Source of the DNA: Nitrospirota bacterium
Lineage (GTDB): Bacteria > Nitrospirota > Thermodesulfovibrionia > Thermodesulfovibrionales > Dissulfurispiraceae
NCBI GenBank assembly: GCA_963790025.1
Contig: CAWBMP010000004.1
Location: 1,024,001 to 1,088,000, forward strand
Direction: 5' to 3'
DNA: 64,000 nucleotides
Shown: positions 1 through 64,000 of the stretch, one piece after another
Layout of the letters: every line of letters starts with the position of its first letter
How positions within the stretch are numbered: the stretch's first letter is position 1
Made by a program: the position numbers and the translations under genes
Notes under the pieces: model-generated
Databases searched by the model: none
What the model was told of the DNA's origin: nothing
Seen by the model: the letters and a program-made list of their open reading frames with translations, nothing else

Positions 1-211
1 AGGCGCCCTCCTAGCCTCAATATTGGTAATTGCCGGGGTGCTCCTTAATCGCTTCAATACAAACTTTTTCGCCGAGGTCGGCAGCGGCATCTCCTATTTT
101 CCCACATGGAGAGAGTTAGCCATAACAGCAGGCCTGATATCTCTCGGCGTATTCCTTTACAGATTGGCTGTTATTTATCTGCCGGTTTTTCATACTGAAG
201 CCGAACATTGA
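1..211 (+). CDS. C-terminal part of an NrfD/PsrC/HybB-family membrane subunit (truncated by window edge)
   Basis: Hydrophobic C-terminus 'GVLLNRFN...YFPTWRELAITAGLISLG' matches the NrfD-family terminal helices; frame is open to the window start. Confidence 0.7.
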   Translation, partial: GALLASILVIAGVLLNRFNTNFFAEVGSGISYFPTWRELAITAGLISLGVFLYRLAVIYLPVFHTEAEH

Positions 212-229
212 AAAAAACACTAAGATTCA

Positions 230-261
230 TGTCAGGTCTTGTCACGCGACAAGACCTGACA
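230..261. repeat. Perfect 14-bp inverted repeat (REP-like hairpin or terminator)
   Basis: TGTCAGGTCTTGTC-acgc-GACAAGACCTGACA, 18 nt after the upstream stop codon. Confidence 0.75.
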
Positions 262-420
262 CTCAATTCCTCTTCAAACCCCAAGATGCCAATGCCCGAT
301 CAAAATATTATCTGCTAACGTCTTAGTTATTGCTTAATCATCACCAACATTAATAACGGCATCTCACAATAACCGCGATATCGAAAAAAGCTCAACTATA
401 TTCATTTCGTCCCGCGTCCC

Positions 421-448
421 TTGACAAATTGTCGCAGATTGCTATAAT
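421..448 (+). promoter_or_regulatory. Consensus sigma70 promoter with extended -10
   Basis: TTGACA (421-426), 16-nt spacer, TGn-TATAAT (443-448); palindrome GACAA-A-TTGTC overlaps the -35. Confidence 0.7.
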
Positions 449-611
449 TTGCACATAAAAAGAGAATGCTATATTTTGTGAATTGGGACATTGGCATTTA
501 TTTTGCTGAATTCGTTTGCGTGCAAAATCTGCAAATTGAGTATGTTCAGGAACGAGATAATAACTGGTTAGGTTTTGTTTTCCGGCTAATAAGGAAGAAA
601 GGAGAAAGAAG

Positions 612-1184
612 ATGGGAAAAGCGATTTTTGGTTTTTTTGCACTTCTTGGATTAGGCTTAGATTTTGGACACGGGGTCGCCAGTCGAGTCGTGCACAAGCT
701 CGGGCCTTTACTCGTTGTGTTGGTGCTGTGTGCCACGGCGTGCGTCCCTCAGACGAGGAAAGATGACAAGCAGGAGCCCTGCTGGTTGCTGTATGACAAC
801 TGGAACGTAGGCGCAGTCGGCAACAACGGGAAGAACATCATGATCACAGTGCCGGCCAAAGCTCCCGACGGTCATAATGTCCAACAGTGCAACATCTGCC
901 GTATCGATACGTATCATTGGAACGGGGGACAGGGGGCGGTTCCAGGGAAAGTTTCGGTCTTCATTCCGGCAACAGGGCTCACGGACACACCACCCAACAA
1001 CGCGACGGCTACGCCGGGCGCAGGTGGTGCCCCGAACGTCAATTGGTCGCAGACTGGTTTCACAGCTGGCGTCCCGGCCGGTGGGCAATTCGAAGTACGC
1101 GACAGCAATCCGGGTACGTGGTCACAGAACGCGCAGACGAACGGCTTCGGCTACACTCGCGTTTGGTGCTGGCCAGAAATATGA
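612..1184 (+). CDS. Hypothetical exported protein/lipoprotein (alternative GTG start at 690)
   Basis: 190-aa ORF with RBS; lipobox-like LVLCATAC; GC-richer than flanks. Confidence 0.6.
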   Translation: MGKAIFGFFALLGLGLDFGHGVASRVVHKLGPLLVVLVLCATACVPQTRKDDKQEPCWLLYDNWNVGAVGNNGKNIMITVPAKAPDGHNVQQCNICRIDTYHWNGGQGAVPGKVSVFIPATGLTDTPPNNATATPGAGGAPNVNWSQTGFTAGVPAGGQFEVRDSNPGTWSQNAQTNGFGYTRVWCWPEI

Positions 1185-1215
1185 GGTGAGATGTGGATTG
1201 GTGTTGAGACCCTGC

Positions 1216-1261
1216 TAGGCGCCGGGTTCATTACAATAGACAGGCCCGGCGTCTAATTTTT
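1216..1261. terminator. Hairpin between convergent genes
   Basis: TAGGCGCCGGG...CCCGGCGTCTA stem followed by ATTTTT; loop is long (18 nt). Confidence 0.4.
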
Positions 1262-1294
1262 AAGAATAAGCTTGACCAGTGTGGCAAGGGCAGA

Positions 1295-1396
1295 TTAACG
1301 TTTTTTCCTGGGGTGGTCCTGCAGGTAAAAATAAATACCTGCAAAAAGCATGGCAAGAGCAAGCCCCGCCATAAGAATATATACAGGCTCGAACAT
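1295..1396 (-). CDS. 33-aa single-TM small protein (MFEPVYILMAGLALAMLFAGIYFYLQDHPRKKR), not in ORF track
   Basis: Strong AGGAGG RBS upstream of ATG; hydrophobic helix plus basic tail; directly follows the 64-aa ORF. Confidence 0.65.
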   Translation of the reverse strand: MFEPVYILMAGLALAMLFAGIYFYLQDHPRKKR

Positions 1397-1417
1397 TTAA
1401 TTTTCCTCCTTTTCTGC

Positions 1418-1612
1418 CTATGACGGTATAACGATATATGCAATAATTCCTGCAAGAAGTGTTAATGTGACAATTATTATCGCTTCAAAGCCAGTAAGAG
1501 TCTGAGTCAAGAAGCCGCTCACAAGCCTTACTGTTGCCATATATTTAGCAATATCAAAGATTGCTTTCCCTAATTCCTTACGCCTGTCCTCATTACTACT
1601 ATTACTTATCAT
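1418..1612 (-). CDS. Small membrane protein, DUF6722-like
   Basis: 'KELGKAIFDIAKYM' followed by two hydrophobic segments. Confidence 0.6.
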   Translation of the reverse strand: MISNSSNEDRRKELGKAIFDIAKYMATVRLVSGFLTQTLTGFEAIIIVTLTLLAGIIAYIVIPS

Positions 1613-1643
1613 ATACTATCCTTTGCCCTTCTCTGTCAACATT

Positions 1644-2432
1644 TCATTTCATTGAAATCGGCAATACCCCTCTGTCGCCTGATGGAAACTGTATCACTTC
1701 GCTGAATCTGCATCCGTTCACAAGGAAATGAGACCACAAGACAAAGGATACAGGGGGAAGGGCCGCCTGTCTTTTCGTCATATCATTCTGCAAGTACTGG
1801 AATATCCTGCGGAGCCGCTCACCGTTGGGCACTACCAGCATGACATTATTTCTGAAAGATGATATTTTCTCAAAAACCTTCGACCTGCCCATGCCGGCTG
1901 CATCTATCTCCACATCGAAAGTATACGCCTCTCCTTTATACGGAACTATCCTGATTCTGAAATCTGGGAAAAAGGTGCGCCTCCTCTCCCCTTTCTTTTT
2001 AATCTGTCTGCCAAACGCCTTCCGTGCGTAATACTCTGTGTGGATATATTCTATTCTATAGAGATTATGCACCTCAGCCTCTTCCACCATCTTGCGCATA
2101 GTAGAGGCAACCATGAGCTCGTGCATGAGTTCGATAGTTTTGGGAAACACATACCGTATGTTTTCGATTTCAAACCCATACTTTAATACGACCTCATAGG
2201 CGCCAGCTTTCTGCAGCACAACAATCGGACTGTCGTGCCTGTCCACCTTTTTAGACTGGATAAGACCGGCATTCTCCAACTGTAACAGGCGTTTCCATGC
2301 ATATTTGGAAAATTCTTTTGAAGCTTCCTGCTTCGGAAAATATTTCTTACCTATAGAAATGACATTGCTCGGCCCATAGGAGAGATGTTTCAATATTTCG
2401 TAATCCCGTTCCGTTATCTTCTCGATTCTCAT
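1644..2432 (-). CDS. Replic_Relax (PF13814) / MOB_C-like PD-(D/E)xK relaxase
   Basis: N-terminal wHTH-like 'ERDYEIL...KRLLQLENAGLI', 'HELMV', 'PDF...VEID'; ATGA overlap with the coupling-protein gene. Confidence 0.7.
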   Translation of the reverse strand: MRIEKITERDYEILKHLSYGPSNVISIGKKYFPKQEASKEFSKYAWKRLLQLENAGLIQSKKVDRHDSPIVVLQKAGAYEVVLKYGFEIENIRYVFPKTIELMHELMVASTMRKMVEEAEVHNLYRIEYIHTEYYARKAFGRQIKKKGERRRTFFPDFRIRIVPYKGEAYTFDVEIDAAGMGRSKVFEKISSFRNNVMLVVPNGERLRRIFQYLQNDMTKRQAALPPVSFVLWSHFLVNGCRFSEVIQFPSGDRGVLPISMK

Positions 2433-4417
2433 AGACTGTCCATGGGAAACTCATCCGTTTCCTGCAAAAAACCTAATTTGTCGGCCCTAGCGGCCTGAGT
2501 TGTTCTGCTTTCCGACTTTTCGAGTTTACGCAGGTACCCTTGAACATCAGAGGCCCTTTCTTTCAACAAATCCTGGATTTCCCCCTTTTTGATGTCGTAG
2601 GGGACAGCCGGCATATAAAATTCAAATGGTTTATTCAGCAATCCCTTGTATTTCCGGTCCTTATAATAAGGAAGCTGATTGGCAAAAAATGGCCTGATCC
2701 CTTTTGCGAGCACCAGGCATTTGCTTTCATCCATATAGTGAATATTATCTGCTGTTATCAGCGGGGCCTTCTCAGCCTTTTCATAATACCTGAATGAAAT
2801 AAAATCAAAGACCCCTCTGCTTTTCATGGGAGAATTGAATGAAGTTTCCCCAAGCCATAACGATATTTCTTTGCACATTTCGTATGAGCATCCCGGCAAT
2901 ACGATGATTGTGCGTAATGACGATATAAATGACTGAGCGCTGCCCGACTTCATTTTTTTCATCATGCCCTCTATGTCGGATTTGTCCTGCACATAAATGG
3001 TCATGCCGGCCCCTGAAGATCTTCCGGTCGCTGCGAATTCATCAACTTTCGGCAGATTCAGGCGTGCAAATTCATCAAGGTAAAACCATGCGTGGCGCGG
3101 TTTTGCTCCCTTTTTATTGGCCTCGGAGGCTTTTTCGTAATCCCGCAGCATAAGAAGCCGAGCTATCATGCTTGCCATCACTTTCATGTCATTCCTCTGC
3201 AGTTCTGCTTTGACCACAAACAGACATGGCTCGCTGAAAAATATTTCTATGTCAAAATCATTCCGTATAAGTGCCTGCCGCAATGTCGGACCATCCATAA
3301 ACTGAAGTTTTCGGTATAGGCCTTGCATCGCATTGACTCTTTCCTGCGGCATAGTGTCAGCAAAGAACCTGAACTCATCAATAACATCTCTACTCCCGGT
3401 GCTTGCTATGAAGCGTGTCAGTTCATCAGGAGGAAGTTTGACCGCATCAAGCACTGTAGTGAGATTTCTGTATTCGGGAGGCATTTTAAGCACCGCCATC
3501 AAAATTGACCATATCAACCGGTATTCCCTCCCTATAAAATGGTCTGTGTCGGATTTCATTTCACCAACCTCGGCAAAGTAGCTGCCGAACAACGCATTGA
3601 TTATCTCTTTTAGGGCATCATGTGTCTTCTGGTTCGAAAAATCGCTTTCCACCATCATTAAGGGATTAAAATGCATTTTCCATTTATACGGATCGAAATT
3701 AATTACCTTTCTGCCTTTCGCCCACCATGCATGGCCCACTATGTCAACAATGTCTTCATCAGGCTTGACATCGACGCAAAAAACTGAACAATTACTGAAA
3801 GAATCATTTACAATGTTGGTAATCAGGAAACTCGATGTTTTCCCTGAACCCGGAGGCCCCGGAATCAATATCCCCTCCTGCCTCCTCTTCTTATCGATCC
3901 CAATTCTTTTGCACTTATAAGAGCCAATCTGAAAAAAATTATCCTCCGCGGTCTTTTTCTCGACAAACCCGGATACTTTAATAAGGACTTGCATAAGACC
4001 GAAAGACACTGCAAGAGACATAAGGGCCAGTACCGGAGAAGCGACAATTTCGTGATAAATAAGGTAATAAGGAATTGTGCCCAGAGCATAAAGCATCACA
4101 CTACCCCCTGGTCCCCAGACAGCATAAACATGGACCTTGCCGGGGATCGCGAGTCTCGACAATATCTCTCGCTGCGTAGCAAAACGTCCCGAGGTGGCGG
4201 GATTGTCTTTTATACGTACTCTTCCACGAGACAGTACTGTTATAAAGAATGCAATAATAAAAAAAATCGCCAGGCAGACTAACGAACAAAGCACAATTAT
4301 CTGGCTGGGACTTACATGAAGGCCGGCTATTCTCCTGATTGCTATGGCAAGGTCCGACAACGGACCCTTATTCAGTGCATGCTCAATATCTCTCAGTGCC
4401 ATCGCCTGCCCTACCAT
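2429..4417 (-). CDS. virD4: Type IV coupling protein (VirD4/TraG family)
   Basis: N-terminal TM helices, Walker A GPPGSGKT, Walker B 'YLDEF', 'TGRSSG...YVQ' motif. Confidence 0.85.
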   Translation of the reverse strand: MVGQAMALRDIEHALNKGPLSDLAIAIRRIAGLHVSPSQIIVLCSLVCLAIFFIIAFFITVLSRGRVRIKDNPATSGRFATQREILSRLAIPGKVHVYAVWGPGGSVMLYALGTIPYYLIYHEIVASPVLALMSLAVSFGLMQVLIKVSGFVEKKTAEDNFFQIGSYKCKRIGIDKKRRQEGILIPGPPGSGKTSSFLITNIVNDSFSNCSVFCVDVKPDEDIVDIVGHAWWAKGRKVINFDPYKWKMHFNPLMMVESDFSNQKTHDALKEIINALFGSYFAEVGEMKSDTDHFIGREYRLIWSILMAVLKMPPEYRNLTTVLDAVKLPPDELTRFIASTGSRDVIDEFRFFADTMPQERVNAMQGLYRKLQFMDGPTLRQALIRNDFDIEIFFSEPCLFVVKAELQRNDMKVMASMIARLLMLRDYEKASEANKKGAKPRHAWFYLDEFARLNLPKVDEFAATGRSSGAGMTIYVQDKSDIEGMMKKMKSGSAQSFISSLRTIIVLPGCSYEMCKEISLWLGETSFNSPMKSRGVFDFISFRYYEKAEKAPLITADNIHYMDESKCLVLAKGIRPFFANQLPYYKDRKYKGLLNKPFEFYMPAVPYDIKKGEIQDLLKERASDVQGYLRKLEKSESRTTQAARADKLGFLQETDEFPMDSL

Positions 4418-7020
4418 ATATCTGCTGCGTTAATCAGGCTGGCTGCTACTCCGTGAGGGTATGTTTTCGCAAAGGCCTTCGTCGTTTCCTTTTCTACCTC
4501 AGCTTCCGTTGCTTCGGGCATATTTACCCTTATTTCCTCCCTCATAGCAGCATACGCCTCCTTATCAGGCGGGTCTGTGGTGAAAGTAGCATAGTTGAGC
4601 GGCGTGGACATAAACCTCGTCACACCTTTTCCGGATCCTCCCGACCTTAGCTTCTTAATATGGACAAATGCCTCGCTGTAAAATCCCATCAGGCTTCTTA
4701 AACTCTCGGTAGTATATGCGTCCGGTTCCGATAATCCAAGGTAGCCCATCGCATCGAGCATACTCTGGCTAGGTTGGCGGAAATAAACCTGGATGTTCGC
4801 CTGGGAGAGGCAGACTTCTCCTACTTTTCCGGCTTTGAGGAGATCTGAAACTTTTTGTGTCATTACCCCCACAGCTGTATTGTAATGCCGGTATGTCCTG
4901 AACGCATTGTCAACGAAATCTGCGCCGACCGAATCAATAAAAATCCGGTGGGCCTCATCGATCGGGAGCCATTTTCGTCCAAGTAATTTTTTCACCTGTT
5001 CACCGATGACAAGCATAATATTAAAAAGCATTGCCCGCATAAGGTCCGGCGCCTCTTTTAAGCCTCCTATATCGAATACTATAAACGGATTGTCCACATT
5101 GAACGAGGACCTCCTGAAATAGTTTGCATATTTCCCTTTGCCGACATAAAACGCGAGGCGTTCGGAAAGAGATTTCCCCTTTTCGCCGAAATGGGATTTC
5201 AGTATATTATTAAAGTCTTCCAGTTCAGGCATCCTGTTATAGTGGTGAAGTTTTTCGTATGTAAACTGTATTGCCTTGTCGATCAGCGCTATGTCGGACT
5301 GGGCCAATTCCTCGTTCTTCCGCGTCATGATGGATGAAAGAAAGTTCGACAGCAGCAGGAGGCGCTCTTTATCGAGCTCACACTCAAACGGGTTATACGA
5401 TACAGGGTCATTGAGGCTGAACGATATATACTCGCCGCCTAGCAAAGAGCAAAGTTTTTTATATGAACCCATCATGTCGATAATAAAAAACCTGTCGCCC
5501 CTCCTGAAAAATTTGACCGCCATCATATTCAGCAAAGCGCTCTTTCCCGTGCCTGTTTCACCGGATATAATAAAATGCGGCACTGTGCCATCGAAGAAAT
5601 CGAGATACACCGGTTCACACGTCCTTGAAAGCCCTATCATGCCCGGGTTTTTTGTACCAAGCCAGGCCCCGGTTGCCGGGACTATTTGAGCAAAAGAATG
5701 GGAAGGCAGTTTAAACGTACGCGACAAATGGTTCTTGTTATCTAGCGGGGCATAATGGAAAGGGAGACAGTTTTTAAAGAGGCTTTGAGATAAAATGTTG
5801 TCAGCAAGCATCGGCAGTTCCAGGTCCGCAATTTTAGCGTTAACCTTCTGCGCATAGGTATTTGCGAGGTCGTAGGTCTCGCCTACATTGGTAATGGCAA
5901 ATGAAAAATGGAATACTTTTTTTCCAGCAAGCATGTTTTTTTCGATCGTGTCCACATCTGCTGCTATAGCGGAATTGTCATTGTCCTCCCTGCCGAAAGG
6001 ATTCATCAACCCGTATGAAGCAAAATTTCCTTTCCATTTAAGCGCTCTCTTTTCTTTGTCTTGTACCTCTACAAAGCCGGTCAGGCATATATTGATATCT
6101 CCAGGTATTTCCATAAGCTTATACATAATGCCCGGTACAGTATATTGAGGGGCATTCGTGGCTGCGCTGGTCCGGTAGTAATGACCGTCAGAATAGACAA
6201 ATGTGTCATCGGTATAAATAAATGTCCTGAACAATTGCCTGCTCAGATCTATTTGAGATATGTATTCAGGCGCACCCAGACCCTCTTTAAACATATTCTT
6301 GTGCAGGTATTGATGGAAATAGTTGATAAGGTCCTGGCCTTCGCATCTGCGGAGTCCGAACCCGTTATTTTTCATCATGGATTCGAACAAAGTGATACTG
6401 CTGCTGAAAATATTAATTTTTTTGGTTATGTCCATTGTCGCCGATTCCAGTTCCACCCTTTCTATAGCGCTAACAGACCTTTCTCCCAGCGTAATCTTTC
6501 TCGGCACATGAAAAATTGCTATATAAAACCGCATCGTCCTCGGGAAAACGCTCCTTCCGCCCCAAAGTCCCGCTTTTGAACTGTTGTGCAAAAACATCAC
6601 CTGTTCATTATAAAGAGAGTCAATGGCAGCCGGTCCCTCCCCCTCCGATCCATTCGTTGAATCGGAGACTATAGGAAGATACAAACTGACATTACGGTCC
6701 GACGCTACAATAAATTGGAACGCATATCCTTCTGGTATTTGGAGAAGTGCTGCTTCCATCAGATTCGCTATTGCGAGTTTCTGTCCGTCAAGGCTGTTTG
6801 CCTCATGTACGAAAGGGGTATACTCCCACATGGCCCCGACATATCTTTCTTTTTTGCCTGTATCTCCGAGGACAAACACCTTATACTGTCCGTTAAAGCT
6901 TCTATAGGGGAGCATGCTTCCAAAAGAAGGCAGGGTTGTGAATGCTTCATTGACTTCCTGAACAGAATCGAATCGTATCCCGTCAAGGTCATGATCTTTT
7001 AATTTTTTTTCGATCTTCAA
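4411..7020 (-). CDS. traC: T4SS ATPase VirB4/TraC family
   Basis: 869 aa; Walker A GETGTGKS, 'IDEAH', 'RTYRHYN...MTQ'. Confidence 0.88.
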   Translation of the reverse strand: MKIEKKLKDHDLDGIRFDSVQEVNEAFTTLPSFGSMLPYRSFNGQYKVFVLGDTGKKERYVGAMWEYTPFVHEANSLDGQKLAIANLMEAALLQIPEGYAFQFIVASDRNVSLYLPIVSDSTNGSEGEGPAAIDSLYNEQVMFLHNSSKAGLWGGRSVFPRTMRFYIAIFHVPRKITLGERSVSAIERVELESATMDITKKINIFSSSITLFESMMKNNGFGLRRCEGQDLINYFHQYLHKNMFKEGLGAPEYISQIDLSRQLFRTFIYTDDTFVYSDGHYYRTSAATNAPQYTVPGIMYKLMEIPGDINICLTGFVEVQDKEKRALKWKGNFASYGLMNPFGREDNDNSAIAADVDTIEKNMLAGKKVFHFSFAITNVGETYDLANTYAQKVNAKIADLELPMLADNILSQSLFKNCLPFHYAPLDNKNHLSRTFKLPSHSFAQIVPATGAWLGTKNPGMIGLSRTCEPVYLDFFDGTVPHFIISGETGTGKSALLNMMAVKFFRRGDRFFIIDMMGSYKKLCSLLGGEYISFSLNDPVSYNPFECELDKERLLLLSNFLSSIMTRKNEELAQSDIALIDKAIQFTYEKLHHYNRMPELEDFNNILKSHFGEKGKSLSERLAFYVGKGKYANYFRRSSFNVDNPFIVFDIGGLKEAPDLMRAMLFNIMLVIGEQVKKLLGRKWLPIDEAHRIFIDSVGADFVDNAFRTYRHYNTAVGVMTQKVSDLLKAGKVGEVCLSQANIQVYFRQPSQSMLDAMGYLGLSEPDAYTTESLRSLMGFYSEAFVHIKKLRSGGSGKGVTRFMSTPLNYATFTTDPPDKEAYAAMREEIRVNMPEATEAEVEKETTKAFAKTYPHGVAASLINAADIW

Positions 7021-7044
7021 AGGTTGTCCCTCAGCTCCTTACCC

Positions 7045-8004
7045 TTAAAACGTTTTTATATATTCGGCCCCATTTATATAATGTGGGATTTCATGGCTTT
7101 TACCTTCCCGTATAAGTCCTCTGATCAATTCATTCGGGAATAAAGCCTCCACAAGGGCCTTTCTGCCCCCTGCCGGTTTTTTTACGAGCCTTTGTGCTGC
7201 GGTAAGGTTAAGTGTCGAGGCAATTTGCTGCTGGACAAGATGCCTCTCCTGAGGAGGGAACAGGCCATAAAGCCGGTTGACCGTCTCAACGACATTAATA
7301 GTATGCAATGTCGCAAAGACAAGATGCCCGGTCTCAGCAGCATTGACCGCGAGCCTGGCCGTTTCAGTGTCCCGTATCTCTCCCACCAGTATTACATCAG
7401 GGTCCTGTCTTAAGGCATACTTAAGCGCATGGGTAATATCGTCGGTATCGCTGCCTATCTCCCGCTGATTTACCACAGAATAATTGGTGCTTTCAAAAAG
7501 ATACTCGACCGGGTTTTCTATTGTGATTAGATGTATGCTCTTCCTCTGTAGCATATGTTTTATCATGGCTGCAATAGTGGTAGACTTCCCGCTTCCCGTG
7601 GGCCCGGTCACCAGCACCATACCATTCTTCATATCCGCTACCTGATTCAGGTTTGCCGGAAGACCCAGGTCCTCAATATCAGGTATTTGCAGCGGAAGCA
7701 GTCGCAGCGCTATCGAAAGCCTTTTCCCATTTGAGTGAAAGTAGTTTCCCCTCCATCTTCTCGCTCCATAGGTGAATGAAAAGTCCCCGTCTTTGCCGGA
7801 AAAGCCAGCCGGGATGACATTATCCAGGAACCTGTTCATATTGGAAATGTCTACTGGATCAAGATCACTCCTGATCAAATCGCCATCAATACGAAATACA
7901 GGCTGATTCAGCTCGGCAAGATGAATATCGCTGGCACTGTGCTCGATGCCGACTGAAAGGATATCTTCGATACCAGAACTCAATTCAGTTAATTTCACAG
8001 CCAT
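7045..8004 (-). CDS. PilT/PilU-like ATPase #1
   Basis: 'SDIHL', GPTGSGKS, 'ENPVEY', 'LRQDPDVILVGEIRD', 'TGHLVFATLH', AIRNLIRE-like 'LIRGLIRE'; ATG 8004 has an RBS. Confidence 0.85.
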   Translation of the reverse strand: MAVKLTELSSGIEDILSVGIEHSASDIHLAELNQPVFRIDGDLIRSDLDPVDISNMNRFLDNVIPAGFSGKDGDFSFTYGARRWRGNYFHSNGKRLSIALRLLPLQIPDIEDLGLPANLNQVADMKNGMVLVTGPTGSGKSTTIAAMIKHMLQRKSIHLITIENPVEYLFESTNYSVVNQREIGSDTDDITHALKYALRQDPDVILVGEIRDTETARLAVNAAETGHLVFATLHTINVVETVNRLYGLFPPQERHLVQQQIASTLNLTAAQRLVKKPAGGRKALVEALFPNELIRGLIREGKSHEIPHYINGAEYIKTF

Positions 8005-8046
8005 TAATTTCCGCTCCCTGTTTTTTAATTTGTTGTGCAATAGTCC

Positions 8047-8072
8047 ACTTACTTGAATATTACTTGCTAAAT
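8047..8072 (-). promoter_or_regulatory. Conserved backbone motif copy 1 (AAGTAATAT core)
   Basis: 19 bp ACTTACTTGAATATTACTT identical to 21085-21103; about 53 nt upstream of the PilT-like start. Confidence 0.6.
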
Positions 8073-8106
8073 TGCGTTCACGAAGTGATGACTGCATTGC
8101 AACTTT

Positions 8107-8640
8107 TTATTCGACCTTAAACCCGTCTTTTGCCAGTTGTTTTTTGACCTGTGTCACATATTTTATCTTTCTAAGCAGGTTATAGCTGTGATAATTGCCC
8201 ACCGCATGCCATGTATAGCCGTTCGAGACTATCTCGCTGGAGAGTTTATAGGCGGCGAGCAGTGAGGATATATAAGGGTCCAACATCTGCAGCTTTGTTA
8301 TCCCCAGCCTTTTGCCGATATAATAATAATTGACCTGCCATGGACCTATGTCGATATTATCAGTGCTTAATCGGGACAGGTAAAATACAGCCTCAACATA
8401 AGTCCTCGGATATATTGGTATGCTTTTGCCGTTTCCCAGATTCACGCATAGCGCCCATGGGTGTCCGTTGCTCTCCACCTGCTTTATGGCGTTAAGAAGT
8501 TCAACAGGCACCTGGAACCGCGCCGCAGCCTTATATTGAGCATCGCTGACTATCTCATGGATGCTCTGCTCAGCACTCGCAAAGGAAGGCAAAAAGCTAA
8601 TAAGGCAAAGCAAAAAACAATGAAAAGCCAACTTATACAA
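8107..8640 (-). CDS. Lytic transglycosylase (SLT; VirB1-like)
   Basis: Signal peptide; 'AIKQVES', 'IDIGPWQVN', 'AVGNYHS' SLT motifs. Confidence 0.85.
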   Translation of the reverse strand: MYKLAFHCFLLCLISFLPSFASAEQSIHEIVSDAQYKAAARFQVPVELLNAIKQVESNGHPWALCVNLGNGKSIPIYPRTYVEAVFYLSRLSTDNIDIGPWQVNYYYIGKRLGITKLQMLDPYISSLLAAYKLSSEIVSNGYTWHAVGNYHSYNLLRKIKYVTQVKKQLAKDGFKVE

Positions 8641-10549
8641 ACTTTTTCTCCTGCTTACTTACAAAATCATAGAGGTCCCCGCCAACCAGATTTTCTGAAC
8701 TCATCACATTCCCCCAGCGCAGCTTTGCCACATTTGCTCCACCGCCCGGAAGGTAGCTGAATCTAATGCCGTCAACCGCCGTCTTAGCTGCAAATACCTC
8801 TCCTTTACCTGCGGTGTTGAGCTTTGTCGCCATGGCCCCATCTGAGTCAGTGCCTCCCTGCGGCTTTGAAAAACTCACCCTTCCGTCTGTACCCGCCCGC
8901 ATGAGCACACTGTTCCAGGCCCCGGATTCGCTGTCCCGTACCTGGGCAACCACTCCTGTCTCTAACATTCCCTGTGGAATGCTGCTTAGCGCACCTCCTA
9001 GTTCTCCGCCGTTCACGCCTCCTTTAATATTTCCTGATACCCTTTGAGCGGAAACATAATCCGGGCTTGATGCCGATCTATCCTCTGTCACCGCAGCCAA
9101 CGCATTGCCAAAAGCTTCGCTGTTTTCTTTATTCATATCAAAGTTGCTAGCGGCGGTTGTAACAGGTGTGCCCTCAGGCGGCTGCCCTCTTCCGCCGGTA
9201 CTGGCCACCACATTACCGCCTCCCCAGCCTCCGCCGCTGAGAATGCGACCGGCTTGTGCAGCTCCAGCGCCACTACCGCCTGGACCCGGGCTTCTTACCA
9301 TTGAACGCATTTTTGCATAGGCCGGCGTTGTGAGACTACGGTAAATGCCCGATACTGCAGCGCTGACGATGCTTGACAGCCCTATATTGCGAGGCCTGTT
9401 GCCAAACAGAAGAAAGCCAGTCAGAATTGGAGATGATAAAACCACTGCAACCTTTGCCAGCATAATGAAAGTTTTCTCCAAATCAAAAAGGTTAAAACCT
9501 CCGTCATTAAGGCCGGCGATCGTAAATCCATCGACAGCAGCAATAATAACCGGGATAAAAGAGAGCCAGAGATAACCCTCAAGGTATGTAATAATAGCCT
9601 TCCATAGTCCGGGCAGCATAGCAATGCCTATAATAAACGGGTACATTACAAAATATATAATTATAAGAAGCTTAAGAAAGAATGGAAGGACCTTAGCGTA
9701 CAGAAAAGCACTGTAGAATGCTACAGGAGTAAAAATGTGCAGAAATGCGGCGAGCCCCCCGTTGCCGATTTCAGTCCATTGTTGTTTTGCCTGATCTGAG
9801 GCCGCAGATATAAACCTTTCAAACATATTGCTTTTGTCATATTTCCCAAACTTGTCCGGATCGATCCCCTGAGCCGACGCTGCCTCTTGATTTGCCTGTT
9901 TGACTGCTGACACAAGCGCGTTACCTTTTGCCGAACAGTCCGGAGGTGCACCTTGTCTGATAAAGTAATCCTGATAATAACTGTAGTTATACGTTATCTT
10001 CTGATCGGCATACTGTCCATCATTATTGCCGTATTTTGTGAAGTCTGCGCAGTTTTTATTCCAGTACTCAATGTCAGGGGCAAGCGCTGCGGTATTTTTT
10101 ACCAATTCGCTTTGGGCCTGCTGCACCTTCATGAAATATTTTTCAAACGCAAAAGGCATTTTCGAAGGCTGGAAATCATTCTGATAGACTTTTGCGCTTA
10201 TAACATCTACTGATTCTCGTCCCCACCTCATCACCTCGCCTATCACGAGCACCGAATACCTCAGCCCAACAGGTATTTGCCCCAACTGCTGATAAGGCTG
10301 GCTCTGATAATTAACGTCCATATTTGTTGTCCACCCGTATCCAAAAAATAGCCATAAGAGGAAAATCCCTAAAAAATGCTTTTTCGATTCAGCCAAAAAA
10401 GAATGAGACCCTCCGGTTTCCTTATATATGAGAACAAAGCTCACTATGGCTATCAAGGCATAAAGATATTTAAATCCGGTCGGGAGCAATTGGATCATTT
10501 CCAGTCCTATAGCCGCCCCCTGGGCAATTTGTTCGATAGCAGTGTCCAT
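8633..10549 (-). CDS. TraG/VirB6-like polytopic membrane protein with Gly-rich C-terminal tail
   Basis: Multiple TM segments flanking a periplasmic region; position in tra operon. Confidence 0.6.
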   Translation of the reverse strand: MDTAIEQIAQGAAIGLEMIQLLPTGFKYLYALIAIVSFVLIYKETGGSHSFLAESKKHFLGIFLLWLFFGYGWTTNMDVNYQSQPYQQLGQIPVGLRYSVLVIGEVMRWGRESVDVISAKVYQNDFQPSKMPFAFEKYFMKVQQAQSELVKNTAALAPDIEYWNKNCADFTKYGNNDGQYADQKITYNYSYYQDYFIRQGAPPDCSAKGNALVSAVKQANQEAASAQGIDPDKFGKYDKSNMFERFISAASDQAKQQWTEIGNGGLAAFLHIFTPVAFYSAFLYAKVLPFFLKLLIIIYFVMYPFIIGIAMLPGLWKAIITYLEGYLWLSFIPVIIAAVDGFTIAGLNDGGFNLFDLEKTFIMLAKVAVVLSSPILTGFLLFGNRPRNIGLSSIVSAAVSGIYRSLTTPAYAKMRSMVRSPGPGGSGAGAAQAGRILSGGGWGGGNVVASTGGRGQPPEGTPVTTAASNFDMNKENSEAFGNALAAVTEDRSASSPDYVSAQRVSGNIKGGVNGGELGGALSSIPQGMLETGVVAQVRDSESGAWNSVLMRAGTDGRVSFSKPQGGTDSDGAMATKLNTAGKGEVFAAKTAVDGIRFSYLPGGGANVAKLRWGNVMSSENLVGGDLYDFVSKQEKKFV

Positions 10550-11824
10550 TTATTTGTTATAGCTATTCTTTATGTCCTGGAGTATGTCTTGTTGCATCAC
10601 TTTATTCGTTGCGTCATTCCCTTTACTTCCATAGGCCGCCTCATGCTGCACTTTTGCTTTTACTACATTTTGCTGTCGTTGTTGCCAGTAGCTATTCCTC
10701 TCCATAACCTGCCTTTCCCAGTTGGAGAGGTCTCCATCATTGCCATTCGCCTGGTTTTTTAACTTTACAAGATCGTTAACTTCTTTTTCCTTTTGACCGG
10801 TCATCTGGGCTATAGGCGTTGTGAATGCATCGGGGACAGGCATTTGGGCATTCGATGCCGCTTTATTCATGATCGACGACCAACTGTAGGTACTATACAC
10901 GGTTTGAAGGAGCGAAAGCCGCTCAGCCAATTTTATTTTAAACACTGTTTGTTCGTCGGCTGGAAAGGATGCAATCATATTAATTGTTTCGGCGTGAGGG
11001 CAGATTACCCCGCCATTTCCTCCGCTGTTATTATTGCCGGCGCCGACACACAGTTTCATGTTTTTAATATCATCCTGTGTGATGTATCTCGTTCGGGCCG
11101 CATACACTGCACTGTCGACCTCAGGACCATAAAAAAGCATGTTTGCCTGATACACTTTGTCCGCAGTCATTGTTGGCGGCGTCCCTCCGCTTCCATTCGG
11201 ACACATCTTTACGTCGCCAAAAAAAGCTTTGATGGAATCCTTGCCGGTCCCGTCGGGAAGCGTAACACCCTTAAGCGACGTGTCCACGGCTGACACGCAT
11301 TCCTGAGTGCCGAACAATGAATACCACGCGTTTGAAGGTTTAGAACAAAAAACATCGTCTCCATTATTCTGTTCCATACATTTGGCGAAGGACGCCTTCC
11401 TTATGCCTGCTATATCTTTATTTTCCATATAATCCCTTGCCGTCTGGTAAGTCTTGCACTTGTCGGACAATACTGCCAGATATTTATGCGCCTCAGACAG
11501 AAGGTTAGATGAGACGCTATATTCTGTCGGGAAAAAATAGGCGATCAGCGCTGTTGAGGCAAGCCCCGGCCAGCTTTTTGCGTTGCCTGCCGCCTGTTGA
11601 GCCATCGATAACAGGTCGCTCAATTGGTTGGTTACCCCCAAATCACCGCAGCCGCCAAGCCCTGCGCTGAGACCACCGTTAATCAATCCCTGGTCAAAGG
11701 TTTCGCCGGAGCTTTGAGGCTGTACCGGTATCCCAAGCCGCGCATTTAGGTCAGGATCAATTGCAAGGCAAATGTCCGCGGCTAAGATCACTATAATCAG
11801 GGCTGCTATTACTGTCAGTTTCAT
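10550..11824 (-). CDS. TraH-like periplasmic conjugation protein
   Basis: Signal peptide, 'GGCGDLG', Cys pairs, C-terminal coiled coil; between TraF-like and TraG-like genes. Confidence 0.5.
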   Translation of the reverse strand: MKLTVIAALIIVILAADICLAIDPDLNARLGIPVQPQSSGETFDQGLINGGLSAGLGGCGDLGVTNQLSDLLSMAQQAAGNAKSWPGLASTALIAYFFPTEYSVSSNLLSEAHKYLAVLSDKCKTYQTARDYMENKDIAGIRKASFAKCMEQNNGDDVFCSKPSNAWYSLFGTQECVSAVDTSLKGVTLPDGTGKDSIKAFFGDVKMCPNGSGGTPPTMTADKVYQANMLFYGPEVDSAVYAARTRYITQDDIKNMKLCVGAGNNNSGGNGGVICPHAETINMIASFPADEQTVFKIKLAERLSLLQTVYSTYSWSSIMNKAASNAQMPVPDAFTTPIAQMTGQKEKEVNDLVKLKNQANGNDGDLSNWERQVMERNSYWQQRQQNVVKAKVQHEAAYGSKGNDATNKVMQQDILQDIKNSYNK

Positions 11825-11891
11825 TTGTTTCCTGCCGAATAAATACCGTCTGCCCCTACTCTGCTAAAAGGAGGCGACGGGGATTGCTATT

Positions 11892-12596
11892 CTACTGCGG
11901 GACGTTAAAAACCTTTGAGAGCGAGGCCCTGTCCATTGCGCCTTCATGATGACCTACAACCTCTCCGTTGTCTGACAGCAGGATGAGTGTTGGGACTGCT
12001 GTCACATTGTAGTTCTTAGCCATTTCTCCCGAATAGTCACCCACCGCTGGAATTCTCACTCCGCTATGCTCAAGATATGCCGTTGCACCTCGATCAGTGG
12101 ATTTGATCCCAATTCCCACAAGCTTTCCTGAAGACTGGTAATCGGAGAGCAACGGCGTCATTCTTGCACACACAGGACATCCCTCACTGAAAAAATATAC
12201 CGCCTTATTGAACACTACCTGCTTTGTTTCGTTTGTAGTCTTCAGCTGCGACCTTGATGACTGTGGTTGTGTTTCCGGCGCTGAAAGAATCCTGCCTACT
12301 TCCTGGACCCGGTCCATTCTTTTTTTATACCAGTCTCTGTACCGCGCCACATTTTCAGGCGAGGGATTCCTGAACACGTCGACCAGTGGCTGTGGAGGTT
12401 CATTTGCAAACTTAGGCTGCCAAACATAAGGATCGCTTGCTGCCTTATTATTATCTACAAGACTGTCTTCCTTCACGTCTTTGCACCAACCGTTGAAGTA
12501 ATTTACGCCGCAAGTGTTGTCGTCTGCCGTCGCCTTTTGTAGCGGCATGATGATAATTAACAATGCAATGTTAAGACCAATTAAAATATGCAGCAT
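11892..12596 (-). CDS. TraF/TrbB-like thioredoxin-fold conjugation protein
   Basis: 'NPSPENVARY' TraF-like motif, 'FFSEGCPVC' CxxC, 'VPTL' cis-Pro loop. Confidence 0.7.
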   Translation of the reverse strand: MLHILIGLNIALLIIIMPLQKATADDNTCGVNYFNGWCKDVKEDSLVDNNKAASDPYVWQPKFANEPPQPLVDVFRNPSPENVARYRDWYKKRMDRVQEVGRILSAPETQPQSSRSQLKTTNETKQVVFNKAVYFFSEGCPVCARMTPLLSDYQSSGKLVGIGIKSTDRGATAYLEHSGVRIPAVGDYSGEMAKNYNVTAVPTLILLSDNGEVVGHHEGAMDRASLSKVFNVPQ

Positions 12597-13429
12597 TTGA
12601 CCATGAACTGCCAGTATATGATGACAAAACGGTCGCTACAACCAGGCCTGTTCGCAAACTTCTCCTGTGACATGGATGGAGTCCCAATCGGATAACACAT
12701 TCCGGGTGTCGGGCCGCCAATCTCGTAACGGTCAATCAAGATATGCCCGCTGCTGACACCGAGGCCACTGCCAGAAGCCAGGTCCTGCGCCCGGTAGGCA
12801 TAAAGAAGGCCGGCTGTAACATTTGATGGATGGCTGGTCCATCCGCAGCGAGGGAAAAGCTGACCCCACGCCCCTACCTGTGCAAGCGCTTCGGCTAGAC
12901 CCCCGGTATCCTTGCACGTCTTCCACGTAGTGGACGCCTCCGACCTGAATATCGTTCTGCCCAGCAAGTTATTACTTCCGCTCATCATGCAGGTTTGGGC
13001 CGGATGTCCCGAAAGCATTTCGGATAAATCAGTCACGGAAAAAGCATATATATGCGCTTCACGATGTTTTGTTTGAGTGTCGTTGCCGGGTTCCCCCTGT
13101 ACCATGCTTCCCGCATTAGTGGCCATGTCACTCAGCGACTGGCCAAATGATCCATCCGGGAAAATCGTTGTCCCTGCATTGCCTGTCACCTCGATAGCGT
13201 AAATCGGCAGCCAATAACTGACCAATTTTGACACATGACCGCACGTACCTATAGTAGTAAACTGTGCGCATGGAACAACAAACGGCTTGATACTTGCCAG
13301 TACCTGGTGAAGACCGCCCGGATAGCATGTGGCAATTGTTCCGCCATCGCCGACCAGCGCAAAGGACGAAGATGCCCATAATACTACTGCCAGGATGGAA
13401 GCGATATTTTCTCTTTTAATAATATTCAC
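12581..13429 (-). CDS. traU: TraU-family protein
   Basis: Cys-rich exported protein with 'VSYWLPIYAIEV' and 'WGQLFPRCGW'. Confidence 0.7.
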   Translation of the reverse strand: MNIIKRENIASILAVVLWASSSFALVGDGGTIATCYPGGLHQVLASIKPFVVPCAQFTTIGTCGHVSKLVSYWLPIYAIEVTGNAGTTIFPDGSFGQSLSDMATNAGSMVQGEPGNDTQTKHREAHIYAFSVTDLSEMLSGHPAQTCMMSGSNNLLGRTIFRSEASTTWKTCKDTGGLAEALAQVGAWGQLFPRCGWTSHPSNVTAGLLYAYRAQDLASGSGLGVSSGHILIDRYEIGGPTPGMCYPIGTPSMSQEKFANRPGCSDRFVIIYWQFMVKCCIF

Positions 13430-13509
13430 AGCATCCCTTTCAACAGCAACTAGTCCCGGTATTTTTCGAGCTCACACATGCAATGTCCGTCTCCAGATTT
13501 TTAAGCACG

Positions 13510-14469
13510 TTATCTTAGGCCTCCTATTGGAGAAATTGGCACCTGAACTGGTTGACTTGGCACGTAGGTCATAGGCTGTCCTGCTGGAGGTTGGACCACC
13601 GATGTTATGCCTTGAGTTTTTGACGCAAACATGGACGCGGATACAGGATAGCGGTCAGGGAGTTTCATTGCGACCCTGACTTTTTTGCCGTTTTTGCCCT
13701 CCAGAAGTACACGATCATGATCTATTTGCTTTACAGTGAACTCTCCTGCTGTTTCACCTTCCATTGCGTCTACATGTTCTCCTGTTGCCGATATAAACGA
13801 GGCAATAGTATTGCCATCCACAGTATGAATGGACATCAATGTGGGAGGGACAGCGTCTTTATCAGACATGATCACCGTCTGCAGGTTCCTTTTTTCTGCA
13901 ATTTTTGAAGATATCTCCTTTTTTTGGGCCGTTACCTGATAAGGAATAATCTCTATCTCACCCGAAACTTTCTTGAGTTCACTGAGCAATTTTTTCTCCT
14001 TAACTTCCGCCTCCAGGACTTTATTTTTCTCTTCCTGTTCCTGAAGCACTGCAGAATTGTTGCCCGATAGAATATCGCGTGCAGGTAAATATACAACGCG
14101 TTTCGGTTGAACAATCTGAGGGGCCCCATTTGAAAGAGGAGAATTCGGCATATTGCTGTCGAGTTGAGTATTGGATGGCCCTGCCTTCGCTATCTGGTCT
14201 GTCTGTTGCACTCTGGCGAAAGGCAACGGGCACTGGGAAACGCTGTTTTTACCGATGGTTGAAGATTTGGGAATGCTCCCATTCTTGAGTGATTTGTAAA
14301 ATCCTGAACTGTCTGGAAGAAATCTGGCTACTCCAAAACCTGTAAGTACCATGAGAATAATGAATATAATGATCGACCGTAAATTTAAAAGCTTATGTTT
14401 CACCTGCTTGCCCGGCTGCTCTTCTTCGTGTGCAGAAAACGAGTCAGCTTTTTCCCCTTTAAGCCACAT
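13510..14469 (-). CDS. Type IVb pilus PilP-like biogenesis protein
   Basis: TM anchor, coiled coil, then 'PTLMSI...ASF...GE...VKQID' beta domain. Confidence 0.5.
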   Translation of the reverse strand: MWLKGEKADSFSAHEEEQPGKQVKHKLLNLRSIIIFIILMVLTGFGVARFLPDSSGFYKSLKNGSIPKSSTIGKNSVSQCPLPFARVQQTDQIAKAGPSNTQLDSNMPNSPLSNGAPQIVQPKRVVYLPARDILSGNNSAVLQEQEEKNKVLEAEVKEKKLLSELKKVSGEIEIIPYQVTAQKKEISSKIAEKRNLQTVIMSDKDAVPPTLMSIHTVDGNTIASFISATGEHVDAMEGETAGEFTVKQIDHDRVLLEGKNGKKVRVAMKLPDRYPVSASMFASKTQGITSVVQPPAGQPMTYVPSQPVQVPISPIGGLR

Positions 14470-14542
14470 TTTTTACCTCCCGCAAGTATTAAATGTTAGG
14501 CGTCAGCAGCATTTGCGCCTCTTCAATAAAGTCTTTGGCTAA

Positions 14543-14558
14543 ATATTACTTTTTCAAA
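14543..14558 (-). promoter_or_regulatory. Conserved backbone motif copy 2
   Basis: TTTGAAAAAGTAATAT on - strand upstream of the pilP-traU operon. Confidence 0.6.
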
Positions 14559-14679
14559 TGAGATATTCCCAATGACTTGGTGCAGGATCATTTTTTCTGT
14601 AATTCCGGCTTCTCCTGAATTTTTCAAGAACTTTAGGAAGAAAGATTTGGGATTTCGATGAGCATTGTTCTGCCGACTG

Positions 14680-14701
14680 AATTCCGGGGACACATTACTT
14701 A
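14680..14701. repeat. Left arm of perfect 22-bp inverted repeat
   Basis: AATTCCGGGGACACATTACTTA is the exact reverse complement of 15578-15599. Confidence 0.85.
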
Positions 14702-14729
14702 ACTCTTAACATGAGCAAAGTTACCAGTT

Positions 14730-15287
14730 TCAAAGGCGAGTAACTTTTTTTGAATAAATAGATTCAAGTTTAGAAAGTAGAAAATACTTTTGAGCAAGTT
14801 TCTTAACAATACCCATATCGGCCTTTTTTGCAAGCATATTAATATCGACAGCATCCTGCTCGCTTAGAGGCAATAATTTCATGAGAATCAAATATTCGGG
14901 TGTCACAACTTTGATTTTTTTGTCGAATACTTCGGCTATAACAGCATGTTTAATTGCTTCTGCAGCCAAATCAAAATCTTTTGTGCCTATAATATCCACC
15001 TGAAAGTGACCTGACATAAAAGAGAATTTTCCCTTTATAGTAATCCGCGGAGTTGCCTTATGAAGAGATATCCTTTTTTGAAATCTTGATTCAACGATAG
15101 AAATAAGGTCGGGCCATTTAATTTTTCTTGAGATAATAACTAGCAGATCAACATCCCGTGTGGTACGAGGCCTGACCCATGCCGATAACGCGAGCCCGCC
15201 GATAAGGGCATAATCCCTTATTATATCATCGTCCTTTAATGTATCGAAGATTGCGATAGCTTTTATAAAGGCATCGACAATCGACAT
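14730..15287 (-). CDS. Nucleotidyltransferase (Pol-beta fold; AbiEii/DUF6036-like)
   Basis: 'LIGGLAL...RTTRDVDL', 'VDII', 'PEYLILMKL...QDAVDI'. Confidence 0.8.
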   Translation of the reverse strand: MSIVDAFIKAIAIFDTLKDDDIIRDYALIGGLALSAWVRPRTTRDVDLLVIISRKIKWPDLISIVESRFQKRISLHKATPRITIKGKFSFMSGHFQVDIIGTKDFDLAAEAIKHAVIAEVFDKKIKVVTPEYLILMKLLPLSEQDAVDINMLAKKADMGIVKKLAQKYFLLSKLESIYSKKVTRL

Positions 15288-15400
15288 TATTTTTTCCTTG
15301 CTGCCTTCTTAACGGCGGTCTTCAGAATGATGGAGAGGTCAAGAAGTTCAAGTGCAATTTCAATGTTTTTGCCGTTAGGTCTCAAAGATTTCTTTTTCAT
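15287..15400 (-). CDS. 37-aa basic peptide coupled to the nucleotidyltransferase (putative antitoxin), not in ORF track
   Basis: MKKKSLRPNGKNIEIALELLDLSIILKTAVKKAARKK; TAATG stop/start overlap. Confidence 0.6.
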   Translation of the reverse strand: MKKKSLRPNGKNIEIALELLDLSIILKTAVKKAARKK

Positions 15401-15577
15401 AGTGGTTATTATACTTTATTTCAGAGGTCCACAGGAAAATTGAAAGACAGATACGACAATCACGTGCATCATATAGCTGTTTCGGCCTCCAAAGAGGGAC
15501 TACGGAACGTCATCGGATAAGAGCACGCTTAAGCGGATGAAGCCGCGGCCAAAACCGGTGATCAAGGATAGGAAAGA

Positions 15578-15599
15578 TAAGTAATGTGTCCCCGGAATT
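15578..15599. repeat. Right arm of perfect 22-bp inverted repeat
   Basis: TAAGTAATGTGTCCCCGGAATT. Confidence 0.85.
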
Positions 15600-15728
15600 A
15601 TCAAGACGAAATACTTCGGACAGTTTATTCCGGTTTAGTTCGGACACCGATATATGCGGTGCCATTCCGAAGCAGGAACAGTTATCTGGTAGACCCACAA
15701 ATTAGGCAATCCTACCTTATTGTCCTAC

Positions 15729-15757
15729 TTGACAATCCTCCTTATTAGTATTATCAT
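15729..15757 (+). promoter_or_regulatory. sigma70 promoter of vapBC
   Basis: TTGACA-N17-TATCAT upstream of ATG 15778. Confidence 0.6.
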
Positions 15758-15777
15758 AATATCAAGGGGGTATTTCT

Positions 15778-16008
15778 ATGAAAACATCAGTCACAATTCC
15801 TGATGAAATATTCAGGCAAGCCAAGGCTATATCCGACAATTTTAGTCAAGTAGTTTCGGATGCATTAAGGGAATATATCAGGCAAGGAAAGGTTCGGAAA
15901 GCAAAAAAGAGTTTTGGCAGCTGGAATGCCCGTGATGGAAAAAGTGTTGATATTGTAAATGAATTGCGAAAAGAGGAAGGAAGAAATTATGCAGACAGTG
16001 ATCATTGA
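15778..16008 (+). CDS. vapB: RHH-type antitoxin (VapB/CcdA-like)
   Basis: 'MKTSVTIPDEIF...VVSDALREYI' RHH pattern; overlaps PIN gene. Confidence 0.75.
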   Translation: MKTSVTIPDEIFRQAKAISDNFSQVVSDALREYIRQGKVRKAKKSFGSWNARDGKSVDIVNELRKEEGRNYADSDH

Positions 16009-16390
16009 TACCGACATCGCAATTGATTATCTGCGCGGTATTAATTATGCCAAGAACCTTATAATCCCCCTATTAGAAACTGAGAGAGCTTTTCTAAGCG
16101 TGCTTGGCGTGTATGAACTTCAGGCTGGTATGCGAGATGGAGAACAAACGAGCACAGGAGATTTGATAAATGCTTGTTGTATTGAATTGGTGACTTATGA
16201 TATTGCGATTAAGGGCGGGGAACTGTACAGGCACTTCAGGAGCAAAGGCATTACTCTGACATCCATAGACTGTCTCATCGCAGCAACTGCGGCGTTAAAG
16301 GGACACGTGATCGCAACTCGGAATACCGAGCATTATCCAGAAAAGGGACTGCTGTTGTCCGAACTAAATCAGAATGAATACCCGAACTAA
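15989..16390 (+). CDS. vapC: PIN-domain toxin
   Basis: 'IIDTDIAID', 'YEL', 'IDCLIAATA', 'TRNTEHY'; ATG 15989 with RBS. Confidence 0.88.
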   Translation: MQTVIIDTDIAIDYLRGINYAKNLIIPLLETERAFLSVLGVYELQAGMRDGEQTSTGDLINACCIELVTYDIAIKGGELYRHFRSKGITLTSIDCLIAATAALKGHVIATRNTEHYPEKGLLLSELNQNEYPN

Positions 16391-16407
16391 ATCGTATTCC
16401 TTTTTTT

Positions 16408-17583
16408 CTAATTACAGTTCACACCAGCGCCAACCGGTGCCTGTACGCATTGCGATCCCGCATATGTATAATGGTCACACGACAGGGTATTGACCGTGTC
16501 ATTCGTGTAATCGTAAAGTGCATTTGTCCCGAACGGATCTATAATGATCTGCGCCAGAAGCCTCGGGTCCGGAAAATTGCCGGGAATGACCTGTCGAAAG
16601 GGATAAGATTTGGCGTCATATCCATTCGAAGTGGCTGTGTAACTGAAGCTGCCATTTGGCTGTACAAGGTAACGGTCCGTCGTATATTGGAGAGTGTAAA
16701 TAATAGTCCCGACATTCTGATATGAATACATAAGAGGGAACTGCTGGTTGCAAGTGTTTACGGTCCTGCTGCTGGAATCAATAGTTATCCTTGCGATACA
16801 GTTGCCGCTGGTATCGCAGTCTTCCGCTATTTGAACATTCCGTGCGTAATCGACGATTGCATATGAAGCAGTATAATTGGTAAATTCGGGGACTACGACT
16901 TCGCTGATCAACGACTGAAGCCCCTGGTCTGGATTTACGACGGGCTGATTACTGGTAGACTGCGGAGGATCGTACCTCCCATGCGTTTCAACAGTAGTGC
17001 TGCTTATAAGATTCAGGCTCTGGTCGAGGATGTTCTTGTAAAGTATTCCTCCGTCGGGATATTCCGATGCTAACCCGGGGGGAAGATCCGGTGCAGCAAG
17101 TGGATGATAAACATAGTATAGGATTCGAGGGTTCACTGATATGACCCTCATTCCCATGTTCCGGACCCGCCCATCCGGATAAATAAGAAGTGGCAGGTAA
17201 ACAGCCTTCGGTGTGCCCTTATCAGCATCATCAATGAAATTATAGTACCAATCCAGCCGACAGTAATCATATCCGCTGCCGGCAAGATACGATACGACGC
17301 TTGCCACGTATCCATCAGGCACCAGCCCGGCAAAGGCACTAAGCGCATCAGAAGCCGACGCGAAATCGCCTTGCGAAATGCCTCCGTTACCCAGTGCATA
17401 GGCAGGCTCTACTTTCGCGTCGAATGCATCTGAGCGCTTCCATGTAACATTATTTTCTCCGGCACCGTGCCCTTCGGTAATAAACAGTATATTTTGTACT
17501 GGCACAGAGGTTATCCCGCAAAATGCCGGGGTGCCGGCAAACGTTGTGATCACCCAAAAAAACGTTATTAGCCAAAGTTTCAT
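16408..17583 (-). CDS. Exported hypothetical protein (Tyr/Asn/Cys-rich; candidate pilus adhesin)
   Basis: Signal peptide; last gene after pilin-like genes. Confidence 0.55.
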   Translation of the reverse strand: MKLWLITFFWVITTFAGTPAFCGITSVPVQNILFITEGHGAGENNVTWKRSDAFDAKVEPAYALGNGGISQGDFASASDALSAFAGLVPDGYVASVVSYLAGSGYDYCRLDWYYNFIDDADKGTPKAVYLPLLIYPDGRVRNMGMRVISVNPRILYYVYHPLAAPDLPPGLASEYPDGGILYKNILDQSLNLISSTTVETHGRYDPPQSTSNQPVVNPDQGLQSLISEVVVPEFTNYTASYAIVDYARNVQIAEDCDTSGNCIARITIDSSSRTVNTCNQQFPLMYSYQNVGTIIYTLQYTTDRYLVQPNGSFSYTATSNGYDAKSYPFRQVIPGNFPDPRLLAQIIIDPFGTNALYDYTNDTVNTLSCDHYTYAGSQCVQAPVGAGVNCN

Positions 17584-17584
17584 C

Positions 17585-18544
17585 TCAGTATAACCCTGTA
17601 GCTGTTACCGTCAGGAATACGCCTGGGGACCATGGCAATTCCGCGTTTAGGACCGCCGTATACGGAATTGTCATCCCGGTAGTATCCGGGTTTCTTGAAG
17701 CAGCAGAGGAGTTGTCAAGCAACATCTCCCTACCCCACGCAGTAGTCACGGCATCGGTGTTCAACCCGAGCGCGGACTTGAGTCCCGTAGCTGTCACAGT
17801 TTGAGCTCCTGTACAAGTAGAATTGGAAACCCCCGATGCGCCGTCCCATGCCTGGTCCTGAGCGCATGAACTGCTCTGGTTTGCAAACCGGTCTATATAG
17901 ATGTTTTTCTGAACGTCGTTAAGGTAAAGCTGCGTAAAATAGTTTTGATAAGAATCGCGGACAATATACATCTTTTGGAGTGTGTTTTGAACATTGCTTA
18001 CCTCATACTGCCAGCCGTTTACAATGACGCCAATATCATCACCGAGCAAATTCAGCGTCCCTGTAGTTTGATCGGACGTACTTTCCATAGTGCCGTTCCA
18101 GCCGGAAGACACCAGAGCAATTACATGATAACTCACCCCCGAAGTGCTGTCCTGCAGAAGATTCGATACAAACACCATCAGGGGATTATGCATCGAATCG
18201 GTGGCAATAGCTGAGGATGCAAGGCTCGAATTTGACGCTATGGCCCGCAGCGCTGAAAGATTGCCGGCATCAGTCGCAAGCCCATTACTGAGCGCGTATG
18301 GAGTGCCATTAATCGCGAATACGAACGTATTGGAGTTCTGCGAATCCACAGACCACGCATTGGACTGGTATGCAGTCTGCAACGCTGCCCGGAGATCGGC
18401 AAGGTTTTTCTTGACCTCGGTTTCCCTTTGCCACCGCACCAAATATATCCAACCGCCCATGGACATCACGGTTATAGTCATTATGATGCCAAGCACGATT
18501 GCAAGTTCAGCTAGAGTAAAACCACTATTATTAAAGCTCTTCAA
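17585..18544 (-). CDS. Large prepilin-type protein (minor pilin)
   Basis: Class III signal MKSFNNSG|FTLAE plus hydrophobic helix. Confidence 0.8.
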   Translation of the reverse strand: MKSFNNSGFTLAELAIVLGIIMTITVMSMGGWIYLVRWQRETEVKKNLADLRAALQTAYQSNAWSVDSQNSNTFVFAINGTPYALSNGLATDAGNLSALRAIASNSSLASSAIATDSMHNPLMVFVSNLLQDSTSGVSYHVIALVSSGWNGTMESTSDQTTGTLNLLGDDIGVIVNGWQYEVSNVQNTLQKMYIVRDSYQNYFTQLYLNDVQKNIYIDRFANQSSSCAQDQAWDGASGVSNSTCTGAQTVTATGLKSALGLNTDAVTTAWGREMLLDNSSAASRNPDTTGMTIPYTAVLNAELPWSPGVFLTVTATGLY

Positions 18545-18554
18545 GTGGACGTTC

Positions 18555-19301
18555 CTAATTATTTGTTGTTGCCGTCATCCAAATCGTCGCACCCCAGGGA
18601 GTATTAAATCCGATCCGGGACGTATAAGGCGGCGCCAATGAATTCACAGTTGGGGAGGAATTATCGAATATCATATTATTTCCATACGCGTCCTGGCAGT
18701 CCGCAACTCCCACGCCGAGCACCGGCTGCAGTATCTGAGCAGTGGCATTCGTCACGCACTGAATCTCGCCCATCCCTCCGCACGATGTGCCTGTAAAAAA
18801 GTTTGCCCCCACCCCACCGCTTTGCAGCTTCTCCGCCTTGAAATAATTCTCAAGCGCGGAAGTCAAAGTCGCAGCTTTATTCTGTGAGGCCCGCACCAGG
18901 GACATGCCGATTCTACAGCCATCCACAATCTGTACCTGGTCATTGCTGCCGGACGTCACATTCCCTGTTATCATGTCCATTGTTGTCGCGGTCCCTGATA
19001 GTCCCGGGAGGACAAGCGCATACCTGTGAGCATATGTCTGCCCGTTGCAATTCACTCGGTTTGAAGCAAGCAACGTCAACCCCCACCGAGCGCTGACGCC
19101 AGGCGGCACAACTTGCCCTGCATTTCCGTCGATCATAAAAATGTTGGACTGATACCAGGCCGTAATATTTTGTGACTGTTCCGCAAGTAACACCGTTTTT
19201 TCCGCTGCGGTAACACTGTTGGCGTCATAAACGGTGCCTGCCGTCATAAGTGAAAAAAAAGCGGCTATGAAAAAAAATACTGCTATAACTATTGCCGCCA
19301 T
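18555..19301 (-). CDS. Pilin-like hypothetical protein, probable paralog of the downstream prepilin
   Basis: N-terminal hydrophobic helix; C-terminus 'DAYGNNMIFDNSS..PYT...PWG' parallels 'AWGREMLLDNSS..PYT...PWS'. Confidence 0.6.
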   Translation of the reverse strand: MAAIVIAVFFFIAAFFSLMTAGTVYDANSVTAAEKTVLLAEQSQNITAWYQSNIFMIDGNAGQVVPPGVSARWGLTLLASNRVNCNGQTYAHRYALVLPGLSGTATTMDMITGNVTSGSNDQVQIVDGCRIGMSLVRASQNKAATLTSALENYFKAEKLQSGGVGANFFTGTSCGGMGEIQCVTNATAQILQPVLGVGVADCQDAYGNNMIFDNSSPTVNSLAPPYTSRIGFNTPWGATIWMTATTNN

Positions 19302-19307
19302 TATTGA

Positions 19308-20342
19308 TTATCGAAACGCTTCCTGGTCATACGAATAACGTTTTGCCTCCTCCACAGTTATATGCCCGTGGCTTACCAGCATATCGAGCGATTTGTTCAA
19401 TTGGATACACCCATTGGAAGACATCAACTGATTAGGAAGCTGCTGCAGCTTGTCGCTTCTTATAATATTGGATATCGCCCTGTTAGTTATGCATATCTCG
19501 TACGCTACGCGCACCAGTCCATTTCTGCCCCTGATAAGCTTTTGGACAAGCACAGTCCTGAGTACTGATGATAGAGACGACCTCACATTCCCTTTCATGT
19601 CTTCCGGCTGCATATCGATAAACCGGGCAACGGTTTGATGCACCGAATCCGTGTGCATTGTCGAAAGCACCAGATGCCCGGTTTCAGCGGCCTGCAGTGC
19701 TACCAGTGCAGTCTCCCTGTCTCTTATTTCTCCAACCACAATGATATCAGGATGCTGGCGCATAGCTGACCGGAGATGAGGAAGAAAGCTTTCGCCAGTC
19801 CCGGTTTCCCTTTGGCTTACTAGGGACTTTCGCTCTTTTATGATGTATTCAATCGGGTCTTCTATCAATATGATCTTTTTCCTGTAACGGTCATTTATGT
19901 ATTCGATTAACGAGGCCATTGTTGTAGACTTGCCCGATCCTGTCGGACCGCATATCAGGATGAGTCCCTGTTTTAATTCCATCGATTGATAAAGATGTTC
20001 CGGGAACCCAAGTTCTTTTAATGTCTTGATACGCGATGGTAAAAGCCTTATTGTTAGGTCCAGTCCCTGCCAGCGCTTGTCAAGATTGCACCGGAGTCTC
20101 CGTCCGTTAAAGGTGACACCGAAATCCAGAGGCAAGCTTTCAATATTGCCCTTAAAAAGAAGATCATTCAGGAGTGTTTTTATTTCATTATCATTAGTCC
20201 TGGAATCACAAATTGGTTTCATTTCGTTGTTTGTTCTGATAGAAGGATGTGAGTCCGCAGCAAAGTAGAAGTCACTTAAACCGTCCGTATCGAGGTGCCC
20301 CCGGACTATATCTATCAATTGGTTACAGTTGCCAGTGTCCAT
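19308..20342 (-). CDS. PilT/PilU-like ATPase #2
   Basis: GPTGSGKS, 'EDPIEY', 'MRQHPDIIVVGEIRD', 'TGHLVLSTMH', 'AISNIIRS'. Confidence 0.87.
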   Translation of the reverse strand: MDTGNCNQLIDIVRGHLDTDGLSDFYFAADSHPSIRTNNEMKPICDSRTNDNEIKTLLNDLLFKGNIESLPLDFGVTFNGRRLRCNLDKRWQGLDLTIRLLPSRIKTLKELGFPEHLYQSMELKQGLILICGPTGSGKSTTMASLIEYINDRYRKKIILIEDPIEYIIKERKSLVSQRETGTGESFLPHLRSAMRQHPDIIVVGEIRDRETALVALQAAETGHLVLSTMHTDSVHQTVARFIDMQPEDMKGNVRSSLSSVLRTVLVQKLIRGRNGLVRVAYEICITNRAISNIIRSDKLQQLPNQLMSSNGCIQLNKSLDMLVSHGHITVEEAKRYSYDQEAFR

Positions 20343-20446
20343 ATGATCGTCCCCAAAATAGCTTGCAATGTGCTACGTTCAGCGCACTGTAAAAAAAAGT
20401 TTTTTTATTAACGCAAAACCCTGTTCACAAAACGTAGTGCTCTGTA

Positions 20447-21040
20447 TTACCAGGTTTCTTCAACTATAAAATATATGTCCGTTGTATCCGCATTACCATC
20501 GGAAAGGCAAACTCTGTTTCCCATTTGGTCTTTTATGGCTTTTGCAGTATCGTGGGGGACCGACAGTACTTGCACGGTGTGGTCTGCCCCCGTTGGATTA
20601 TTGGCCCCAACCTGTGTACAGTTCGCACAGTTGCCAGTCCCGCCGCCGCTGCCCGTAAGTTTGACATAGTGATACGTCACCCCTGCAACAAACTGGTCAG
20701 CAACATCAATGGCCGGAGCTGTCCCGGTCGTCTTTGACGGCGTGTCCATATATGGACCTTTCCAGTAGTCCGTTACAGTTGAAGGCATAACACTTTTGTC
20801 CCATAAAAGCTGCAGCGCTGCAGGATACGAGCCGAGATCGGCCTTGTAACGTATCAACCCGGATGATATGTTTTCAACGGTTTTCATGATCGCAGCCGCA
20901 TTCCTTTTGTCAGAACTGCCCTGGAGCGTCGGCAAAATAAGTGCCAGCAAAACAATTATTATCGATATAACCATCAGGAGTTCTACAAGCGTAAAGCCTG
21001 ACTCACAAGACGCACCAAGAATTCGCTTTTTTATTCTCAT
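20447..21040 (-). CDS. GspG-like major (pseudo)pilin
   Basis: G|FTLVEL, 'YKADLGSYP', 'WKGPYM'; extra Cys-containing C-terminus. Confidence 0.8.
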   Translation of the reverse strand: MRIKKRILGASCESGFTLVELLMVISIIIVLLALILPTLQGSSDKRNAAAIMKTVENISSGLIRYKADLGSYPAALQLLWDKSVMPSTVTDYWKGPYMDTPSKTTGTAPAIDVADQFVAGVTYHYVKLTGSGGGTGNCANCTQVGANNPTGADHTVQVLSVPHDTAKAIKDQMGNRVCLSDGNADTTDIYFIVEETW

Positions 21041-21084
21041 TTCCCCCTCCTTAGTGGATTTCTATTTGAGTCGCCCGGCAAAGT

Positions 21085-21110
21085 ACTTACTTGAATATTA
21101 CTTTTTGAAA
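21085..21110 (-). promoter_or_regulatory. Conserved backbone motif copy 3
   Basis: TTTCAAAAAGTAATATTCAAGTAAGT on - strand, about 55 nt upstream of the pilin start. Confidence 0.65.
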
Positions 21111-21263
21111 CACGATAAATGGGTTGAGGTGGTTCACGTCAGTTTTATTAAAGTTCAAGGGCAAGGGGCAAAAATCGATAATTCCGACATGTTGCTATAT
21201 CAATGGGTAAACCTGCTGTATGGGTTCATTGGACTGTTTGCTTTTTTGAGGTTATGATAAACT

Positions 21264-21701
21264 CTACGGCTCAGATTCGGGCCAAGCGATAAGGCCGGTA
21301 ATCGATGCTCCATGCCAGAGCTGTCGGTCAAAGGTAGCCAGAACAACTGGCTCACCCAGCATTTCCTGCCAGAAAACCGCAGCCGCCAGATGAACGGCGT
21401 CGTATCCCCGTAATCCGTGGTCCCATGCTAGGGTAGCTGCGCGGGCTACCAGAACTTCCGTTATCTGAAAGCGAATCAGGTCCTCCCAATCAGCAGTGAC
21501 CACTTGCAATGCAGCGGCTGCCTCGTCACGCCTAAGCACGTGCATGCGGATAGCTTTCCCAAGTGCAGCTGCGACTTCAGCACGACTGATGGCAGCAGTA
21601 GCAATAACATTAGCCTTTGTTATAAGCGAAGTGACTGCCTGTGAGCCAGCTTCGGCAACATAACGCTTCAACAAAGCGCTTGCGTCCAAATATAATATCA
21701 T
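21264..21701 (-). CDS. vapC: PIN-domain toxin
   Basis: 'YLDASALLKRY..E.GS', 'LRGYDAVHLAAA', 'TFDRQL'. Confidence 0.9.
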   Translation of the reverse strand: MILYLDASALLKRYVAEAGSQAVTSLITKANVIATAAISRAEVAAALGKAIRMHVLRRDEAAAALQVVTADWEDLIRFQITEVLVARAATLAWDHGLRGYDAVHLAAAVFWQEMLGEPVVLATFDRQLWHGASITGLIAWPESEP

Positions 21702-21973
21702 TCCCGGTCCTCAATCAGCAGGTCTGCCACCGCACGCTTGCCCCGTGCTTTTGCAACTGGGGGCATCGGAGAAAGCTTTTTCCTGTTCCAGAAAACCAAG
21801 CCGGCTTTCACCATAACGTCAATGCGATCTCCTACAGGAGCGGCGGCCGGTACAATACGGCCAATTGGTGTCCCCCGTTCCGTTATAACTACCGACTCAC
21901 CAGCCTTAGTTAAACGCAAATAATGGCTTAGCCGACTCTTTAACTCACGAATACTCACTAGCGTTACAGCCAT
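21698..21973 (-). CDS. Phd/YefM antitoxin
   Basis: 'VSIRELKSRLSHYL...GESVVITERGTPIGRIVP'; GTCACA-N6-TGTGAC operator-like palindrome upstream. Confidence 0.9.
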   Translation of the reverse strand: MAVTLVSIRELKSRLSHYLRLTKAGESVVITERGTPIGRIVPAAAPVGDRIDVMVKAGLVFWNRKKLSPMPPVAKARGKRAVADLLIEDRE

Positions 21974-22151
21974 AATAAACACCTCCGTCACACTGCCTTG
22001 TGACTACATTATAGCATAACGTGACCCACACATGACAGCTGCATGGGAATTCCCAGTTTAATCCTGCTTATCGCCCTGCAACCGTCATGTCCAGAACATA
22101 GACCCGGCCCCAATTTTCCAGGAATTCCTAATTCTCAATTCTCGATTTTTC

Positions 22152-23162
22152 TTAAAGTCCGCCGAGCATACTGTATATCGGATATACCGTTATCCCGAAC
22201 AACCCTACTATTGAGAGTCCTGCAACGAGCAAAAGCGCAATGTTCAGTGTCGCGACCATTCTGCCCATCATCTTATCAAGACTCTTTATCTCGATCTCGG
22301 AAAGTTTTTTAAAGGACTTGCCTATTTTGCCGGTCGCATCTCCAACTTCCAAATAAATGACAACGTCATCGCTTGCACCGCCTCTTTCAAATGATTTAGG
22401 TACGGAGTTGCCTTCCTCCATGGCCTTGCCGGCTTCGGATAATACTTTCTTAAGAGGACCTGCAAGTGATTGTCCTACGGCATTCAATGACCTTGTCGTA
22501 TTTATGCCCGACTCATGAAAAACGGCGAGAAGCAAATAGGCTGTGGCATTTTCCTGCAAGGTCAAGACACTACTGACAACCGGTATTTTGTACAGGAAAT
22601 AATAATACCTTTTGACAAGAAAAAAAATGAGCGCTCCGGCGCCTATAATTAGCACTAAAGACAATGAAAGATTGCCTCTCAAGAATACCGACAGTGTGAA
22701 TAATGCCTTTGTGGCTGCTGGTATTTTCTTTGGATCTACGCTTTTAAAAACAGCGGCAAACCTCGGTATAAGAAATATGACCACGCCGCCGAATGTACCC
22801 GCAAGTGCCGTGATAATGCCGATCGGGTAGGAAATGGCTTTTTTGGTTCTTTCATATACCGTCTGTTTCAATTGATATACCCGACCGATCTCGGCGAATA
22901 TTACATCCAGATGGCCGGATTTTTCTCCGGCAGTTATGGCTTCTATAAGGTTATCCGGCAGTATGCCGTGAAATCCGGCGGCAATCGTCCCTTCTTCAAT
23001 GAAAATTCTTCGCCTCATGTCCTCAATTACCTGTGCCTTTCTTTTTTTTGCGAAGATGCTCTCGAGTCTCCGCAAAGTGTATCTGATATCAAGGCCATCT
23101 GCTATTGATTCTTCAAACACTTCGAGAATTATTGATATCTCTTCTATTTTTAAATCAATCAT
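22152..23162 (-). CDS. GspF/PilC inner-membrane platform protein #1
   Basis: 'GEKSGHLD', 'ISYP', 'LIPRF', 'GDATGKI'; three TM segments. Confidence 0.85.
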   Translation of the reverse strand: MIDLKIEEISIILEVFEESIADGLDIRYTLRRLESIFAKKRKAQVIEDMRRRIFIEEGTIAAGFHGILPDNLIEAITAGEKSGHLDVIFAEIGRVYQLKQTVYERTKKAISYPIGIITALAGTFGGVVIFLIPRFAAVFKSVDPKKIPAATKALFTLSVFLRGNLSLSLVLIIGAGALIFFLVKRYYYFLYKIPVVSSVLTLQENATAYLLLAVFHESGINTTRSLNAVGQSLAGPLKKVLSEAGKAMEEGNSVPKSFERGGASDDVVIYLEVGDATGKIGKSFKKLSEIEIKSLDKMMGRMVATLNIALLLVAGLSIVGLFGITVYPIYSMLGGL

Positions 23163-24769
23163 ATTACCCTCTCAATCTCCTCGTAAGAGGATATCCCGCT
23201 CAGTACCTTATATTCGGCATCCTGCCTTATATTCGGGACGATTGCGGAAGCCTGTTCCCTTGCATCTATAATATTTCCGTCGAGGGCCAGGTCAAGTGCT
23301 TCCCGTGTTGCGCTCTGAAACGGAAAGTGTTCTGAAAGCATGGTCCTGCCTTTATAGCCCGTGTTATTGCATTTGGAGCAGCCGGCTGCCTCATATACTT
23401 CCCCCTTTGGAGAAGCAGACCGGTCGGACTTTTTTTTGCATGAACAAAGAACTCTCGCCAGCCGTTGAGAAATTATGCCGAGAACAGCAGCCTCTATCAT
23501 TGAGTTCGGAATGCCTAGCCCCTGAAGCCGGGGGATAGCTTTGATTGCATCATTGGCGTGAAGTGTTGTAAAGACAAGATGCCCCGTGTTTGCCATGTCA
23601 AAAGCAATTTTAGCGCTTTCTTCATCTCTGATTTCACCGCAAAAAATGATATCGGGATCGTGCCGCAGGATGCTCCTGAGCGCGTCTGCCATAGTGAGTT
23701 TGTCGTTGACCTGTATTTGCTTCCATAAATAGTTGCGGTATTCAACAGGGTCCTCCACTGTTACAACCGAACGCGAGATAGTATTAATGGTGGCCATAGT
23801 TGAGTATATGCTCGTGCTTTTGCCTGAACCCGTAGGTCCGGTAAAAATTATCAGCCCGTGAGACTTGAGCTTTGACACATTAAGAAATTCCATGACAAAC
23901 CTGCTTACGCCGAGGTCTTCAAGCGGTAAAATACTTGTCCTTCTGTCAAGAATCCTGATGACTACGGACTCTGCGTACCCTTTTCTGCTCCAGTTGGGTA
24001 TCGTCGATACCCTGAAATCTACCGGAGCATACCTATCTTCTCCCATGAACTTCCCGTCGATCCTTCCGTCCTGCGGCTGTTGTTTTTCAACCTGATTCAT
24101 GCCGCTCTGCAATTTAATCAGGTTGGTTAGTCGGGTAAATTGGTCATCATCGAGAGCAACGAGCATTTCAAGCAGACCGTTGCGCCTCAATTTTATTCTT
24201 CCGCCCTCGACAGTAGGTTCAATGTGTATATCGGAGCATCGCTCGATGATCCCCTTTTTCAGGAGCAGGCGTAGGCCTTTTCCTGCCTGTTCTTCATGGG
24301 CAGAGCCTTTCGAGAGAGCTTTTACTATTTCATCGTCCGCTATGTGAATCAGGGATTCAAGATATCTCTGATAGGTATCACTCGAAACCACTACGAATTG
24401 CGCCTGCTTCCCCAATCGCTGTTTAACATGCCGCGCTACGGCATCTCTTTTATTTATACTCATTGGATCAACCATCCCGATCTTAACAAAAGTTCCGTTC
24501 TGCTCTATCGGAACGATCTCGTTCTCTTCTATGAATGAAAATTCAACCGGTATGTCCCGCTGTACATCATGGGTAAAGATCGAAAAATGCTCCAGTCGCC
24601 ATTGCTCCGCCAAACACAACGATAGCGTCTCCGGGTTCACCAGCGACATTTCCAGAAGTATTTCTCCTAGCGGCTTTTTTCTTATCTTTTGCTCTTTTAA
24701 AGCAAGTTCTATATATACGGCCGGGACATTATGGTCGATCAATACTTTTCCTATTTTTCTTTCAAACAC
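23159..24769 (-). CDS. GspE/PilB extension ATPase #1 with MshEN-like N-terminus
   Basis: 'SDIHIEP', 'PQDGRI', GPTGSGKS, 'LRHDPD..GEIRD', Zn-binding Cys pairs; N-terminal 'KIGKVL...EQ...PLGEILL...LAEQ'. Confidence 0.9.
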   Translation of the reverse strand: MFERKIGKVLIDHNVPAVYIELALKEQKIRKKPLGEILLEMSLVNPETLSLCLAEQWRLEHFSIFTHDVQRDIPVEFSFIEENEIVPIEQNGTFVKIGMVDPMSINKRDAVARHVKQRLGKQAQFVVVSSDTYQRYLESLIHIADDEIVKALSKGSAHEEQAGKGLRLLLKKGIIERCSDIHIEPTVEGGRIKLRRNGLLEMLVALDDDQFTRLTNLIKLQSGMNQVEKQQPQDGRIDGKFMGEDRYAPVDFRVSTIPNWSRKGYAESVVIRILDRRTSILPLEDLGVSRFVMEFLNVSKLKSHGLIIFTGPTGSGKSTSIYSTMATINTISRSVVTVEDPVEYRNYLWKQIQVNDKLTMADALRSILRHDPDIIFCGEIRDEESAKIAFDMANTGHLVFTTLHANDAIKAIPRLQGLGIPNSMIEAAVLGIISQRLARVLCSCKKKSDRSASPKGEVYEAAGCSKCNNTGYKGRTMLSEHFPFQSATREALDLALDGNIIDAREQASAIVPNIRQDAEYKVLSGISSYEEIERVI

Positions 24770-24809
24770 GCCTTTTGCTCCATACCCTTGTTAAGGTCCT
24801 TCTGCTGCG

Positions 24810-25313
24810 TTACCCTTTGAAATAACATCGCGCATTTATTTTTATTGACCTGCTGGCCAGGACATGTTTTGTATATACAACCGGCATCAACTCCTTAAGT
24901 TTTTCAAGAGAGATAATTATATGAGCAAGAGATTTGTAATTATTTATATCGATCACAAATGAAATATACTTGCCCACATCATCTGAAGACTCGGCCATTT
25001 CACTCATAGGGAAACCTTTCTTATCCGCTATATTTTTAAGGCCCAGCATAGCGTCTTCCTTTGTATCGAGATGCACGTTAAAAGCAGGCAAAGTCTTTAA
25101 ATTACGTATTTTTGCCATTAGTATTGCGGTTTTCTGCTTTTCTGCTTTCAGCCGCATTTCAAGCTCGCTGTTTTTTTTATATTGGGGCAATGTGATACTA
25201 CTGTAAATCAAAAAGGCGGCGATAATTGCCCCGACCGGCAGGACCGGTATCTTCTTCAACAGCTCTGGTAAAGCTGATTTCAATTGTTCCTCCTCGTATG
25301 CTGACCCTTGCAT
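24810..25313 (-). CDS. Hypothetical membrane-anchored pilus assembly protein (PilO/GspM-like position); start uncertain
   Basis: TM plus coiled coil; overlaps the upstream gene. Confidence 0.5.
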   Translation of the reverse strand: MQGSAYEEEQLKSALPELLKKIPVLPVGAIIAAFLIYSSITLPQYKKNSELEMRLKAEKQKTAILMAKIRNLKTLPAFNVHLDTKEDAMLGLKNIADKKGFPMSEMAESSDDVGKYISFVIDINNYKSLAHIIISLEKLKELMPVVYTKHVLASRSIKINARCYFKG

Positions 25314-26148
25314 CCTTTGCCGATTCCTTGATTCTGTATGCCTCTTCGGCATTTTGTAATGTTACTGTCCCCGTTATGTTTCTGCGTTCCGAGGTCGCAT
25401 TGATAGCTGAATATTTCCTCCCCTCGAGAAACGATAATGTCTTAATGACCTCATCGAGAGGGATGTTCACAGCATCAAGGTAAAGAGGTAATCTCGCCAG
25501 ATACTCTGTCTTAAGGTCATCCTTAATCCGCCTGTTTTCAAACTCCACTGATTCAAGGTCATTTTCCATGTTTTTTCCTTTCAGGATCAGAACAGCCCAA
25601 ATTACTATGCTCAGTAGAACGAGCGATGCACTCGCTGTAATTTGTATCAACCTGTTCCTTTTGCTTTCCTTTTCAAGGTCTCTATATGCCGGGGTACTCT
25701 CGACCGCCTCCCAAAGCTTCACAATCGGGATATTGGCGCCGTATATTTCCGTTACATTGCTCTCCGGGAGATCCAACTCATTAATTTTATTTTCTATTTC
25801 ATTTCTGTCCTCAATATCATCACTCGTAAAGCGCCATATCAAGGCACCGTTACGATAAGAAAAAACCAGGAGCCTCTTCGCAAAGTAAATGCCAACAATC
25901 GCATTCTCTCTGACGTTAAGTGTCTGAAATAGACTTTTGGCCTTTTTTATTTTCTCATTGGCAATGCTTTTCTCCAGGAAAAAATAATTGCCATGTTTGC
26001 TGTAATATTTATAGTTCCGGTCTTTCCGATCTCCAACTGTTGAATGGTCTGTTAATACTGCCAACCCTTCGGTCGACGGTAACGTGCCGCCTACATTACC
26101 GCTTCGGTCTATGTAAAATTTCTCTTTCTGAAAATCGATATAAATCAT
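25198..26148 (-). CDS. Hypothetical pilus assembly protein (GspL/PilMN-like position)
   Basis: Soluble N-terminal domain, central TM, coiled coil; coupled to the secretin gene. Confidence 0.55.
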   Translation of the reverse strand: MIYIDFQKEKFYIDRSGNVGGTLPSTEGLAVLTDHSTVGDRKDRNYKYYSKHGNYFFLEKSIANEKIKKAKSLFQTLNVRENAIVGIYFAKRLLVFSYRNGALIWRFTSDDIEDRNEIENKINELDLPESNVTEIYGANIPIVKLWEAVESTPAYRDLEKESKRNRLIQITASASLVLLSIVIWAVLILKGKNMENDLESVEFENRRIKDDLKTEYLARLPLYLDAVNIPLDEVIKTLSFLEGRKYSAINATSERRNITGTVTLQNAEEAYRIKESAKDARVSIRGGTIEISFTRAVEEDTGPAGRGNYRRLFDLQ

Positions 26149-27695
26149 TTTGCCCTCTCCACCCTCAAGGAAATCACAATTTCTGACTTGCCGCCGGTAT
26201 CATTTTGCGATTTAAACAGGGCCCCCAAAATAGGCGCCTTTGAGATAAGCGGAACTGACTTTGAGCTTATGTTCTTTTGCTCTTTCTTAATGCCTCCAAT
26301 AACGATTGTTTCGCCGTCCTTCAGAGTTACTGACTGCAAGGTCTGCTGCACCGAGGACACAGGGTTAGCAAAGGTGTTGCCGCCGATGTTGAACGTAACA
26401 TAATCATCAACACTCGCAAGAATTGGCGCTATCTGCACATCAATTCTGCCGTCATCCCTTATGTGACACCGTACTGCAAGCATAATACCGTCCTGTGCAC
26501 GTGAAATGGTATAGCTTGTCTGAGCTGTTCCAACGGTGCCGCTTATTGTCGTCTGGATGCTGCCGATATACGGAACGCTTTTGCCTGAGAAAATGGCGAC
26601 GGGCTGCAGATTCCGGGCATAGATATGGGGCTTTGAAAGCACCTGCACACTGCCTTGGTCCTCAAGGGCCTTGAGAACACCCGAGACATCTGATGCGGTC
26701 CTGGCAATAGTGAGTGTTGGGGATGTCACATCGGTCACAGTGGACACAGCCTTCAACGAAGTCCCTCCCTTAGTAAGCTGGATGCCCCCTATTTTGTTTG
26801 CCAAAATATTCCAGTCAATGCCGTATGTAAAATCTGAACTCGTCGACACCTCGTTAATTGTTGCCTCTACAAGGATAAGACGATCTGATGATTCTTTAAG
26901 TCCGTTGATGTACTGAGCAATAAGCACTATGTTCCTTGGCGAGTCCACTACCATCAGGCTCGCTGCCAGCCAGTCAACTACATAGTGGCCATCCGTGGAA
27001 AGCAGCTTCTTTATGTTTTCCTCAAACATCTTCCTGCCGTCTACCGTATCTCCCGCTTTCTTTAGTGTTACATTTGCCTTGAGGTTCTGCGAGCCTGTAT
27101 CTGCACCGCTGCTGCCATACCCTGTTCCTCCTCCTGTGCTGCTGCCGCTGTTGCTGCCGCCTACCATGTCCCCGCCCATCTCTGCCGTCATGTTCGGAGA
27201 CGTTATACTTACATCAGGAATCGAAAAGTTCCTCACTATGAGCTTCTGTACGGTTATCGTCTTGTCCTTTATCTCATATCCATAGTTCACATAACCCGTT
27301 ATAGCATCAAGTGCCTGTGATAAAGGGATGCCTCTGACATCCACTACCACCGGCAGATTGGGGTCCACCTGTGCCCCAAAGATTACCGTATATCCTGTCC
27401 CACTTCCCATTTCCAGCAAAATGTCCCCTAACCTCCGCCCATAGGAGGTCAGCGAGACAAGTGGTCCAGAGGATACCACCTGAACCCCCTTTTCTGAAGG
27501 ATGCGCAGGAGGGAGTTGAGAGGTCAGGGATGAGTCCCTGGTTAAAGAAATAATGATTTTCTTCTTTTGCTCTATTTCCTTTGTCTTATTATCTTGTGCT
27601 TCATGCCTCGCTTCTCCGGGTTCCTGAGCAAACAAGGGAGTCTGCATTTGCAGTAAAGCGAGCACAACGGCCATATAAGATATTATTTTTATCAC
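26145..27695 (-). CDS. Secretin #1 (PilN/MshL/GspD family)
   Basis: Signal peptide, STN/N domains, 'GIDW', 'LKDGETIVIGG', 'VPLISKAPILGALFKS'. Confidence 0.9.
   Translation of the reverse strand: MIKIISYMAVVLALLQMQTPLFAQEPGEARHEAQDNKTKEIEQKKKIIISLTRDSSLTSQLPPAHPSEKGVQVVSSGPLVSLTSYGRRLGDILLEMGSGTGYTVIFGAQVDPNLPVVVDVRGIPLSQALDAITGYVNYGYEIKDKTITVQKLIVRNFSIPDVSITSPNMTAEMGGDMVGGSNSGSSTGGGTGYGSSGADTGSQNLKANVTLKKAGDTVDGRKMFEENIKKLLSTDGHYVVDWLAASLMVVDSPRNIVLIAQYINGLKESSDRLILVEATINEVSTSSDFTYGIDWNILANKIGGIQLTKGGTSLKAVSTVTDVTSPTLTIARTASDVSGVLKALEDQGSVQVLSKPHIYARNLQPVAIFSGKSVPYIGSIQTTISGTVGTAQTSYTISRAQDGIMLAVRCHIRDDGRIDVQIAPILASVDDYVTFNIGGNTFANPVSSVQQTLQSVTLKDGETIVIGGIKKEQKNISSKSVPLISKAPILGALFKSQNDTGGKSEIVISLRVERAK
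26884..27480. repeat. ~597-bp direct repeat, copy A (copy B at 48510-49106)
   Basis: Manual alignment at offset 21626 shows about 5 mismatches. Confidence 0.9.
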
Positions 27696-27730
27696 TGTAG
27701 TAAAGTTTTTCGAGAAATGCCTTCAGTAAG

Positions 27731-27746
27731 ATATTACTTTCTAAAA
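27731..27746 (-). promoter_or_regulatory. Conserved backbone motif copy 4
   Basis: TTTTAGAAAGTAATAT on - strand, 36 nt upstream of secretin #1. Confidence 0.6.
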
Positions 27747-27902
27747 TCTGAAGATGTGGAGGGGCACAAATTTGACGAAACAGCCAGTTGCACATACAGC
27801 TTTAGCTAATCAGACATATTTTTCAGCGAGGAAATGTTTATTATACTTTCGGAGGACTGATGCGTAGTTGTAATTACCTGACCCGAAAGTAAACAGCTAG
27901 GT

Positions 27903-28529
27903 CTATAGGAGAACTTGTCGTGCATTACTCTCTGCGTATGGATACTCCATGTGCTTTGCTGTTGCCCGTGCAATCCCCTCGCCAAAATACCGGGTTACGA
28001 CTTTGAGTGCCATATCAATGCCGGCAGAGATTCCTGCAGATGTGATGACTCGCCCATCTTCAACAACGCGTTCATCACGCCTTACGGTAACTGACGGGAA
28101 GGACGTGCTCATCCACTCAAGAGAACGCCAATGCGTAGTTGCGCTGAGGCCATCAAGCAATCCGGCAAATCCAAGGAGCATTGAGCCGGTGCAAACAGCT
28201 GTGAGTGTTTCGACCTCAGCCGCACGTTCTTTGATCCACTCTATCATTACAGAATTGCCCATTTCCTTTCGTGTGCCCCAGCCACCGGGAACAACAAGAA
28301 TGTCGAGTTTCGGACAGACATGAAATGTATAGTCAGGTATGACTTTCATACCTCCAGCCGTGACTATAGGTTCATCTCTTTCTGAGACAAGTACGACATC
28401 AAAGGGTGATGGTTCCTCTCGCCTCTTCTCTTCATCGAGACGAACAACAGAAAAGACCTCGAAAGGGCCGCATAAGTCGAGTATCTCAACATCCTCAAAT
28501 AATATGATGCCGACCTTTTTTCTTATCAT
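27903..28529 (-). CDS. DJ-1/PfpI family protein
   Basis: 'EILDLCGPFEVF', 'VPGGWG', 'VCTGSMLL', 'TSAGISAGIDMAL'. Confidence 0.92.
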   Translation of the reverse strand: MIRKKVGIILFEDVEILDLCGPFEVFSVVRLDEEKRREEPSPFDVVLVSERDEPIVTAGGMKVIPDYTFHVCPKLDILVVPGGWGTRKEMGNSVMIEWIKERAAEVETLTAVCTGSMLLGFAGLLDGLSATTHWRSLEWMSTSFPSVTVRRDERVVEDGRVITSAGISAGIDMALKVVTRYFGEGIARATAKHMEYPYAESNARQVLL

Positions 28530-28648
28530 CTTCTCGCCTCATTGTCAATTGCAGTTAGAAATATACACAATTATAACAGGTTCCACGCTCACAATTTCAG
28601 CATGTATCGAACGGCATGAATTCCTTTTCTTTTTTTCCTGCTTAGAAT

Positions 28649-29704
28649 GTGGTAAAGTTCATTGGTACACATAAATACTTAATTAAAGGAGCCCGTCGCC
28701 CATTGGAATCACTCAGAAAAAGACTGATACTTTCCGGTGTATTGCTATGCCTTATTATATCTTTTGGGACTGCCGGTTTTATCGTTATAGAGGGATGGAG
28801 CTTTCTAGATTCAATTTATATGACTATCATTACCCTCAGCACCGTTGGTTACAAAGAGGTCCATGACCTCTCGACCCACGGTAAGATATTTATAATGTTC
28901 CTCATTATCGGCGGTGTGGGCACTGTCTTCTATGCCCTCAGCATTTGGGCCAAGCTGTTGTTGGAAGGAGAACTTCAAGAACTGTTCGGGAGGAAAAGAT
29001 TGGAAAAGAAAATAAAAGACCTGCATGGCCATTATATCATTTGCGGTTACGGGAGGATGGGGGAAATAATATGCAGAGAGATTAAGGAAAAAGGGGAAAA
29101 ATTCGTTATTGTTGAAAGAGACTCCGGCAGGCTAACCAGGCGAGAGGATTTGCTGGTTTTGGTGGGCGATGCAACACAGGATGAGGTGCTAAAGGAAGCT
29201 GGTATCGAAAAGGCAAAAGGGCTGATATCGGTTCTGTCGACCGATGCCGAAAACCTTTTCGTTGTCCTGAGTGCCCGCGGTCTTAACTCTGACCTTTTCA
29301 TAGTCGTACGCGCAGGAGAGGAAGGCTCCGAAAAAAAGTTGCTTAGGGCCGGTGCGGATAGGGTAATATCGCCCTATCGTATAGGCGGTCTCCGCATCGC
29401 CCACACGGTGCTGAAGCCCGCTGTTGTCGATTTTATAGAATTTGCCACAAAAAGCGGCAATATAGATCTTCAGATGGAAGAGGTCACTATCTCTGAAGGA
29501 GCAAGACTGGAAGGGTGTACGCTGGACAAATGCGGTATAGGCAAGGACCTCGGCATTATTATCGTTGCTATCAAGAGAAGTTCTGGTGAAATGAAGTTTA
29601 ATCCCACTTCGCATACTACAATAAGGGCCGGCGATATTTTGATCGCCCTCGGAGAGGTTCCCAAGTTAAGAATGCTGGAAGATCTGTCTGTAACAAAAAA
29701 ATGA
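28649..29704 (+). CDS. RCK-gated potassium channel (MthK/TrkA-N/TrkA-C); likely start TTG 28703
   Basis: Filter-like 'STVGY', Rossmann 'CGYGRMG', TrkA-C tail. Confidence 0.9.
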   Translation: MVKFIGTHKYLIKGARRPLESLRKRLILSGVLLCLIISFGTAGFIVIEGWSFLDSIYMTIITLSTVGYKEVHDLSTHGKIFIMFLIIGGVGTVFYALSIWAKLLLEGELQELFGRKRLEKKIKDLHGHYIICGYGRMGEIICREIKEKGEKFVIVERDSGRLTRREDLLVLVGDATQDEVLKEAGIEKAKGLISVLSTDAENLFVVLSARGLNSDLFIVVRAGEEGSEKKLLRAGADRVISPYRIGGLRIAHTVLKPAVVDFIEFATKSGNIDLQMEEVTISEGARLEGCTLDKCGIGKDLGIIIVAIKRSSGEMKFNPTSHTTIRAGDILIALGEVPKLRMLEDLSVTKK

Positions 29705-30067
29705 TTCCAGTCAAAGGACGCGGGACACAAATCGAAACACTTGAAGACTTACTGGAGCATTTCAAAGGAATAGTTCTCGTTGCCTAAACAATTATTTTTT
29801 TGATTAGTGCAATTGTGAATTATAGCTACTATCGCTATTTGCAAGATAATCCGAGTTTCTACCAACAGACAAAACCTGGCTGGTGTTGACTTGCAGATAA
29901 ATGTTTATAATCGTATTAGCGCTTTATTCTAACGTACTTATGAAAATAACATGATGGCATCCTATTAGCTGGCCAGACGCAATATGCTTTATGGTAATTG
30001 TTAGTCCTGTTAAGTTGAGCAACGGTAACAGGTTTCTTCTAAACTCATCACTTCTTCCGCGTGCCTA

Positions 30068-30601
30068 TTATTCGCCAATGCCTGGCAGAGAAAAAGGAAC
30101 TCGTATAGTAGTCACACATGCCTTATCTTGAAATGCTTTTTCTATTAAACGAGCTGTCTGATTGAACAGAAAACGTTGCCACCATTTAACTGTGATAATA
30201 ACCGGTAACACTACTGTAACATGGCTTTCCTTATTACTGCGGAGTATCCGGTCGATATATTCCGTTAACGGTTCAAGAATGGATCTGTCAGGAGATTCCA
30301 GGATAAAAAGAGGAACATCTATCTTATACCTTTCCCATTGTTCCTCAATTTTATCCCTATCGCAATAATCAAGCAATATATGGACGGCACTAACACTGCC
30401 CTCAAGGTGTTTTGCATAACGGATAGCGTTGATGACTGGTTTATCAAGGCCCACTACAGGAATAACTATGAAATGATTCCCATGAGTAGGATCGAAATAC
30501 ATATCATCAAAGATCGCGTGTCCTGCGACTGCGATTTGGGCAGCACTCGGTTTATTAGCAAGGCGGTCTATTAAACATGGATGCAACATATCGTATCCCA
30601 T
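30068..30601 (-). CDS. Stand-alone KimA/YdaO C-terminal cytoplasmic domain
   Basis: 'IPV...AIRYAK...ILESPDRSILEPLTEYID...VVLP..KWWQRFLFNQTA...VPFSL' parallels the C-terminus of 31074-32885. Confidence 0.75.
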   Translation of the reverse strand: MGYDMLHPCLIDRLANKPSAAQIAVAGHAIFDDMYFDPTHGNHFIVIPVVGLDKPVINAIRYAKHLEGSVSAVHILLDYCDRDKIEEQWERYKIDVPLFILESPDRSILEPLTEYIDRILRSNKESHVTVVLPVIITVKWWQRFLFNQTARLIEKAFQDKACVTTIRVPFSLPGIGE

Positions 30602-30857
30602 TCTTCAATACCTCTCTGATCCTCGCTTAAGCATGTTTGATGCCAAAGGAGAAGGCAGAATGAAGTCGTTGAGTTAATTTAATAATACAAGGCTAGTTAA
30701 AAGTCTCAAGATATTTCATATTAAAAAATGTAGTATGATCTTTAAAAATGAAATCTAAAATTAGACTGTAGACAAGTTTCAATAGCATCTTTTGCCTTGA
30801 CAATAAATGTTCGGTCTATTGACAATATTCCTCTGTCGGTATTAAAGTATTAATCAA

Positions 30858-30997
30858 AATGCAGCCTAAATCCGTTTAAAACCATCCGGTTAACAATGGA
30901 TGCGGGGGAACCGTCATATGGGGCGTATTCCTTGACCAAGGATAGGGTACTTCCAAGCCCGAGCCCGTCAGCTAACCTCGTAGGCATAAGGAAGGGC
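30858..30997 (+). ncRNA. c-di-AMP (ydaO/yuaA) riboswitch
   Basis: Consensus blocks AATCC, GGGGGAACC, TGGGGCGTAT, ATAGGG, CCCGAGCCCGTCAGCTAACCTCGTAGGC; in leader of a kimA homolog. Confidence 0.92.
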
Positions 30998-31011
30998 AAT
31001 AGGCAGATTAC

Positions 31012-31040
31012 AAAACCGCTGCTTTGCCGGCGGTTTTTTT
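31012..31040 (+). terminator. Intrinsic terminator of the riboswitch expression platform
   Basis: AAAACCGCTG-ctttgc-CGGCGGTTTTTTT. Confidence 0.8.
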
Positions 31041-31073
31041 GTGCTCTCCTGTTTGCACCCAGGGAGGAATTTA

Positions 31074-32885
31074 ATGTCACTCAAGCGTTTTCTCATCGGC
31101 AGTCCGATCGAATCGATCAAAGAATCACACGAAAGGCTCAACAAACTAATGGGTCTTGCTGTGTTCTCTTCGGATGCGCTCTCATCTGTGGCCTATGGTC
31201 CGGAGGAAATTCTGCTCGCGCTAATCGTCGGCGGCACCGCGATGCTACATTACTCACTAGCGGTTGCCGTAAGCATCATTGTGCTTATTGCAATTGTCGC
31301 CACTTCCTATTACCAGACAATCCATGCATATCCTTCTGGCGGTGGTGCCTATATTGTTGCAAAGGACAACCTCGGTGACTATCCGGGAGTCGTGGCAGGG
31401 GCCGCACTACTTATCGACTATGTATTGACCGTTACTGTCAGCGTCTCCGCTGGTATTGAGGCAATTACCTCCGCTTTCCCTGCGCTGCACAACCAGGCAG
31501 TTGTTATGTGCTTGGCAGCAATAGCGCTAATCATGGGGATTAATCTCAGAGGAGTGCGGGAGTCCGGAAAAGTCTTTTCGATACCGGTTTACATATTTCT
31601 CGGAAGCCTTTTTCTTCTTATAGGCATGAGTTACGTAAAATCCTTTACGCTTCTTCGTCCTGCTCCGGTAGAATATAGAGCGGCAACCTCAAACACGCTC
31701 GCGCTTTTTATCATACTGAAGGCCTTTGCCTCAGGCTGCGCCACCCTCACTGGAATAGAGGCTGTTTCCAACGGGGTGCGCGCCTTCAAAGCTCCGGAAG
31801 CCCGTAATGCTGGGATTACTCTTATGTGGATGGCGATCTTGCTCGGAACCCTTACCCTAGGCATCGCCTATTTCGCTGACTATTACAGGATTTTGCCCAA
31901 TGAAAATGAAACCGTACTGTCTCAACTTGCCAGGATGGTATTTTCAAAAGGGATAATCTATTACACCATACAATTCGCTACGGCTTTTATGCTCATTCTT
32001 GCTGCAAATACCTCGTTCGCCGATTTCCCGAGACTCTCATCCATAATGGCAACCGACCGTTTCCTGCCCCGGCAGCTCAGTAACCGCGGGGACAGGCTTG
32101 TTTTCTCCAATGGCATACTGCTACTCGGGTTTTTCTCCGCTCTGCTTCTGGTGATCTTTTCAGGCGATACTCATGCGTTGATTCCCCTTTACGCTGTTGG
32201 TGTTTTCACGGCTTTTACACTTTCTCAGGCAGGCATGGTGAAGCACTGGATTAAATATAAGGGAACAGGCTGGAAAAGAAGCATCATGATAAATGGCCTT
32301 GGAACAGTTACAACCGCAATAGTCCTTGTAATTATCGCGGTTGAAAAATTCACACACGGGGCATGGATAGTGCTTGTGGCAATCCCCAGTCTGGTTGTTT
32401 TAATGAATAAAGTCCAAAGCCATTACAAGTCTGTTGCCAAACAGCTCTCGGTCACTTCCTGTGAAATTGAGCAGCAGGATTTCAAGCATCACTCTGTTAT
32501 AATTCCCATATCAGGAATCCAGCAGGCGGTCATCAGCGCCGTAAAATACGCAAAAGCCCTTTCGAATGACGTAGTAGCCCTCTACGTGTGTCTTGACCCA
32601 GCAGAAACTATAAATTTAAAGGCAAAATGGAACCAGTACTGTATGGGGGTAAAACTCATTATTCTTGAGTCACCTTACCGATCGATTAGGGAGCCGCTTC
32701 TTGAATACATTGATGAAGTACAGAACGTCTACAAGGATGGAGTCATCACAGTGGTCCTTCCGGAGTTTGTACCTTCAAAGTGGTGGCACCACCTGCTCCA
32801 TAACCAGACAGCGCTTCTGATTAAAGGCATTTTGCTGTTCAAAAAAGGAACGGTTTCGACGAGCGTGCCATTCCACCTGAGTTAG
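31074..32885 (+). CDS. kimA: APC-family K+ transporter KimA/YdaO
   Basis: 'SSDALSSVAYG', 'YPSGGGAY', 'TGIEAVSNG', 'NTSFADFPRL', 'HNQTA'; GGGAGG RBS before ATG 31074. Confidence 0.88.
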   Translation: MSLKRFLIGSPIESIKESHERLNKLMGLAVFSSDALSSVAYGPEEILLALIVGGTAMLHYSLAVAVSIIVLIAIVATSYYQTIHAYPSGGGAYIVAKDNLGDYPGVVAGAALLIDYVLTVTVSVSAGIEAITSAFPALHNQAVVMCLAAIALIMGINLRGVRESGKVFSIPVYIFLGSLFLLIGMSYVKSFTLLRPAPVEYRAATSNTLALFIILKAFASGCATLTGIEAVSNGVRAFKAPEARNAGITLMWMAILLGTLTLGIAYFADYYRILPNENETVLSQLARMVFSKGIIYYTIQFATAFMLILAANTSFADFPRLSSIMATDRFLPRQLSNRGDRLVFSNGILLLGFFSALLLVIFSGDTHALIPLYAVGVFTAFTLSQAGMVKHWIKYKGTGWKRSIMINGLGTVTTAIVLVIIAVEKFTHGAWIVLVAIPSLVVLMNKVQSHYKSVAKQLSVTSCEIEQQDFKHHSVIIPISGIQQAVISAVKYAKALSNDVVALYVCLDPAETINLKAKWNQYCMGVKLIILESPYRSIREPLLEYIDEVQNVYKDGVITVVLPEFVPSKWWHHLLHNQTALLIKGILLFKKGTVSTSVPFHLS

Positions 32886-32915
32886 TGAACGGAAAGCTTG
32901 ACGAAAAAGTGATGT

Positions 32916-34730
32916 TTGGCAAATATTAAATATATGGCGGATGAAGCATATAAAATCCTTCCCCCGTTAAGAAAGAAAATATACCGCCATTATCTTGCAA
33001 TAGTTGCACTGTTCGGTATTTTCGGTGTTTTTTTTCTGTTATCCTCTGTGTTTATCGCGACAGGACTTACCCCCACAATAATACATGCCAATTATGACTC
33101 TATAGAAGCAGCCAGAACAATGCAGCAAGCCTGGACTGCACTTAATTTTCCAGGTACTTATCCGGATATGACAAATAAACAATGGACTGATCAATTCAAG
33201 AAGGCGCTGAATTTTGAAATGAATAATATTACCGAACCCGGAGAGGACAGGATCGCAAAAGAAATCAAAAGCATCTGGGACCAATGGGAAAAAGGATCGC
33301 GTTCCGCCGAGTTCACCCGTGAGATGAATGTTCAACTTGAAACCCTAACCAAGATCAATGAAAAAGGGATGTTTAGCTTGGTCAGAAAAGCGAGCAATGT
33401 GCGGCGTGCGGTTGTGGTTGGTGTTGCAATCTTCTTCACTTTAAGCCTCTTTTTAACGCTACTGATTGTGGATTCTCTGTCCAGCAGACTTGCAAAGCCG
33501 CTTAAAGAAATTGCGGAGGTGCTTCGGTCAAAACCAACCCCTGGTCAAAAACTCAAACTGCCTGAGCCTACAAGCCTCGAGCTTCGTATCCTCACTGAAG
33601 AATTTTTACTGCTGTGGGAACGAGTAAGTCAGGCAGACCAAATGAACATTGAAAGGATACTGAGGCAGCGAAACCAGCTTGAGACCCTTCTGTCCTCCGT
33701 GGAAGATGCCGTCATAGCCCTGGACAGCTGGTTTCGGGTCACCCATGTAAATCATCGAATGGCGCAGCTCATCGGCATTGACACTGCCAGGATTGTCGGA
33801 TACTTGTGGAATGATTTGCCCACTGTTTCAGAAAATTACTTCAAGCTCAGAGAAGTGCTGCGCGAGCGAGGCACATCAGGGACATTAATTTTTGATCTCA
33901 AGGCAGACAGCGGTGACCCAAGGAGTTTTGAGGCACGTTTCAAAGAAGTTTTTTCTACTTCCGGAGAACTTATTTCCACTATATTTCTACTTCATGACGT
34001 GACAGAAGCCCGTCAAAGAGAACGGCTTAAAACTGAGTTTATCGGGGTTCTTTCACATGAGCTCAAAACACCGCTTCAATCTCTCGGAACAGCCGTCGAG
34101 CTTGTAGTGCAGAAAAAAAAGGAGCTCGATGAGCGAACACAATTTCTCTTTGACATAATCCAGAGTGATGTAACTAGGATCCGTTCTGTGGCCAACCAGT
34201 TTGTTCAGGCAGATTATGTACCGGGAGCGGCGATTCATATTCATCCTGAAGCTGTCAAACTGGATGACTTATTTCCAGAATGGCTCAGGCCCCTCGAATT
34301 ACTCGCGGCAGAACGGCAGATAGAATTATGCTTTGAAAAAGAGACAGCAGGAGATGTATGGGCAGAAATCGACCCGGCTAAATTCCCCTGGGTCATTTCA
34401 AATCTTGTTACGAATTCCATCCGAGTTTCCCCTGAGGGCTCGAAGGTTACAATTATTCTAACCGATCGTAACGGATATACAGAAATCAGGGTAACGAATA
34501 GCGGGCCTAAAATACCGGATGAAGTGCAGAGGAGAATGTTCGACCCCTATTTTAAGGGACCTTTGATAAATTCCGGTGCCGACCTTAAAACTTCGGGTTA
34601 CCTTGGACTCGGATTGACTATTGTAAAAGAAATGACCGAGGCCCACGGTGGTCGAGTCGAGTATGAATCCATCGAACCTAAAGGTTCCTGCTTCCGCGTG
34701 CTTCTGCCACGGAATGCAAGTGAAAAGTGA
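32916..34730 (+). CDS. Sensor histidine kinase (4-helix sensor, PAS, HisKA, HATPase)
   Basis: 'NYDSIEAA...NITEPGE' sensor, 'LSHELKTPL', N box 'NLVTNS', 'GLGLTIV'. Confidence 0.9.
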   Translation: MANIKYMADEAYKILPPLRKKIYRHYLAIVALFGIFGVFFLLSSVFIATGLTPTIIHANYDSIEAARTMQQAWTALNFPGTYPDMTNKQWTDQFKKALNFEMNNITEPGEDRIAKEIKSIWDQWEKGSRSAEFTREMNVQLETLTKINEKGMFSLVRKASNVRRAVVVGVAIFFTLSLFLTLLIVDSLSSRLAKPLKEIAEVLRSKPTPGQKLKLPEPTSLELRILTEEFLLLWERVSQADQMNIERILRQRNQLETLLSSVEDAVIALDSWFRVTHVNHRMAQLIGIDTARIVGYLWNDLPTVSENYFKLREVLRERGTSGTLIFDLKADSGDPRSFEARFKEVFSTSGELISTIFLLHDVTEARQRERLKTEFIGVLSHELKTPLQSLGTAVELVVQKKKELDERTQFLFDIIQSDVTRIRSVANQFVQADYVPGAAIHIHPEAVKLDDLFPEWLRPLELLAAERQIELCFEKETAGDVWAEIDPAKFPWVISNLVTNSIRVSPEGSKVTIILTDRNGYTEIRVTNSGPKIPDEVQRRMFDPYFKGPLINSGADLKTSGYLGLGLTIVKEMTEAHGGRVEYESIEPKGSCFRVLLPRNASEK

Positions 34731-34864
34731 AAGCAAACAGGTGAAAAGAAAAAAGCTTCGTATGCCTGGACAAATGCTGTGGGTACATAAATGCTGTTCA
34801 TGACAGATTATGTTGCCTTAAACTTTCGCTAACGAAATGTTGCTGTCTCTCTTGAGCTGCTTTA

Positions 34865-35716
34865 CTACTGTTTTATATACTCCCGCATGTCGATGAGATT
34901 CCTTTCCAGAATGTAATAAACGTGGTCTCCGTGTATAATCGTTTGCCTGACAGCAGGCCCAAGATACGCATCTGCATCGGCTTTTCTATCTGCTTTAATT
35001 TGTAAAATTACCTCATCATCCAGGCTTAGCCACTTGACAAACCCCAGTTCTTCAGCAATAGACTTTTCCCCTATCTTATCAACAAGTTTAACGAAACGCT
35101 CACCGTTGACCGCTTCCCTGGATCTATCAGCCAGTAGCTCACTTTCAGCTCTCTCATTACTTAACTTCTCAATTTGTTCCCGGAGTGAGTCATTCTGCTT
35201 CTGCTTTTCTGTTGCTTCGGAGGATTTCTGCTCCATTTCACCCTGCAGGACTTCAAGCCGCTTTTGGGACCCCTCGGCTTCGGCTGTAAGCACCTTCACT
35301 TTAGCCTCGATTGCAATCCTAGTATCAGTCTCTTTTTTAAGCTGGGCTTGCAAGCCATCGTGTTTTTTTTCCGTCGAAATAAGATTTTGAGTTTCAGCTT
35401 TTAAAGACGCAGCCTTTTGAATTGCCATCTTCTCAACTGGATCACAGGCAACCTTCTCAGCGGTCACAAGACAACCGCCTATCACTTCTCCGACTCCGGC
35501 TGTTCTTGTCTCCCCATCGTCGCCGACTAGCAGCACGGTATCACCACTCTGGCCTTGCACCTCCCACTTAACATGCCCAATCATTTCTTGATCCAAAAGC
35601 GTTCCGGTTCCATTAGGAGTCCGCATAGGGAAAGATGGCAGGACATCGGATAGACTTCCCCCATAGGCAGTGGTTGCCAATACCATCAGAAGCATCAGTG
35701 TTATGAATGTTTTCAT
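34865..35716 (-). CDS. Exported coiled-coil hypothetical protein
   Basis: Signal peptide, long heptad region; end of pilus operon 2. Confidence 0.6.
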   Translation of the reverse strand: MKTFITLMLLMVLATTAYGGSLSDVLPSFPMRTPNGTGTLLDQEMIGHVKWEVQGQSGDTVLLVGDDGETRTAGVGEVIGGCLVTAEKVACDPVEKMAIQKAASLKAETQNLISTEKKHDGLQAQLKKETDTRIAIEAKVKVLTAEAEGSQKRLEVLQGEMEQKSSEATEKQKQNDSLREQIEKLSNERAESELLADRSREAVNGERFVKLVDKIGEKSIAEELGFVKWLSLDDEVILQIKADRKADADAYLGPAVRQTIIHGDHVYYILERNLIDMREYIKQ

Positions 35717-36024
35717 TGAGTTCCAACTGCTCCGGAGAAGTCGCCATTTGCAATATTACGAAAAGTCTTAGTGAGATTAATTGGCGGTATTATTTTCCCC
35801 GACGCCTCCTGGTATATCAACTCTGTCATCACTCCAACAGCACGTGATTGCTCTTCATCGAGCACATAGGAATAGCACTTTTTCAGGGCAATATTCAGGT
35901 CGTCTACTTTGGCTATATGGAATATTGTCTTCAGCCACCCCAGCACATCGCCAATTTTTATCTCCATATTAAAAAACTTTTCAGAGTTTATCTCAATACT
36001 TTTAGAATGGTCTTCTCCTGTCAT
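35713..36024 (-). CDS. Hypothetical protein
   Basis: 103 aa, AGGAG RBS, ATGA coupling to next gene. Confidence 0.6.
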   Translation of the reverse strand: MTGEDHSKSIEINSEKFFNMEIKIGDVLGWLKTIFHIAKVDDLNIALKKCYSYVLDEEQSRAVGVMTELIYQEASGKIIPPINLTKTFRNIANGDFSGAVGTQ

Positions 36025-36036
36025 TGCTCTCTCCTT

Positions 36037-37263
36037 TTACTTGTCTTCTTTAATCATCATAGAGGCTATTACCTCTCTCTTGTCGTCCTCTGTTATCGTT
36101 TTTTTCTTCACAAGGTCAGATATGTATTGCGAAAAGGTAATCGATGATTGCCCCATGTTTTTTTCCGTGACGAACCTCCTTTTTATTTCTTTCATGCCGT
36201 TTTCGAGGCATATCTTTTCTTTTATTATTTCGTCCGGCGTAAATATTTCATAGATGGGAATGATATTACCTGCAATGGTCAGATACAGATAGTGGGACAC
36301 AATGGCACGCAGGCTCCTAGCGAGCAGGTTCTTGGCATCCCCCATTACCGCCATCATTATAGACAGCGCCTCCAATGCGTCCTTGGCATGCAGGGTGGCC
36401 AATGTCAGATGTCCCCTGCTGGCGGTATCGATCAACTCGCGTATCTCATCTTCGGTCTTCACTTCCGAAAACATGACTACAGATGGGGCCTTCCGTAAAA
36501 GATTATACTTTGCCGTCTGAAACATCGTCATGTTATCCTGCTCTCTTATATGTACTCCCAGTTCCCGCTGCTCCACCAGTGCCCTTGTCTGTATAAACCG
36601 ATATTCGATCGGGTTTTCGTACGTGAGTATGATTCCATCAATCCTCATGGCCATATACATTATTTCGCTTGCTATTGCAGTTGTTTTCCCGCTTCCAGTC
36701 GGGCCTATATGGAGGATAAGCCCTCCGCTATTGATTTGCCCTACCTTGTATAACGGACCATTGTCATTAGGCATTGTCCTCTCTCTTATCAGGGACTGAA
36801 ACCACCTCCTGTAAAAGAGCGGATACTGCAGCCCCTCGAACTCGGGGATCTCGAAGTCAAGATACCTGATACTGAGACCTACCCCCATTTCACATCTGGA
36901 GTAGTTGATCCGCAATATACCTATGCCGTATACGGCAACGGAAAAGTCTATTGAGGACATGCTGTCTATATCGTTGGGGCCTTTCCCCAATAAGTTGTAA
37001 ACGAGGCGGTTGATATCATCTTCGGAAGGCTGGACAATCCTGCCGTCAATTTCGACCATGACCTTAGGAAGGGGCGTCACTACTTCTATCGGCTGGGATT
37101 CCCTTATCACAATATCGGTGATCCTCCGGCGCTGCTTCAACGCTACTATCTCGCTAATAAACCTGGCAAACCATTTGTGTTCCCCCAGTTTGTGCTCAAG
37201 TTCCTCTATCGCCTTGTCCGGATCCCTGTGGTTAAAACCGAAATGAAGCTTGTTATTAGTCAC
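36037..37263 (-). CDS. Divergent PilT-like ATPase #3
   Basis: GPTGSGKT, 'ENPIEY', atypical Walker B 'VMFSEVK', 'GHLTLATLH'. Confidence 0.75.
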   Translation of the reverse strand: MTNNKLHFGFNHRDPDKAIEELEHKLGEHKWFARFISEIVALKQRRRITDIVIRESQPIEVVTPLPKVMVEIDGRIVQPSEDDINRLVYNLLGKGPNDIDSMSSIDFSVAVYGIGILRINYSRCEMGVGLSIRYLDFEIPEFEGLQYPLFYRRWFQSLIRERTMPNDNGPLYKVGQINSGGLILHIGPTGSGKTTAIASEIMYMAMRIDGIILTYENPIEYRFIQTRALVEQRELGVHIREQDNMTMFQTAKYNLLRKAPSVVMFSEVKTEDEIRELIDTASRGHLTLATLHAKDALEALSIMMAVMGDAKNLLARSLRAIVSHYLYLTIAGNIIPIYEIFTPDEIIKEKICLENGMKEIKRRFVTEKNMGQSSITFSQYISDLVKKKTITEDDKREVIASMMIKEDK

Positions 37264-37287
37264 CCGTATTTCTCCATTTAAAACGCG

Positions 37288-39171
37288 CTATATTTCACCA
37301 ACGCGCGATTTTTCGACCAGACCGTCTTTGAGCCTCTCAAGAAATATTATTTTCTTTGTCTTGCCGAGATCATTTTTTAGAACTTCATTCTTGATATCAG
37401 TTGGATTTACGGTCTTATTGACAACCTCGCTTATGAATTCCTGCGTGGGTATAAAATAATCGTAAATTACTGTCCTGCCCTTGTATCCCGCGTGGCACTT
37501 CCCACAGCCCTTCTTATTTCTCTTAAATCCCCGGCATGTAAAAGCGATTAACTCATCTTTTTCAATTTTGGAGAGCGCGTTCAGGTACTTCACGTCGTGT
37601 TGTGTGAATCCGATTTCGTTTTCTTCCTTGCAGTGTTCACAGAGCCTCGGAAGTAGGAGCTGGTTTAAAGACAGGAATATCAGCCTCGCAGATACATGCT
37701 TCGGCACATGGAACATCTCCTCGATCGCACTATAGATCTCGAAGGAACTCTTGATGTGCAGCGTGGTGAATATCAATTGACCGGCGTTTGACTGCTCTAT
37801 CATAGCCTCTGTCAGCCCTTCTGTTTTTCTCCATTCCCCGATAAACACTACATCATAATCGCCGCGCTTGAATGACTTTATATATTGCTCGAATCCCATC
37901 TTCTTCTTGTCCTCATCATTTGGAGGCTCAAATATCTGGTGTTGAATGATATTAGGTCTGTCTAAAATACATTCTATCGGGTCCTCGACAGTCCCTATTT
38001 TCTTTGTGGGGTCCAATGCCGGCAGTATGTTCAGTACTGTCGTGGACTTACCTGAATTCACCACCCCGCTTATAACGCCAACGCCGAATTTGCGGTGTGT
38101 TGCGGCTTCAACCGAGACGGCGTCCGACTCTAAAAAACCCAAATTCAATAGGTTGCTCTTCATGTTTGAAGATATCGGAAGTGCCCTTTGGGAAAGGATT
38201 CTGATCGTTGTATCCATATGCTCAGTCAGACGTCCGTCGGGAACAAGCTCAAGCCTCAAGCCCACACCCATATCCTCCAACTCGATTTTTGCCGCCTGAG
38301 AGACCCTCGTTTCGTCCGGGTTGAAGCCACCCTTGGTGAAGTCGTTCGCATTTGTTCTGAGCAACGATGTAAACTGCAGTCCTTGTTCCAGGTTCATATA
38401 AAAATCTTTCATCTCAATAAACCTGCCGTCTATCCGGAAAAATACCCGGTAACGATCTTTCTTTGGCACAATATGTATGTCCGAAGCATTGTGCCGCCGG
38501 GCTTCTTCTACCATGTCCCTAAGCGAAAAATTAACAATGTCGTTTTTTTCTTCTGTCTTAGGTGGCGCCGTTTCCAATGAAAGATTTATGCACTTATCAT
38601 AAGGCACAAGTATCTGAATATCCACCGTGTTCCGAGGGTAGTACACCGGGGTCACCATTATCCGGCTTTCGCCCTCTTTGCAGAAATATATGCGCCCGCC
38701 GCTTAGTAATATCTCTTTGTCTTCGTAGTCGACTATTATTTTATCGCGACCCAGGGCCTTGATAATATTTCTTAATACCTCACAACTCTCCTGGAAAGTC
38801 ATAACGCCGAGGTCGTTCAGCGTCTTGATTATGTGCCGGTCCTTGGCGTCAGCTTTTTTGAGTACCGCGTCGTGGTATTTGTCTTCCCCAACCTTCTCGA
38901 TAATCCCATTCATAAAATGCTTGTAAAAATCGTCCCTTACCTTCTCGCCGCCACGTTTGCCTTTGTGAAGTTCATCTACTGCCCTCTTGACTGCTTCAAG
39001 AGGGCAGTACCCTTGTTCAACTATTATTTCCCCGATTAACTTCCTCGTACCATCGTCCTTCAACTGACGCTGTGTCTTAATGGCATTATCAAGCTGTTCC
39101 TGCGTAATAATGTTGTCGCGGACAAGTATCCGCCCTGTTATAAGTAATTGTGAACCAGCCTGTTTTACCAT
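37288..39171 (-). CDS. Divergent GspE/PilB extension ATPase #2 with MshEN-like N-terminus
   Basis: 'ASDIHIVP', GVVNSGKS, 'EDPIE', 'FIGEWR', CEHC/CGKC; N-terminal 'TGRILV...QLDNAIKTQ...LIGEII'. Confidence 0.82.
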   Translation of the reverse strand: MVKQAGSQLLITGRILVRDNIITQEQLDNAIKTQRQLKDDGTRKLIGEIIVEQGYCPLEAVKRAVDELHKGKRGGEKVRDDFYKHFMNGIIEKVGEDKYHDAVLKKADAKDRHIIKTLNDLGVMTFQESCEVLRNIIKALGRDKIIVDYEDKEILLSGGRIYFCKEGESRIMVTPVYYPRNTVDIQILVPYDKCINLSLETAPPKTEEKNDIVNFSLRDMVEEARRHNASDIHIVPKKDRYRVFFRIDGRFIEMKDFYMNLEQGLQFTSLLRTNANDFTKGGFNPDETRVSQAAKIELEDMGVGLRLELVPDGRLTEHMDTTIRILSQRALPISSNMKSNLLNLGFLESDAVSVEAATHRKFGVGVISGVVNSGKSTTVLNILPALDPTKKIGTVEDPIECILDRPNIIQHQIFEPPNDEDKKKMGFEQYIKSFKRGDYDVVFIGEWRKTEGLTEAMIEQSNAGQLIFTTLHIKSSFEIYSAIEEMFHVPKHVSARLIFLSLNQLLLPRLCEHCKEENEIGFTQHDVKYLNALSKIEKDELIAFTCRGFKRNKKGCGKCHAGYKGRTVIYDYFIPTQEFISEVVNKTVNPTDIKNEVLKNDLGKTKKIIFLERLKDGLVEKSRVGEI

Positions 39172-39216
39172 TTGATGCTCCTTTGCACGTCAAAATCTCA
39201 CAACATCAGCACACTT

Positions 39217-39738
39217 TCAATTGTTGATAACGATATCCGCATATGCGCATGGGTCAGTCGACCCGCCTTCGGTCTGGACCGAATGAGTGGGCAGATTATT
39301 CAGATTGTAGTTGTATCCTGTCAGATCGCTATGCACACTCTTAAGCAGGTGTGTACCGTATGCTGCGGCCCCCGCACAGGAAAAACTATTACTTGATGGG
39401 GCATTCAGAATGCTGTTTAAGCTGCCATTATTACCGTTATTGAGCAGAAATGCCCATGTCAGGCTCGTATTTATGGCAGAACAGTTGTTGGTTTTCGCCA
39501 TAAAGTACGTTGACCTGCATATCTCCACGAGCGACTGTTCTATATTCACCAGCTTATAATTTTTCATGCGTGCAGCGGTGGCAGCATTCATGCCCGCCTG
39601 ATTGTCATAAAATAGCGACTCGGGTGCCAAGCTGTCGACCACAGCGGAGGTGTCGTAATTGGAAGGGCTTACGAGACCATTGCCCATCAAGGCCAAGACG
39701 GCCAGTAATGAAACAAGAACAATCATCAGTAGCTGCAT
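39217..39738 (-). CDS. Hypothetical pilus-associated protein
   Basis: N-terminal hydrophobic helix, Cys pairs, GAGGAG RBS; follows the pilin gene. Confidence 0.55.
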   Translation of the reverse strand: MQLLMIVLVSLLAVLALMGNGLVSPSNYDTSAVVDSLAPESLFYDNQAGMNAATAARMKNYKLVNIEQSLVEICRSTYFMAKTNNCSAINTSLTWAFLLNNGNNGSLNSILNAPSSNSFSCAGAAAYGTHLLKSVHSDLTGYNYNLNNLPTHSVQTEGGSTDPCAYADIVINN

Positions 39739-39775
39739 CTATTCTCCTCTGTTAGGCGTTTCAGATTAATCGGTT

Positions 39776-40282
39776 TTAACTGCAATTAACTGCCGGCACT
39801 GTCACAGTGAGCCCTGTCTGGCTGACAGACCCAGTCGCAATAGCAGCGTTTGATACCGAATTTAATATTTTGTCGCGCAACATATTCATGGCATCGGTAG
39901 ATGGCGAATTGGGTTCGTTAACTACTATAGTGATAGTGTTGCCATTCCCACTGGGGCATGTATAAGTCCAGTTGCCAACATCAGGCGAATTCGTGCCGAT
40001 ATACGGAACCACTGTCGCTATGCCTGTAATAGCTGCGGCAGTGGCCTGTGCCGGAAACGCGCCGCCCCTCGAATTCTGAGCTTGTTGAAGCCCTGCCCAT
40101 ACGCTGCTAAAAGTGTCGAATGTTGTTCCCGCAAACGCGGCCGGCGCAATTCTGTAATGGTAGGCTGCAAAAGAGCCGCCCACCACGGCCGCCACAAGCC
40201 CCATAGTCAGGGCAAACTCGATAAGGTTATACCCCATTTGATTCCTTAAAACATTTACCAACTTACTTAATTCTGTTTTCAT
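39776..40282 (-). CDS. Type IVb-like major prepilin
   Basis: 17-aa leader ...RNQMG|YNLIE, hydrophobic helix, C-terminal Cys pair; AGGAG RBS. Confidence 0.75.
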   Translation of the reverse strand: MKTELSKLVNVLRNQMGYNLIEFALTMGLVAAVVGGSFAAYHYRIAPAAFAGTTFDTFSSVWAGLQQAQNSRGGAFPAQATAAAITGIATVVPYIGTNSPDVGNWTYTCPSGNGNTITIVVNEPNSPSTDAMNMLRDKILNSVSNAAIATGSVSQTGLTVTVPAVNCS

Positions 40283-40375
40283 CCCTGTTCTCCTTTCAGC
40301 TTTTGCAAGAGTTATTACCCATTCATATGGGATTTCGCTATACTTCATATTACCCGCGGGCCCCCGACCTGCCAC

Positions 40376-41161
40376 TTACCAGATGATATTGATCTGACCA
40401 TTTCCACCATTTCCACCTGGCCATCCGTCGAACCAGCCGCCACCGCCACCGCCTCCGTTGGTACCGTTTAAGGGGGGGAAACCATAACAATAACCATTAC
40501 CTCCGGTACCATAACTTCCGCCACCGCCACCGCCATATGATGGTGAGCCACCTGAAGAGTAGCTGTTTCCGCCACCGGCATATGACCCGCCGCCATTACC
40601 GCCTCCATAAAGAGTACCGATGCCAGAAACGCCTACGGTGTTCCCCACAGTAGCGGTTACTGTACCGTCAGTTGCGGACCCTCCGGCTCCTCCAGAAAAA
40701 TAATATGGCGGCCAGTTGTTCCAAGTGGGACCTGTTCCACCATTTGCGCGCAAAGTTCCGAAGGTTGTACTTCCCGCGTTGTAGCCATGAGAGCCAACGC
40801 TGTATGGAATCGAGTTACCTGAAGTAACATTTAAAAAATAGTATACAATTACGCCGCCACCACCTCCGCCGCCGCCACCGCACCCACCACAGGAATATTC
40901 GTTTGAGGATACTCCGTCACCGCCGGCGCCCCACATGGTGACCATGACCTGGCAAATCCCAGCAGGCACGGTCCAGTTGCCCGATTGACCGGCTGTCAAT
41001 GTTATATTTCCGTGGGAGCCGTTAGTGCAACTGCTGCTGCCGCCAATCCCCATGATGTAAACGTGGCTTGCCCCATAGGATGGATAGAATGACAGCATAA
41101 CTGCCAGCATCGAGACTGCCAAAACTGAAATTCGCCTGAATACACTCCTTTTTACCGGCAT
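40376..41161 (-). CDS. Secreted glycine-rich protein
   Basis: Signal peptide; 'WTVPAGI..V.V.MWGAGG.G...GGGGG...GG.G.I.I.W' Gly-rich domain pattern. Confidence 0.7.
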   Translation of the reverse strand: MPVKRSVFRRISVLAVSMLAVMLSFYPSYGASHVYIMGIGGSSSCTNGSHGNITLTAGQSGNWTVPAGICQVMVTMWGAGGDGVSSNEYSCGGCGGGGGGGGGVIVYYFLNVTSGNSIPYSVGSHGYNAGSTTFGTLRANGGTGPTWNNWPPYYFSGGAGGSATDGTVTATVGNTVGVSGIGTLYGGGNGGGSYAGGGNSYSSGGSPSYGGGGGGSYGTGGNGYCYGFPPLNGTNGGGGGGGWFDGWPGGNGGNGQINIIW

Positions 41162-41205
41162 AATCTGCTATGTGCACTCGTAAAGGCTGTCTTGCCTAAA
41201 CATGC

Positions 41206-42267
41206 TCAATGCCCCGCTCCCCCTTTGACCTGCGTGAGTGCACCGACAATAGTCATAAGGACATACACAACCAGCCCTACCGGCAGGATTGTAAGAACGG
41301 TAAGCAGTTTACTGAACGTGCCTGTAATGCCGCTCACAGTCTTTTCCACGTCCATCATCCTTTTAGCGACGATGGCCGAAATGGTTGTTTCTTCCCCGCT
41401 AGATTTGGACGAGGTTTTCAAAAGAGCAATTTCCACAGGGGTCAGATAATAAGAGAGCACCTTCGTCAACCCCTCTGAATTTTTCTCATGTGATTTCAGG
41501 ACGTATATTCTCTTATACAGCTTTTTGTCCTTCACCTTCTTAAAAAAGTCAATCGCATCCACAGACCCCAGCCCCAGGCCTACAAACGTCTTAATTATCA
41601 GCAAGTAGTTGGCCGATTTGACATACTTGTAAACTCTGTTCCAAACCGGCACTCTGTCAGGGAATCTGGCGAGAATAAAATGCACTAAGGCTATAGGGAT
41701 AAATGCGATAAAAAAGTAGCAACTCTTTATAAGAGCAATATTCGACAGATCCGCCTTTGGCATACTCTTGAAATTGTTATAAAAGGTGTTGACAGCCACA
41801 TAAGAAATAATCGCGACCATCACATACATAACGGTCGGCTCTATCAAGGCGCTATGCATTTTTGATTCAGCCTTATCAATTACTTGCTTCATGTTTACAT
41901 AATCGGACAATATTTCACTTGCTATCACCTGTTTACTTTCCGCACTTTTCAGTATGGCTATGATGTCTGCCGGAAGAATGTTTTTGTATGCAGCACTCGG
42001 CTTCTTCCCCTGAGACAGGAGCTTTATCGCACTCTCAAGATATACGTTGTCTTTCATGTCCTGGACAACATTCCGTAAAACGTCAAGCCTGGACAATCCG
42101 GATGTAATAATAGATATCTCGACACTATAGATCACTTCGATTGCCTCCTTCTTTTTGCCGACGGAGGCAATCTCGCGAAGCCATTCCCTCATTCCCGCAA
42201 TATCTATATTTACAAAACTAAACATATCGCTTAAATCATCGCACAACCCCATCAATTTTATTCTCAT
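41206..42267 (-). CDS. GspF/PilR-like platform protein #2
   Basis: Two cytoplasmic repeats and three TM segments with PilR/GspF topology. Confidence 0.6.
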   Translation of the reverse strand: MRIKLMGLCDDLSDMFSFVNIDIAGMREWLREIASVGKKKEAIEVIYSVEISIITSGLSRLDVLRNVVQDMKDNVYLESAIKLLSQGKKPSAAYKNILPADIIAILKSAESKQVIASEILSDYVNMKQVIDKAESKMHSALIEPTVMYVMVAIISYVAVNTFYNNFKSMPKADLSNIALIKSCYFFIAFIPIALVHFILARFPDRVPVWNRVYKYVKSANYLLIIKTFVGLGLGSVDAIDFFKKVKDKKLYKRIYVLKSHEKNSEGLTKVLSYYLTPVEIALLKTSSKSSGEETTISAIVAKRMMDVEKTVSGITGTFSKLLTVLTILPVGLVVYVLMTIVGALTQVKGGAGH

Positions 42268-42284
42268 TCCTGTTCCCCTTATAT

Positions 42285-43550
42285 TTAATTCGGATACACC
42301 ACTGTCCACCTGCAGAAGTCCGGATACACCGCGTTATCTAAACACAGCGGGCTCACAATAAGGCTCGCATACGGAGGGCGCGGGGTATAACTGTTGGTAA
42401 CCATCAAGGCAAGATAGTTCTGCTGCGGCAAAGGGGGGAGGTTCCCCGAGGCCGTGCACCCGGAGACGTCCCCCGTGCAATTATTTGAAATCGGCAGCAG
42501 TCTGAGCGGATTTCCAAAAGCATCTGCCGCATAAATCAGGTTTGAAGACAAAAGATTGGTTGTCACCAGGAGCCACGCCTTGGCAAAACTGGACACCTGG
42601 CCCGCTGTCGCCCATTGAGACCCTGATGCGATGGAAGTGCACGTGGTGTTATTGTTGCACAATACATTTGCGTTGGCCTGGGAAGACGCCAGCGCCTGCC
42701 ATATCCAAGGCACAAAAAAAATATCGTTGCTGGCGAGTCCGTTTGGAGGTACGTTTAGAAACTCACCTGTCATATTGCCTATGGCGTAATCCCTGAGCGC
42801 CACATCAAGGTTAATCATATTATCACGTGTTTTTTTTACCCTGTCGAAATACAGATCGGTCATGTTGAGGGTGTATGCCCCGTTGTTTATATCGCCGGCG
42901 GCATTGGTCATGTCGTTATGGGCCACAGTCTGCCCGGTGCTGCTGATAGAAGCGTTGTACTGGATATATACGGCAGACGGAAAATCGAGAAAGTTAAGAA
43001 AATCGGCGTTGGTGTTATTCATATGCGGCGTGGTAAACACATTCACGGTGTTTGCCACCGCATTGTTCAGCGGTCCGGTGGATGTCTGATACTGGATGCC
43101 GTTCACGTTCAAACTGCTGCAGTTAAACGTCACTGCCGTAGCCGTCTGCCCGGTGTATTGGCAAAACGACCCCACATTTTGAATAATTACTGTTACAGTA
43201 TTCCCGAAATTCGCAGTGTCTATATTGTATGTCAGCACCTGTGTCGTTGTGTTATACACCGGAAACGGCGACGTATTCTGGCAAATTGGGTGCCTCCACC
43301 CCCAACCGTCGTTAGCGTATGCGGCGGTTATATTGGTGCAGACAGTCGCTGCCGCATCCATTATCAATTTGGCGTTATTCTTTATCGCCACGGCAAGCAT
43401 CGAAATGTTATATGACTGCCGGCTGACCTGGGTTTGCATATTGTATGAACTTATCAGCTTCAACACGCCGCCGAGAACCATCGCCATGATGGCCAGCGAC
43501 AATGACAGCTCTATAAAACTGAACCCCTTATCGTTTGCAAAACGAGACAT
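42285..43550 (-). CDS. Large prepilin-type protein (PilV-like minor pilin/adhesin)
   Basis: MSRFANDKG|FSFIE; Asn/Thr/Cys-rich body. Confidence 0.78.
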   Translation of the reverse strand: MSRFANDKGFSFIELSLSLAIMAMVLGGVLKLISSYNMQTQVSRQSYNISMLAVAIKNNAKLIMDAAATVCTNITAAYANDGWGWRHPICQNTSPFPVYNTTTQVLTYNIDTANFGNTVTVIIQNVGSFCQYTGQTATAVTFNCSSLNVNGIQYQTSTGPLNNAVANTVNVFTTPHMNNTNADFLNFLDFPSAVYIQYNASISSTGQTVAHNDMTNAAGDINNGAYTLNMTDLYFDRVKKTRDNMINLDVALRDYAIGNMTGEFLNVPPNGLASNDIFFVPWIWQALASSQANANVLCNNNTTCTSIASGSQWATAGQVSSFAKAWLLVTTNLLSSNLIYAADAFGNPLRLLPISNNCTGDVSGCTASGNLPPLPQQNYLALMVTNSYTPRPPYASLIVSPLCLDNAVYPDFCRWTVVYPN

Positions 43551-44502
43551 CAATTTTCCCTTTTCCCAGGTTAATATCAAGTGTGTTCAAAGACACGTAG
43601 CAGTCTTTAATAGAATTGTACAGATCAACTGTTCTGGCAGCCTCGCCCTCGTAAGTGAGTTCAACACACCTTTCATTTCTGGTTTTAACATAAAAACCGC
43701 TGTCAAGCATCTCCAAAGAACACTTGTCAAAATTTCTGCTTTCTACAGCCTTTATGTCGCTTCTGCCCAATGCCAAAGTTTCGATTTCTGTCTTCCTCCA
43801 GACGCAAATATTCGTTGACGCAGCACCCATCTGCGGATATAGGTATTCCTTCCCGGCAGTCAGGATATATGAGACAGCCTTTGGGGTCTCGCTTTTTTGT
43901 ATTGTGAGACCGGATATCCGTGCATAGTTATCAGCCCGGACAGAAGATATAACACGGTCCAACTTTGCAACCACAAGCCTGCTGCCGATTACTTTCAACT
44001 TTTCCTTTTCTTTGTCATCGAGGTTGGCGGGAACGGAAGGTACCGCATTCATTATTCTAACAGGCTGCTTTTTAGGCCACACAAGATTGAACAGGCTATA
44101 AGAGAAGATGACAACAAACACAATTACAACAACTACAACTATCCTTTTGTCTATGCTTTTAATAGCATGCACTTTGGAGTCTTCAAATATCTCCAGGTCA
44201 TAGCCCTCAAAGAATTCCTCCAATCCGAACCGGGCCTCGCGCTCGTCTTCAAATGTCTTCCTGTTGATTACTATTTCGTCGCCATTTTTCTCAATAAAAA
44301 GATATTCCGTCACACTCATTGAATAGGATGCCTTGTCCAAATCCCTTGAAAGCAGATCTCTAACATTTTTAAGATAAACCTCTTCCTCTTTGTTGCCGAG
44401 CGCGACATACACCTTTTCATACGTCTGTTCGCCGGTCTCTTCATTGACCTTTTTTATCTTAAGGAGTATGGACTTCTTTTCTTTGTTCTCTAATATTCTC
44501 AT
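43528..44502 (-). CDS. Hypothetical pilus assembly protein (type IVb PilO-like position)
   Basis: Soluble N-terminus, central TM, periplasmic C-terminus. Confidence 0.55.
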   Translation of the reverse strand: MRILENKEKKSILLKIKKVNEETGEQTYEKVYVALGNKEEEVYLKNVRDLLSRDLDKASYSMSVTEYLFIEKNGDEIVINRKTFEDEREARFGLEEFFEGYDLEIFEDSKVHAIKSIDKRIVVVVVIVFVVIFSYSLFNLVWPKKQPVRIMNAVPSVPANLDDKEKEKLKVIGSRLVVAKLDRVISSVRADNYARISGLTIQKSETPKAVSYILTAGKEYLYPQMGAASTNICVWRKTEIETLALGRSDIKAVESRNFDKCSLEMLDSGFYVKTRNERCVELTYEGEAARTVDLYNSIKDCYVSLNTLDINLGKGKIDVSFCKR

Positions 44503-45279
44503 CTACCAGTTCACAAACCTTCTGTTTGTCGTGAAAAAAGTATTGCTTACATTGTTGACAATCTCGCTGCCAATCATATCGCCTTTTTTTAAAGGCCCTT
44601 CGCTTGTAATAGCAATACAGTTGCCATCCCTAATACATGTAATGCCGAATATTCTTATTTCCTTAAGCTGTTCTACTGGCGGAGGTGTCAGCGCTGATAT
44701 TTCCGCCAGCTTTCCCATGCCCGGCATATTTTTCTCCATCCTTTTCTTCATTTCTGCCAAATCGCCAGATGTTTCTATATGCTTCACATAAAACTCCTTA
44801 AACACATCCCGTTCTTCTGATCTTGTCGCTTTAGTTGTACTCCGCTCTTTTTGCGATAGGTCAGATATAGAAGTTTTATTCTCAGGCTTACGGACAGCGC
44901 CTGGAGTGTCGTCAGTTGGGTGAGTTCGCGGCACTCCCCCAGACATTGATACAGCCGCCTCTGCAGCTAATAGCGGTTGAGCGGTCACAATATTTTGCTG
45001 TCTCTGCGCAACTGTTGCACTGGCAACCTGGGTACCTGACGGCAAGGTCAAGGCATTACGGAGAGCTATCTGAATTTCTTTGCCGCCGCTATTTACCATA
45101 GAAGTTATAAAAGCGAAGCCTAAACAGGCACACAGAACGAATAACAACAGAGGCAACAACAAATTTTTCCTGTCTATTTTCTCGCTATCTTCCTGAAGTT
45201 CATCTGCAGCCTCTCCCGCACGGGTCTCACTTATATCGTTATCGGGCTTCTTATTTCTCTTTAACAGATCCCTTAACAT
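44503..45279 (-). CDS. Hypothetical membrane-anchored protein (PilP-like position)
   Basis: TM, disordered linker, small C-terminal beta domain. Confidence 0.55.
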   Translation of the reverse strand: MLRDLLKRNKKPDNDISETRAGEAADELQEDSEKIDRKNLLLPLLLFVLCACLGFAFITSMVNSGGKEIQIALRNALTLPSGTQVASATVAQRQQNIVTAQPLLAAEAAVSMSGGVPRTHPTDDTPGAVRKPENKTSISDLSQKERSTTKATRSEERDVFKEFYVKHIETSGDLAEMKKRMEKNMPGMGKLAEISALTPPPVEQLKEIRIFGITCIRDGNCIAITSEGPLKKGDMIGSEIVNNVSNTFFTTNRRFVNW

Positions 45280-46813
45280 CCTTTTCCCCCTCCTTATCAG
45301 CCTTTGTTGCTGTTACTACAATAGCGAACTCGCTGCCTACCTTGTCTTTTTCCTGAGACCCAAACAAAGCCCCTAAAACTGGCAGCTTCGAAAGAAATGG
45401 TATCCCGCTCACGGTGATGGAGTTTTGGTTCGACTTGAATCCGGTCAGTACAAAGCTGCCCCCCCATTTTAAATCCAAAGGAAGAGCAGTATTCGTTACT
45501 GAAGTCAGCGGAGCAGTCGTAGGGTTTGTTCCACCAGAGGATTGCATGCTCACCAGCTCCGACAATTCTGCATAGACACCGCCGTTCAGCACGTCCAGTC
45601 TTATGTTAGGGAGTATCTTGATTTTAAGCCCTACACTTACATAATTGACTTGTGTGGTTGTCGAGGAAATCCCGCTTGTGATTGCCTGTGATTGAGTAAA
45701 ATACGGTATTTCCTGAACTTCATTGAAAAATATTGGGATACCATTTAGAGCATAGGCTTCCCATGTTTTTACTATTTTACTGTCACCGTAAGTGCCCAAA
45801 ACGCCCAGCAACGTTGTAACGGGATTCCCTTCTTTCGTCGTGTTATATCCGAAATTAAAGGCCCCTGCTGGAGCAAAGCTGCCTGTTATAGCAGCGTGTT
45901 TAATAACGGCGTTCCAGTTTACCCCGGCAGAGTAGTTGTCCGTCAGATCAACTCTGATTACATCAACCTTCAGTCTTACCCCTTCCATCTCCTTATCCTT
46001 TGCGACAATCTGCCGAACCTTGGATATGGCGCTTGGGACGTCATCCACAACGATGTAGCCACTTTTGGATATCTGCACTGATCCTTCCTTGGTCAGAAAC
46101 GACCTGATAAATGCCGTTGCAAAATCATCGAAATTCGCAGACATCGAGATACTGTCACTCCCTGAGGCCCCCGAAGCTCCAGCTGAAGAATTTCCAATTG
46201 GAGAACTTGTCGAGGTTGATTGTGTCCCTGATGTCCCAGGTGAGGAAGGTTGCATAGATGTTGAGGATGATGTATTACTCCCTCCGTTGCCAATAGCATA
46301 TGTGAAGAAAACATCCTTATCGATGATATATATTTCATGTTTACTTATCATCCAGATGTCATCTTTCTTTTCACAGTAAACGTCGGCACCTTTACAAAGC
46401 ACACGGACCGTATCGTCTATTGAATCCCCTGTATAGGCAAAACTTACGTTTATGTCATATAGCCCCTGTAGCTGCTGCGACGACTGCCCCCCAAAAGTGG
46501 GAGGGGGCAAAGGAGCAGGATTGCCCGGTGATGCCGGAGACAACGATGAAGACAGTGCAGACGAAGATATGGAATAACTGAAAGGCTTCATCTTGGCCAA
46601 ACACCTTAGCACTTCCCCAAACCTTGCCCCCTTGACGTTCAACCTTATCGACTCCCGAACCGGCGCCTTAACAACTTCTGCTACAGGGACCTGCTCAATA
46701 ACGTCTTTCTCTAAACTTGCTGAACTCGGCGCCTCGCCGGCCTGTATTGCGGAAACTCCGCAGCAAAAAAGCAACAACGACACCACTAAGACGCTATAAT
46801 CATTTTTATTCAT
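45251..46813 (-). CDS. Secretin #2 (PilN/BfpB-like)
   Basis: Ser-rich linker, 'GVNWN', 'GIPFLSKLPVLGALFG'. Confidence 0.87.
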   Translation of the reverse strand: MNKNDYSVLVVSLLLFCCGVSAIQAGEAPSSASLEKDVIEQVPVAEVVKAPVRESIRLNVKGARFGEVLRCLAKMKPFSYSISSSALSSSLSPASPGNPAPLPPPTFGGQSSQQLQGLYDINVSFAYTGDSIDDTVRVLCKGADVYCEKKDDIWMISKHEIYIIDKDVFFTYAIGNGGSNTSSSTSMQPSSPGTSGTQSTSTSSPIGNSSAGASGASGSDSISMSANFDDFATAFIRSFLTKEGSVQISKSGYIVVDDVPSAISKVRQIVAKDKEMEGVRLKVDVIRVDLTDNYSAGVNWNAVIKHAAITGSFAPAGAFNFGYNTTKEGNPVTTLLGVLGTYGDSKIVKTWEAYALNGIPIFFNEVQEIPYFTQSQAITSGISSTTTQVNYVSVGLKIKILPNIRLDVLNGGVYAELSELVSMQSSGGTNPTTAPLTSVTNTALPLDLKWGGSFVLTGFKSNQNSITVSGIPFLSKLPVLGALFGSQEKDKVGSEFAIVVTATKADKEGEKDVKGSVKEK

Positions 46814-46866
46814 CTTCCCCTAATTCTGTATCCGAAAAAAGAAAATGGATAGATAGATATATCTCT

Positions 46867-46882
46867 ATATTACTTTTTGAAA
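46867..46882 (-). promoter_or_regulatory. Conserved backbone motif copy 5
   Basis: TTTCAAAAAGTAATAT on - strand, identical 16-mer to 21095-21110; 54 nt upstream of secretin #2. Confidence 0.65.
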
Positions 46883-47073
46883 GTCGCAGAGGAGGTGCTC
46901 GTTCCGTTTCGGACATTACCAATGGAGGGGATGCCTTAAGTAGATAATTTGCCATCTGAAACGGAAAACTCCATGGGAAGCGGAGAAAGCCTCGGCCGGA
47001 ACAGTAAACTATTTAGTGACTACCTGCCGGAAAAAACATGGAGATTGTGGAACAGCGGTATGGCATAAGGGGG

Positions 47074-47373
47074 TTACGCAGCAGCATATGGCTTTATTCT
47101 GTTTAGTGTTTTATCCATTTTATCCCTGGCAACAGACAGGTCGTAGTCAATCTGCAAACGCTCCCAAAACCCGTCGCTGAGACCGAAAAAACGGGACAGC
47201 CGGAGACCGGTATCTGTGGTGATAGCGCGCTTGCCGGCTATGATTTCGCCAATACGCCTTTGAGGCACACCTATTTCTTTAGCCAAGCGGTACTGCGTAA
47301 GCCCCAGAGGCTTCAAAAACTCTTCAAGCAGGATTTCGCCTGGTGTAGGGTACGGCACCTGTCTTTTTCTCAT
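47074..47373 (-). CDS. higA: HigA antitoxin (Xre HTH)
   Basis: 'PGEILLEEFL.PLGLTQYRLAKEI...RRIGEII.GKRAIT'. Confidence 0.92.
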   Translation of the reverse strand: MRKRQVPYPTPGEILLEEFLKPLGLTQYRLAKEIGVPQRRIGEIIAGKRAITTDTGLRLSRFFGLSDGFWERLQIDYDLSVARDKMDKTLNRIKPYAAA

Positions 47374-47385
47374 ACTACAGCCTCC

Positions 47386-47664
47386 TCAGTGATAATCAAC
47401 AATCTCGACATCAAAGGCGTCGCCGGCTGCGAACCTGAAGCAGATCCGCCACTGATCGTTAATACGAACGCTCCATTGCCCCTGCCGATTGCCCTTGAGA
47501 GCCTCAAACCTGTTCCCAGGTGGCACTCTCAGATCTTCTATCCTTCCGGCAACATTTAATACCGCAAGTTTCCGCATGGCCGCGGACTGAATGCCGATAA
47601 ACCGCTCAATGCGCTTGCCGTTGAACATCGCTTCAGTATCACGGCACTTGAACGATTTAATCAT
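47386..47664 (-). CDS. higB: HigB/RelE-family toxin
   Basis: 'MIKSF...DLRVPPGNRFEALKG...SVRINDQWRICF...EIVDYH'; TTGACA-N17-TACTAT 5 nt upstream of ATG (leaderless). Confidence 0.93.
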   Translation of the reverse strand: MIKSFKCRDTEAMFNGKRIERFIGIQSAAMRKLAVLNVAGRIEDLRVPPGNRFEALKGNRQGQWSVRINDQWRICFRFAAGDAFDVEIVDYH

Positions 47665-47767
47665 AATTAATAGTACCCTATCACGTTACTATTGTCAATC
47701 GTTATTAAGGCCAGTTATCCTCTCAGGAATTTGACAATTGCCGTATAAGTAATTATATTTGGCCTTC

Positions 47768-49390
47768 TCAATTGGATCTCTTCACCTTCAGGGCAATCAC
47801 TATTTCCGAGTTACTGCGTGTATCGTTGTCTGATTTAAAGAGGTTGCCCAACAGCGGTATTTTCGACAGCAGCGGGACCCCGCTTGTGGAAAACTCCCTT
47901 TGTTGTCGCCTTATCCCTCCTATCACAATCGTCTCGCCGTCCTTCAGCGTCACCGACTGCAACGTCTGCTGCACCGAGGAAACCGGGTTTGTAAATGTGT
48001 TACCCCCTACATTAAATGTCACGTAACTGTCTATTGTCGCCAGTATCGGCGCTATCTGCACATCTATCCTGCCGTCATCCCTTATATGACATCGCACTGC
48101 CAGCATTATGCCGTCCTGCGCACGGGCTATGGAATAATTTGTCTGCGATGTCCCCACCGTCCCCGATACGGTCGTCTGTATGCTCCCTATATAAGGTATG
48201 CTCTTGCCCGAAAATATCGCTACCGGCTGCAGGTTCCTCGCAAATATGTAAGGCTTCGACAATACCTCCACTTTCCCCTGGTCCTGCAACGCCTTCAGCA
48301 CCCCTGATATGTCGCTGGCTGTCCTCGTTACGGTCAATGTCGGCGATATCACATTCGTCACTGCGGTCGCCACCGTCAGCTGATCGCCGCCCGGCTTCGA
48401 TATCCTTGTCCCCCCTATCTTGTTTATGAGCACGTTCCAGTCTATGCCGAACTGTAAGTCCTCATTAGTCGTCACTTCGCTTATCGTGGCCTCTACTACA
48501 AGGAGCCTGTCTGATGATTCTTTAAGTCCGTTGATGTACTGAGAAATAAGCACTATGTTCCTTGGCGAGTCCACTACCATCAGGCTCGCTGCCAGCCAGT
48601 CAACTACATAGTGGCCATCCGCGGAAAGCAGCTTCTTTATGTTTTCCTCAAACATCTTCCTGCCGTCTACCGTATCTCCCGCTTTCTTTAGTGTTACATT
48701 TGCCTTGAGGTTCTGCGAGCCTGTATCTGCACCGCTGCTGCCATACCCTGTTCCTCCTCCTGTGCTGCTGCCGCTGTTGCTGCCGCCTACCATGTCCCCG
48801 CCCATCTCTGCCGTCATGTTCGGAGACGTTATACTTACATCAGGAATCGAAAAGTTCCTCACTATGAGCTTCTGTACGGTTATCGTCTTGTCCTTTATCT
48901 CATATCCATAGTTCACATAACCCGTTATAGCATCAAGTGCCTGTGATAAAGGGATGCCTCTGACATCCACTACCACGGGCAGATTGGGGTCCACCTGTGC
49001 CCCAAAGATTACCGTATATCCTGTCCCACTTCCCATTTCCAGCAAAATGTCCCCTAACCTCCGCCCATAGGAAGTCAGCGAGACAAGTGGTGCAGAGGAT
49101 ACCACCACAGGACGGGTTAAACCATTTTTCGGCAGGGCCGTGGCTCTCGTTCCATCTTCCGGATTCACAGAATCCGGCGGTACGATTGACTGAGGCATTT
49201 CAACATCGTTTCTTGTTTCTGACTTCTGACTTCTGCCCTCTGTCTCCGGCAGGACTGGCTTTGTTTCCAGTGCATGCTTGAGCAGCAACATGTATTCCTC
49301 ATCGGCATTCCTATTGACAGGATTTTCTGCATAAAGGAGTTTTGGGACAACCAGGACGACTACCGCCAGCGCATAGAACATCATTTTCAT
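47768..49390 (-). CDS. Secretin #3 (close paralog of secretin #1)
   Basis: Same motifs as 26145-27695; ATG 49390 overlaps upstream stop (TAATG). Confidence 0.9.
   Translation of the reverse strand: MKMMFYALAVVVLVVPKLLYAENPVNRNADEEYMLLLKHALETKPVLPETEGRSQKSETRNDVEMPQSIVPPDSVNPEDGTRATALPKNGLTRPVVVSSAPLVSLTSYGRRLGDILLEMGSGTGYTVIFGAQVDPNLPVVVDVRGIPLSQALDAITGYVNYGYEIKDKTITVQKLIVRNFSIPDVSITSPNMTAEMGGDMVGGSNSGSSTGGGTGYGSSGADTGSQNLKANVTLKKAGDTVDGRKMFEENIKKLLSADGHYVVDWLAASLMVVDSPRNIVLISQYINGLKESSDRLLVVEATISEVTTNEDLQFGIDWNVLINKIGGTRISKPGGDQLTVATAVTNVISPTLTVTRTASDISGVLKALQDQGKVEVLSKPYIFARNLQPVAIFSGKSIPYIGSIQTTVSGTVGTSQTNYSIARAQDGIMLAVRCHIRDDGRIDVQIAPILATIDSYVTFNVGGNTFTNPVSSVQQTLQSVTLKDGETIVIGGIRRQQREFSTSGVPLLSKIPLLGNLFKSDNDTRSNSEIVIALKVKRSN
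48510..49106. repeat. ~597-bp direct repeat, copy B
   Basis: Matches 26884-27480. Confidence 0.9.
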
Positions 49391-49707
49391 TACTGCCGGT
49401 CCTCTTGCTGACCTGGAGATCGCAGAAATGGTCCGGATGGTTTCACAATTACGGTCTCCTTGTGTGCCGGATAAAATACTCCTCCCCTGATTGCTCCAGG
49501 AACAATAATTTCTTGGAGTATTTGTTCCTCCCAAATATATTTATATGGTTCGGAATAGGGGGTGAGTGTTTTATTTGCCCCTTTTGCTATATCTGTAACG
49601 GCTGTCTTCTTTCCCTCCTGAAAGCCTCTCGAATAATCGTCAGTAGTTGCGCATCCATAGGCAGCAAACAAAATAATCAGGCATGAGAAAACAGTTTTTT
49701 TATTCAT
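49390..49707 (-). CDS. Small lipoprotein (TraV-like or pilotin-like)
   Basis: Lipobox 'AYGC'; 'IIVPGAIRGGVFYPAHKETVIVKP' beta motif. Confidence 0.6.
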   Translation of the reverse strand: MNKKTVFSCLIILFAAYGCATTDDYSRGFQEGKKTAVTDIAKGANKTLTPYSEPYKYIWEEQILQEIIVPGAIRGGVFYPAHKETVIVKPSGPFLRSPGQQEDRQ

Positions 49708-50191
49708 GCCTTTTTGATCTCCATACCTTAAGCATATAGCCGTCCTGGGTCAGAAACGCCTCATCCGGTGCAAGCATCTTTGTTGTGACCAGGCCTTTTT
49801 TAACATAATCAATTTTATACCGGGCATCATAGACGTTAAAAGAATACGCATGCATGCCTATTATTACTGGCTCTTTGTTGAAAAGCATATAGTATGCTGT
49901 CAACGCATCATCTTTAAAGAGAAAAGGCATATTCCCCGATTGAATCAAAGTTCCATCCTCTTCCTTAAGATCAGTTCTGTAGACCGTCAGGATTATGTCA
50001 TCGCCGAATGAAGGAGAAATTATTGAAAAGCGTGAAGGTATACTATATTTTTCTCTTAAAACTTCAATCTTGTCGAGACCTTTTCCCGATATGCCCGCTC
50101 GCTCATATCTGGAAGTCCTCACTATTTCCTGTCCGAGACCAAAACCCGGCACTAATGTCAAAATAAATAGAAATGTTACCAAGCTACGCAT
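49700..50191 (-). CDS. Exported hypothetical protein
   Basis: Signal peptide from ATG 50191; operonic overlap. Confidence 0.55.
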   Translation of the reverse strand: MRSLVTFLFILTLVPGFGLGQEIVRTSRYERAGISGKGLDKIEVLREKYSIPSRFSIISPSFGDDIILTVYRTDLKEEDGTLIQSGNMPFLFKDDALTAYYMLFNKEPVIIGMHAYSFNVYDARYKIDYVKKGLVTTKMLAPDEAFLTQDGYMLKVWRSKRHE

Positions 50192-50825
50192 TCTCAATAT
50201 TCCCTGCAAATAGCCCCATCCTCGAAAGAAGGTGGGGATCGGCGCCAAGAGGAAAACTCAAGAAGCGGACCTGCTTCTGAAATACCTTTGTCGGCAATAC
50301 TACCGGCCAGAATCCCAGGTTATAGCAGATAGACATATCTATGACGATATTGTCTGAATTTATCAGTATCGACTCTCTGTTACCGCATTTGGCATAGGAG
50401 AAATCTATTTTCCCTATCAAGTCGTAAATACTGTTTTTTTTGACGGCTATATAGAGAAAAAATTTCTTTGTTGCCACAATATGCGAAAGCTCCCTTGCTG
50501 ATAATAGTTCAGGCGCATCAGTTATTTGATCTTTTAAATGCATCACTTTGCATAAAGCGTCGTCGTAAATTGTTTTCATTCTGTCCATAACGTAGGATGG
50601 ATATAAAAATGTTTTAATGTTGCGTCCGGCATATTCGAGAGCAATATTTGTTCTGACAGCTATAATTGTTGAATCAAAAAATTCGTTCTGGATAGCCTGG
50701 TAGCTGCTGATATTTTTATTGACGGGGTCGCTTTTGAGGTATTTGGAATCAAAAACAAATCCGAGATGCCCGTCAGCCAATATCGATATCCCTTCCTCTT
50801 CCTTCCAGTACGGGCTTATATCCAC
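50184..50825 (-). CDS. Hypothetical protein
   Basis: 213-aa ORF coupled to traV stop. Confidence 0.55.
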   Translation of the reverse strand: MDISPYWKEEEGISILADGHLGFVFDSKYLKSDPVNKNISSYQAIQNEFFDSTIIAVRTNIALEYAGRNIKTFLYPSYVMDRMKTIYDDALCKVMHLKDQITDAPELLSARELSHIVATKKFFLYIAVKKNSIYDLIGKIDFSYAKCGNRESILINSDNIVIDMSICYNLGFWPVVLPTKVFQKQVRFLSFPLGADPHLLSRMGLFAGNIENA

Positions 50826-51244
50826 TAATCCTCCCTCTCACCGGCAGTATTTTTCTTATAATTGTCAGAAGGAACTATAGTATCCAAGCCTGTCTCACGC
50901 GGCGTCCACCAGCTTTCTCCTTTGACAACAGCCCATACATAATGCTCTCCTATCAGACGTCCCATTGGTGATTTCATAGGTGCTATATAGATGCGTATTA
51001 CTTTTGCTGGCAATCGCATAGGCATACCCGGCGCGGCATAGCCGGTCATTCTATCCGTCCCGTTTCCCTTCCGCTCCAAAAGTCCCACGGTGTTATTCAG
51101 GGTTTCATTCACTTTATCCCTGACTGCCGGGGCATCAGTGTCGTTTTTTCTTTCTATTGTTCCGCAGCCACTTAAAGAAACAAACATAAATATAACGGAG
51201 ACATAAAATATTAAGCCCGTTCGACTTTTCCACCGATTGTTCAT
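50825..51244 (-). CDS. traV: TraV-family T4SS lipoprotein
   Basis: Lipobox 'LSGC'; 'PMRLPAKVIRIYIAP...G.L...HYVW.VV....W'. Confidence 0.8.
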   Translation of the reverse strand: MNNRWKSRTGLIFYVSVIFMFVSLSGCGTIERKNDTDAPAVRDKVNETLNNTVGLLERKGNGTDRMTGYAAPGMPMRLPAKVIRIYIAPMKSPMGRLIGEHYVWAVVKGESWWTPRETGLDTIVPSDNYKKNTAGERED

Positions 51245-51260
51245 TTACCCTCCCAATAAA

Positions 51261-51276
51261 ATATTACTTCTGTCTT
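51261..51276 (-). promoter_or_regulatory. Conserved backbone motif copy 6 (core only)
   Basis: GAAGTAATAT on - strand, 17 nt upstream of traV. Confidence 0.4.
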
Positions 51277-51693
51277 TCCACTTTGTTATTCCGTGGAAGC
51301 TATACTGACGTAACAAAGCATGATAAAGAGTTTGTACAAAAGCTGGGTTGAGGTTATCCCAACCTCCCCGCTTCCACGGCACCACCTGTTACCACTGCTG
51401 CTATACGAATAGCAATCACAGCGATAAACACAAACAACCCCGTCCACCTTGACTGCGTTTGGGATCACTTGCAACCCAATGTCACTTACGGTTCGGGAAT
51501 TTGCCATAATTAAAATAATTTTCCAGCATTGTAGATGGTCTTACGGGACAAATTGTGTTTATTAGGGAGTTGATTACAAGTAGTGGGAATGCGCCGCCCC
51601 AAATTATCGATGATTACATGCACAGAGACATGAAACATTAATTAATCCCAAGGAAACGGCACTGAAAAACTTTAAATATCGAAGATCATATCG

Positions 51694-52854
51694 TTACCTG
51701 AATTCCACGCCGACAAAGTATTCGTCTTTCTTCGCAGTAATCCACCGTACTATGCCAACAGTTTTGTGTCTATCTCCTATCTGTATTCTTGTGTCTGTAC
51801 CGACTGAAACAGGTGCATGAAGAACGAGCTTGCAGCCGAAAGGAGATATCTCCTTCACTCTTGCTTCCTGTCCTGATTCAACTTTGTCCTTTATAACGAA
51901 ACATCGTGCCTGCATATCGCAAAACGTTCTTCCGGCTTTTCTTCTTTCTATGCCGGCATAAGCTCCCTTTTTATCTATCAATTTCTTATGTGTAAAAGCA
52001 AAAGATCTGTCTTTATAGATATCTGCGCTTTCGATTATCTTTTTGTATCCATACGCATTTACAAAAAAAACGGTTTTAAAATTGTCAGTTTTTGGAATAG
52101 TTTCGGCGGTGCCCAAGAAAAGATAGCCGCCTCTCTTCAGATTCCCGGAACACATATCAATAACTGTTTGCTTGGAATTGTTATCAAAATATATCAGGAC
52201 ATTTCTCAGGAAGATCATATCCATATTGTTGAATTCCTTGCATTTCTCACAATCCATAAGGTTACATGCCTCAGTTACAACTAACTTTTTGACAGTATCG
52301 TTTACCATGAAAAGATTATCCGCCGTCACAGTAAAGTATTTTCTTCTGATCTCATCCGACGTGTTTCTTAGAGAGTATTTATCATACACTCCCCTCCGAC
52401 CTATGGATAGAACGTTCTCATTTAGATCAGTAGCAAATATTTTTATGTCCCATTCAGATATGACATGCCTGAGTTGTTCCGCAAACAGTATTGCGAGTGT
52501 ATATGCTTCATCGCACGAGGATGCTGCAGCCGACCATATCCTGACCTTTTTTTGAACACTATTCATCCCCAGCAGTTCAGGGACGATATTTTTGCTTATA
52601 GCTGTGATTTGATTGTCGTCTCTGAAAAAACATGTTTCATTGACGGTAACAGAATCCAGCAATGACTGCCACTCCTGTCCGCTCTCATTAGAGGAAAGAT
52701 ACCGCATATACTGGCCGGGATTACTGCGGCCGGTATGAGCAATTCTCTGTGACACCTTCGTTTCAAGCGACTGACGGTTCCTGTCTGTAAAGAAAAGGCC
52801 GGATTTTTTGTAAATAAGGTCTCTCAACTCGACAAATTCGTTATCAGAAAACAT
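51694..52854 (-). CDS. cheR: CheR-type methyltransferase with C-terminal PilZ domain
   Basis: 'TVNETCFFRD', 'IWSAAASSCDEAY', 'ATDL', 'RNVLIYFD'; PilZ 'ERRKAGR...EISPFG'. Confidence 0.85.
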   Translation of the reverse strand: MFSDNEFVELRDLIYKKSGLFFTDRNRQSLETKVSQRIAHTGRSNPGQYMRYLSSNESGQEWQSLLDSVTVNETCFFRDDNQITAISKNIVPELLGMNSVQKKVRIWSAAASSCDEAYTLAILFAEQLRHVISEWDIKIFATDLNENVLSIGRRGVYDKYSLRNTSDEIRRKYFTVTADNLFMVNDTVKKLVVTEACNLMDCEKCKEFNNMDMIFLRNVLIYFDNNSKQTVIDMCSGNLKRGGYLFLGTAETIPKTDNFKTVFFVNAYGYKKIIESADIYKDRSFAFTHKKLIDKKGAYAGIERRKAGRTFCDMQARCFVIKDKVESGQEARVKEISPFGCKLVLHAPVSVGTDTRIQIGDRHKTVGIVRWITAKKDEYFVGVEFR

Positions 52855-52877
52855 TCAGGCAACCTTTCTTTGTCATA

Positions 52878-53753
52878 TTATTTCATGCCTTGAGCAAGCA
52901 CTCCAATGTCACTGTCCGCCTTATCAAGATCAAGAACAAACTTCAGCAATATATCTTCATCAAGGTTGGGGACCAAACCCTTAATCATCCTGAATGATTC
53001 GGTCTCTGAAAGCATAACTCCCGTTTTATCCCCGCTAAAACCGAACCCCTTGACCCTTGCCATATGGTTTGAAAGCGCCGTTACTGCCACAAGGGCCTTA
53101 TGTTCATTTGTTGTATCTATTACGGAATGATGTTTCGAGACTGCCTCTGTCAGGCCACTTGAAAAACCCCATTTCTCTATTAGCCAGCCGCCAACAGTTG
53201 CATGTGATACGCCCATGGTGAGGACCTCAGCCTCATAAAGCGAGATATTGGAATCGTGGGTGAGCTTAATTACCTTTGAATAGATGTCATGGAAAAATCT
53301 GTCAAGCACTATTATCCCGACATCATGCACAAGGCCGGCTAAATATGCTTCCTCATGTATTTTTAAGTCGAAGGTTTTGCTGAAAATACCGGCTATCAGA
53401 GCAGTTGCCATTGAATGTTTCCAAAATGCCAGGGTATCTATGAGCCACGCAAGGCGATTTATTGCGCCGCCAATAATTGCAGACCTGCAAATGGCTTGGA
53501 GATTTTGGATGCCGATCAGTTCAATAGCATGATCGATCGAAGAAACCTTGAATGGAAGTCCGTAATAAACAGAGTTAACTGATCTTAATACATTTATACT
53601 TAGAGAAGGGTCTTTTTCTATGATATCGCTCAATGCATTGATATTCAGGTTTTCCTGGTCCATCAACCGCAGCAAATCAGACACATTATGCTCAAGCGCA
53701 GGAAGAGCTTTCTTTATCTCATCGACCCTGACTTTAAACTTATCTATAAACAT
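52878..53753 (-). CDS. HDOD-domain protein
   Basis: 'LPAL', 'KDPSL...VNSVYYG', 'FWKHS', 'AGLVHDVG', 'WGFS...HH'. Confidence 0.9.
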   Translation of the reverse strand: MFIDKFKVRVDEIKKALPALEHNVSDLLRLMDQENLNINALSDIIEKDPSLSINVLRSVNSVYYGLPFKVSSIDHAIELIGIQNLQAICRSAIIGGAINRLAWLIDTLAFWKHSMATALIAGIFSKTFDLKIHEEAYLAGLVHDVGIIVLDRFFHDIYSKVIKLTHDSNISLYEAEVLTMGVSHATVGGWLIEKWGFSSGLTEAVSKHHSVIDTTNEHKALVAVTALSNHMARVKGFGFSGDKTGVMLSETESFRMIKGLVPNLDEDILLKFVLDLDKADSDIGVLAQGMK

Positions 53754-53764
53754 ATAGCGTATTT

Positions 53765-55435
53765 CTATGCCCGCCCGGTGACCTTAAATTGGCTCATGTC
53801 CTCGTTAAGAACTAATGTAAGATTTAATAAATTGGTCGCCTCCTGTTTTATTTGGGCAGATGCGGTGCTTGTCTCCTTTGACACCGTTGCCACCACCTCG
53901 ATGTCACCGCTTATTTGTTCCGAAACACTTGACATCTCCTCTGTTGCTGACGCTATCTGCTGTACCATCGACTGAAGCCCGCCCACGCTCTCAAGTATCT
54001 TGTGAAGACTGACCCCGGCCTGGGTGGCGAGGTCCACCCCTACCACTACCTTCTTTGCACCCTCCTCCATGGACCCGACGGCTGTATCCGCCACCTGCTG
54101 TATCGCCCTTATCATGTCTCCTATTTCCGAGGTCGAATGCGCGGTCTTTTCAGCAAGCTTTCTCACTTCATCCGCAACCACCGCAAATCCTCTTCCCTGC
54201 TCCCCTGCACGTGCGGCCTCGATTGCGGCATTCAGCGCCAGAAGGTTCGTCTGGTCAGCTATGTCCTTTATCACATTAACGATGGCCCCTATTTCCTTTG
54301 ATTTCTCTCCAAGTGACTTCATTGTCTGCGCAAGACCTTCAACCGTATTTGCTATTTCCTGTACCTCCTCCACGGTTTTGTTCACAACGTTAGCCCCCTC
54401 ATTTGCTGTTCTTGAAGTGTCTGTTGCAGCTTCTGAAATGTTTGACGCATTTCTTGCTATATCAATCACTGTTTGGGACATCTCTGCTGAGGCTGTTGCA
54501 ACCTGTTCTGCCCTCGACACCTGCTCCCCCACCCGTTGAGTCAACTGAACAACTGTTGCGGAAAACTCTTCCGACGAGGACGCAAGACGATTGGAAGTGT
54601 CCGAGAGATCACCTATTATTTTTTTCAGGGACTTCTTCATGTTGTTAAGGGCTTCAGCAAGAACGCCGACTTCATCTGCAGACTTTATGTCGAGATCGTC
54701 GCAGGACAAATCGCCACGCGCTATCATATCAGCCATGCCGATGCTTTTCCTGAGCGGGGCGATGATGCGAACGGTTATAAAAAATCCCGCAAAGAAATTT
54801 GCGGCCGATATGCAGATCATAAATGCTACGGCAACCCAAAGAATATTTTTTAAAACTATGATTACATCATCCCGATAAATTCCGGTGCCGACGATCCATC
54901 CCCAATTCTTGTAAAGCTTTATGTAAGAAACCTTCGGGACCGGTTTGGACTCTCCGGGCTTGGGCCACATATAATCTACAAAACCTTCTCCTTTGTCCTT
55001 GCATACTTTCACCATCTCGATGAAAATGTGTTTGCCGTTCGGGTCCACATTATCAGTCAGCTCCTTTCCATCCAGTTCGGGTTTTATAGGGTGCATTATC
55101 ATCGTCGGATGCATATCGTTTATCCACAAATATTCCTGGTTGTTATAGCCGTACCGCAAATTCTGTATTCTTTCCTTTGCCCTCTGCTGGGCCTCTTCCA
55201 CCGTCAATTCACCTTTCTGAACACGCCTGCCATATTCATCCATCAGATTATAAGCCAGGCTCACTATGTTTTGTATACCCGTTTGTTTCTCGACTATTAA
55301 CTTTCCATTAATATAAGGCAGCAGAAACAATAAACCAATCAAGACGAATAGCACAGACATAAAAGGCATGATCGATATTTTCCAGCGCATAGACCAATCA
55401 CTGAAATTGAAAAAACGCCCGATGTTTCTTGCCAT
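53765..55435 (-). CDS. Methyl-accepting chemotaxis protein (sCache_2, HAMP)
   Basis: '[38 protein letters not shown]'; Cache 'YLWIND...MHP...WPKPG'. Confidence 0.95.
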
Positions 55436-55543
55436 CTTGTTTTACCTCCAGTTGGTACTGCTCATGGTTAAGTAGAACCCCACCGATCTATCTGCCTTGT
55501 CTATTAGCTTTCCATGATACGACTATCTTTTCAGCACATTTAT

Positions 55544-55858
55544 CTAATTTAAGGATTTTGGATAATGCTGCAAATATTCTCCCTCACATTGTTCAAATAA
55601 TAAAATACTTTCAGCATATTTGAAATGTACTCTAAATATGTTTGTCTCGAGTTCACGTTGCGATGCTCCCAAAGCTCTGAATGCTTCAATATATTCATTC
55701 AGGCTTTCAAACAGCCCTTCAAGACTTTCTCTGAAAACATTACAATTCTTTTTTATGGCAATGCTTCGTTGCCTGGATTCATCTATGAGAGATTTATATT
55801 GTTCTTTGTCACTCTCAGACAGAGTTGCAATATAGTCTTCCAAATTATGATATCTCAC
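55544..55858 (-). CDS. Hypothetical helical protein (likely GTG start 55858)
   Basis: AGGAG RBS before GTG; the longer track start lies inside the riboswitch-like leader. Confidence 0.5.
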   Translation of the reverse strand: MRYHNLEDYIATLSESDKEQYKSLIDESRQRSIAIKKNCNVFRESLEGLFESLNEYIEAFRALGASQRELETNIFRVHFKYAESILLFEQCEGEYLQHYPKSLN

Positions 55859-55907
55859 TTCGCTCCTGTAGCATCCCAAAATTAAATGCCAAGCTGTCTG
55901 TATCCTT

Positions 55908-55990
55908 TTAGGCAACCGGGGCATCTTCATTACAATTAAGATCCGAAGCTTTCCGCCTCCTTCCTCCTTAGGAGGGTGTCGGCCTTTGCT
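55908..55990 (-). ncRNA. Probable c-di-GMP-I (GEMM) riboswitch
   Basis: - strand GG-CCG-ACAC-CCTCC-TAA-GGAGG...CGG-AAA-GCTTCGGATCTT...AAGATGCCCCGGTTGCC follows the GEMM-I P2/AAA/P3 layout; P2 loop atypical. Confidence 0.6.
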
Positions 55991-56018
55991 GCGATAAATG
56001 AATTTTTTTGCCTATGGT

Positions 56019-56047
56019 ATGTTAAGATAACGTATCCTGAGTATCAA
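56019..56047 (-). promoter_or_regulatory. sigma70 promoter for the riboswitch-MCP operon
   Basis: TTGATA-N17-TAACAT on - strand just upstream of the riboswitch-like element. Confidence 0.55.
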
Positions 56048-56088
56048 TATTAATTAAATATTAGGGTAATATTAGCTTAAAACTAATA

Positions 56089-56964
56089 TTATTTAATTGA
56101 CAATAAATATGTTCTTAGGTTGGTTTTTGTGTTATTTAAGCCAAGCTTTGCCCTTATATTATTTCTGTGGAAGTCGACTGCCGCCTTTGATATATTTAAA
56201 ATTTCTGCAATTTCCTTGGATCTTTTCCCTTCTTTGATAAAATTAATTACCCCAATTTCTGCCTGAGTGAGGTTTTGATATTGAGATGATAATCTCATTG
56301 AAAATGGTGAGATGATCTCAAGAAGACTGGATTCAAGAAGGTTAAGGTAGGATGCATATCTCTGGTCTGCCTCACCTTTCTTCAATTGTTCTATACATGG
56401 CAAGATGATTTTTTGTACGTTTGAAATAATGCGATTTTCAAGTTCTTTCTTGTCTTCCTCTCTCTGTTTCAGCAACACCTTCAGTGCAGTGTTTGCATCC
56501 GAAAGTTCATTTGTTCTTCTCCAGACCCTTTCTTCTAATTCATCGTGTGCTTTCTGTAGCTCTATTGTCAGTTGTGCCTTTTCCCGGTCTATTTTATATT
56601 TATGGAGAGCAACTTCTACCACAATTCGCAATTCTTTTGTTGTGAATGGTTTCAAAATATATCCATACGGTTCGGTTATCTTCGCTCTTTCAATGATATT
56701 TTCTTCGGAGTGGGCTGTAAGGTATATCACCGGCACGCCATAGTCTTTATTCATGCGACAGGCAGTCTCAATCCCGTCCATCTTCCCCTGCAGACTTATA
56801 TCCATCAATACCAGGTCGGGTCCCGCTTCTTTGATGCCCTCAAGTGCCTCTTTTCCGGAAGCATAGGTGCCCACAACAGCATAGCCCATTTCTTCCAGGT
56901 CGCTCTTTATTCGCAACGCCAGTATGCCTTCGTCCTCAACTATCAGTATTCTCTTCTTTTCCAT
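56089..56964 (-). CDS. Response regulator, REC + coiled coil + LuxR HTH
   Basis: 'ILIVEDE', 'LMDI', 'YLTAH', 'KPF'; 'LT..E..V...G.RSKEIA..L...V.FHR.NIR.KL'. Confidence 0.92.
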   Translation of the reverse strand: MEKKRILIVEDEGILALRIKSDLEEMGYAVVGTYASGKEALEGIKEAGPDLVLMDISLQGKMDGIETACRMNKDYGVPVIYLTAHSEENIIERAKITEPYGYILKPFTTKELRIVVEVALHKYKIDREKAQLTIELQKAHDELEERVWRRTNELSDANTALKVLLKQREEDKKELENRIISNVQKIILPCIEQLKKGEADQRYASYLNLLESSLLEIISPFSMRLSSQYQNLTQAEIGVINFIKEGKRSKEIAEILNISKAAVDFHRNNIRAKLGLNNTKTNLRTYLLSIK

Positions 56965-59900
56965 CTTTATTTCCTATTGTGAACGTTACGAGAGCTTCAG
57001 TCCCTCCATCACTTATTAGTTGCAGGGTCCCCATTAGCTGCTTGGCCAAAACATCCACGAGCTGAAATCCCAGAGTAGTTGTTTCTTTATAATCAAATCC
57101 TTCCGGCAAGCCAACTCCGTTGTCTTTGATCGTCAACGCATAGGTGTTCTCCGCCCTTGTAAAATAGACGCTTAATACCCCCCTTCTATTGTCAGGGAAT
57201 GCATACTTAAAGGCATTGGTGAGGAGTTCATTAATTATTAGTCCGCATGGGACTGCCGACTCCAGGTCAAATTCTATGTCCTCAATGTTGAGGACCATTG
57301 TGATCAAGTTGTCGTCGATATGGTACAGGGCCATTATCTCCTGAATTATTGAGTTGATGTGGTCCTTAAAGTTAATGGATGATAAATCTTTTGTCCCGCA
57401 GAGTTTTTCATGCACCAAAGATATTGACTTAACCCTCTGCTGGCTCTCTTCAAATAGGTGCTTTATATTGGGGTCTTTTATAGCGTTTGCCTGCAAAGCA
57501 AGAAGGCTCGATACTACTGCCATGTTGTTCTTGACTCTGTGATGAATCTCTCTGAGAAGGGTCTCCTTTTCTCTGAGTGATTGCCTTATCTGCTTCTCGG
57601 CGTGTTTGCGATCAGTAATGTCGCGACAGATGCTTAACATGGCGGGTCTGCCTTCGTATTCAACAATGCGGCAGTTGATTTCCGTGGGAATCACCGTGCC
57701 GTCGCGTTTCATTTGAGCGGTTTCGAATATGAGTTCGCCATCTTTCTGTATCTTATTAATGCGCTGGCTCACCAGGTCTGTATATTCAGGCGTATCTAAA
57801 TCAGCTGGCTTCATCCGTAACAGTTCCTCTTTATTATAGCCAAGACGATCGCAGGCTACATTATTGGCCTCAACTATATGCCCCGGCAAATCAAGGATCA
57901 ATATCGCGTCGTTTATACTGTTGAAAAGGGATTTGAATTTTTTCTCTGATATTATTAATGCCTCTTCAGTATGTTTCCTGTCGGTGTAGTCATCGACAGC
58001 TACGATAACATTCGGCTGGCCGTCAAACTGATAAGGTTCTGCGCTGATGCTCAGCCAGCGCTGTTGGGGGATGCCACTGACAAGCAATTTGAGATTTATC
58101 AGTACCCCGTGCATTTTCGACCCTTCGGCTATTACATTTTCTATGCCTCTGCGTAAGTTGCAATCGGGACATGACATGGAGAAACCGCAGCCTCTCGGGT
58201 CCTCAAGGCTGTGAATACAACCTAACCCTCCACCGGCGCGCATCCCGATAACTTCTGCCGGCTCACGCACCACCATCCCTCTGATGGCCTCGTTTGCCCG
58301 AGTGATGACCGTCTCTCTGTTCAGCAATAGAAGACCCACAGGCGCAGCCGAGAATATTCTCAAAAAATTCTCATGGTCTTTTTTAAGCTGCCCCACTATG
58401 CGCTTGTGTTCGGTGACGTCTCTGGTTATGCCGAGCAAGGCAACAATCTCGTCTTTATCATTACGCAACGGGACCGCATGAGTTTCAAACCAAATATGCG
58501 CGCCTTTAAGACCAATAGCCTCAAACTCAAGAGTTCCTGATTCGCCTCCGAAAACATCTTCGGTCAACGACTTGAATGCCCCCCGATATTCCTCGGTCAC
58601 CAATGTATAAACACTCTGTCCTTTAATTTGCTCCAGGCAATCGGCCTCTATCATCGAAAGTCCCGCACGGTTCATTTGAAGGACCCTACCATTGGCATCG
58701 AGCAGTTTAACGCATTCCGGCTCGGTTTCAATAATTGTTTGCAGGAATTTTTCACTTTCTACAAGTGCTTTCTCGGCCCGCTTGCGTTTAGTGATGTCCT
58801 CCACCATGGTTATGAAATAAAGGGGTTCATTAGTTTCTGAACTTAGAAGGGAGACAGTTAAATTGACCCATAAAATGCCGCCACTCTTACTCAAGTAGCG
58901 TTTCTCTATTGAAAAAAACAATATCTTTCTCTTGAGCAACTGCTCGGCCTGTTCAGTATCCTTCCCTGCATCGTCAGGATAGGTAATGTCACAGACTGAT
59001 TTTGTAGTGAGTTCTTCTTCTGAGTAACCGACGAGCTGACACATTCTGTCGTTTACCTTTTTGTACCGTAAGTCCAGCCCAACCATTGCCATTCCGAGCG
59101 GTCCATTTTCAAAGATCTTCCGGAACCGTTCTTCGGTCTCGCGAAGAGTCTGTTCGGCACGTTTGCGTTCGGCAATATTTTGTCTGAGCTCTTTATTAAG
59201 CTTTATAATTGTCAGATACCGCCATAATGCCATGCCGCCAACAGTTATAAACAGAAAAATGCCACCCACGGTGACTATTCTCTTAGTTGTCCAATAAGGG
59301 ATCGGCTTGCCGTACCATTTCATATAAATCTGCTGATATTCAGGACCTCCCACAAAACCTCCTATCGTCCTGTTCAGCAGTTCAAGCAATGCAACGTTGT
59401 CCTTGCGCACTGCAATGCACCTCTTAGCTTCGTCAAGTGGCTTACCGACCTTTTTTATGCGCCCTTCTAACCCCGACTCTCTGGCAAGTTCCAGAATTAT
59501 TGATTCCGGGCCTGCGAACAAATCGATCTTCCCGGCTAAAAGAGCAAAAAGAGCTTCCTGTAAATTATCATTTTGGACAAAACTTATATTTGGGCGATCC
59601 TTCAGCTTGTCATAGGTAGCGCTTTTTTTCAAAAGTCCCACCGTAATTCCCTCGGGCAATCTATCTGCATCTATACTGCTTTGAGAACGAACAAAAAAGG
59701 AGATGTAGGATATATCAATCGGAGTGGTAAACAGGAGGTCCTTTTTGCGCTCTTCGCTGATAATCATACCACTGAGGTCCGCTTCGCCTCTTTCCACCTT
59801 ATCTATTATCGACGGCCAGCTATTGTCACACATATAATATACTTGAAGCCCCGCACGTTCAGCGACTTTGTCCATAACATCAACAAAAAAGCCTGTTGGT

Positions 59901-60094
59901 TTGCCGGTTCTATTATCCAAAAAATTTGTTGGCGGATAATCACAGCGGATGACAGCAATAACCTTCTTCGGAACAGAAGACGCATGATAAGGTGCAGTCC
60001 GGGCATTTTCACCTGCTGATTGAGCAGCAGATACAAGTAATGACAGTATAGCTAAAATTAGTGATATTTTAGAGCTATGAGATTTACCTTTCAC
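56936..60094 (-). CDS. Sensor kinase: SBP_bac_3 periplasmic domain, multiple PAS, HisKA_2/HATPase
   Basis: 'DYPP...TGFFVDV', PAS repeats, 'EIHHRVKNN', 'NELLTNAFKYAF', 'DNGVG'. Confidence 0.92.
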   Translation of the reverse strand: MKGKSHSSKISLILAILSLLVSAAQSAGENARTAPYHASSVPKKVIAVIRCDYPPTNFLDNRTGKPTGFFVDVMDKVAERAGLQVYYMCDNSWPSIIDKVERGEADLSGMIISEERKKDLLFTTPIDISYISFFVRSQSSIDADRLPEGITVGLLKKSATYDKLKDRPNISFVQNDNLQEALFALLAGKIDLFAGPESIILELARESGLEGRIKKVGKPLDEAKRCIAVRKDNVALLELLNRTIGGFVGGPEYQQIYMKWYGKPIPYWTTKRIVTVGGIFLFITVGGMALWRYLTIIKLNKELRQNIAERKRAEQTLRETEERFRKIFENGPLGMAMVGLDLRYKKVNDRMCQLVGYSEEELTTKSVCDITYPDDAGKDTEQAEQLLKRKILFFSIEKRYLSKSGGILWVNLTVSLLSSETNEPLYFITMVEDITKRKRAEKALVESEKFLQTIIETEPECVKLLDANGRVLQMNRAGLSMIEADCLEQIKGQSVYTLVTEEYRGAFKSLTEDVFGGESGTLEFEAIGLKGAHIWFETHAVPLRNDKDEIVALLGITRDVTEHKRIVGQLKKDHENFLRIFSAAPVGLLLLNRETVITRANEAIRGMVVREPAEVIGMRAGGGLGCIHSLEDPRGCGFSMSCPDCNLRRGIENVIAEGSKMHGVLINLKLLVSGIPQQRWLSISAEPYQFDGQPNVIVAVDDYTDRKHTEEALIISEKKFKSLFNSINDAILILDLPGHIVEANNVACDRLGYNKEELLRMKPADLDTPEYTDLVSQRINKIQKDGELIFETAQMKRDGTVIPTEINCRIVEYEGRPAMLSICRDITDRKHAEKQIRQSLREKETLLREIHHRVKNNMAVVSSLLALQANAIKDPNIKHLFEESQQRVKSISLVHEKLCGTKDLSSINFKDHINSIIQEIMALYHIDDNLITMVLNIEDIEFDLESAVPCGLIINELLTNAFKYAFPDNRRGVLSVYFTRAENTYALTIKDNGVGLPEGFDYKETTTLGFQLVDVLAKQLMGTLQLISDGGTEALVTFTIGNKDGKEENTDS

Positions 60095-60494
60095 ACCAAT
60101 TCCTCATCAGAAGCGTTTGACTTTACTTAAAAAACCTCTCATTAGTCCAAGTTGCAACAAAATTTCCTTCAATATATTAACAAATAAACATAGTTGTCAA
60201 CACGGGTGGAATTTCCAAACCTTCCAGCTATAATCGATAGTGAAAAATGAAGATTCGCCGAGTAGTTTAAAGAGAAACTATTGCATATTGATGAGCCGTA
60301 CTAGATGAATATTTCGTTATGTAGAACTATCTGAGCTGAACCGCCACTGTGCACATTTTAGAAGAATTTAGTAAACAATGTGTAACTGTTTCCAATCGGA
60401 ACTCTCAGGGCAAACAGGTTCGTAGCGAGTGTTGGTTACCGGAAATATATCGCGGAAGATGATAGCTCGGCATATCCTGCGGTTGTTTAACCTC

Positions 60495-61679
60495 TTATGT
60501 GCCGACTTCTGACTGAAGACCAGGAACAGAATAAATAACGACCCTGTTTCGGCCAGAGCGCTTTGCCTGGTACAGAGCATAGTCGGCAGCAGCAACAAGT
60601 TTCGCCTTTAGGCTGTGCAAGATCGGGTCTTCCTCTTCTTCCGTTAGCCCAGGAGAATTGTCCGGCTTTTCTTCGGTCCACCATTCAGTTAGAGATTGAG
60701 CTACGCCGACGCTCACAGTAACATTCTCTATTCTTTCTCTCTCGTTAGAAGCACCTACTATCGGGAGGGGTTGTTTTGCTATGCGATCACGTATGGTCTC
60801 GGCCGTTGCGGCAGCATCTTCCATGCTTATAGACTGGAAGACCACAGCGAACTCCTCGCCGCCATATCGAGCTGGAATGCCACCTTTGCTAACAGCAACT
60901 TCCTTCATAAGTGCGGCTACTATTCGCAGCGCATTGTCTCCGGTTTGATGGCCATACGTATCGTTGAAGCGTTTGAAATGGTCGATGTCCATCATGAGCA
61001 GACAGATAATTTCCCCTGACGATCTGGCTGTCTTAAAAAGCTTGCCTAGTTGTTCATCAAAACTGCGTCTGTTATAGACCTGTGTCAGCTTATCAATAGA
61101 GGCGATCTTTTCCAGGGCAACGACTTTTTTCTTCCATTGATCGGTTTCTTCAGCCTTCTCCCGCCAGGCAGCAGCCTCTTTTACAAATTTATCCATCATC
61201 TTGGCAGCAGTGGAACTGACCTCCGAAATCATTTTTGCTTTATCCTCATACTGCTCAATGATGCTGATAGTCTCCACTTTCATATTGTCAATATCGGCAA
61301 GTTTTTCTGTAATTCCCGAGCGTCCAAACTCTATGAGGCGCAAATAATTTGTTAGCATCTCCTGAAAGAGTTTCTTCTCAGCTGCCCGAAGTTGCCATTC
61401 TTTCTCTTCGATTTGTTGTTTGACAAAAGCTTCTTCCTTATGAGGTAAGGCATAAATGTCCAGTATTTCAGGAAAGATGGTGTTGTAGAAGGCGGTTGAG
61501 AAGTCTTTTGTCTGTAATATCCGCTTTAGCAGGCTGTGAAACATCTGCTTTTGCTTTTCCGAGAAACAGTCCATTTCCCCGACATCGCGCAAAAAACCTA
61601 AGATGCCGCGCCACTTTATATCCTTGGGGACGCCTGCATCTTCAAAAAGTCGACAAACTTCATTACAGGGTTTTGTCAT
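60495..61679 (-). CDS. Diguanylate cyclase (GGDEF)
   Basis: 'DKLTQVYNRR', 'DIDHFKRFNDTYGHQTGD', 'RYGGEEF', 'AKRSGRNRV'. Confidence 0.93.
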   Translation of the reverse strand: MTKPCNEVCRLFEDAGVPKDIKWRGILGFLRDVGEMDCFSEKQKQMFHSLLKRILQTKDFSTAFYNTIFPEILDIYALPHKEEAFVKQQIEEKEWQLRAAEKKLFQEMLTNYLRLIEFGRSGITEKLADIDNMKVETISIIEQYEDKAKMISEVSSTAAKMMDKFVKEAAAWREKAEETDQWKKKVVALEKIASIDKLTQVYNRRSFDEQLGKLFKTARSSGEIICLLMMDIDHFKRFNDTYGHQTGDNALRIVAALMKEVAVSKGGIPARYGGEEFAVVFQSISMEDAAATAETIRDRIAKQPLPIVGASNERERIENVTVSVGVAQSLTEWWTEEKPDNSPGLTEEEEDPILHSLKAKLVAAADYALYQAKRSGRNRVVIYSVPGLQSEVGT

Positions 61680-62185
61680 AATGGATTTCTTCCTTACCGC
61701 CCATGTGCCGTTTAACTATAAGTAGCTATGCTTATGAAAAATCCTTCTCTACCAAAAACATTTTTTGTTTTGCCGTTATTACTTGAAAAGACATTGGAAT
61801 TTTATCATAAATCTCATATCTTTGGGTATGAAAAAAGTGAGGAATCATTCCCAAGCCGCATGGAAAATCTCAACTGGAACTAGACACGTGTTCATCTCTA
61901 TTTTTTCAAAAAGGTTTTTTTAGAAGTTCCGTAGGGGCCAATAGCGCTGGAGCAGTCAAGATTTCTGGGGAAATCTCTCCCCATTCCCCAAATCACTGAA
62001 AGTCTTGGTTTCCAAAAAAAAGAAATTTTGAGATTTTGATAGTAATGAGGTTAAGCGTCATTCCGCAAGCTTCCTTACCTCATCCCCAACTACGGCAAAG
62101 CCCCTGCCCTGCTCGCCGTGCATAGTACAAAAAAGAACTTCTCACTACATGTTTCGCAGCGAAATCCATTGTTCCCCTGCCGGGG

Positions 62186-62304
62186 GTGGCACGGTTTGCA
62201 CCGGAACGGGAGGCAAGTTTGCAATGGAATCGGTGGCAGGTTTAAATCGGAACAGCCGGAAGGAATCAAGCGGAACAGGTGGCAGAACTGGTTCGGAAAA
62301 TGCA
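62186..62304 (+). mobile_element. Orphan IS21-family-like terminal repeat array
   Basis: GGAA at exact 23-bp period (62203, 62226, 62249, 62272, 62295), GTGGCAG-like heads, ends ...AATGCA; no istA/istB adjacent. Confidence 0.65.
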
Positions 62305-62313
62305 CCTGCCTCA

Positions 62314-63564
62314 TTACTTTATCCACGTCATCTCCCTCATATTTGACCCATGATAATCATCAGGTATATGCACTGCACCCGAGAATACAATTTGCACCCT
62401 GTCCGTTGGTTTGATCTCAACGAATGGCAGAAACTTATCTGCCCTTTGTTCCAATTTTGAGGCGAGTTTTTCGGCAGCATTACTGGCACCACTGTAGAGA
62501 CCTTCGCGTATGGCACTGCCGGTAATGCTCGAAGTGACGACACCTGTTGAAGCGCTTACGGAAGTCGTCGTTTCCCCTATGGCTAATCCCTTTGAAATCC
62601 CGGAGGCAAAAGAAGCTAAAATAAGCTCTGCAATATAGGGACCTGATCTCTCATCTACTCTTCCTTTCAGGCCGATGAGTCCATCGCTCAAATCGACAAT
62701 ATACCCGTCAACAGCCTGCTCAATATACTCTCCGCCTATATAACAGTTTAAAGTTTTAGCCTGCATATATACCCTTGCAGCTGATAGATCTGCACTTGCG
62801 GCAGCAATGATTGCACAATCCTTTATCGGGCGGCTTGTTGCATTTGGGCCAATAGATGCAGAGGTGATATCTATAACAACAGGATAGGGAAGTCCCGAGA
62901 CTGCAGCTACGCCATGCGAGAGCGAACCTAGTGCACGGGAGCCTCCCAGCAGGTTTTTCTCACGCTCCTTTTTATTCTCCTGAGAAGTTCCTGCAGTATA
63001 AAGTTGTGTACGCTGGGTTGCCGGCAATGCCGGCGGGGGCAATACCCTTTGCATTGGCTGATAAGCTGGAATATTGGCCTTTTTTTGTTCTTGTGCTGCC
63101 ATAAAGTTCACAGCTTCGCCAGGGCTTGTAAAAGCCGGGGCTCGTTTCTGCGCGTCAGCCGCCGAAAGCTGGCCCCCGGATCCAGCCCATAACTGCTGTG
63201 CGGATACCGGCGGTTGAAGTTTAATTTCTTCCTTCAGCCCCTTGCCTTTCAGTTCCTGATTCTCCTTCGTAAGATTTAAAATCTTTTCCTGGTCAGCTTT
63301 GCCTTTGTCGCTCAACAACCTGTTTGCTTCAGCAATATCTTCCCTTGATTGGTTTTGGCTTTTTATGTTATATTTTTTTGCGCCATTCAATCCGGCAGGT
63401 CCGGCTATTAGAGCATGAATAACGGCAACACTGATAAAAATTATCACAATAGTTGCCATAGTTCTCGGCAGACTGCCAAAAAAAAATCTGCGAATGCCGG
63501 ATCCCCGTCTTTCAGGTGATATTTTTTCCATTTCAATCGGTTCCGACGCATTCATATCATGCAT
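62314..63564 (-). CDS. traB: TraB/VirB10-family T4SS core protein
   Basis: TM, coiled coil, Pro-rich linker, 'DCAIIAAASADLSAARVY...LNC', 'GLKGRV'. Confidence 0.82.
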   Translation of the reverse strand: MHDMNASEPIEMEKISPERRGSGIRRFFFGSLPRTMATIVIIFISVAVIHALIAGPAGLNGAKKYNIKSQNQSREDIAEANRLLSDKGKADQEKILNLTKENQELKGKGLKEEIKLQPPVSAQQLWAGSGGQLSAADAQKRAPAFTSPGEAVNFMAAQEQKKANIPAYQPMQRVLPPPALPATQRTQLYTAGTSQENKKEREKNLLGGSRALGSLSHGVAAVSGLPYPVVIDITSASIGPNATSRPIKDCAIIAAASADLSAARVYMQAKTLNCYIGGEYIEQAVDGYIVDLSDGLIGLKGRVDERSGPYIAELILASFASGISKGLAIGETTTSVSASTGVVTSSITGSAIREGLYSGASNAAEKLASKLEQRADKFLPFVEIKPTDRVQIVFSGAVHIPDDYHGSNMREMTWIK

Positions 63565-63569
63565 ATGCT

Positions 63570-63983
63570 TTATTGTCCTCCGGGGATAATAACTAGGTAA
63601 ACAAGCATTTTATGCTGCCCCGCAGCTGCCTTTTCAGCATCCCGCGGAGTCGGGGCCATATAGCCGCCCTCTCTTTCAAATGCCACAGCCACTACATTAG
63701 GACCTACAAAGTCCTGCTCCGATATTACCAATGGCAGAATTGACTTATTCTTCAGTTCAACAATAAAACCTGTAAAAAAGGAAGATAGATATACTTTTTT
63801 AACTATCGCTTCCATTAGACCGTTCTTACTAAATTTTTTTAGGAGTTGGTCTCGTTCAGAAACGGAAAATCCTGCAAGCGGCTCATCCCCCGCCATTGCG
63901 ACCGTCAGCGTTACAGGATCTATATCCTTAGTTAAACGCTGCTCTTCCTGGACCTTTTGTTCAATGACCTGCCTCATATCCAT
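63570..63983 (-). CDS. Protein upstream of traB (possibly TraK-like; may extend beyond window)
   Basis: Position directly upstream of traB; no diagnostic motif. Confidence 0.45.
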   Translation of the reverse strand: MDMRQVIEQKVQEEQRLTKDIDPVTLTVAMAGDEPLAGFSVSERDQLLKKFSKNGLMEAIVKKVYLSSFFTGFIVELKNKSILPLVISEQDFVGPNVVAVAFEREGGYMAPTPRDAEKAAAGQHKMLVYLVIIPGGQ

Positions 63984-64000
63984 TATATCAACAACAAAGT

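Follow-up and report, generated by a model that had tools for sequence, protein, structure and literature searches.

The stretch of DNA analysed (64 kb, hereafter the window) was searched for gene families by Pfam and NCBIfam profile matches against the model cutoffs, and its own proteins were recorded on a contig of 1,736,176 bp (1.74 Mb). The ORF list of the window placed all tra and pilus genes on the minus strand, in agreement with the single co-oriented backbone described in an earlier reading of the letters alone (the sequence-only reading), and plus-strand genes were confined to 15.8-16.4 and 28.3-34.7 kb. The T4SS set comprised TraK, TraB, TraV, TraU, TraF/TrbB-like, TraG_N-like, SLT, TraC and VirD4. 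The filament set comprised three secretins, two PilB/GspE ATPases, three PilT-family ATPases and two platforms, the same counts as in the earlier reading, together with three clear prepilins (G-F-[TS]-x-x-E motif or N_methyl match) rather than the four proposed.

The C-terminal part of TraK (63570-63998, part to 64000, the gene running past the window end; Pfam TraK_C 33.6 bits, cutoff 28.5) was followed by the VirB10-like TraB/TrbI (62314-63564; Pfam TrbI 58.2 bits, PRK13729 F-type TraB 65.3 bits) and, beyond a group of signalling genes, by a TraV-like lipoprotein (50825-51244; Pfam TraV 33.2 bits, cutoff 21; lipobox at residue 24). Three short ORFs at 49390-50825 (213 aa; 182 aa with a signal peptide; 105 aa, lipoprotein-like), which gave no match in family searches, led to secretin #3, the final gene of this run (47768-49534; Pfam Secretin 117.6 bits plus STN). 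Consecutive genes from TraV to secretin #3 overlapped or abutted, and the 105-aa lipoprotein ORF and secretin #3 shared a TAATG stop/start overlap at 49392-49388, which bears out the earlier view that secretin #3 ends the traV operon; its true start is likely the ATG at 49390.

A PilP-family gene (13510-14469; TIGR03021 (pilP_fam) 37.4 bits, above the cutoff of 34.65) lay 80 nt upstream of traU, where a pilP-like gene had been proposed. It preceded the TraU-like gene (12581-13429; Pfam TraU 34.3 bits, cutoff 26.5), a thioredoxin-fold TraF/TrbB-like gene (11892-12596; Thioredoxin_8 37.3, TIGR02738 TrbB 24.8 and TraF 21.7 bits, the last below its cutoff of 23) and a gene for a secreted 424-aa protein, possibly TraH-like (10550-11824). 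The earlier traH-like call for this protein stood as a language-model lead and found no match in HMM searches: in the Atlas language-model comparison (score 0.95, low recognition) the nearest clusters were named 'ICE protein', and 26% and 12% of their members carried Pfam TraH. Its position between traF and traG agrees with the F-plasmid order for TraH. The run continued with a TraG_N-like polytopic membrane protein (8633-10549; TraG_N 22.8 bits, E 5.3e-5, cutoff of 36.1 not reached; six predicted TM segments), an SLT lytic transglycosylase (8107-8640; Pfam SLT 23.5 bits), PilT-family ATPase #1 (7045-8097; pilT_fam 325 bits, cutoff 319 (319.1)), a divergent F-type TraC (VirB4; 4411-7020; TIGR02746 TraC-F-type 251 bits, cutoff of 567 not reached), a VirD4-type coupling protein (2429-4417; Pfam T4SS-DNA_transf 109.9 bits, TraG-D_C 44.4 bits) and a 262-aa protein (1644-2432) whose gene overlaps virD4 by 4 nt. 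From the TraH-like gene through SLT, PilT, TraC and VirD4 to the 262-aa gene, all junctions were overlaps or gaps of ≤24 nt. PilT #1 lies inside a run starting at least at 11824 and does not head a traC-virD4-relaxase operon, as had been supposed. Type IV filament genes are physically within operons of the conjugation-type gene set; the earlier claim of mixed operons held, with the pilP_fam gene, secretin #3 and PilT #1 sitting among tra genes.

TraC also matched VirB4_CagE (124.8 bits) and the MPF_G-type traC_PFL_4706 model (62 bits); just 14 homologues were found, and identity to 4361 plasmid records was at most 25%. TraL, TraE, TraA pilin, TraW, TrbC and TraN were not found within the window, and the region upstream of traK lies outside it. 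Judged by its profile matches, the transfer system is a very divergent F-like mating-pair-formation system, and the conjugation-type gene set as a whole is classed as F-like MPF plus a VirD4 coupling protein plus a Replic_Relax-related nuclease.

By sequence and model, the 262-aa product is a small Replic_Relax-type protein with a winged HTH and a PD-(D/E)XK-like core, and a putative MOB_C-like relaxase. Its AF2 model (pLDDT 93.6) consisted of a wHTH and an alpha/beta core, and H104, P156, D157, E175, D177 and K189 were conserved. Replic_Relax was matched by three of five close orthologues and by 30 of 67 aligned family members (best E 4.3e-14), whereas the window copy itself matched no Pfam family, Replic_Relax included; the earlier identification of a Replic_Relax gene is supported for this copy through relatives only. 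A Foldseek search with the model gave weak matches, none at E ≤ 0.001. According to passages of PMC5357655, CONJscan takes PF13814 as MobC, and streptococcal IMEs pair it with VirD4; part of PMC3424549 assigns Replic_Relax to the PD-(D/E)XK superfamily with HTH domains usually fused. The window protein resembles MOB_C/Replic_Relax (PF13814) proteins as a small HTH and PD-(D/E)XK-like protein encoded beside a VirD4 coupling protein; it differs in falling below PF13814 detection, with membership via relatives and a putative activity.

The genes between traB and traV (51694-61679, minus strand; Pfam/NCBIfam) encoded a CheR-PilZ fusion, HDOD, MCP, a 128-aa protein, a LuxR-type response regulator, an SBP-PAS histidine kinase and GGDEF. 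A HigB-HigA toxin-antitoxin (TA) pair occupied 47074-47664 on the minus strand. Another TA stretch at 14730-16390 carried an AbiEii-like gene on the minus strand and a small antitoxin-like ORF with PIN on the plus strand, a junction at which relatives have different TA pairs. Cargo at 27903-34730 comprised DJ-1/PfpI, a TrkA-type K+ channel, a c-di-AMP riboswitch with a KimA-like permease, and a PAS histidine kinase.

Filament clusters and secretins

The genes of both clusters were assigned by Pfam, NCBIfam and N-termini. Cluster 1 (16408-27695; T2SS/MSH/T4a-like) contained secretin #1 (26145-27695), 316-aa and 180-aa proteins, GspE/PilB with MshEN (23159-24769; Pfam MshEN 28.6 bits, cutoff 23.1), a GspF platform (22152-23162; 62.6 bits), Phd-PIN, a GspG-like pilin (20447-21040), PilT #2 (19308-20342; PilT family 311.9 bits), a 248-aa protein, a 319-aa prepilin (17585-18544) and a 391-aa protein. 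Cluster 2 (34865-46813) was divergent and family-specific, with secretin #2 (45251-46813), 258-aa and 324-aa proteins, a 431-aa prepilin (42285-43580), a platform-like protein (41206-42309; 20.3 bits, cutoff not reached), a Gly-rich 261-aa protein, 199-aa and 173-aa proteins, a 627-aa PilB-like protein of the PilB/GspE type (37288-39171), the 408-aa PilT-like #3 (36037-37263; PilT family 152 bits), and 103-aa and 283-aa proteins. No T4b-specific model supported the T4b-like label given earlier to cluster 2, and no prepilin peptidase was in view in the window.

The cluster 1 GspE had 15 homologue clusters (one at 88%, 13 at 51-56% and a 70% match whose source is labelled an alphaproteobacterial MAG) before identity dropped to ≤36%. 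The PilB-like protein had 17 (four at 59-61%, one of them recorded on a 68,242-bp contig, equal in length to that of locus L003 described below, and 13 at 35-53%) before a drop to ≤28%, and its identity to 21 plasmid records was at most 30%. By these searches, neither pilus ATPase is in a widespread core family, which fits the sequence-only reading.

Secretins #1 and #3 were paralogues, 84.7% identical over 444 aa, and shared a tract of about 0.5 kb with 98-100% nucleotide identity. This tract suggests an interaction between the two genes inside this genome, provided that it is not an assembly artefact. All three secretins scored higher on the MshL model than on the PilN-family model, and MshL was the best model for #1 (154.7 bits) and #3 (161.3 bits). 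Both extension ATPases matched an MshE-related c-di-GMP motif model (30.1 and 33.1 bits). These matches and the MshEN of the GspE-like ATPase recall the MSH pilus and MshE-type ATPases, but the MshL and c-di-GMP-motif scores were below the equivalog/domain cutoffs (250 and 38 bits), and the window differs in having PilT and in an unrecognised gene order and accessory genes.

Related loci and known systems

A genome contig search showed that six of 50 candidate stretches encoded a TraC relative, all in Nitrospirota MAGs. These six Dissulfurispiraceae/Nitrospirota loci (L001-L006; species-level genomes, contigs up to 1.04 Mb) share the system, and the linkage seen in the sequence-only reading recurs among them. 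The order SLT-PilT-TraC-VirD4-262aa was present in L001, L003, L004 and L005, each with a PilT #1 orthologue upstream of traC; L002 begins within traC, and L006 retained a C-terminal PilT #1 fragment, followed by PilZ, TraC, PilP-like, GGDEF-like, PilT-like and TraU. The PilT #3, 103-aa and 283-aa genes that end cluster 2 adjoined traU in L001 and L004 and partly in L003. The 14.5-34.8 kb stretch that includes cluster 1 had no match at the corresponding site of L001, L003, L004 and L005; because it is missing there, comparison indicates that cluster 1 and its neighbours are a lineage-specific insertion. The earlier picture of two filament clusters as equal parts of one backbone consequently gives way to one in which the tail of cluster 2 is kept beside traU and the cluster 1 stretch is missing there in relatives.

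The window PilP-family protein was 64.6% identical to its L006 orthologue and had no match in L001-L005. TraU was 66.7% identical to L006 versus 53% to L001, whereas TraC was 59.6% (~60%) identical to L006 versus 84.6% to L001; TraC identity among loci was 84-92%. The tra genes of L004 and L005 were broken into fragments, through either decay or sequencing error, and the L005 copy was also without a pilus cluster. Five loci shared downstream genes for a coiled-coil protein and a beta'-like protein, and the DNA directly after the 262-aa gene differed between window and relatives, whose flanks held TA pairs, IS200, a group II intron, and ParM-like (in L001) and DnaG-like genes. Signs of a mobile element were counted as the TA pairs, IS200, the group II intron, the ParM/DnaG-like flanks, the differing flank and the incongruence of TraU and TraC. 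That the locus occurs in six species-level genomes, and that five of them keep the downstream genes, is also compatible with vertical inheritance.

The architecture, by comparison of gene content, is not unique, because plasmids of Ca. Manganitrophus (CP114559.1 and CP114554.1) and Geoalkalibacter subterraneus (pGSUB1, NZ_CP010312.1) bring F-type tra genes together with PilZ and with pilus clusters that include PilT. All three are circular. The Manganitrophus plasmids carry the pilus cluster by Replic_Relax, primase and T4CP, followed by F-type tra. In pGSUB1, traL and traE come first and are followed by a pilus cluster (PilT, two PilZ genes, GspE, prepilin peptidase), after which come mobH, traD, traK, traB and traV; its annotation includes a TraA, and like the window it has a secretin-like gene, although its relaxase is MobH. 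Similarity to the window was generic (TraC 22-25%, VirD4 28.5%, relaxase-like 23.6%, ATPases 25-42%), and these elements are plasmids rather than chromosomal, with one pilus cluster each beside or between tra operons, whereas the window has PilT, PilP and secretin genes inside them. PLSDB types them as non-mobilizable. The earlier suggestion of an undescribed element class has to be toned down, since these PLSDB plasmids already carry the combination; a literature search found no publication on a layout of F-type tra with a retractile pilus, the Manganitrophus and Geoalkalibacter plasmids included.

The F plasmid MPF_F shares TraK, TraB, TraV, TraC, TraU, TraF/TrbB and TraG_N homologues and VirD4/TraD with the window, and the best NCBIfam models were F-type; yet all F-type matches other than Pfam domains were below curated cutoffs, the relaxase resembles Replic_Relax and not MOB_F or MOB_H, PilT, secretin and PilP-like genes lie inside the operons, and the window yielded no TraW, TrbC or TraN. 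R64 (IncI1, thin pilus pilI-pilV, MPF_I) is likewise a conjugative element that makes mating contact by a type IV pilus of its own. R64 is not known to have a retraction ATPase. The window differs from it in an F-like rather than I-type T4SS, in pilus clusters with true PilT-family ATPases, in pilus genes interleaved with tra operons, in three secretins favouring MshL over PilN-family, and in having no prepilin peptidase in view. Shared with R64 are a PilP-family protein (the window meets TIGR03021) and, from part of PMC4027160, a PilT-like third ATPase, TraJ, in the T4SS. The MPF_G ICEs (ICEclc, ICEHin1056, PAPI-1) are chromosomal conjugative elements which, in passages of PMC10018362, have TraU-like, TraG_N-like and thioredoxin-like proteins, as well as the PilP-like protein and STN/PilL-like lipoprotein native to the ICEclc-type T4SS; the window TraC, however, scored 251 bits on the F-type model versus 62 on traC_PFL_4706. 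The ICEclc 'pilT' (orf55476) is described there as having a signal peptide and no significant similarity by any software used, unlike PilT #1, a bona fide PilT-family protein.

Proposed working and alternative readings

Our preferred reading, with a probability of about 0.55, is that the window covers the greater part of a large conjugative element, 62 kb or more with both ends out of view, which is integrated in a Dissulfurispiraceae-type Nitrospirota chromosome. Its retractile pili would be linked to c-di-GMP and make contact for mating, and PilT #1 is a possible third ATPase. The chromosomal location is read from the 1,736,176-bp contig. Integration and mobility, and with them the earlier island label, are unproven, because the 64-kb window yielded neither an integrase or excisionase nor an att repeat or tRNA. 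The 262-aa protein and VirD4 would process DNA and hand it over to a TraC/TraB/TraK/TraV channel. PAPI-1 has a type IVb pilus. Cluster 2, with its PilB-like and PilT-like ATPases, secretin #2 and large prepilin, would assemble a retractile pilus that locates partner cells and pulls them in, analogous to R64/PAPI-1 thin pili with its own retraction motor added. Control by c-di-GMP is suggested by the MshEN-type N-termini on both extension ATPases and the embedded PilZ, GGDEF and HDOD genes. Cluster 1 would have been inserted later at a TA-rich junction, and sequence exchange between secretins #1 and #3 would have followed.

Each pilus cluster has its own PilT, and PilT #1 keeps its place between SLT and traC in all relatives where that position is readable; it therefore more probably serves the T4SS as a third ATPase, in the manner of VirB11 or DotB/TraJ. 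It could instead be a mere retraction motor, since it scores as PilT far above the TraJ (168.7 bits), DotB (140.9 bits) and VirB11 (53.7 bits) models, with about 40-42% identity to annotated PilT, and retains LIRGLIRE, which resembles the AIRNLIRE motif of PilT. A precedent for a PilT-like third ATPase is MPF_I, in which TraJ is closer to PilT according to part of PMC4027160.

A serious contender, somewhat short of even odds, is that cluster 1 at least is an independent pilus/secretion island, inserted at a recombination hot spot, with no conjugation role. Its absence at this position in four relatives (L001, L003, L004, L005), its TA and cargo borders, its self-sufficiency (secretin, ATPase, platform, pilins, PilT) and its sporadic GspE family, including the 70% match labelled alphaproteobacterial, all favour this; against it, cluster 1 has the orientation of the backbone, and the closest paralogue of its secretin is the tra-linked secretin #3, with the near-identical tract, unless that is an assembly artefact.

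It is unlikely that the T4SS absorbed filament parts as subunits of the transfer apparatus rather than as helpers, with PilT #1 as a motor, secretin #3, the lipoprotein and PilP-like as an outer-membrane conduit, and a type IV pilus replacing the F pilus. One secretin, one PilT and the PilP-like protein are indeed left over, all within tra operons, after each cluster receives its own; right after traV there is translational coupling between the lipoprotein ORF and secretin #3, the position of PilT #1 is kept in relatives, and no TraA, TraL or TraE was seen in the window. PilP-like and STN/PilL-like parts are also native to ICEclc-type T4SSs in the passages of PMC10018362 cited above. However, the expected place of traL, traE and traA is upstream of traK, beyond the window, and secretin #3 may be a mere duplicate of a pilus secretin, given the shared tract with #1. 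The Manganitrophus and Geoalkalibacter plasmids keep full F sets beside pilus clusters, pGSUB1 listing TraA, and the window retains TraU, TraF, TraH-like and TraG_N. In the F plasmid, TraU, TraF, TraH and TraG serve the conjugative pilus and mating-pair stabilisation.

Quite improbable is the view that the locus, no longer or never self-transmissible, is passed on vertically in the Dissulfurispiraceae as an apparatus that releases or takes up DNA, mediates adhesion or brings cells into contact, with pilus and T4SS co-regulated by c-di-GMP and chemosensory inputs: the six species-level genomes with contigs up to 1.04 Mb, the downstream genes common to five loci, the lack of an integrase in the window, the sensory genes between traB and traV and a TraC identity of 84-92% that fits species divergence speak for it, but they are set against an intact, tightly coupled pair of coupling protein and relaxase-like gene, junctions with TA modules, IS elements and variable cargo, the ParM-like gene in L001, the fragmented L005 copy without a pilus cluster, the flank that differs right after the 262-aa gene, the incongruent TraU and TraC identities of window and L006, and circular plasmids bearing the same gene combination.

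Transfer genes of the window and their coupling to filament genes

We drew 60 ORFs of 92-1052 aa from the six-frame list of the window and scanned them against Pfam and NCBIfam. Nearly all lay on the minus strand. Read in the direction of transcription, from position 64000 downwards, the window carries the C-terminal part of TraK, whose gene runs off the window, and then TraB, followed by ten kb of sensory genes (GGDEF, SBP-PAS histidine kinase, LuxR-type response regulator, MCP, HDOD and a CheR-PilZ fusion) and by TraV, three short ORFs without family, secretin #3 and HigBA. The divergent filament genes of cluster 2 (34.9-46.8 kb) come next, with secretin #2, two unknowns, a 431-aa prepilin, a weak platform match, three unknowns, a 627-aa PilB-like ATPase, the 408-aa PilT-like ATPase PilT #3 and two further unknowns. 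Plus-strand cargo separates them from the T2SS/MSH-like cluster 1 (16.4-27.7 kb), which comprises secretin #1, two unknowns, GspE/PilB with an MshEN domain, GspF, a Phd-PIN pair, a GspG-like pilin, PilT #2, one unknown, a 319-aa prepilin and one unknown. After PIN and AbiEii toxin genes, the last run consists of a PilP-family gene, TraU, a thioredoxin-fold TraF/TrbB-like protein, a secreted 424-aa protein, a TraG_N-like protein, SLT, PilT #1, TraC, VirD4 and a 262-aa protein. Earlier counts of three secretins, two PilB/GspE, three PilT-like ATPases and two platforms, made by the sequence-only reading, were borne out. GC content was 40-49% across the window with no compositional break, and the window contained no tRNA and, besides the secretin pair, no long repeats.

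Several accessory features accompany these genes. The CheR methyltransferase with a C-terminal PilZ fusion (51694-52854; PilZ E 3.5e-4, 21.3 bits, cutoff 22.5) adjoins the HDOD and MCP genes, likewise situated between traB and traV, and the Phd-PIN toxin-antitoxin pair within cluster 1 (21264-21991) sits between the platform and major pilin genes. A c-di-AMP (ydaO-type) riboswitch at 30853-31001 (+) scored 85.1 bits (gathering score 38), and just downstream lies a 614-aa permease (31041-32885) with AA_permease_2 and K_trans matches, which we take to be KimA-like. A TrkA-N/C potassium channel is found near this pair, and a 177-aa minus-strand ORF shows 42% identity to the last 131 residues of the permease; the module also takes in 28649-29704 and 30068-30601. 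Riboswitch, permease and channel look like a potassium-homeostasis cargo module.

The T4SS matches of the window were F-type but weak. TraC matched TIGR02746 (TraC-F-type) best, at 251.1 bits (cutoff 567) with 124.8 bits for the next model, and scored 62 bits on the MPF_G-type model. The outer-membrane core of MPF_F (TraK, TraB, TraV) was present, with Pfam matches to TraK_C (33.6, cutoff 28.5), TrbI (58.2, cutoff 35) and TraV (33.2, cutoff 21); all three proteins fell under the cutoffs of the F-type NCBIfam equivalogs. TraU exceeded its cutoff (34.3 bits, cutoff 26.5), and TraF (21.7) and TraG_N (22.8) stayed under theirs. TraW, TrbC and TraN gave no match in the window in Pfam, NCBIfam, relaxed Pfam and Atlas searches; TraL, TraE and the TraA pilin would be expected upstream of traK, beyond position 64000. 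The 424-aa protein had been called traH-like, a label left without HMM support in the window copy and three orthologues; it rather has a language-model lead to ICE protein clusters in which 26% and 12% of the members carry Pfam TraH. No TraH, TraW, TrbC, PilM, PilN or PilO emerged when 23 proteins, either unknowns or orthologues, were scanned with Pfam at a relaxed threshold (E <= 0.5), and a 213-aa protein of the traV operon had no usable Atlas match.

Transfer and filament genes are tightly coupled. From the 424-aa gene through the 262-aa gene, all junctions overlap or are gapped by <=24 nt, which places PilT #1 within the tra operon and not, as first proposed, at the head of a traC-virD4-relaxase operon. 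In the traV run, a lipoprotein-like ORF of 105 aa ends in a stop codon that overlaps with an ATG lying in frame with secretin #3 (TAATG, 49392-49388); because this ATG opens a signal-peptide-like sequence, the true start of secretin #3 is probably 49390.

Type IV filament clusters and the secretin pair

Both clusters bring together extension ATPase, platform, prepilin and secretin and are generic type IV filament machines. Cluster 1 scored 314 bits for T2SSE, 62.6 for T2SSF and 105.6 for Secretin and has a GFTLVE pilin, and cluster 2 scored 151 bits, 20.3 (weak) and 76.4, respectively, and has a GFSFIE prepilin. Three class-III prepilins were found (GFTLAE, GFTLVE and GFSFIE), not the four previously listed; a 248-aa protein (18555-19301), paralogous to the C-terminal portion of the 319-aa prepilin with 27% identity across 177 aa, lacks the prepilin motif. 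No Peptidase_A24 (prepilin peptidase) was detected in the window.

Helper type IV pili occur on the conjugative elements R64 and PAPI-1, where they are single and separate and, to our knowledge, without a retraction motor. Both clusters of the window carry PilT-family ATPases, and of the R64/PAPI-1-type features, which include a PilN-family secretin, a PilQ/PilR/PilS/PilV set, a prepilin peptidase and the lack of a retraction ATPase, only PilP_fam was found, so that neither cluster is a conjugative type IVb pilus of that type. The "T4b-like" label given to cluster 2 found support in no T4b-specific model: MshL was the best model for all three secretins, and the PilN-family model scored lower for each and also under its own cutoff. 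Nor is cluster 1 a type II secretion system, which should have GspC, GspL and GspM and no PilT: none of the three was matched in cluster 1, which includes a PilT-family ATPase (311.9 bits). T4bP has been detected in Nitrospirae by TFF models, according to part of PMC6668835.

The two extension ATPases differed in distribution. The 627-aa PilB-like protein of cluster 2 had four homologue clusters at 59-61% (one on a 68,242-bp contig), 13 at 35-53% and the rest at <=28%, and its 21 PLSDB records were all <=30% identical. On this distribution, cluster 2 is a lineage-restricted, very divergent filament system that accompanies the tra genes. For the GspE-like protein of cluster 1, homologue clusters stood at 88% (one), 70% (one, bearing the name of an alphaproteobacterial MAG) and 51-56% (13), with all others <=36%; it is sporadic, and rarer among close relatives than TraC. 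That the pilus clusters might be core loci in relatives lacking tra genes, the objection raised in the sequence-only reading, does not hold, as neither pilus ATPase is a widespread core gene.

Secretins #1 and #3 were 84.7% identical over 444 aa, and secretin #2 was ~25% identical to either. The nucleotide match between 26155-27480 and 47778-49106 averaged 82.8% and was uneven: codon windows for residues 83-242 of secretin #1 showed 98-100% identity with secretin #3, forming a near-identical tract of ~0.5 kb (about 26946-27470 and 48572-49096), the C-terminal secretin domain showed 62-77% with many synonymous differences, and the N-termini were unrelated. This pattern suggests two genes that arose by an old duplication, or were acquired separately, and between which gene conversion has recently acted across the STN/N-domain region; alternatively, the near-identical tract is an assembly artefact. 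A complex prediction between the C-terminal domain of the PilP-like protein (196-285) and the N0/STN region shared by secretins #1 and #3 (70-262 of #1) scored 0.00 (mark 0.32); made from 2-row alignments and with no controls, it counts as evidence neither way.

Relatives, chromosomal location and plasmid precedents

TraC had 14 homologues in 5.8 billion clustered proteins: seven at 82-86% identity, four at 54-61% (two of them named, as Thermodesulfovibrionales and Nitrospirota MAGs), two at 22-24% and one shorter call of the window's own protein. A 607-aa protein flagged as the window's own (P0008), on a 19,170-bp contig, was 100% identical to 70% of the window TraC and may come from a second assembly of the same organism or another gene call. 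In species-representative genomes, a TraC relative was present in 6 of 50 candidate stretches, all six from Nitrospirota MAGs (loci L001-L006). One of these MAGs is labelled Dissulfurispiraceae; part of PMC9376291 assigns those of L003 and L006 to this family.

We compared the 60 window proteins with L001-L006 by tblastn, plus blastn, and the layout proved partly conserved. SLT-PilT #1-TraC-VirD4-262-aa was collinear in L001, L003, L004 and L005 at 79-89% protein identity (L002 starts within traC), and TraU, TraF, the 424-aa gene and TraG were also present in relatives at 38-64%. Just upstream of traU, L001 and L004 carry the final three genes of cluster 2 (PilT #3 60%, 103-aa 67%, 283-aa 28-30%); L003 has the 103-aa and 283-aa genes split by an inserted GGDEF-like and PilT-like pair, and L005 has a TPR protein at the expected cluster 2 position. 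The synteny sought in other genomes was thereby found for the SLT-to-262-aa run and for the end of cluster 2 beside traU, but not for 14.5-34.8 kb of the window, which had no match upstream of traU in the relatives. In the more distant L006 (TraC 60%), a PilT #1-like fragment, a PilZ gene (237-638) directly before traC, and TraC are followed by IS200 and ParE/RHH genes and then by a PilP-like gene (64.6% identity), a GGDEF-like gene, a PilT-like gene and TraU. TraG and VirD4 in L004, and TraC, VirD4 and the 262-aa gene in L005, are split into several ORFs, reflecting either element decay or frameshift/long-read errors.

The pairs upstream of traU in L003 (193-2134) and L006 (7096-9052) consist of a GGDEF-like protein (316 and 324 aa) and a fourth kind of PilT-like ATPase (pilT_fam ~270 bits), with 48% and 55% mutual identity. 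Next after the 262-aa gene, all five close relatives encode a coiled-coil protein of 290-340 aa and then an RNA polymerase beta'-like protein whose gene stands alone (L001 15548-19891; L002 8719-12467; L003 17395-18312 and 20192-22622; L004 16735-17658 and 20871-22622; L005 16195-22618). The L001 copy (1092 aa) scored 1262.8 bits on TIGR02386 (cutoff 963.5) over model positions 2-934 of 1147. Copies were 76-86% identical between loci, rpoB was absent directly upstream, and nothing similar to either gene was found in window 1-1643.

As expected of an integrative and conjugative element (ICE), the locus is chromosomal, since the GspE and PilB-like proteins of the window itself are listed for a 1,736,176-bp contig and the relatives lie on 360 kb and 1.04 Mb contigs. 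No integrase, excisionase or att site was found among the 60 ORFs scanned, both element ends being outside the window, and no integrase occurred within the 10-kb flanks of L001-L006. Other features are signs of a mobile element. Toxin-antitoxin pairs differ at the cluster 2/traU junction (ParE/RHH in L001, MazE/PIN in L004, AbiEii and PIN in the window), and L006 has a ParE/RHH pair between traC and the PilP-like gene. IS200, group II intron, RES-Xre, HEPN-NT and BrnT genes lie downstream in relatives, L001 has a ParM-like gene and L003 a weak DnaG-like gene between traC and virD4, and homology of the window to its relatives breaks off precisely where the 262-aa gene has its stop codon. TraU and TraC are also incongruent: window TraU was 66.7% identical to L006 and 53% to L001, and TraC the opposite, at 59.6% and 84.6%. 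A recombination breakpoint read from the identity drop between SLT-relaxase (~85%) and TraG-TraU (38-63%) was weakened, as L001 and L003 show the same drop. In every pair, divergence is faster in the TraU-to-TraG module than in that of TraC, and quicker evolution of this periplasmic module accounts for much of the drop, leaving the TraU likeness of the window to L006 as the sole argument that still points to exchange.

TraC matched 4361 PLSDB records, all at <=25% identity, and PilT #1 was ~40-42% identical to annotated PilT proteins. A PilT #1 match led to Geoalkalibacter subterraneus pGSUB1 (NZ_CP010312.1), and the pGSUB1 GspE led to circular plasmids of Ca. Manganitrophus (also Nitrospirota), of which we examined two of the three listed (CP114559.1 and CP114554.1). 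pGSUB1 carries, in order, traL, traE, two prepilins, a 738-aa protein, a 562-aa protein (29% to secretin #2), PilZ, PilT, a T2SS-F protein, PilZ, GspE, A24 peptidase, trfA, mobH, traD, traK, traB, dsbC, traV, traA, an unannotated TraC match, trbC, traU and traN. The pilus cluster of both Manganitrophus plasmids holds prepilins, PilZ, PilM, two GspE/PilB-type ATPases, a T2SS-F protein and PilT, plus an STN-domain protein in CP114554.1; directly beside it are a "replication-relaxation family protein", CHC2 primase, T4CP and then the F-type set. In CP114559.1, whose tra region was read whole, this set comprises DsbC, TraF, TraH, TraN, TraU, TrbC, TraL, TraE, TraK, TraV, TraC, TraG_N and SLT; in CP114554.1 it was seen from DsbC to TrbC. 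PilT matches on Sulfurovum and P. syringae "plasmids" had no tra linkage.

The combination thus recurs independently on plasmids, with generic likeness only between the window and the Manganitrophus plasmids (relaxase-like 23.6%, E 9e-8; VirD4 28.5%; TraC 22%). Similarity of the window secretins to the Manganitrophus pilus cluster was undetectable, and their single match on pGSUB1 was that of secretin #2. Unlike the plasmids, the Dissulfurispiraceae family also has PilT, a PilP-like gene and a secretin inside tra operons. The sequence-only reading had proposed an undescribed element class. The unusual composition is real, but the arrangement already exists on Nitrospirota and Thermodesulfobacteriota plasmids, where it is apparently undescribed; new here is a lineage-specific, more intimately interleaved variant. 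Our searches of the full-text literature, subscription journals aside, brought up no account of F-type elements that have PilT-containing pilus clusters, and no paper joining Manganitrophus with plasmid and conjugation.

Relaxase candidate and possible roles of the filament genes

The window copy of the 262-aa protein matched neither PF13814 nor any other Pfam family, even at E <= 5, and three of its five close orthologues reached Replic_Relax (PF13814; best E 1.3e-5). A profile search of 1.84 billion representatives retrieved 103 proteins at E <= 1e-3. We aligned 67 sequences (64 of the 103 and the window, L001 and L003 copies); of the 103, the 23 weakest were omitted, as were 16 of the first 80 that were fragments or too long. 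Replic_Relax was matched by 30 of the 67 (best E 4.3e-14); G20, D157 and K189 were invariant, and H104, P156, E175 and D177 were >=90% conserved. The AlphaFold2 model (pLDDT 93.6, pTM 0.91) had an N-terminal winged helix and an alpha/beta core. Foldseek against PDB returned nothing at E <= 1e-3, with weak matches to PadR-type wHTH (E 1.7e-3) and FokI (E 3.5e-3), and the relaxase profile gave spurious weak matches only against PDB sequences (best E 0.0054). CONJscan classes PF13814 proteins as MobC, and they are paired with VirD4 in streptococcal IMEs (part of PMC5357655); the PD-(D/E)XK superfamily takes in Replic_Relax, usually fused to HTH domains (part of PMC3424549). Through its relatives, the 262-aa protein is plausibly a putative MOB_C/Replic_Relax relaxase; no oriT came to light.

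The window system would transfer DNA, cluster 2 would build a retractile pilus that brings partners together, and cluster 1 would be a secondary insertion. The idea that pili serve conjugation, put forward in the sequence-only reading, is a reasonable hypothesis. PilT #1 would act as a third ATPase of the T4SS, because both pilus clusters possess a PilT already and the place of PilT #1 beside traC is constant. It may still have a plain retraction role, since it is a typical PilT by score and by its LIRGLIRE motif, which resembles the AIRNLIRE of PilT. Few systems other than MPF_T have VirB11, whose MPF_I homologue TraJ is nearer to PilT (part of PMC4027160). The ICEclc T4SS includes PilP-like and STN/PilL-like proteins, and its "PilT analogue" has a signal peptide and, in the relevant part of PMC10018362, no significant similarity with any software its authors used.

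The MshEN domain, sub-cutoff MshE-related motif matches, and the CheR-PilZ, HDOD and GGDEF genes of the window suggest that c-di-GMP may control the system, as do the PilZ/GGDEF-like genes in L003 and L006 and PilZ genes on all three plasmids. A merged apparatus, with a PilT-family third T4SS motor, a secretin/lipoprotein/PilP-like conduit beside TraK, TraB and TraV, and a c-di-GMP-gated retractile pilus taking over the partner capture of the F pilus, is a reading we hold unlikely, at roughly one chance in five; if true, it would represent an intermediate between two superfamilies of secretion systems so far treated as separate. In the window, as on the plasmids of two further lineages of anaerobes, F-type transfer genes are accompanied by complete retractile pilus machines and by c-di-GMP components. 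Should this link prove functional, it would reveal how conjugation deals with a scarcity of partners in sediments and aquifers, offer a natural test of PilT replacing VirB11 or DotB, and extend MPF and TFF typing to phyla whose such plasmids are now called "non-mobilizable". This is the MOB-suite type given in PLSDB for NZ_CP010312.1, CP114559.1 and CP114554.1, despite their annotated relaxase-type gene, coupling protein and F-type tra set.
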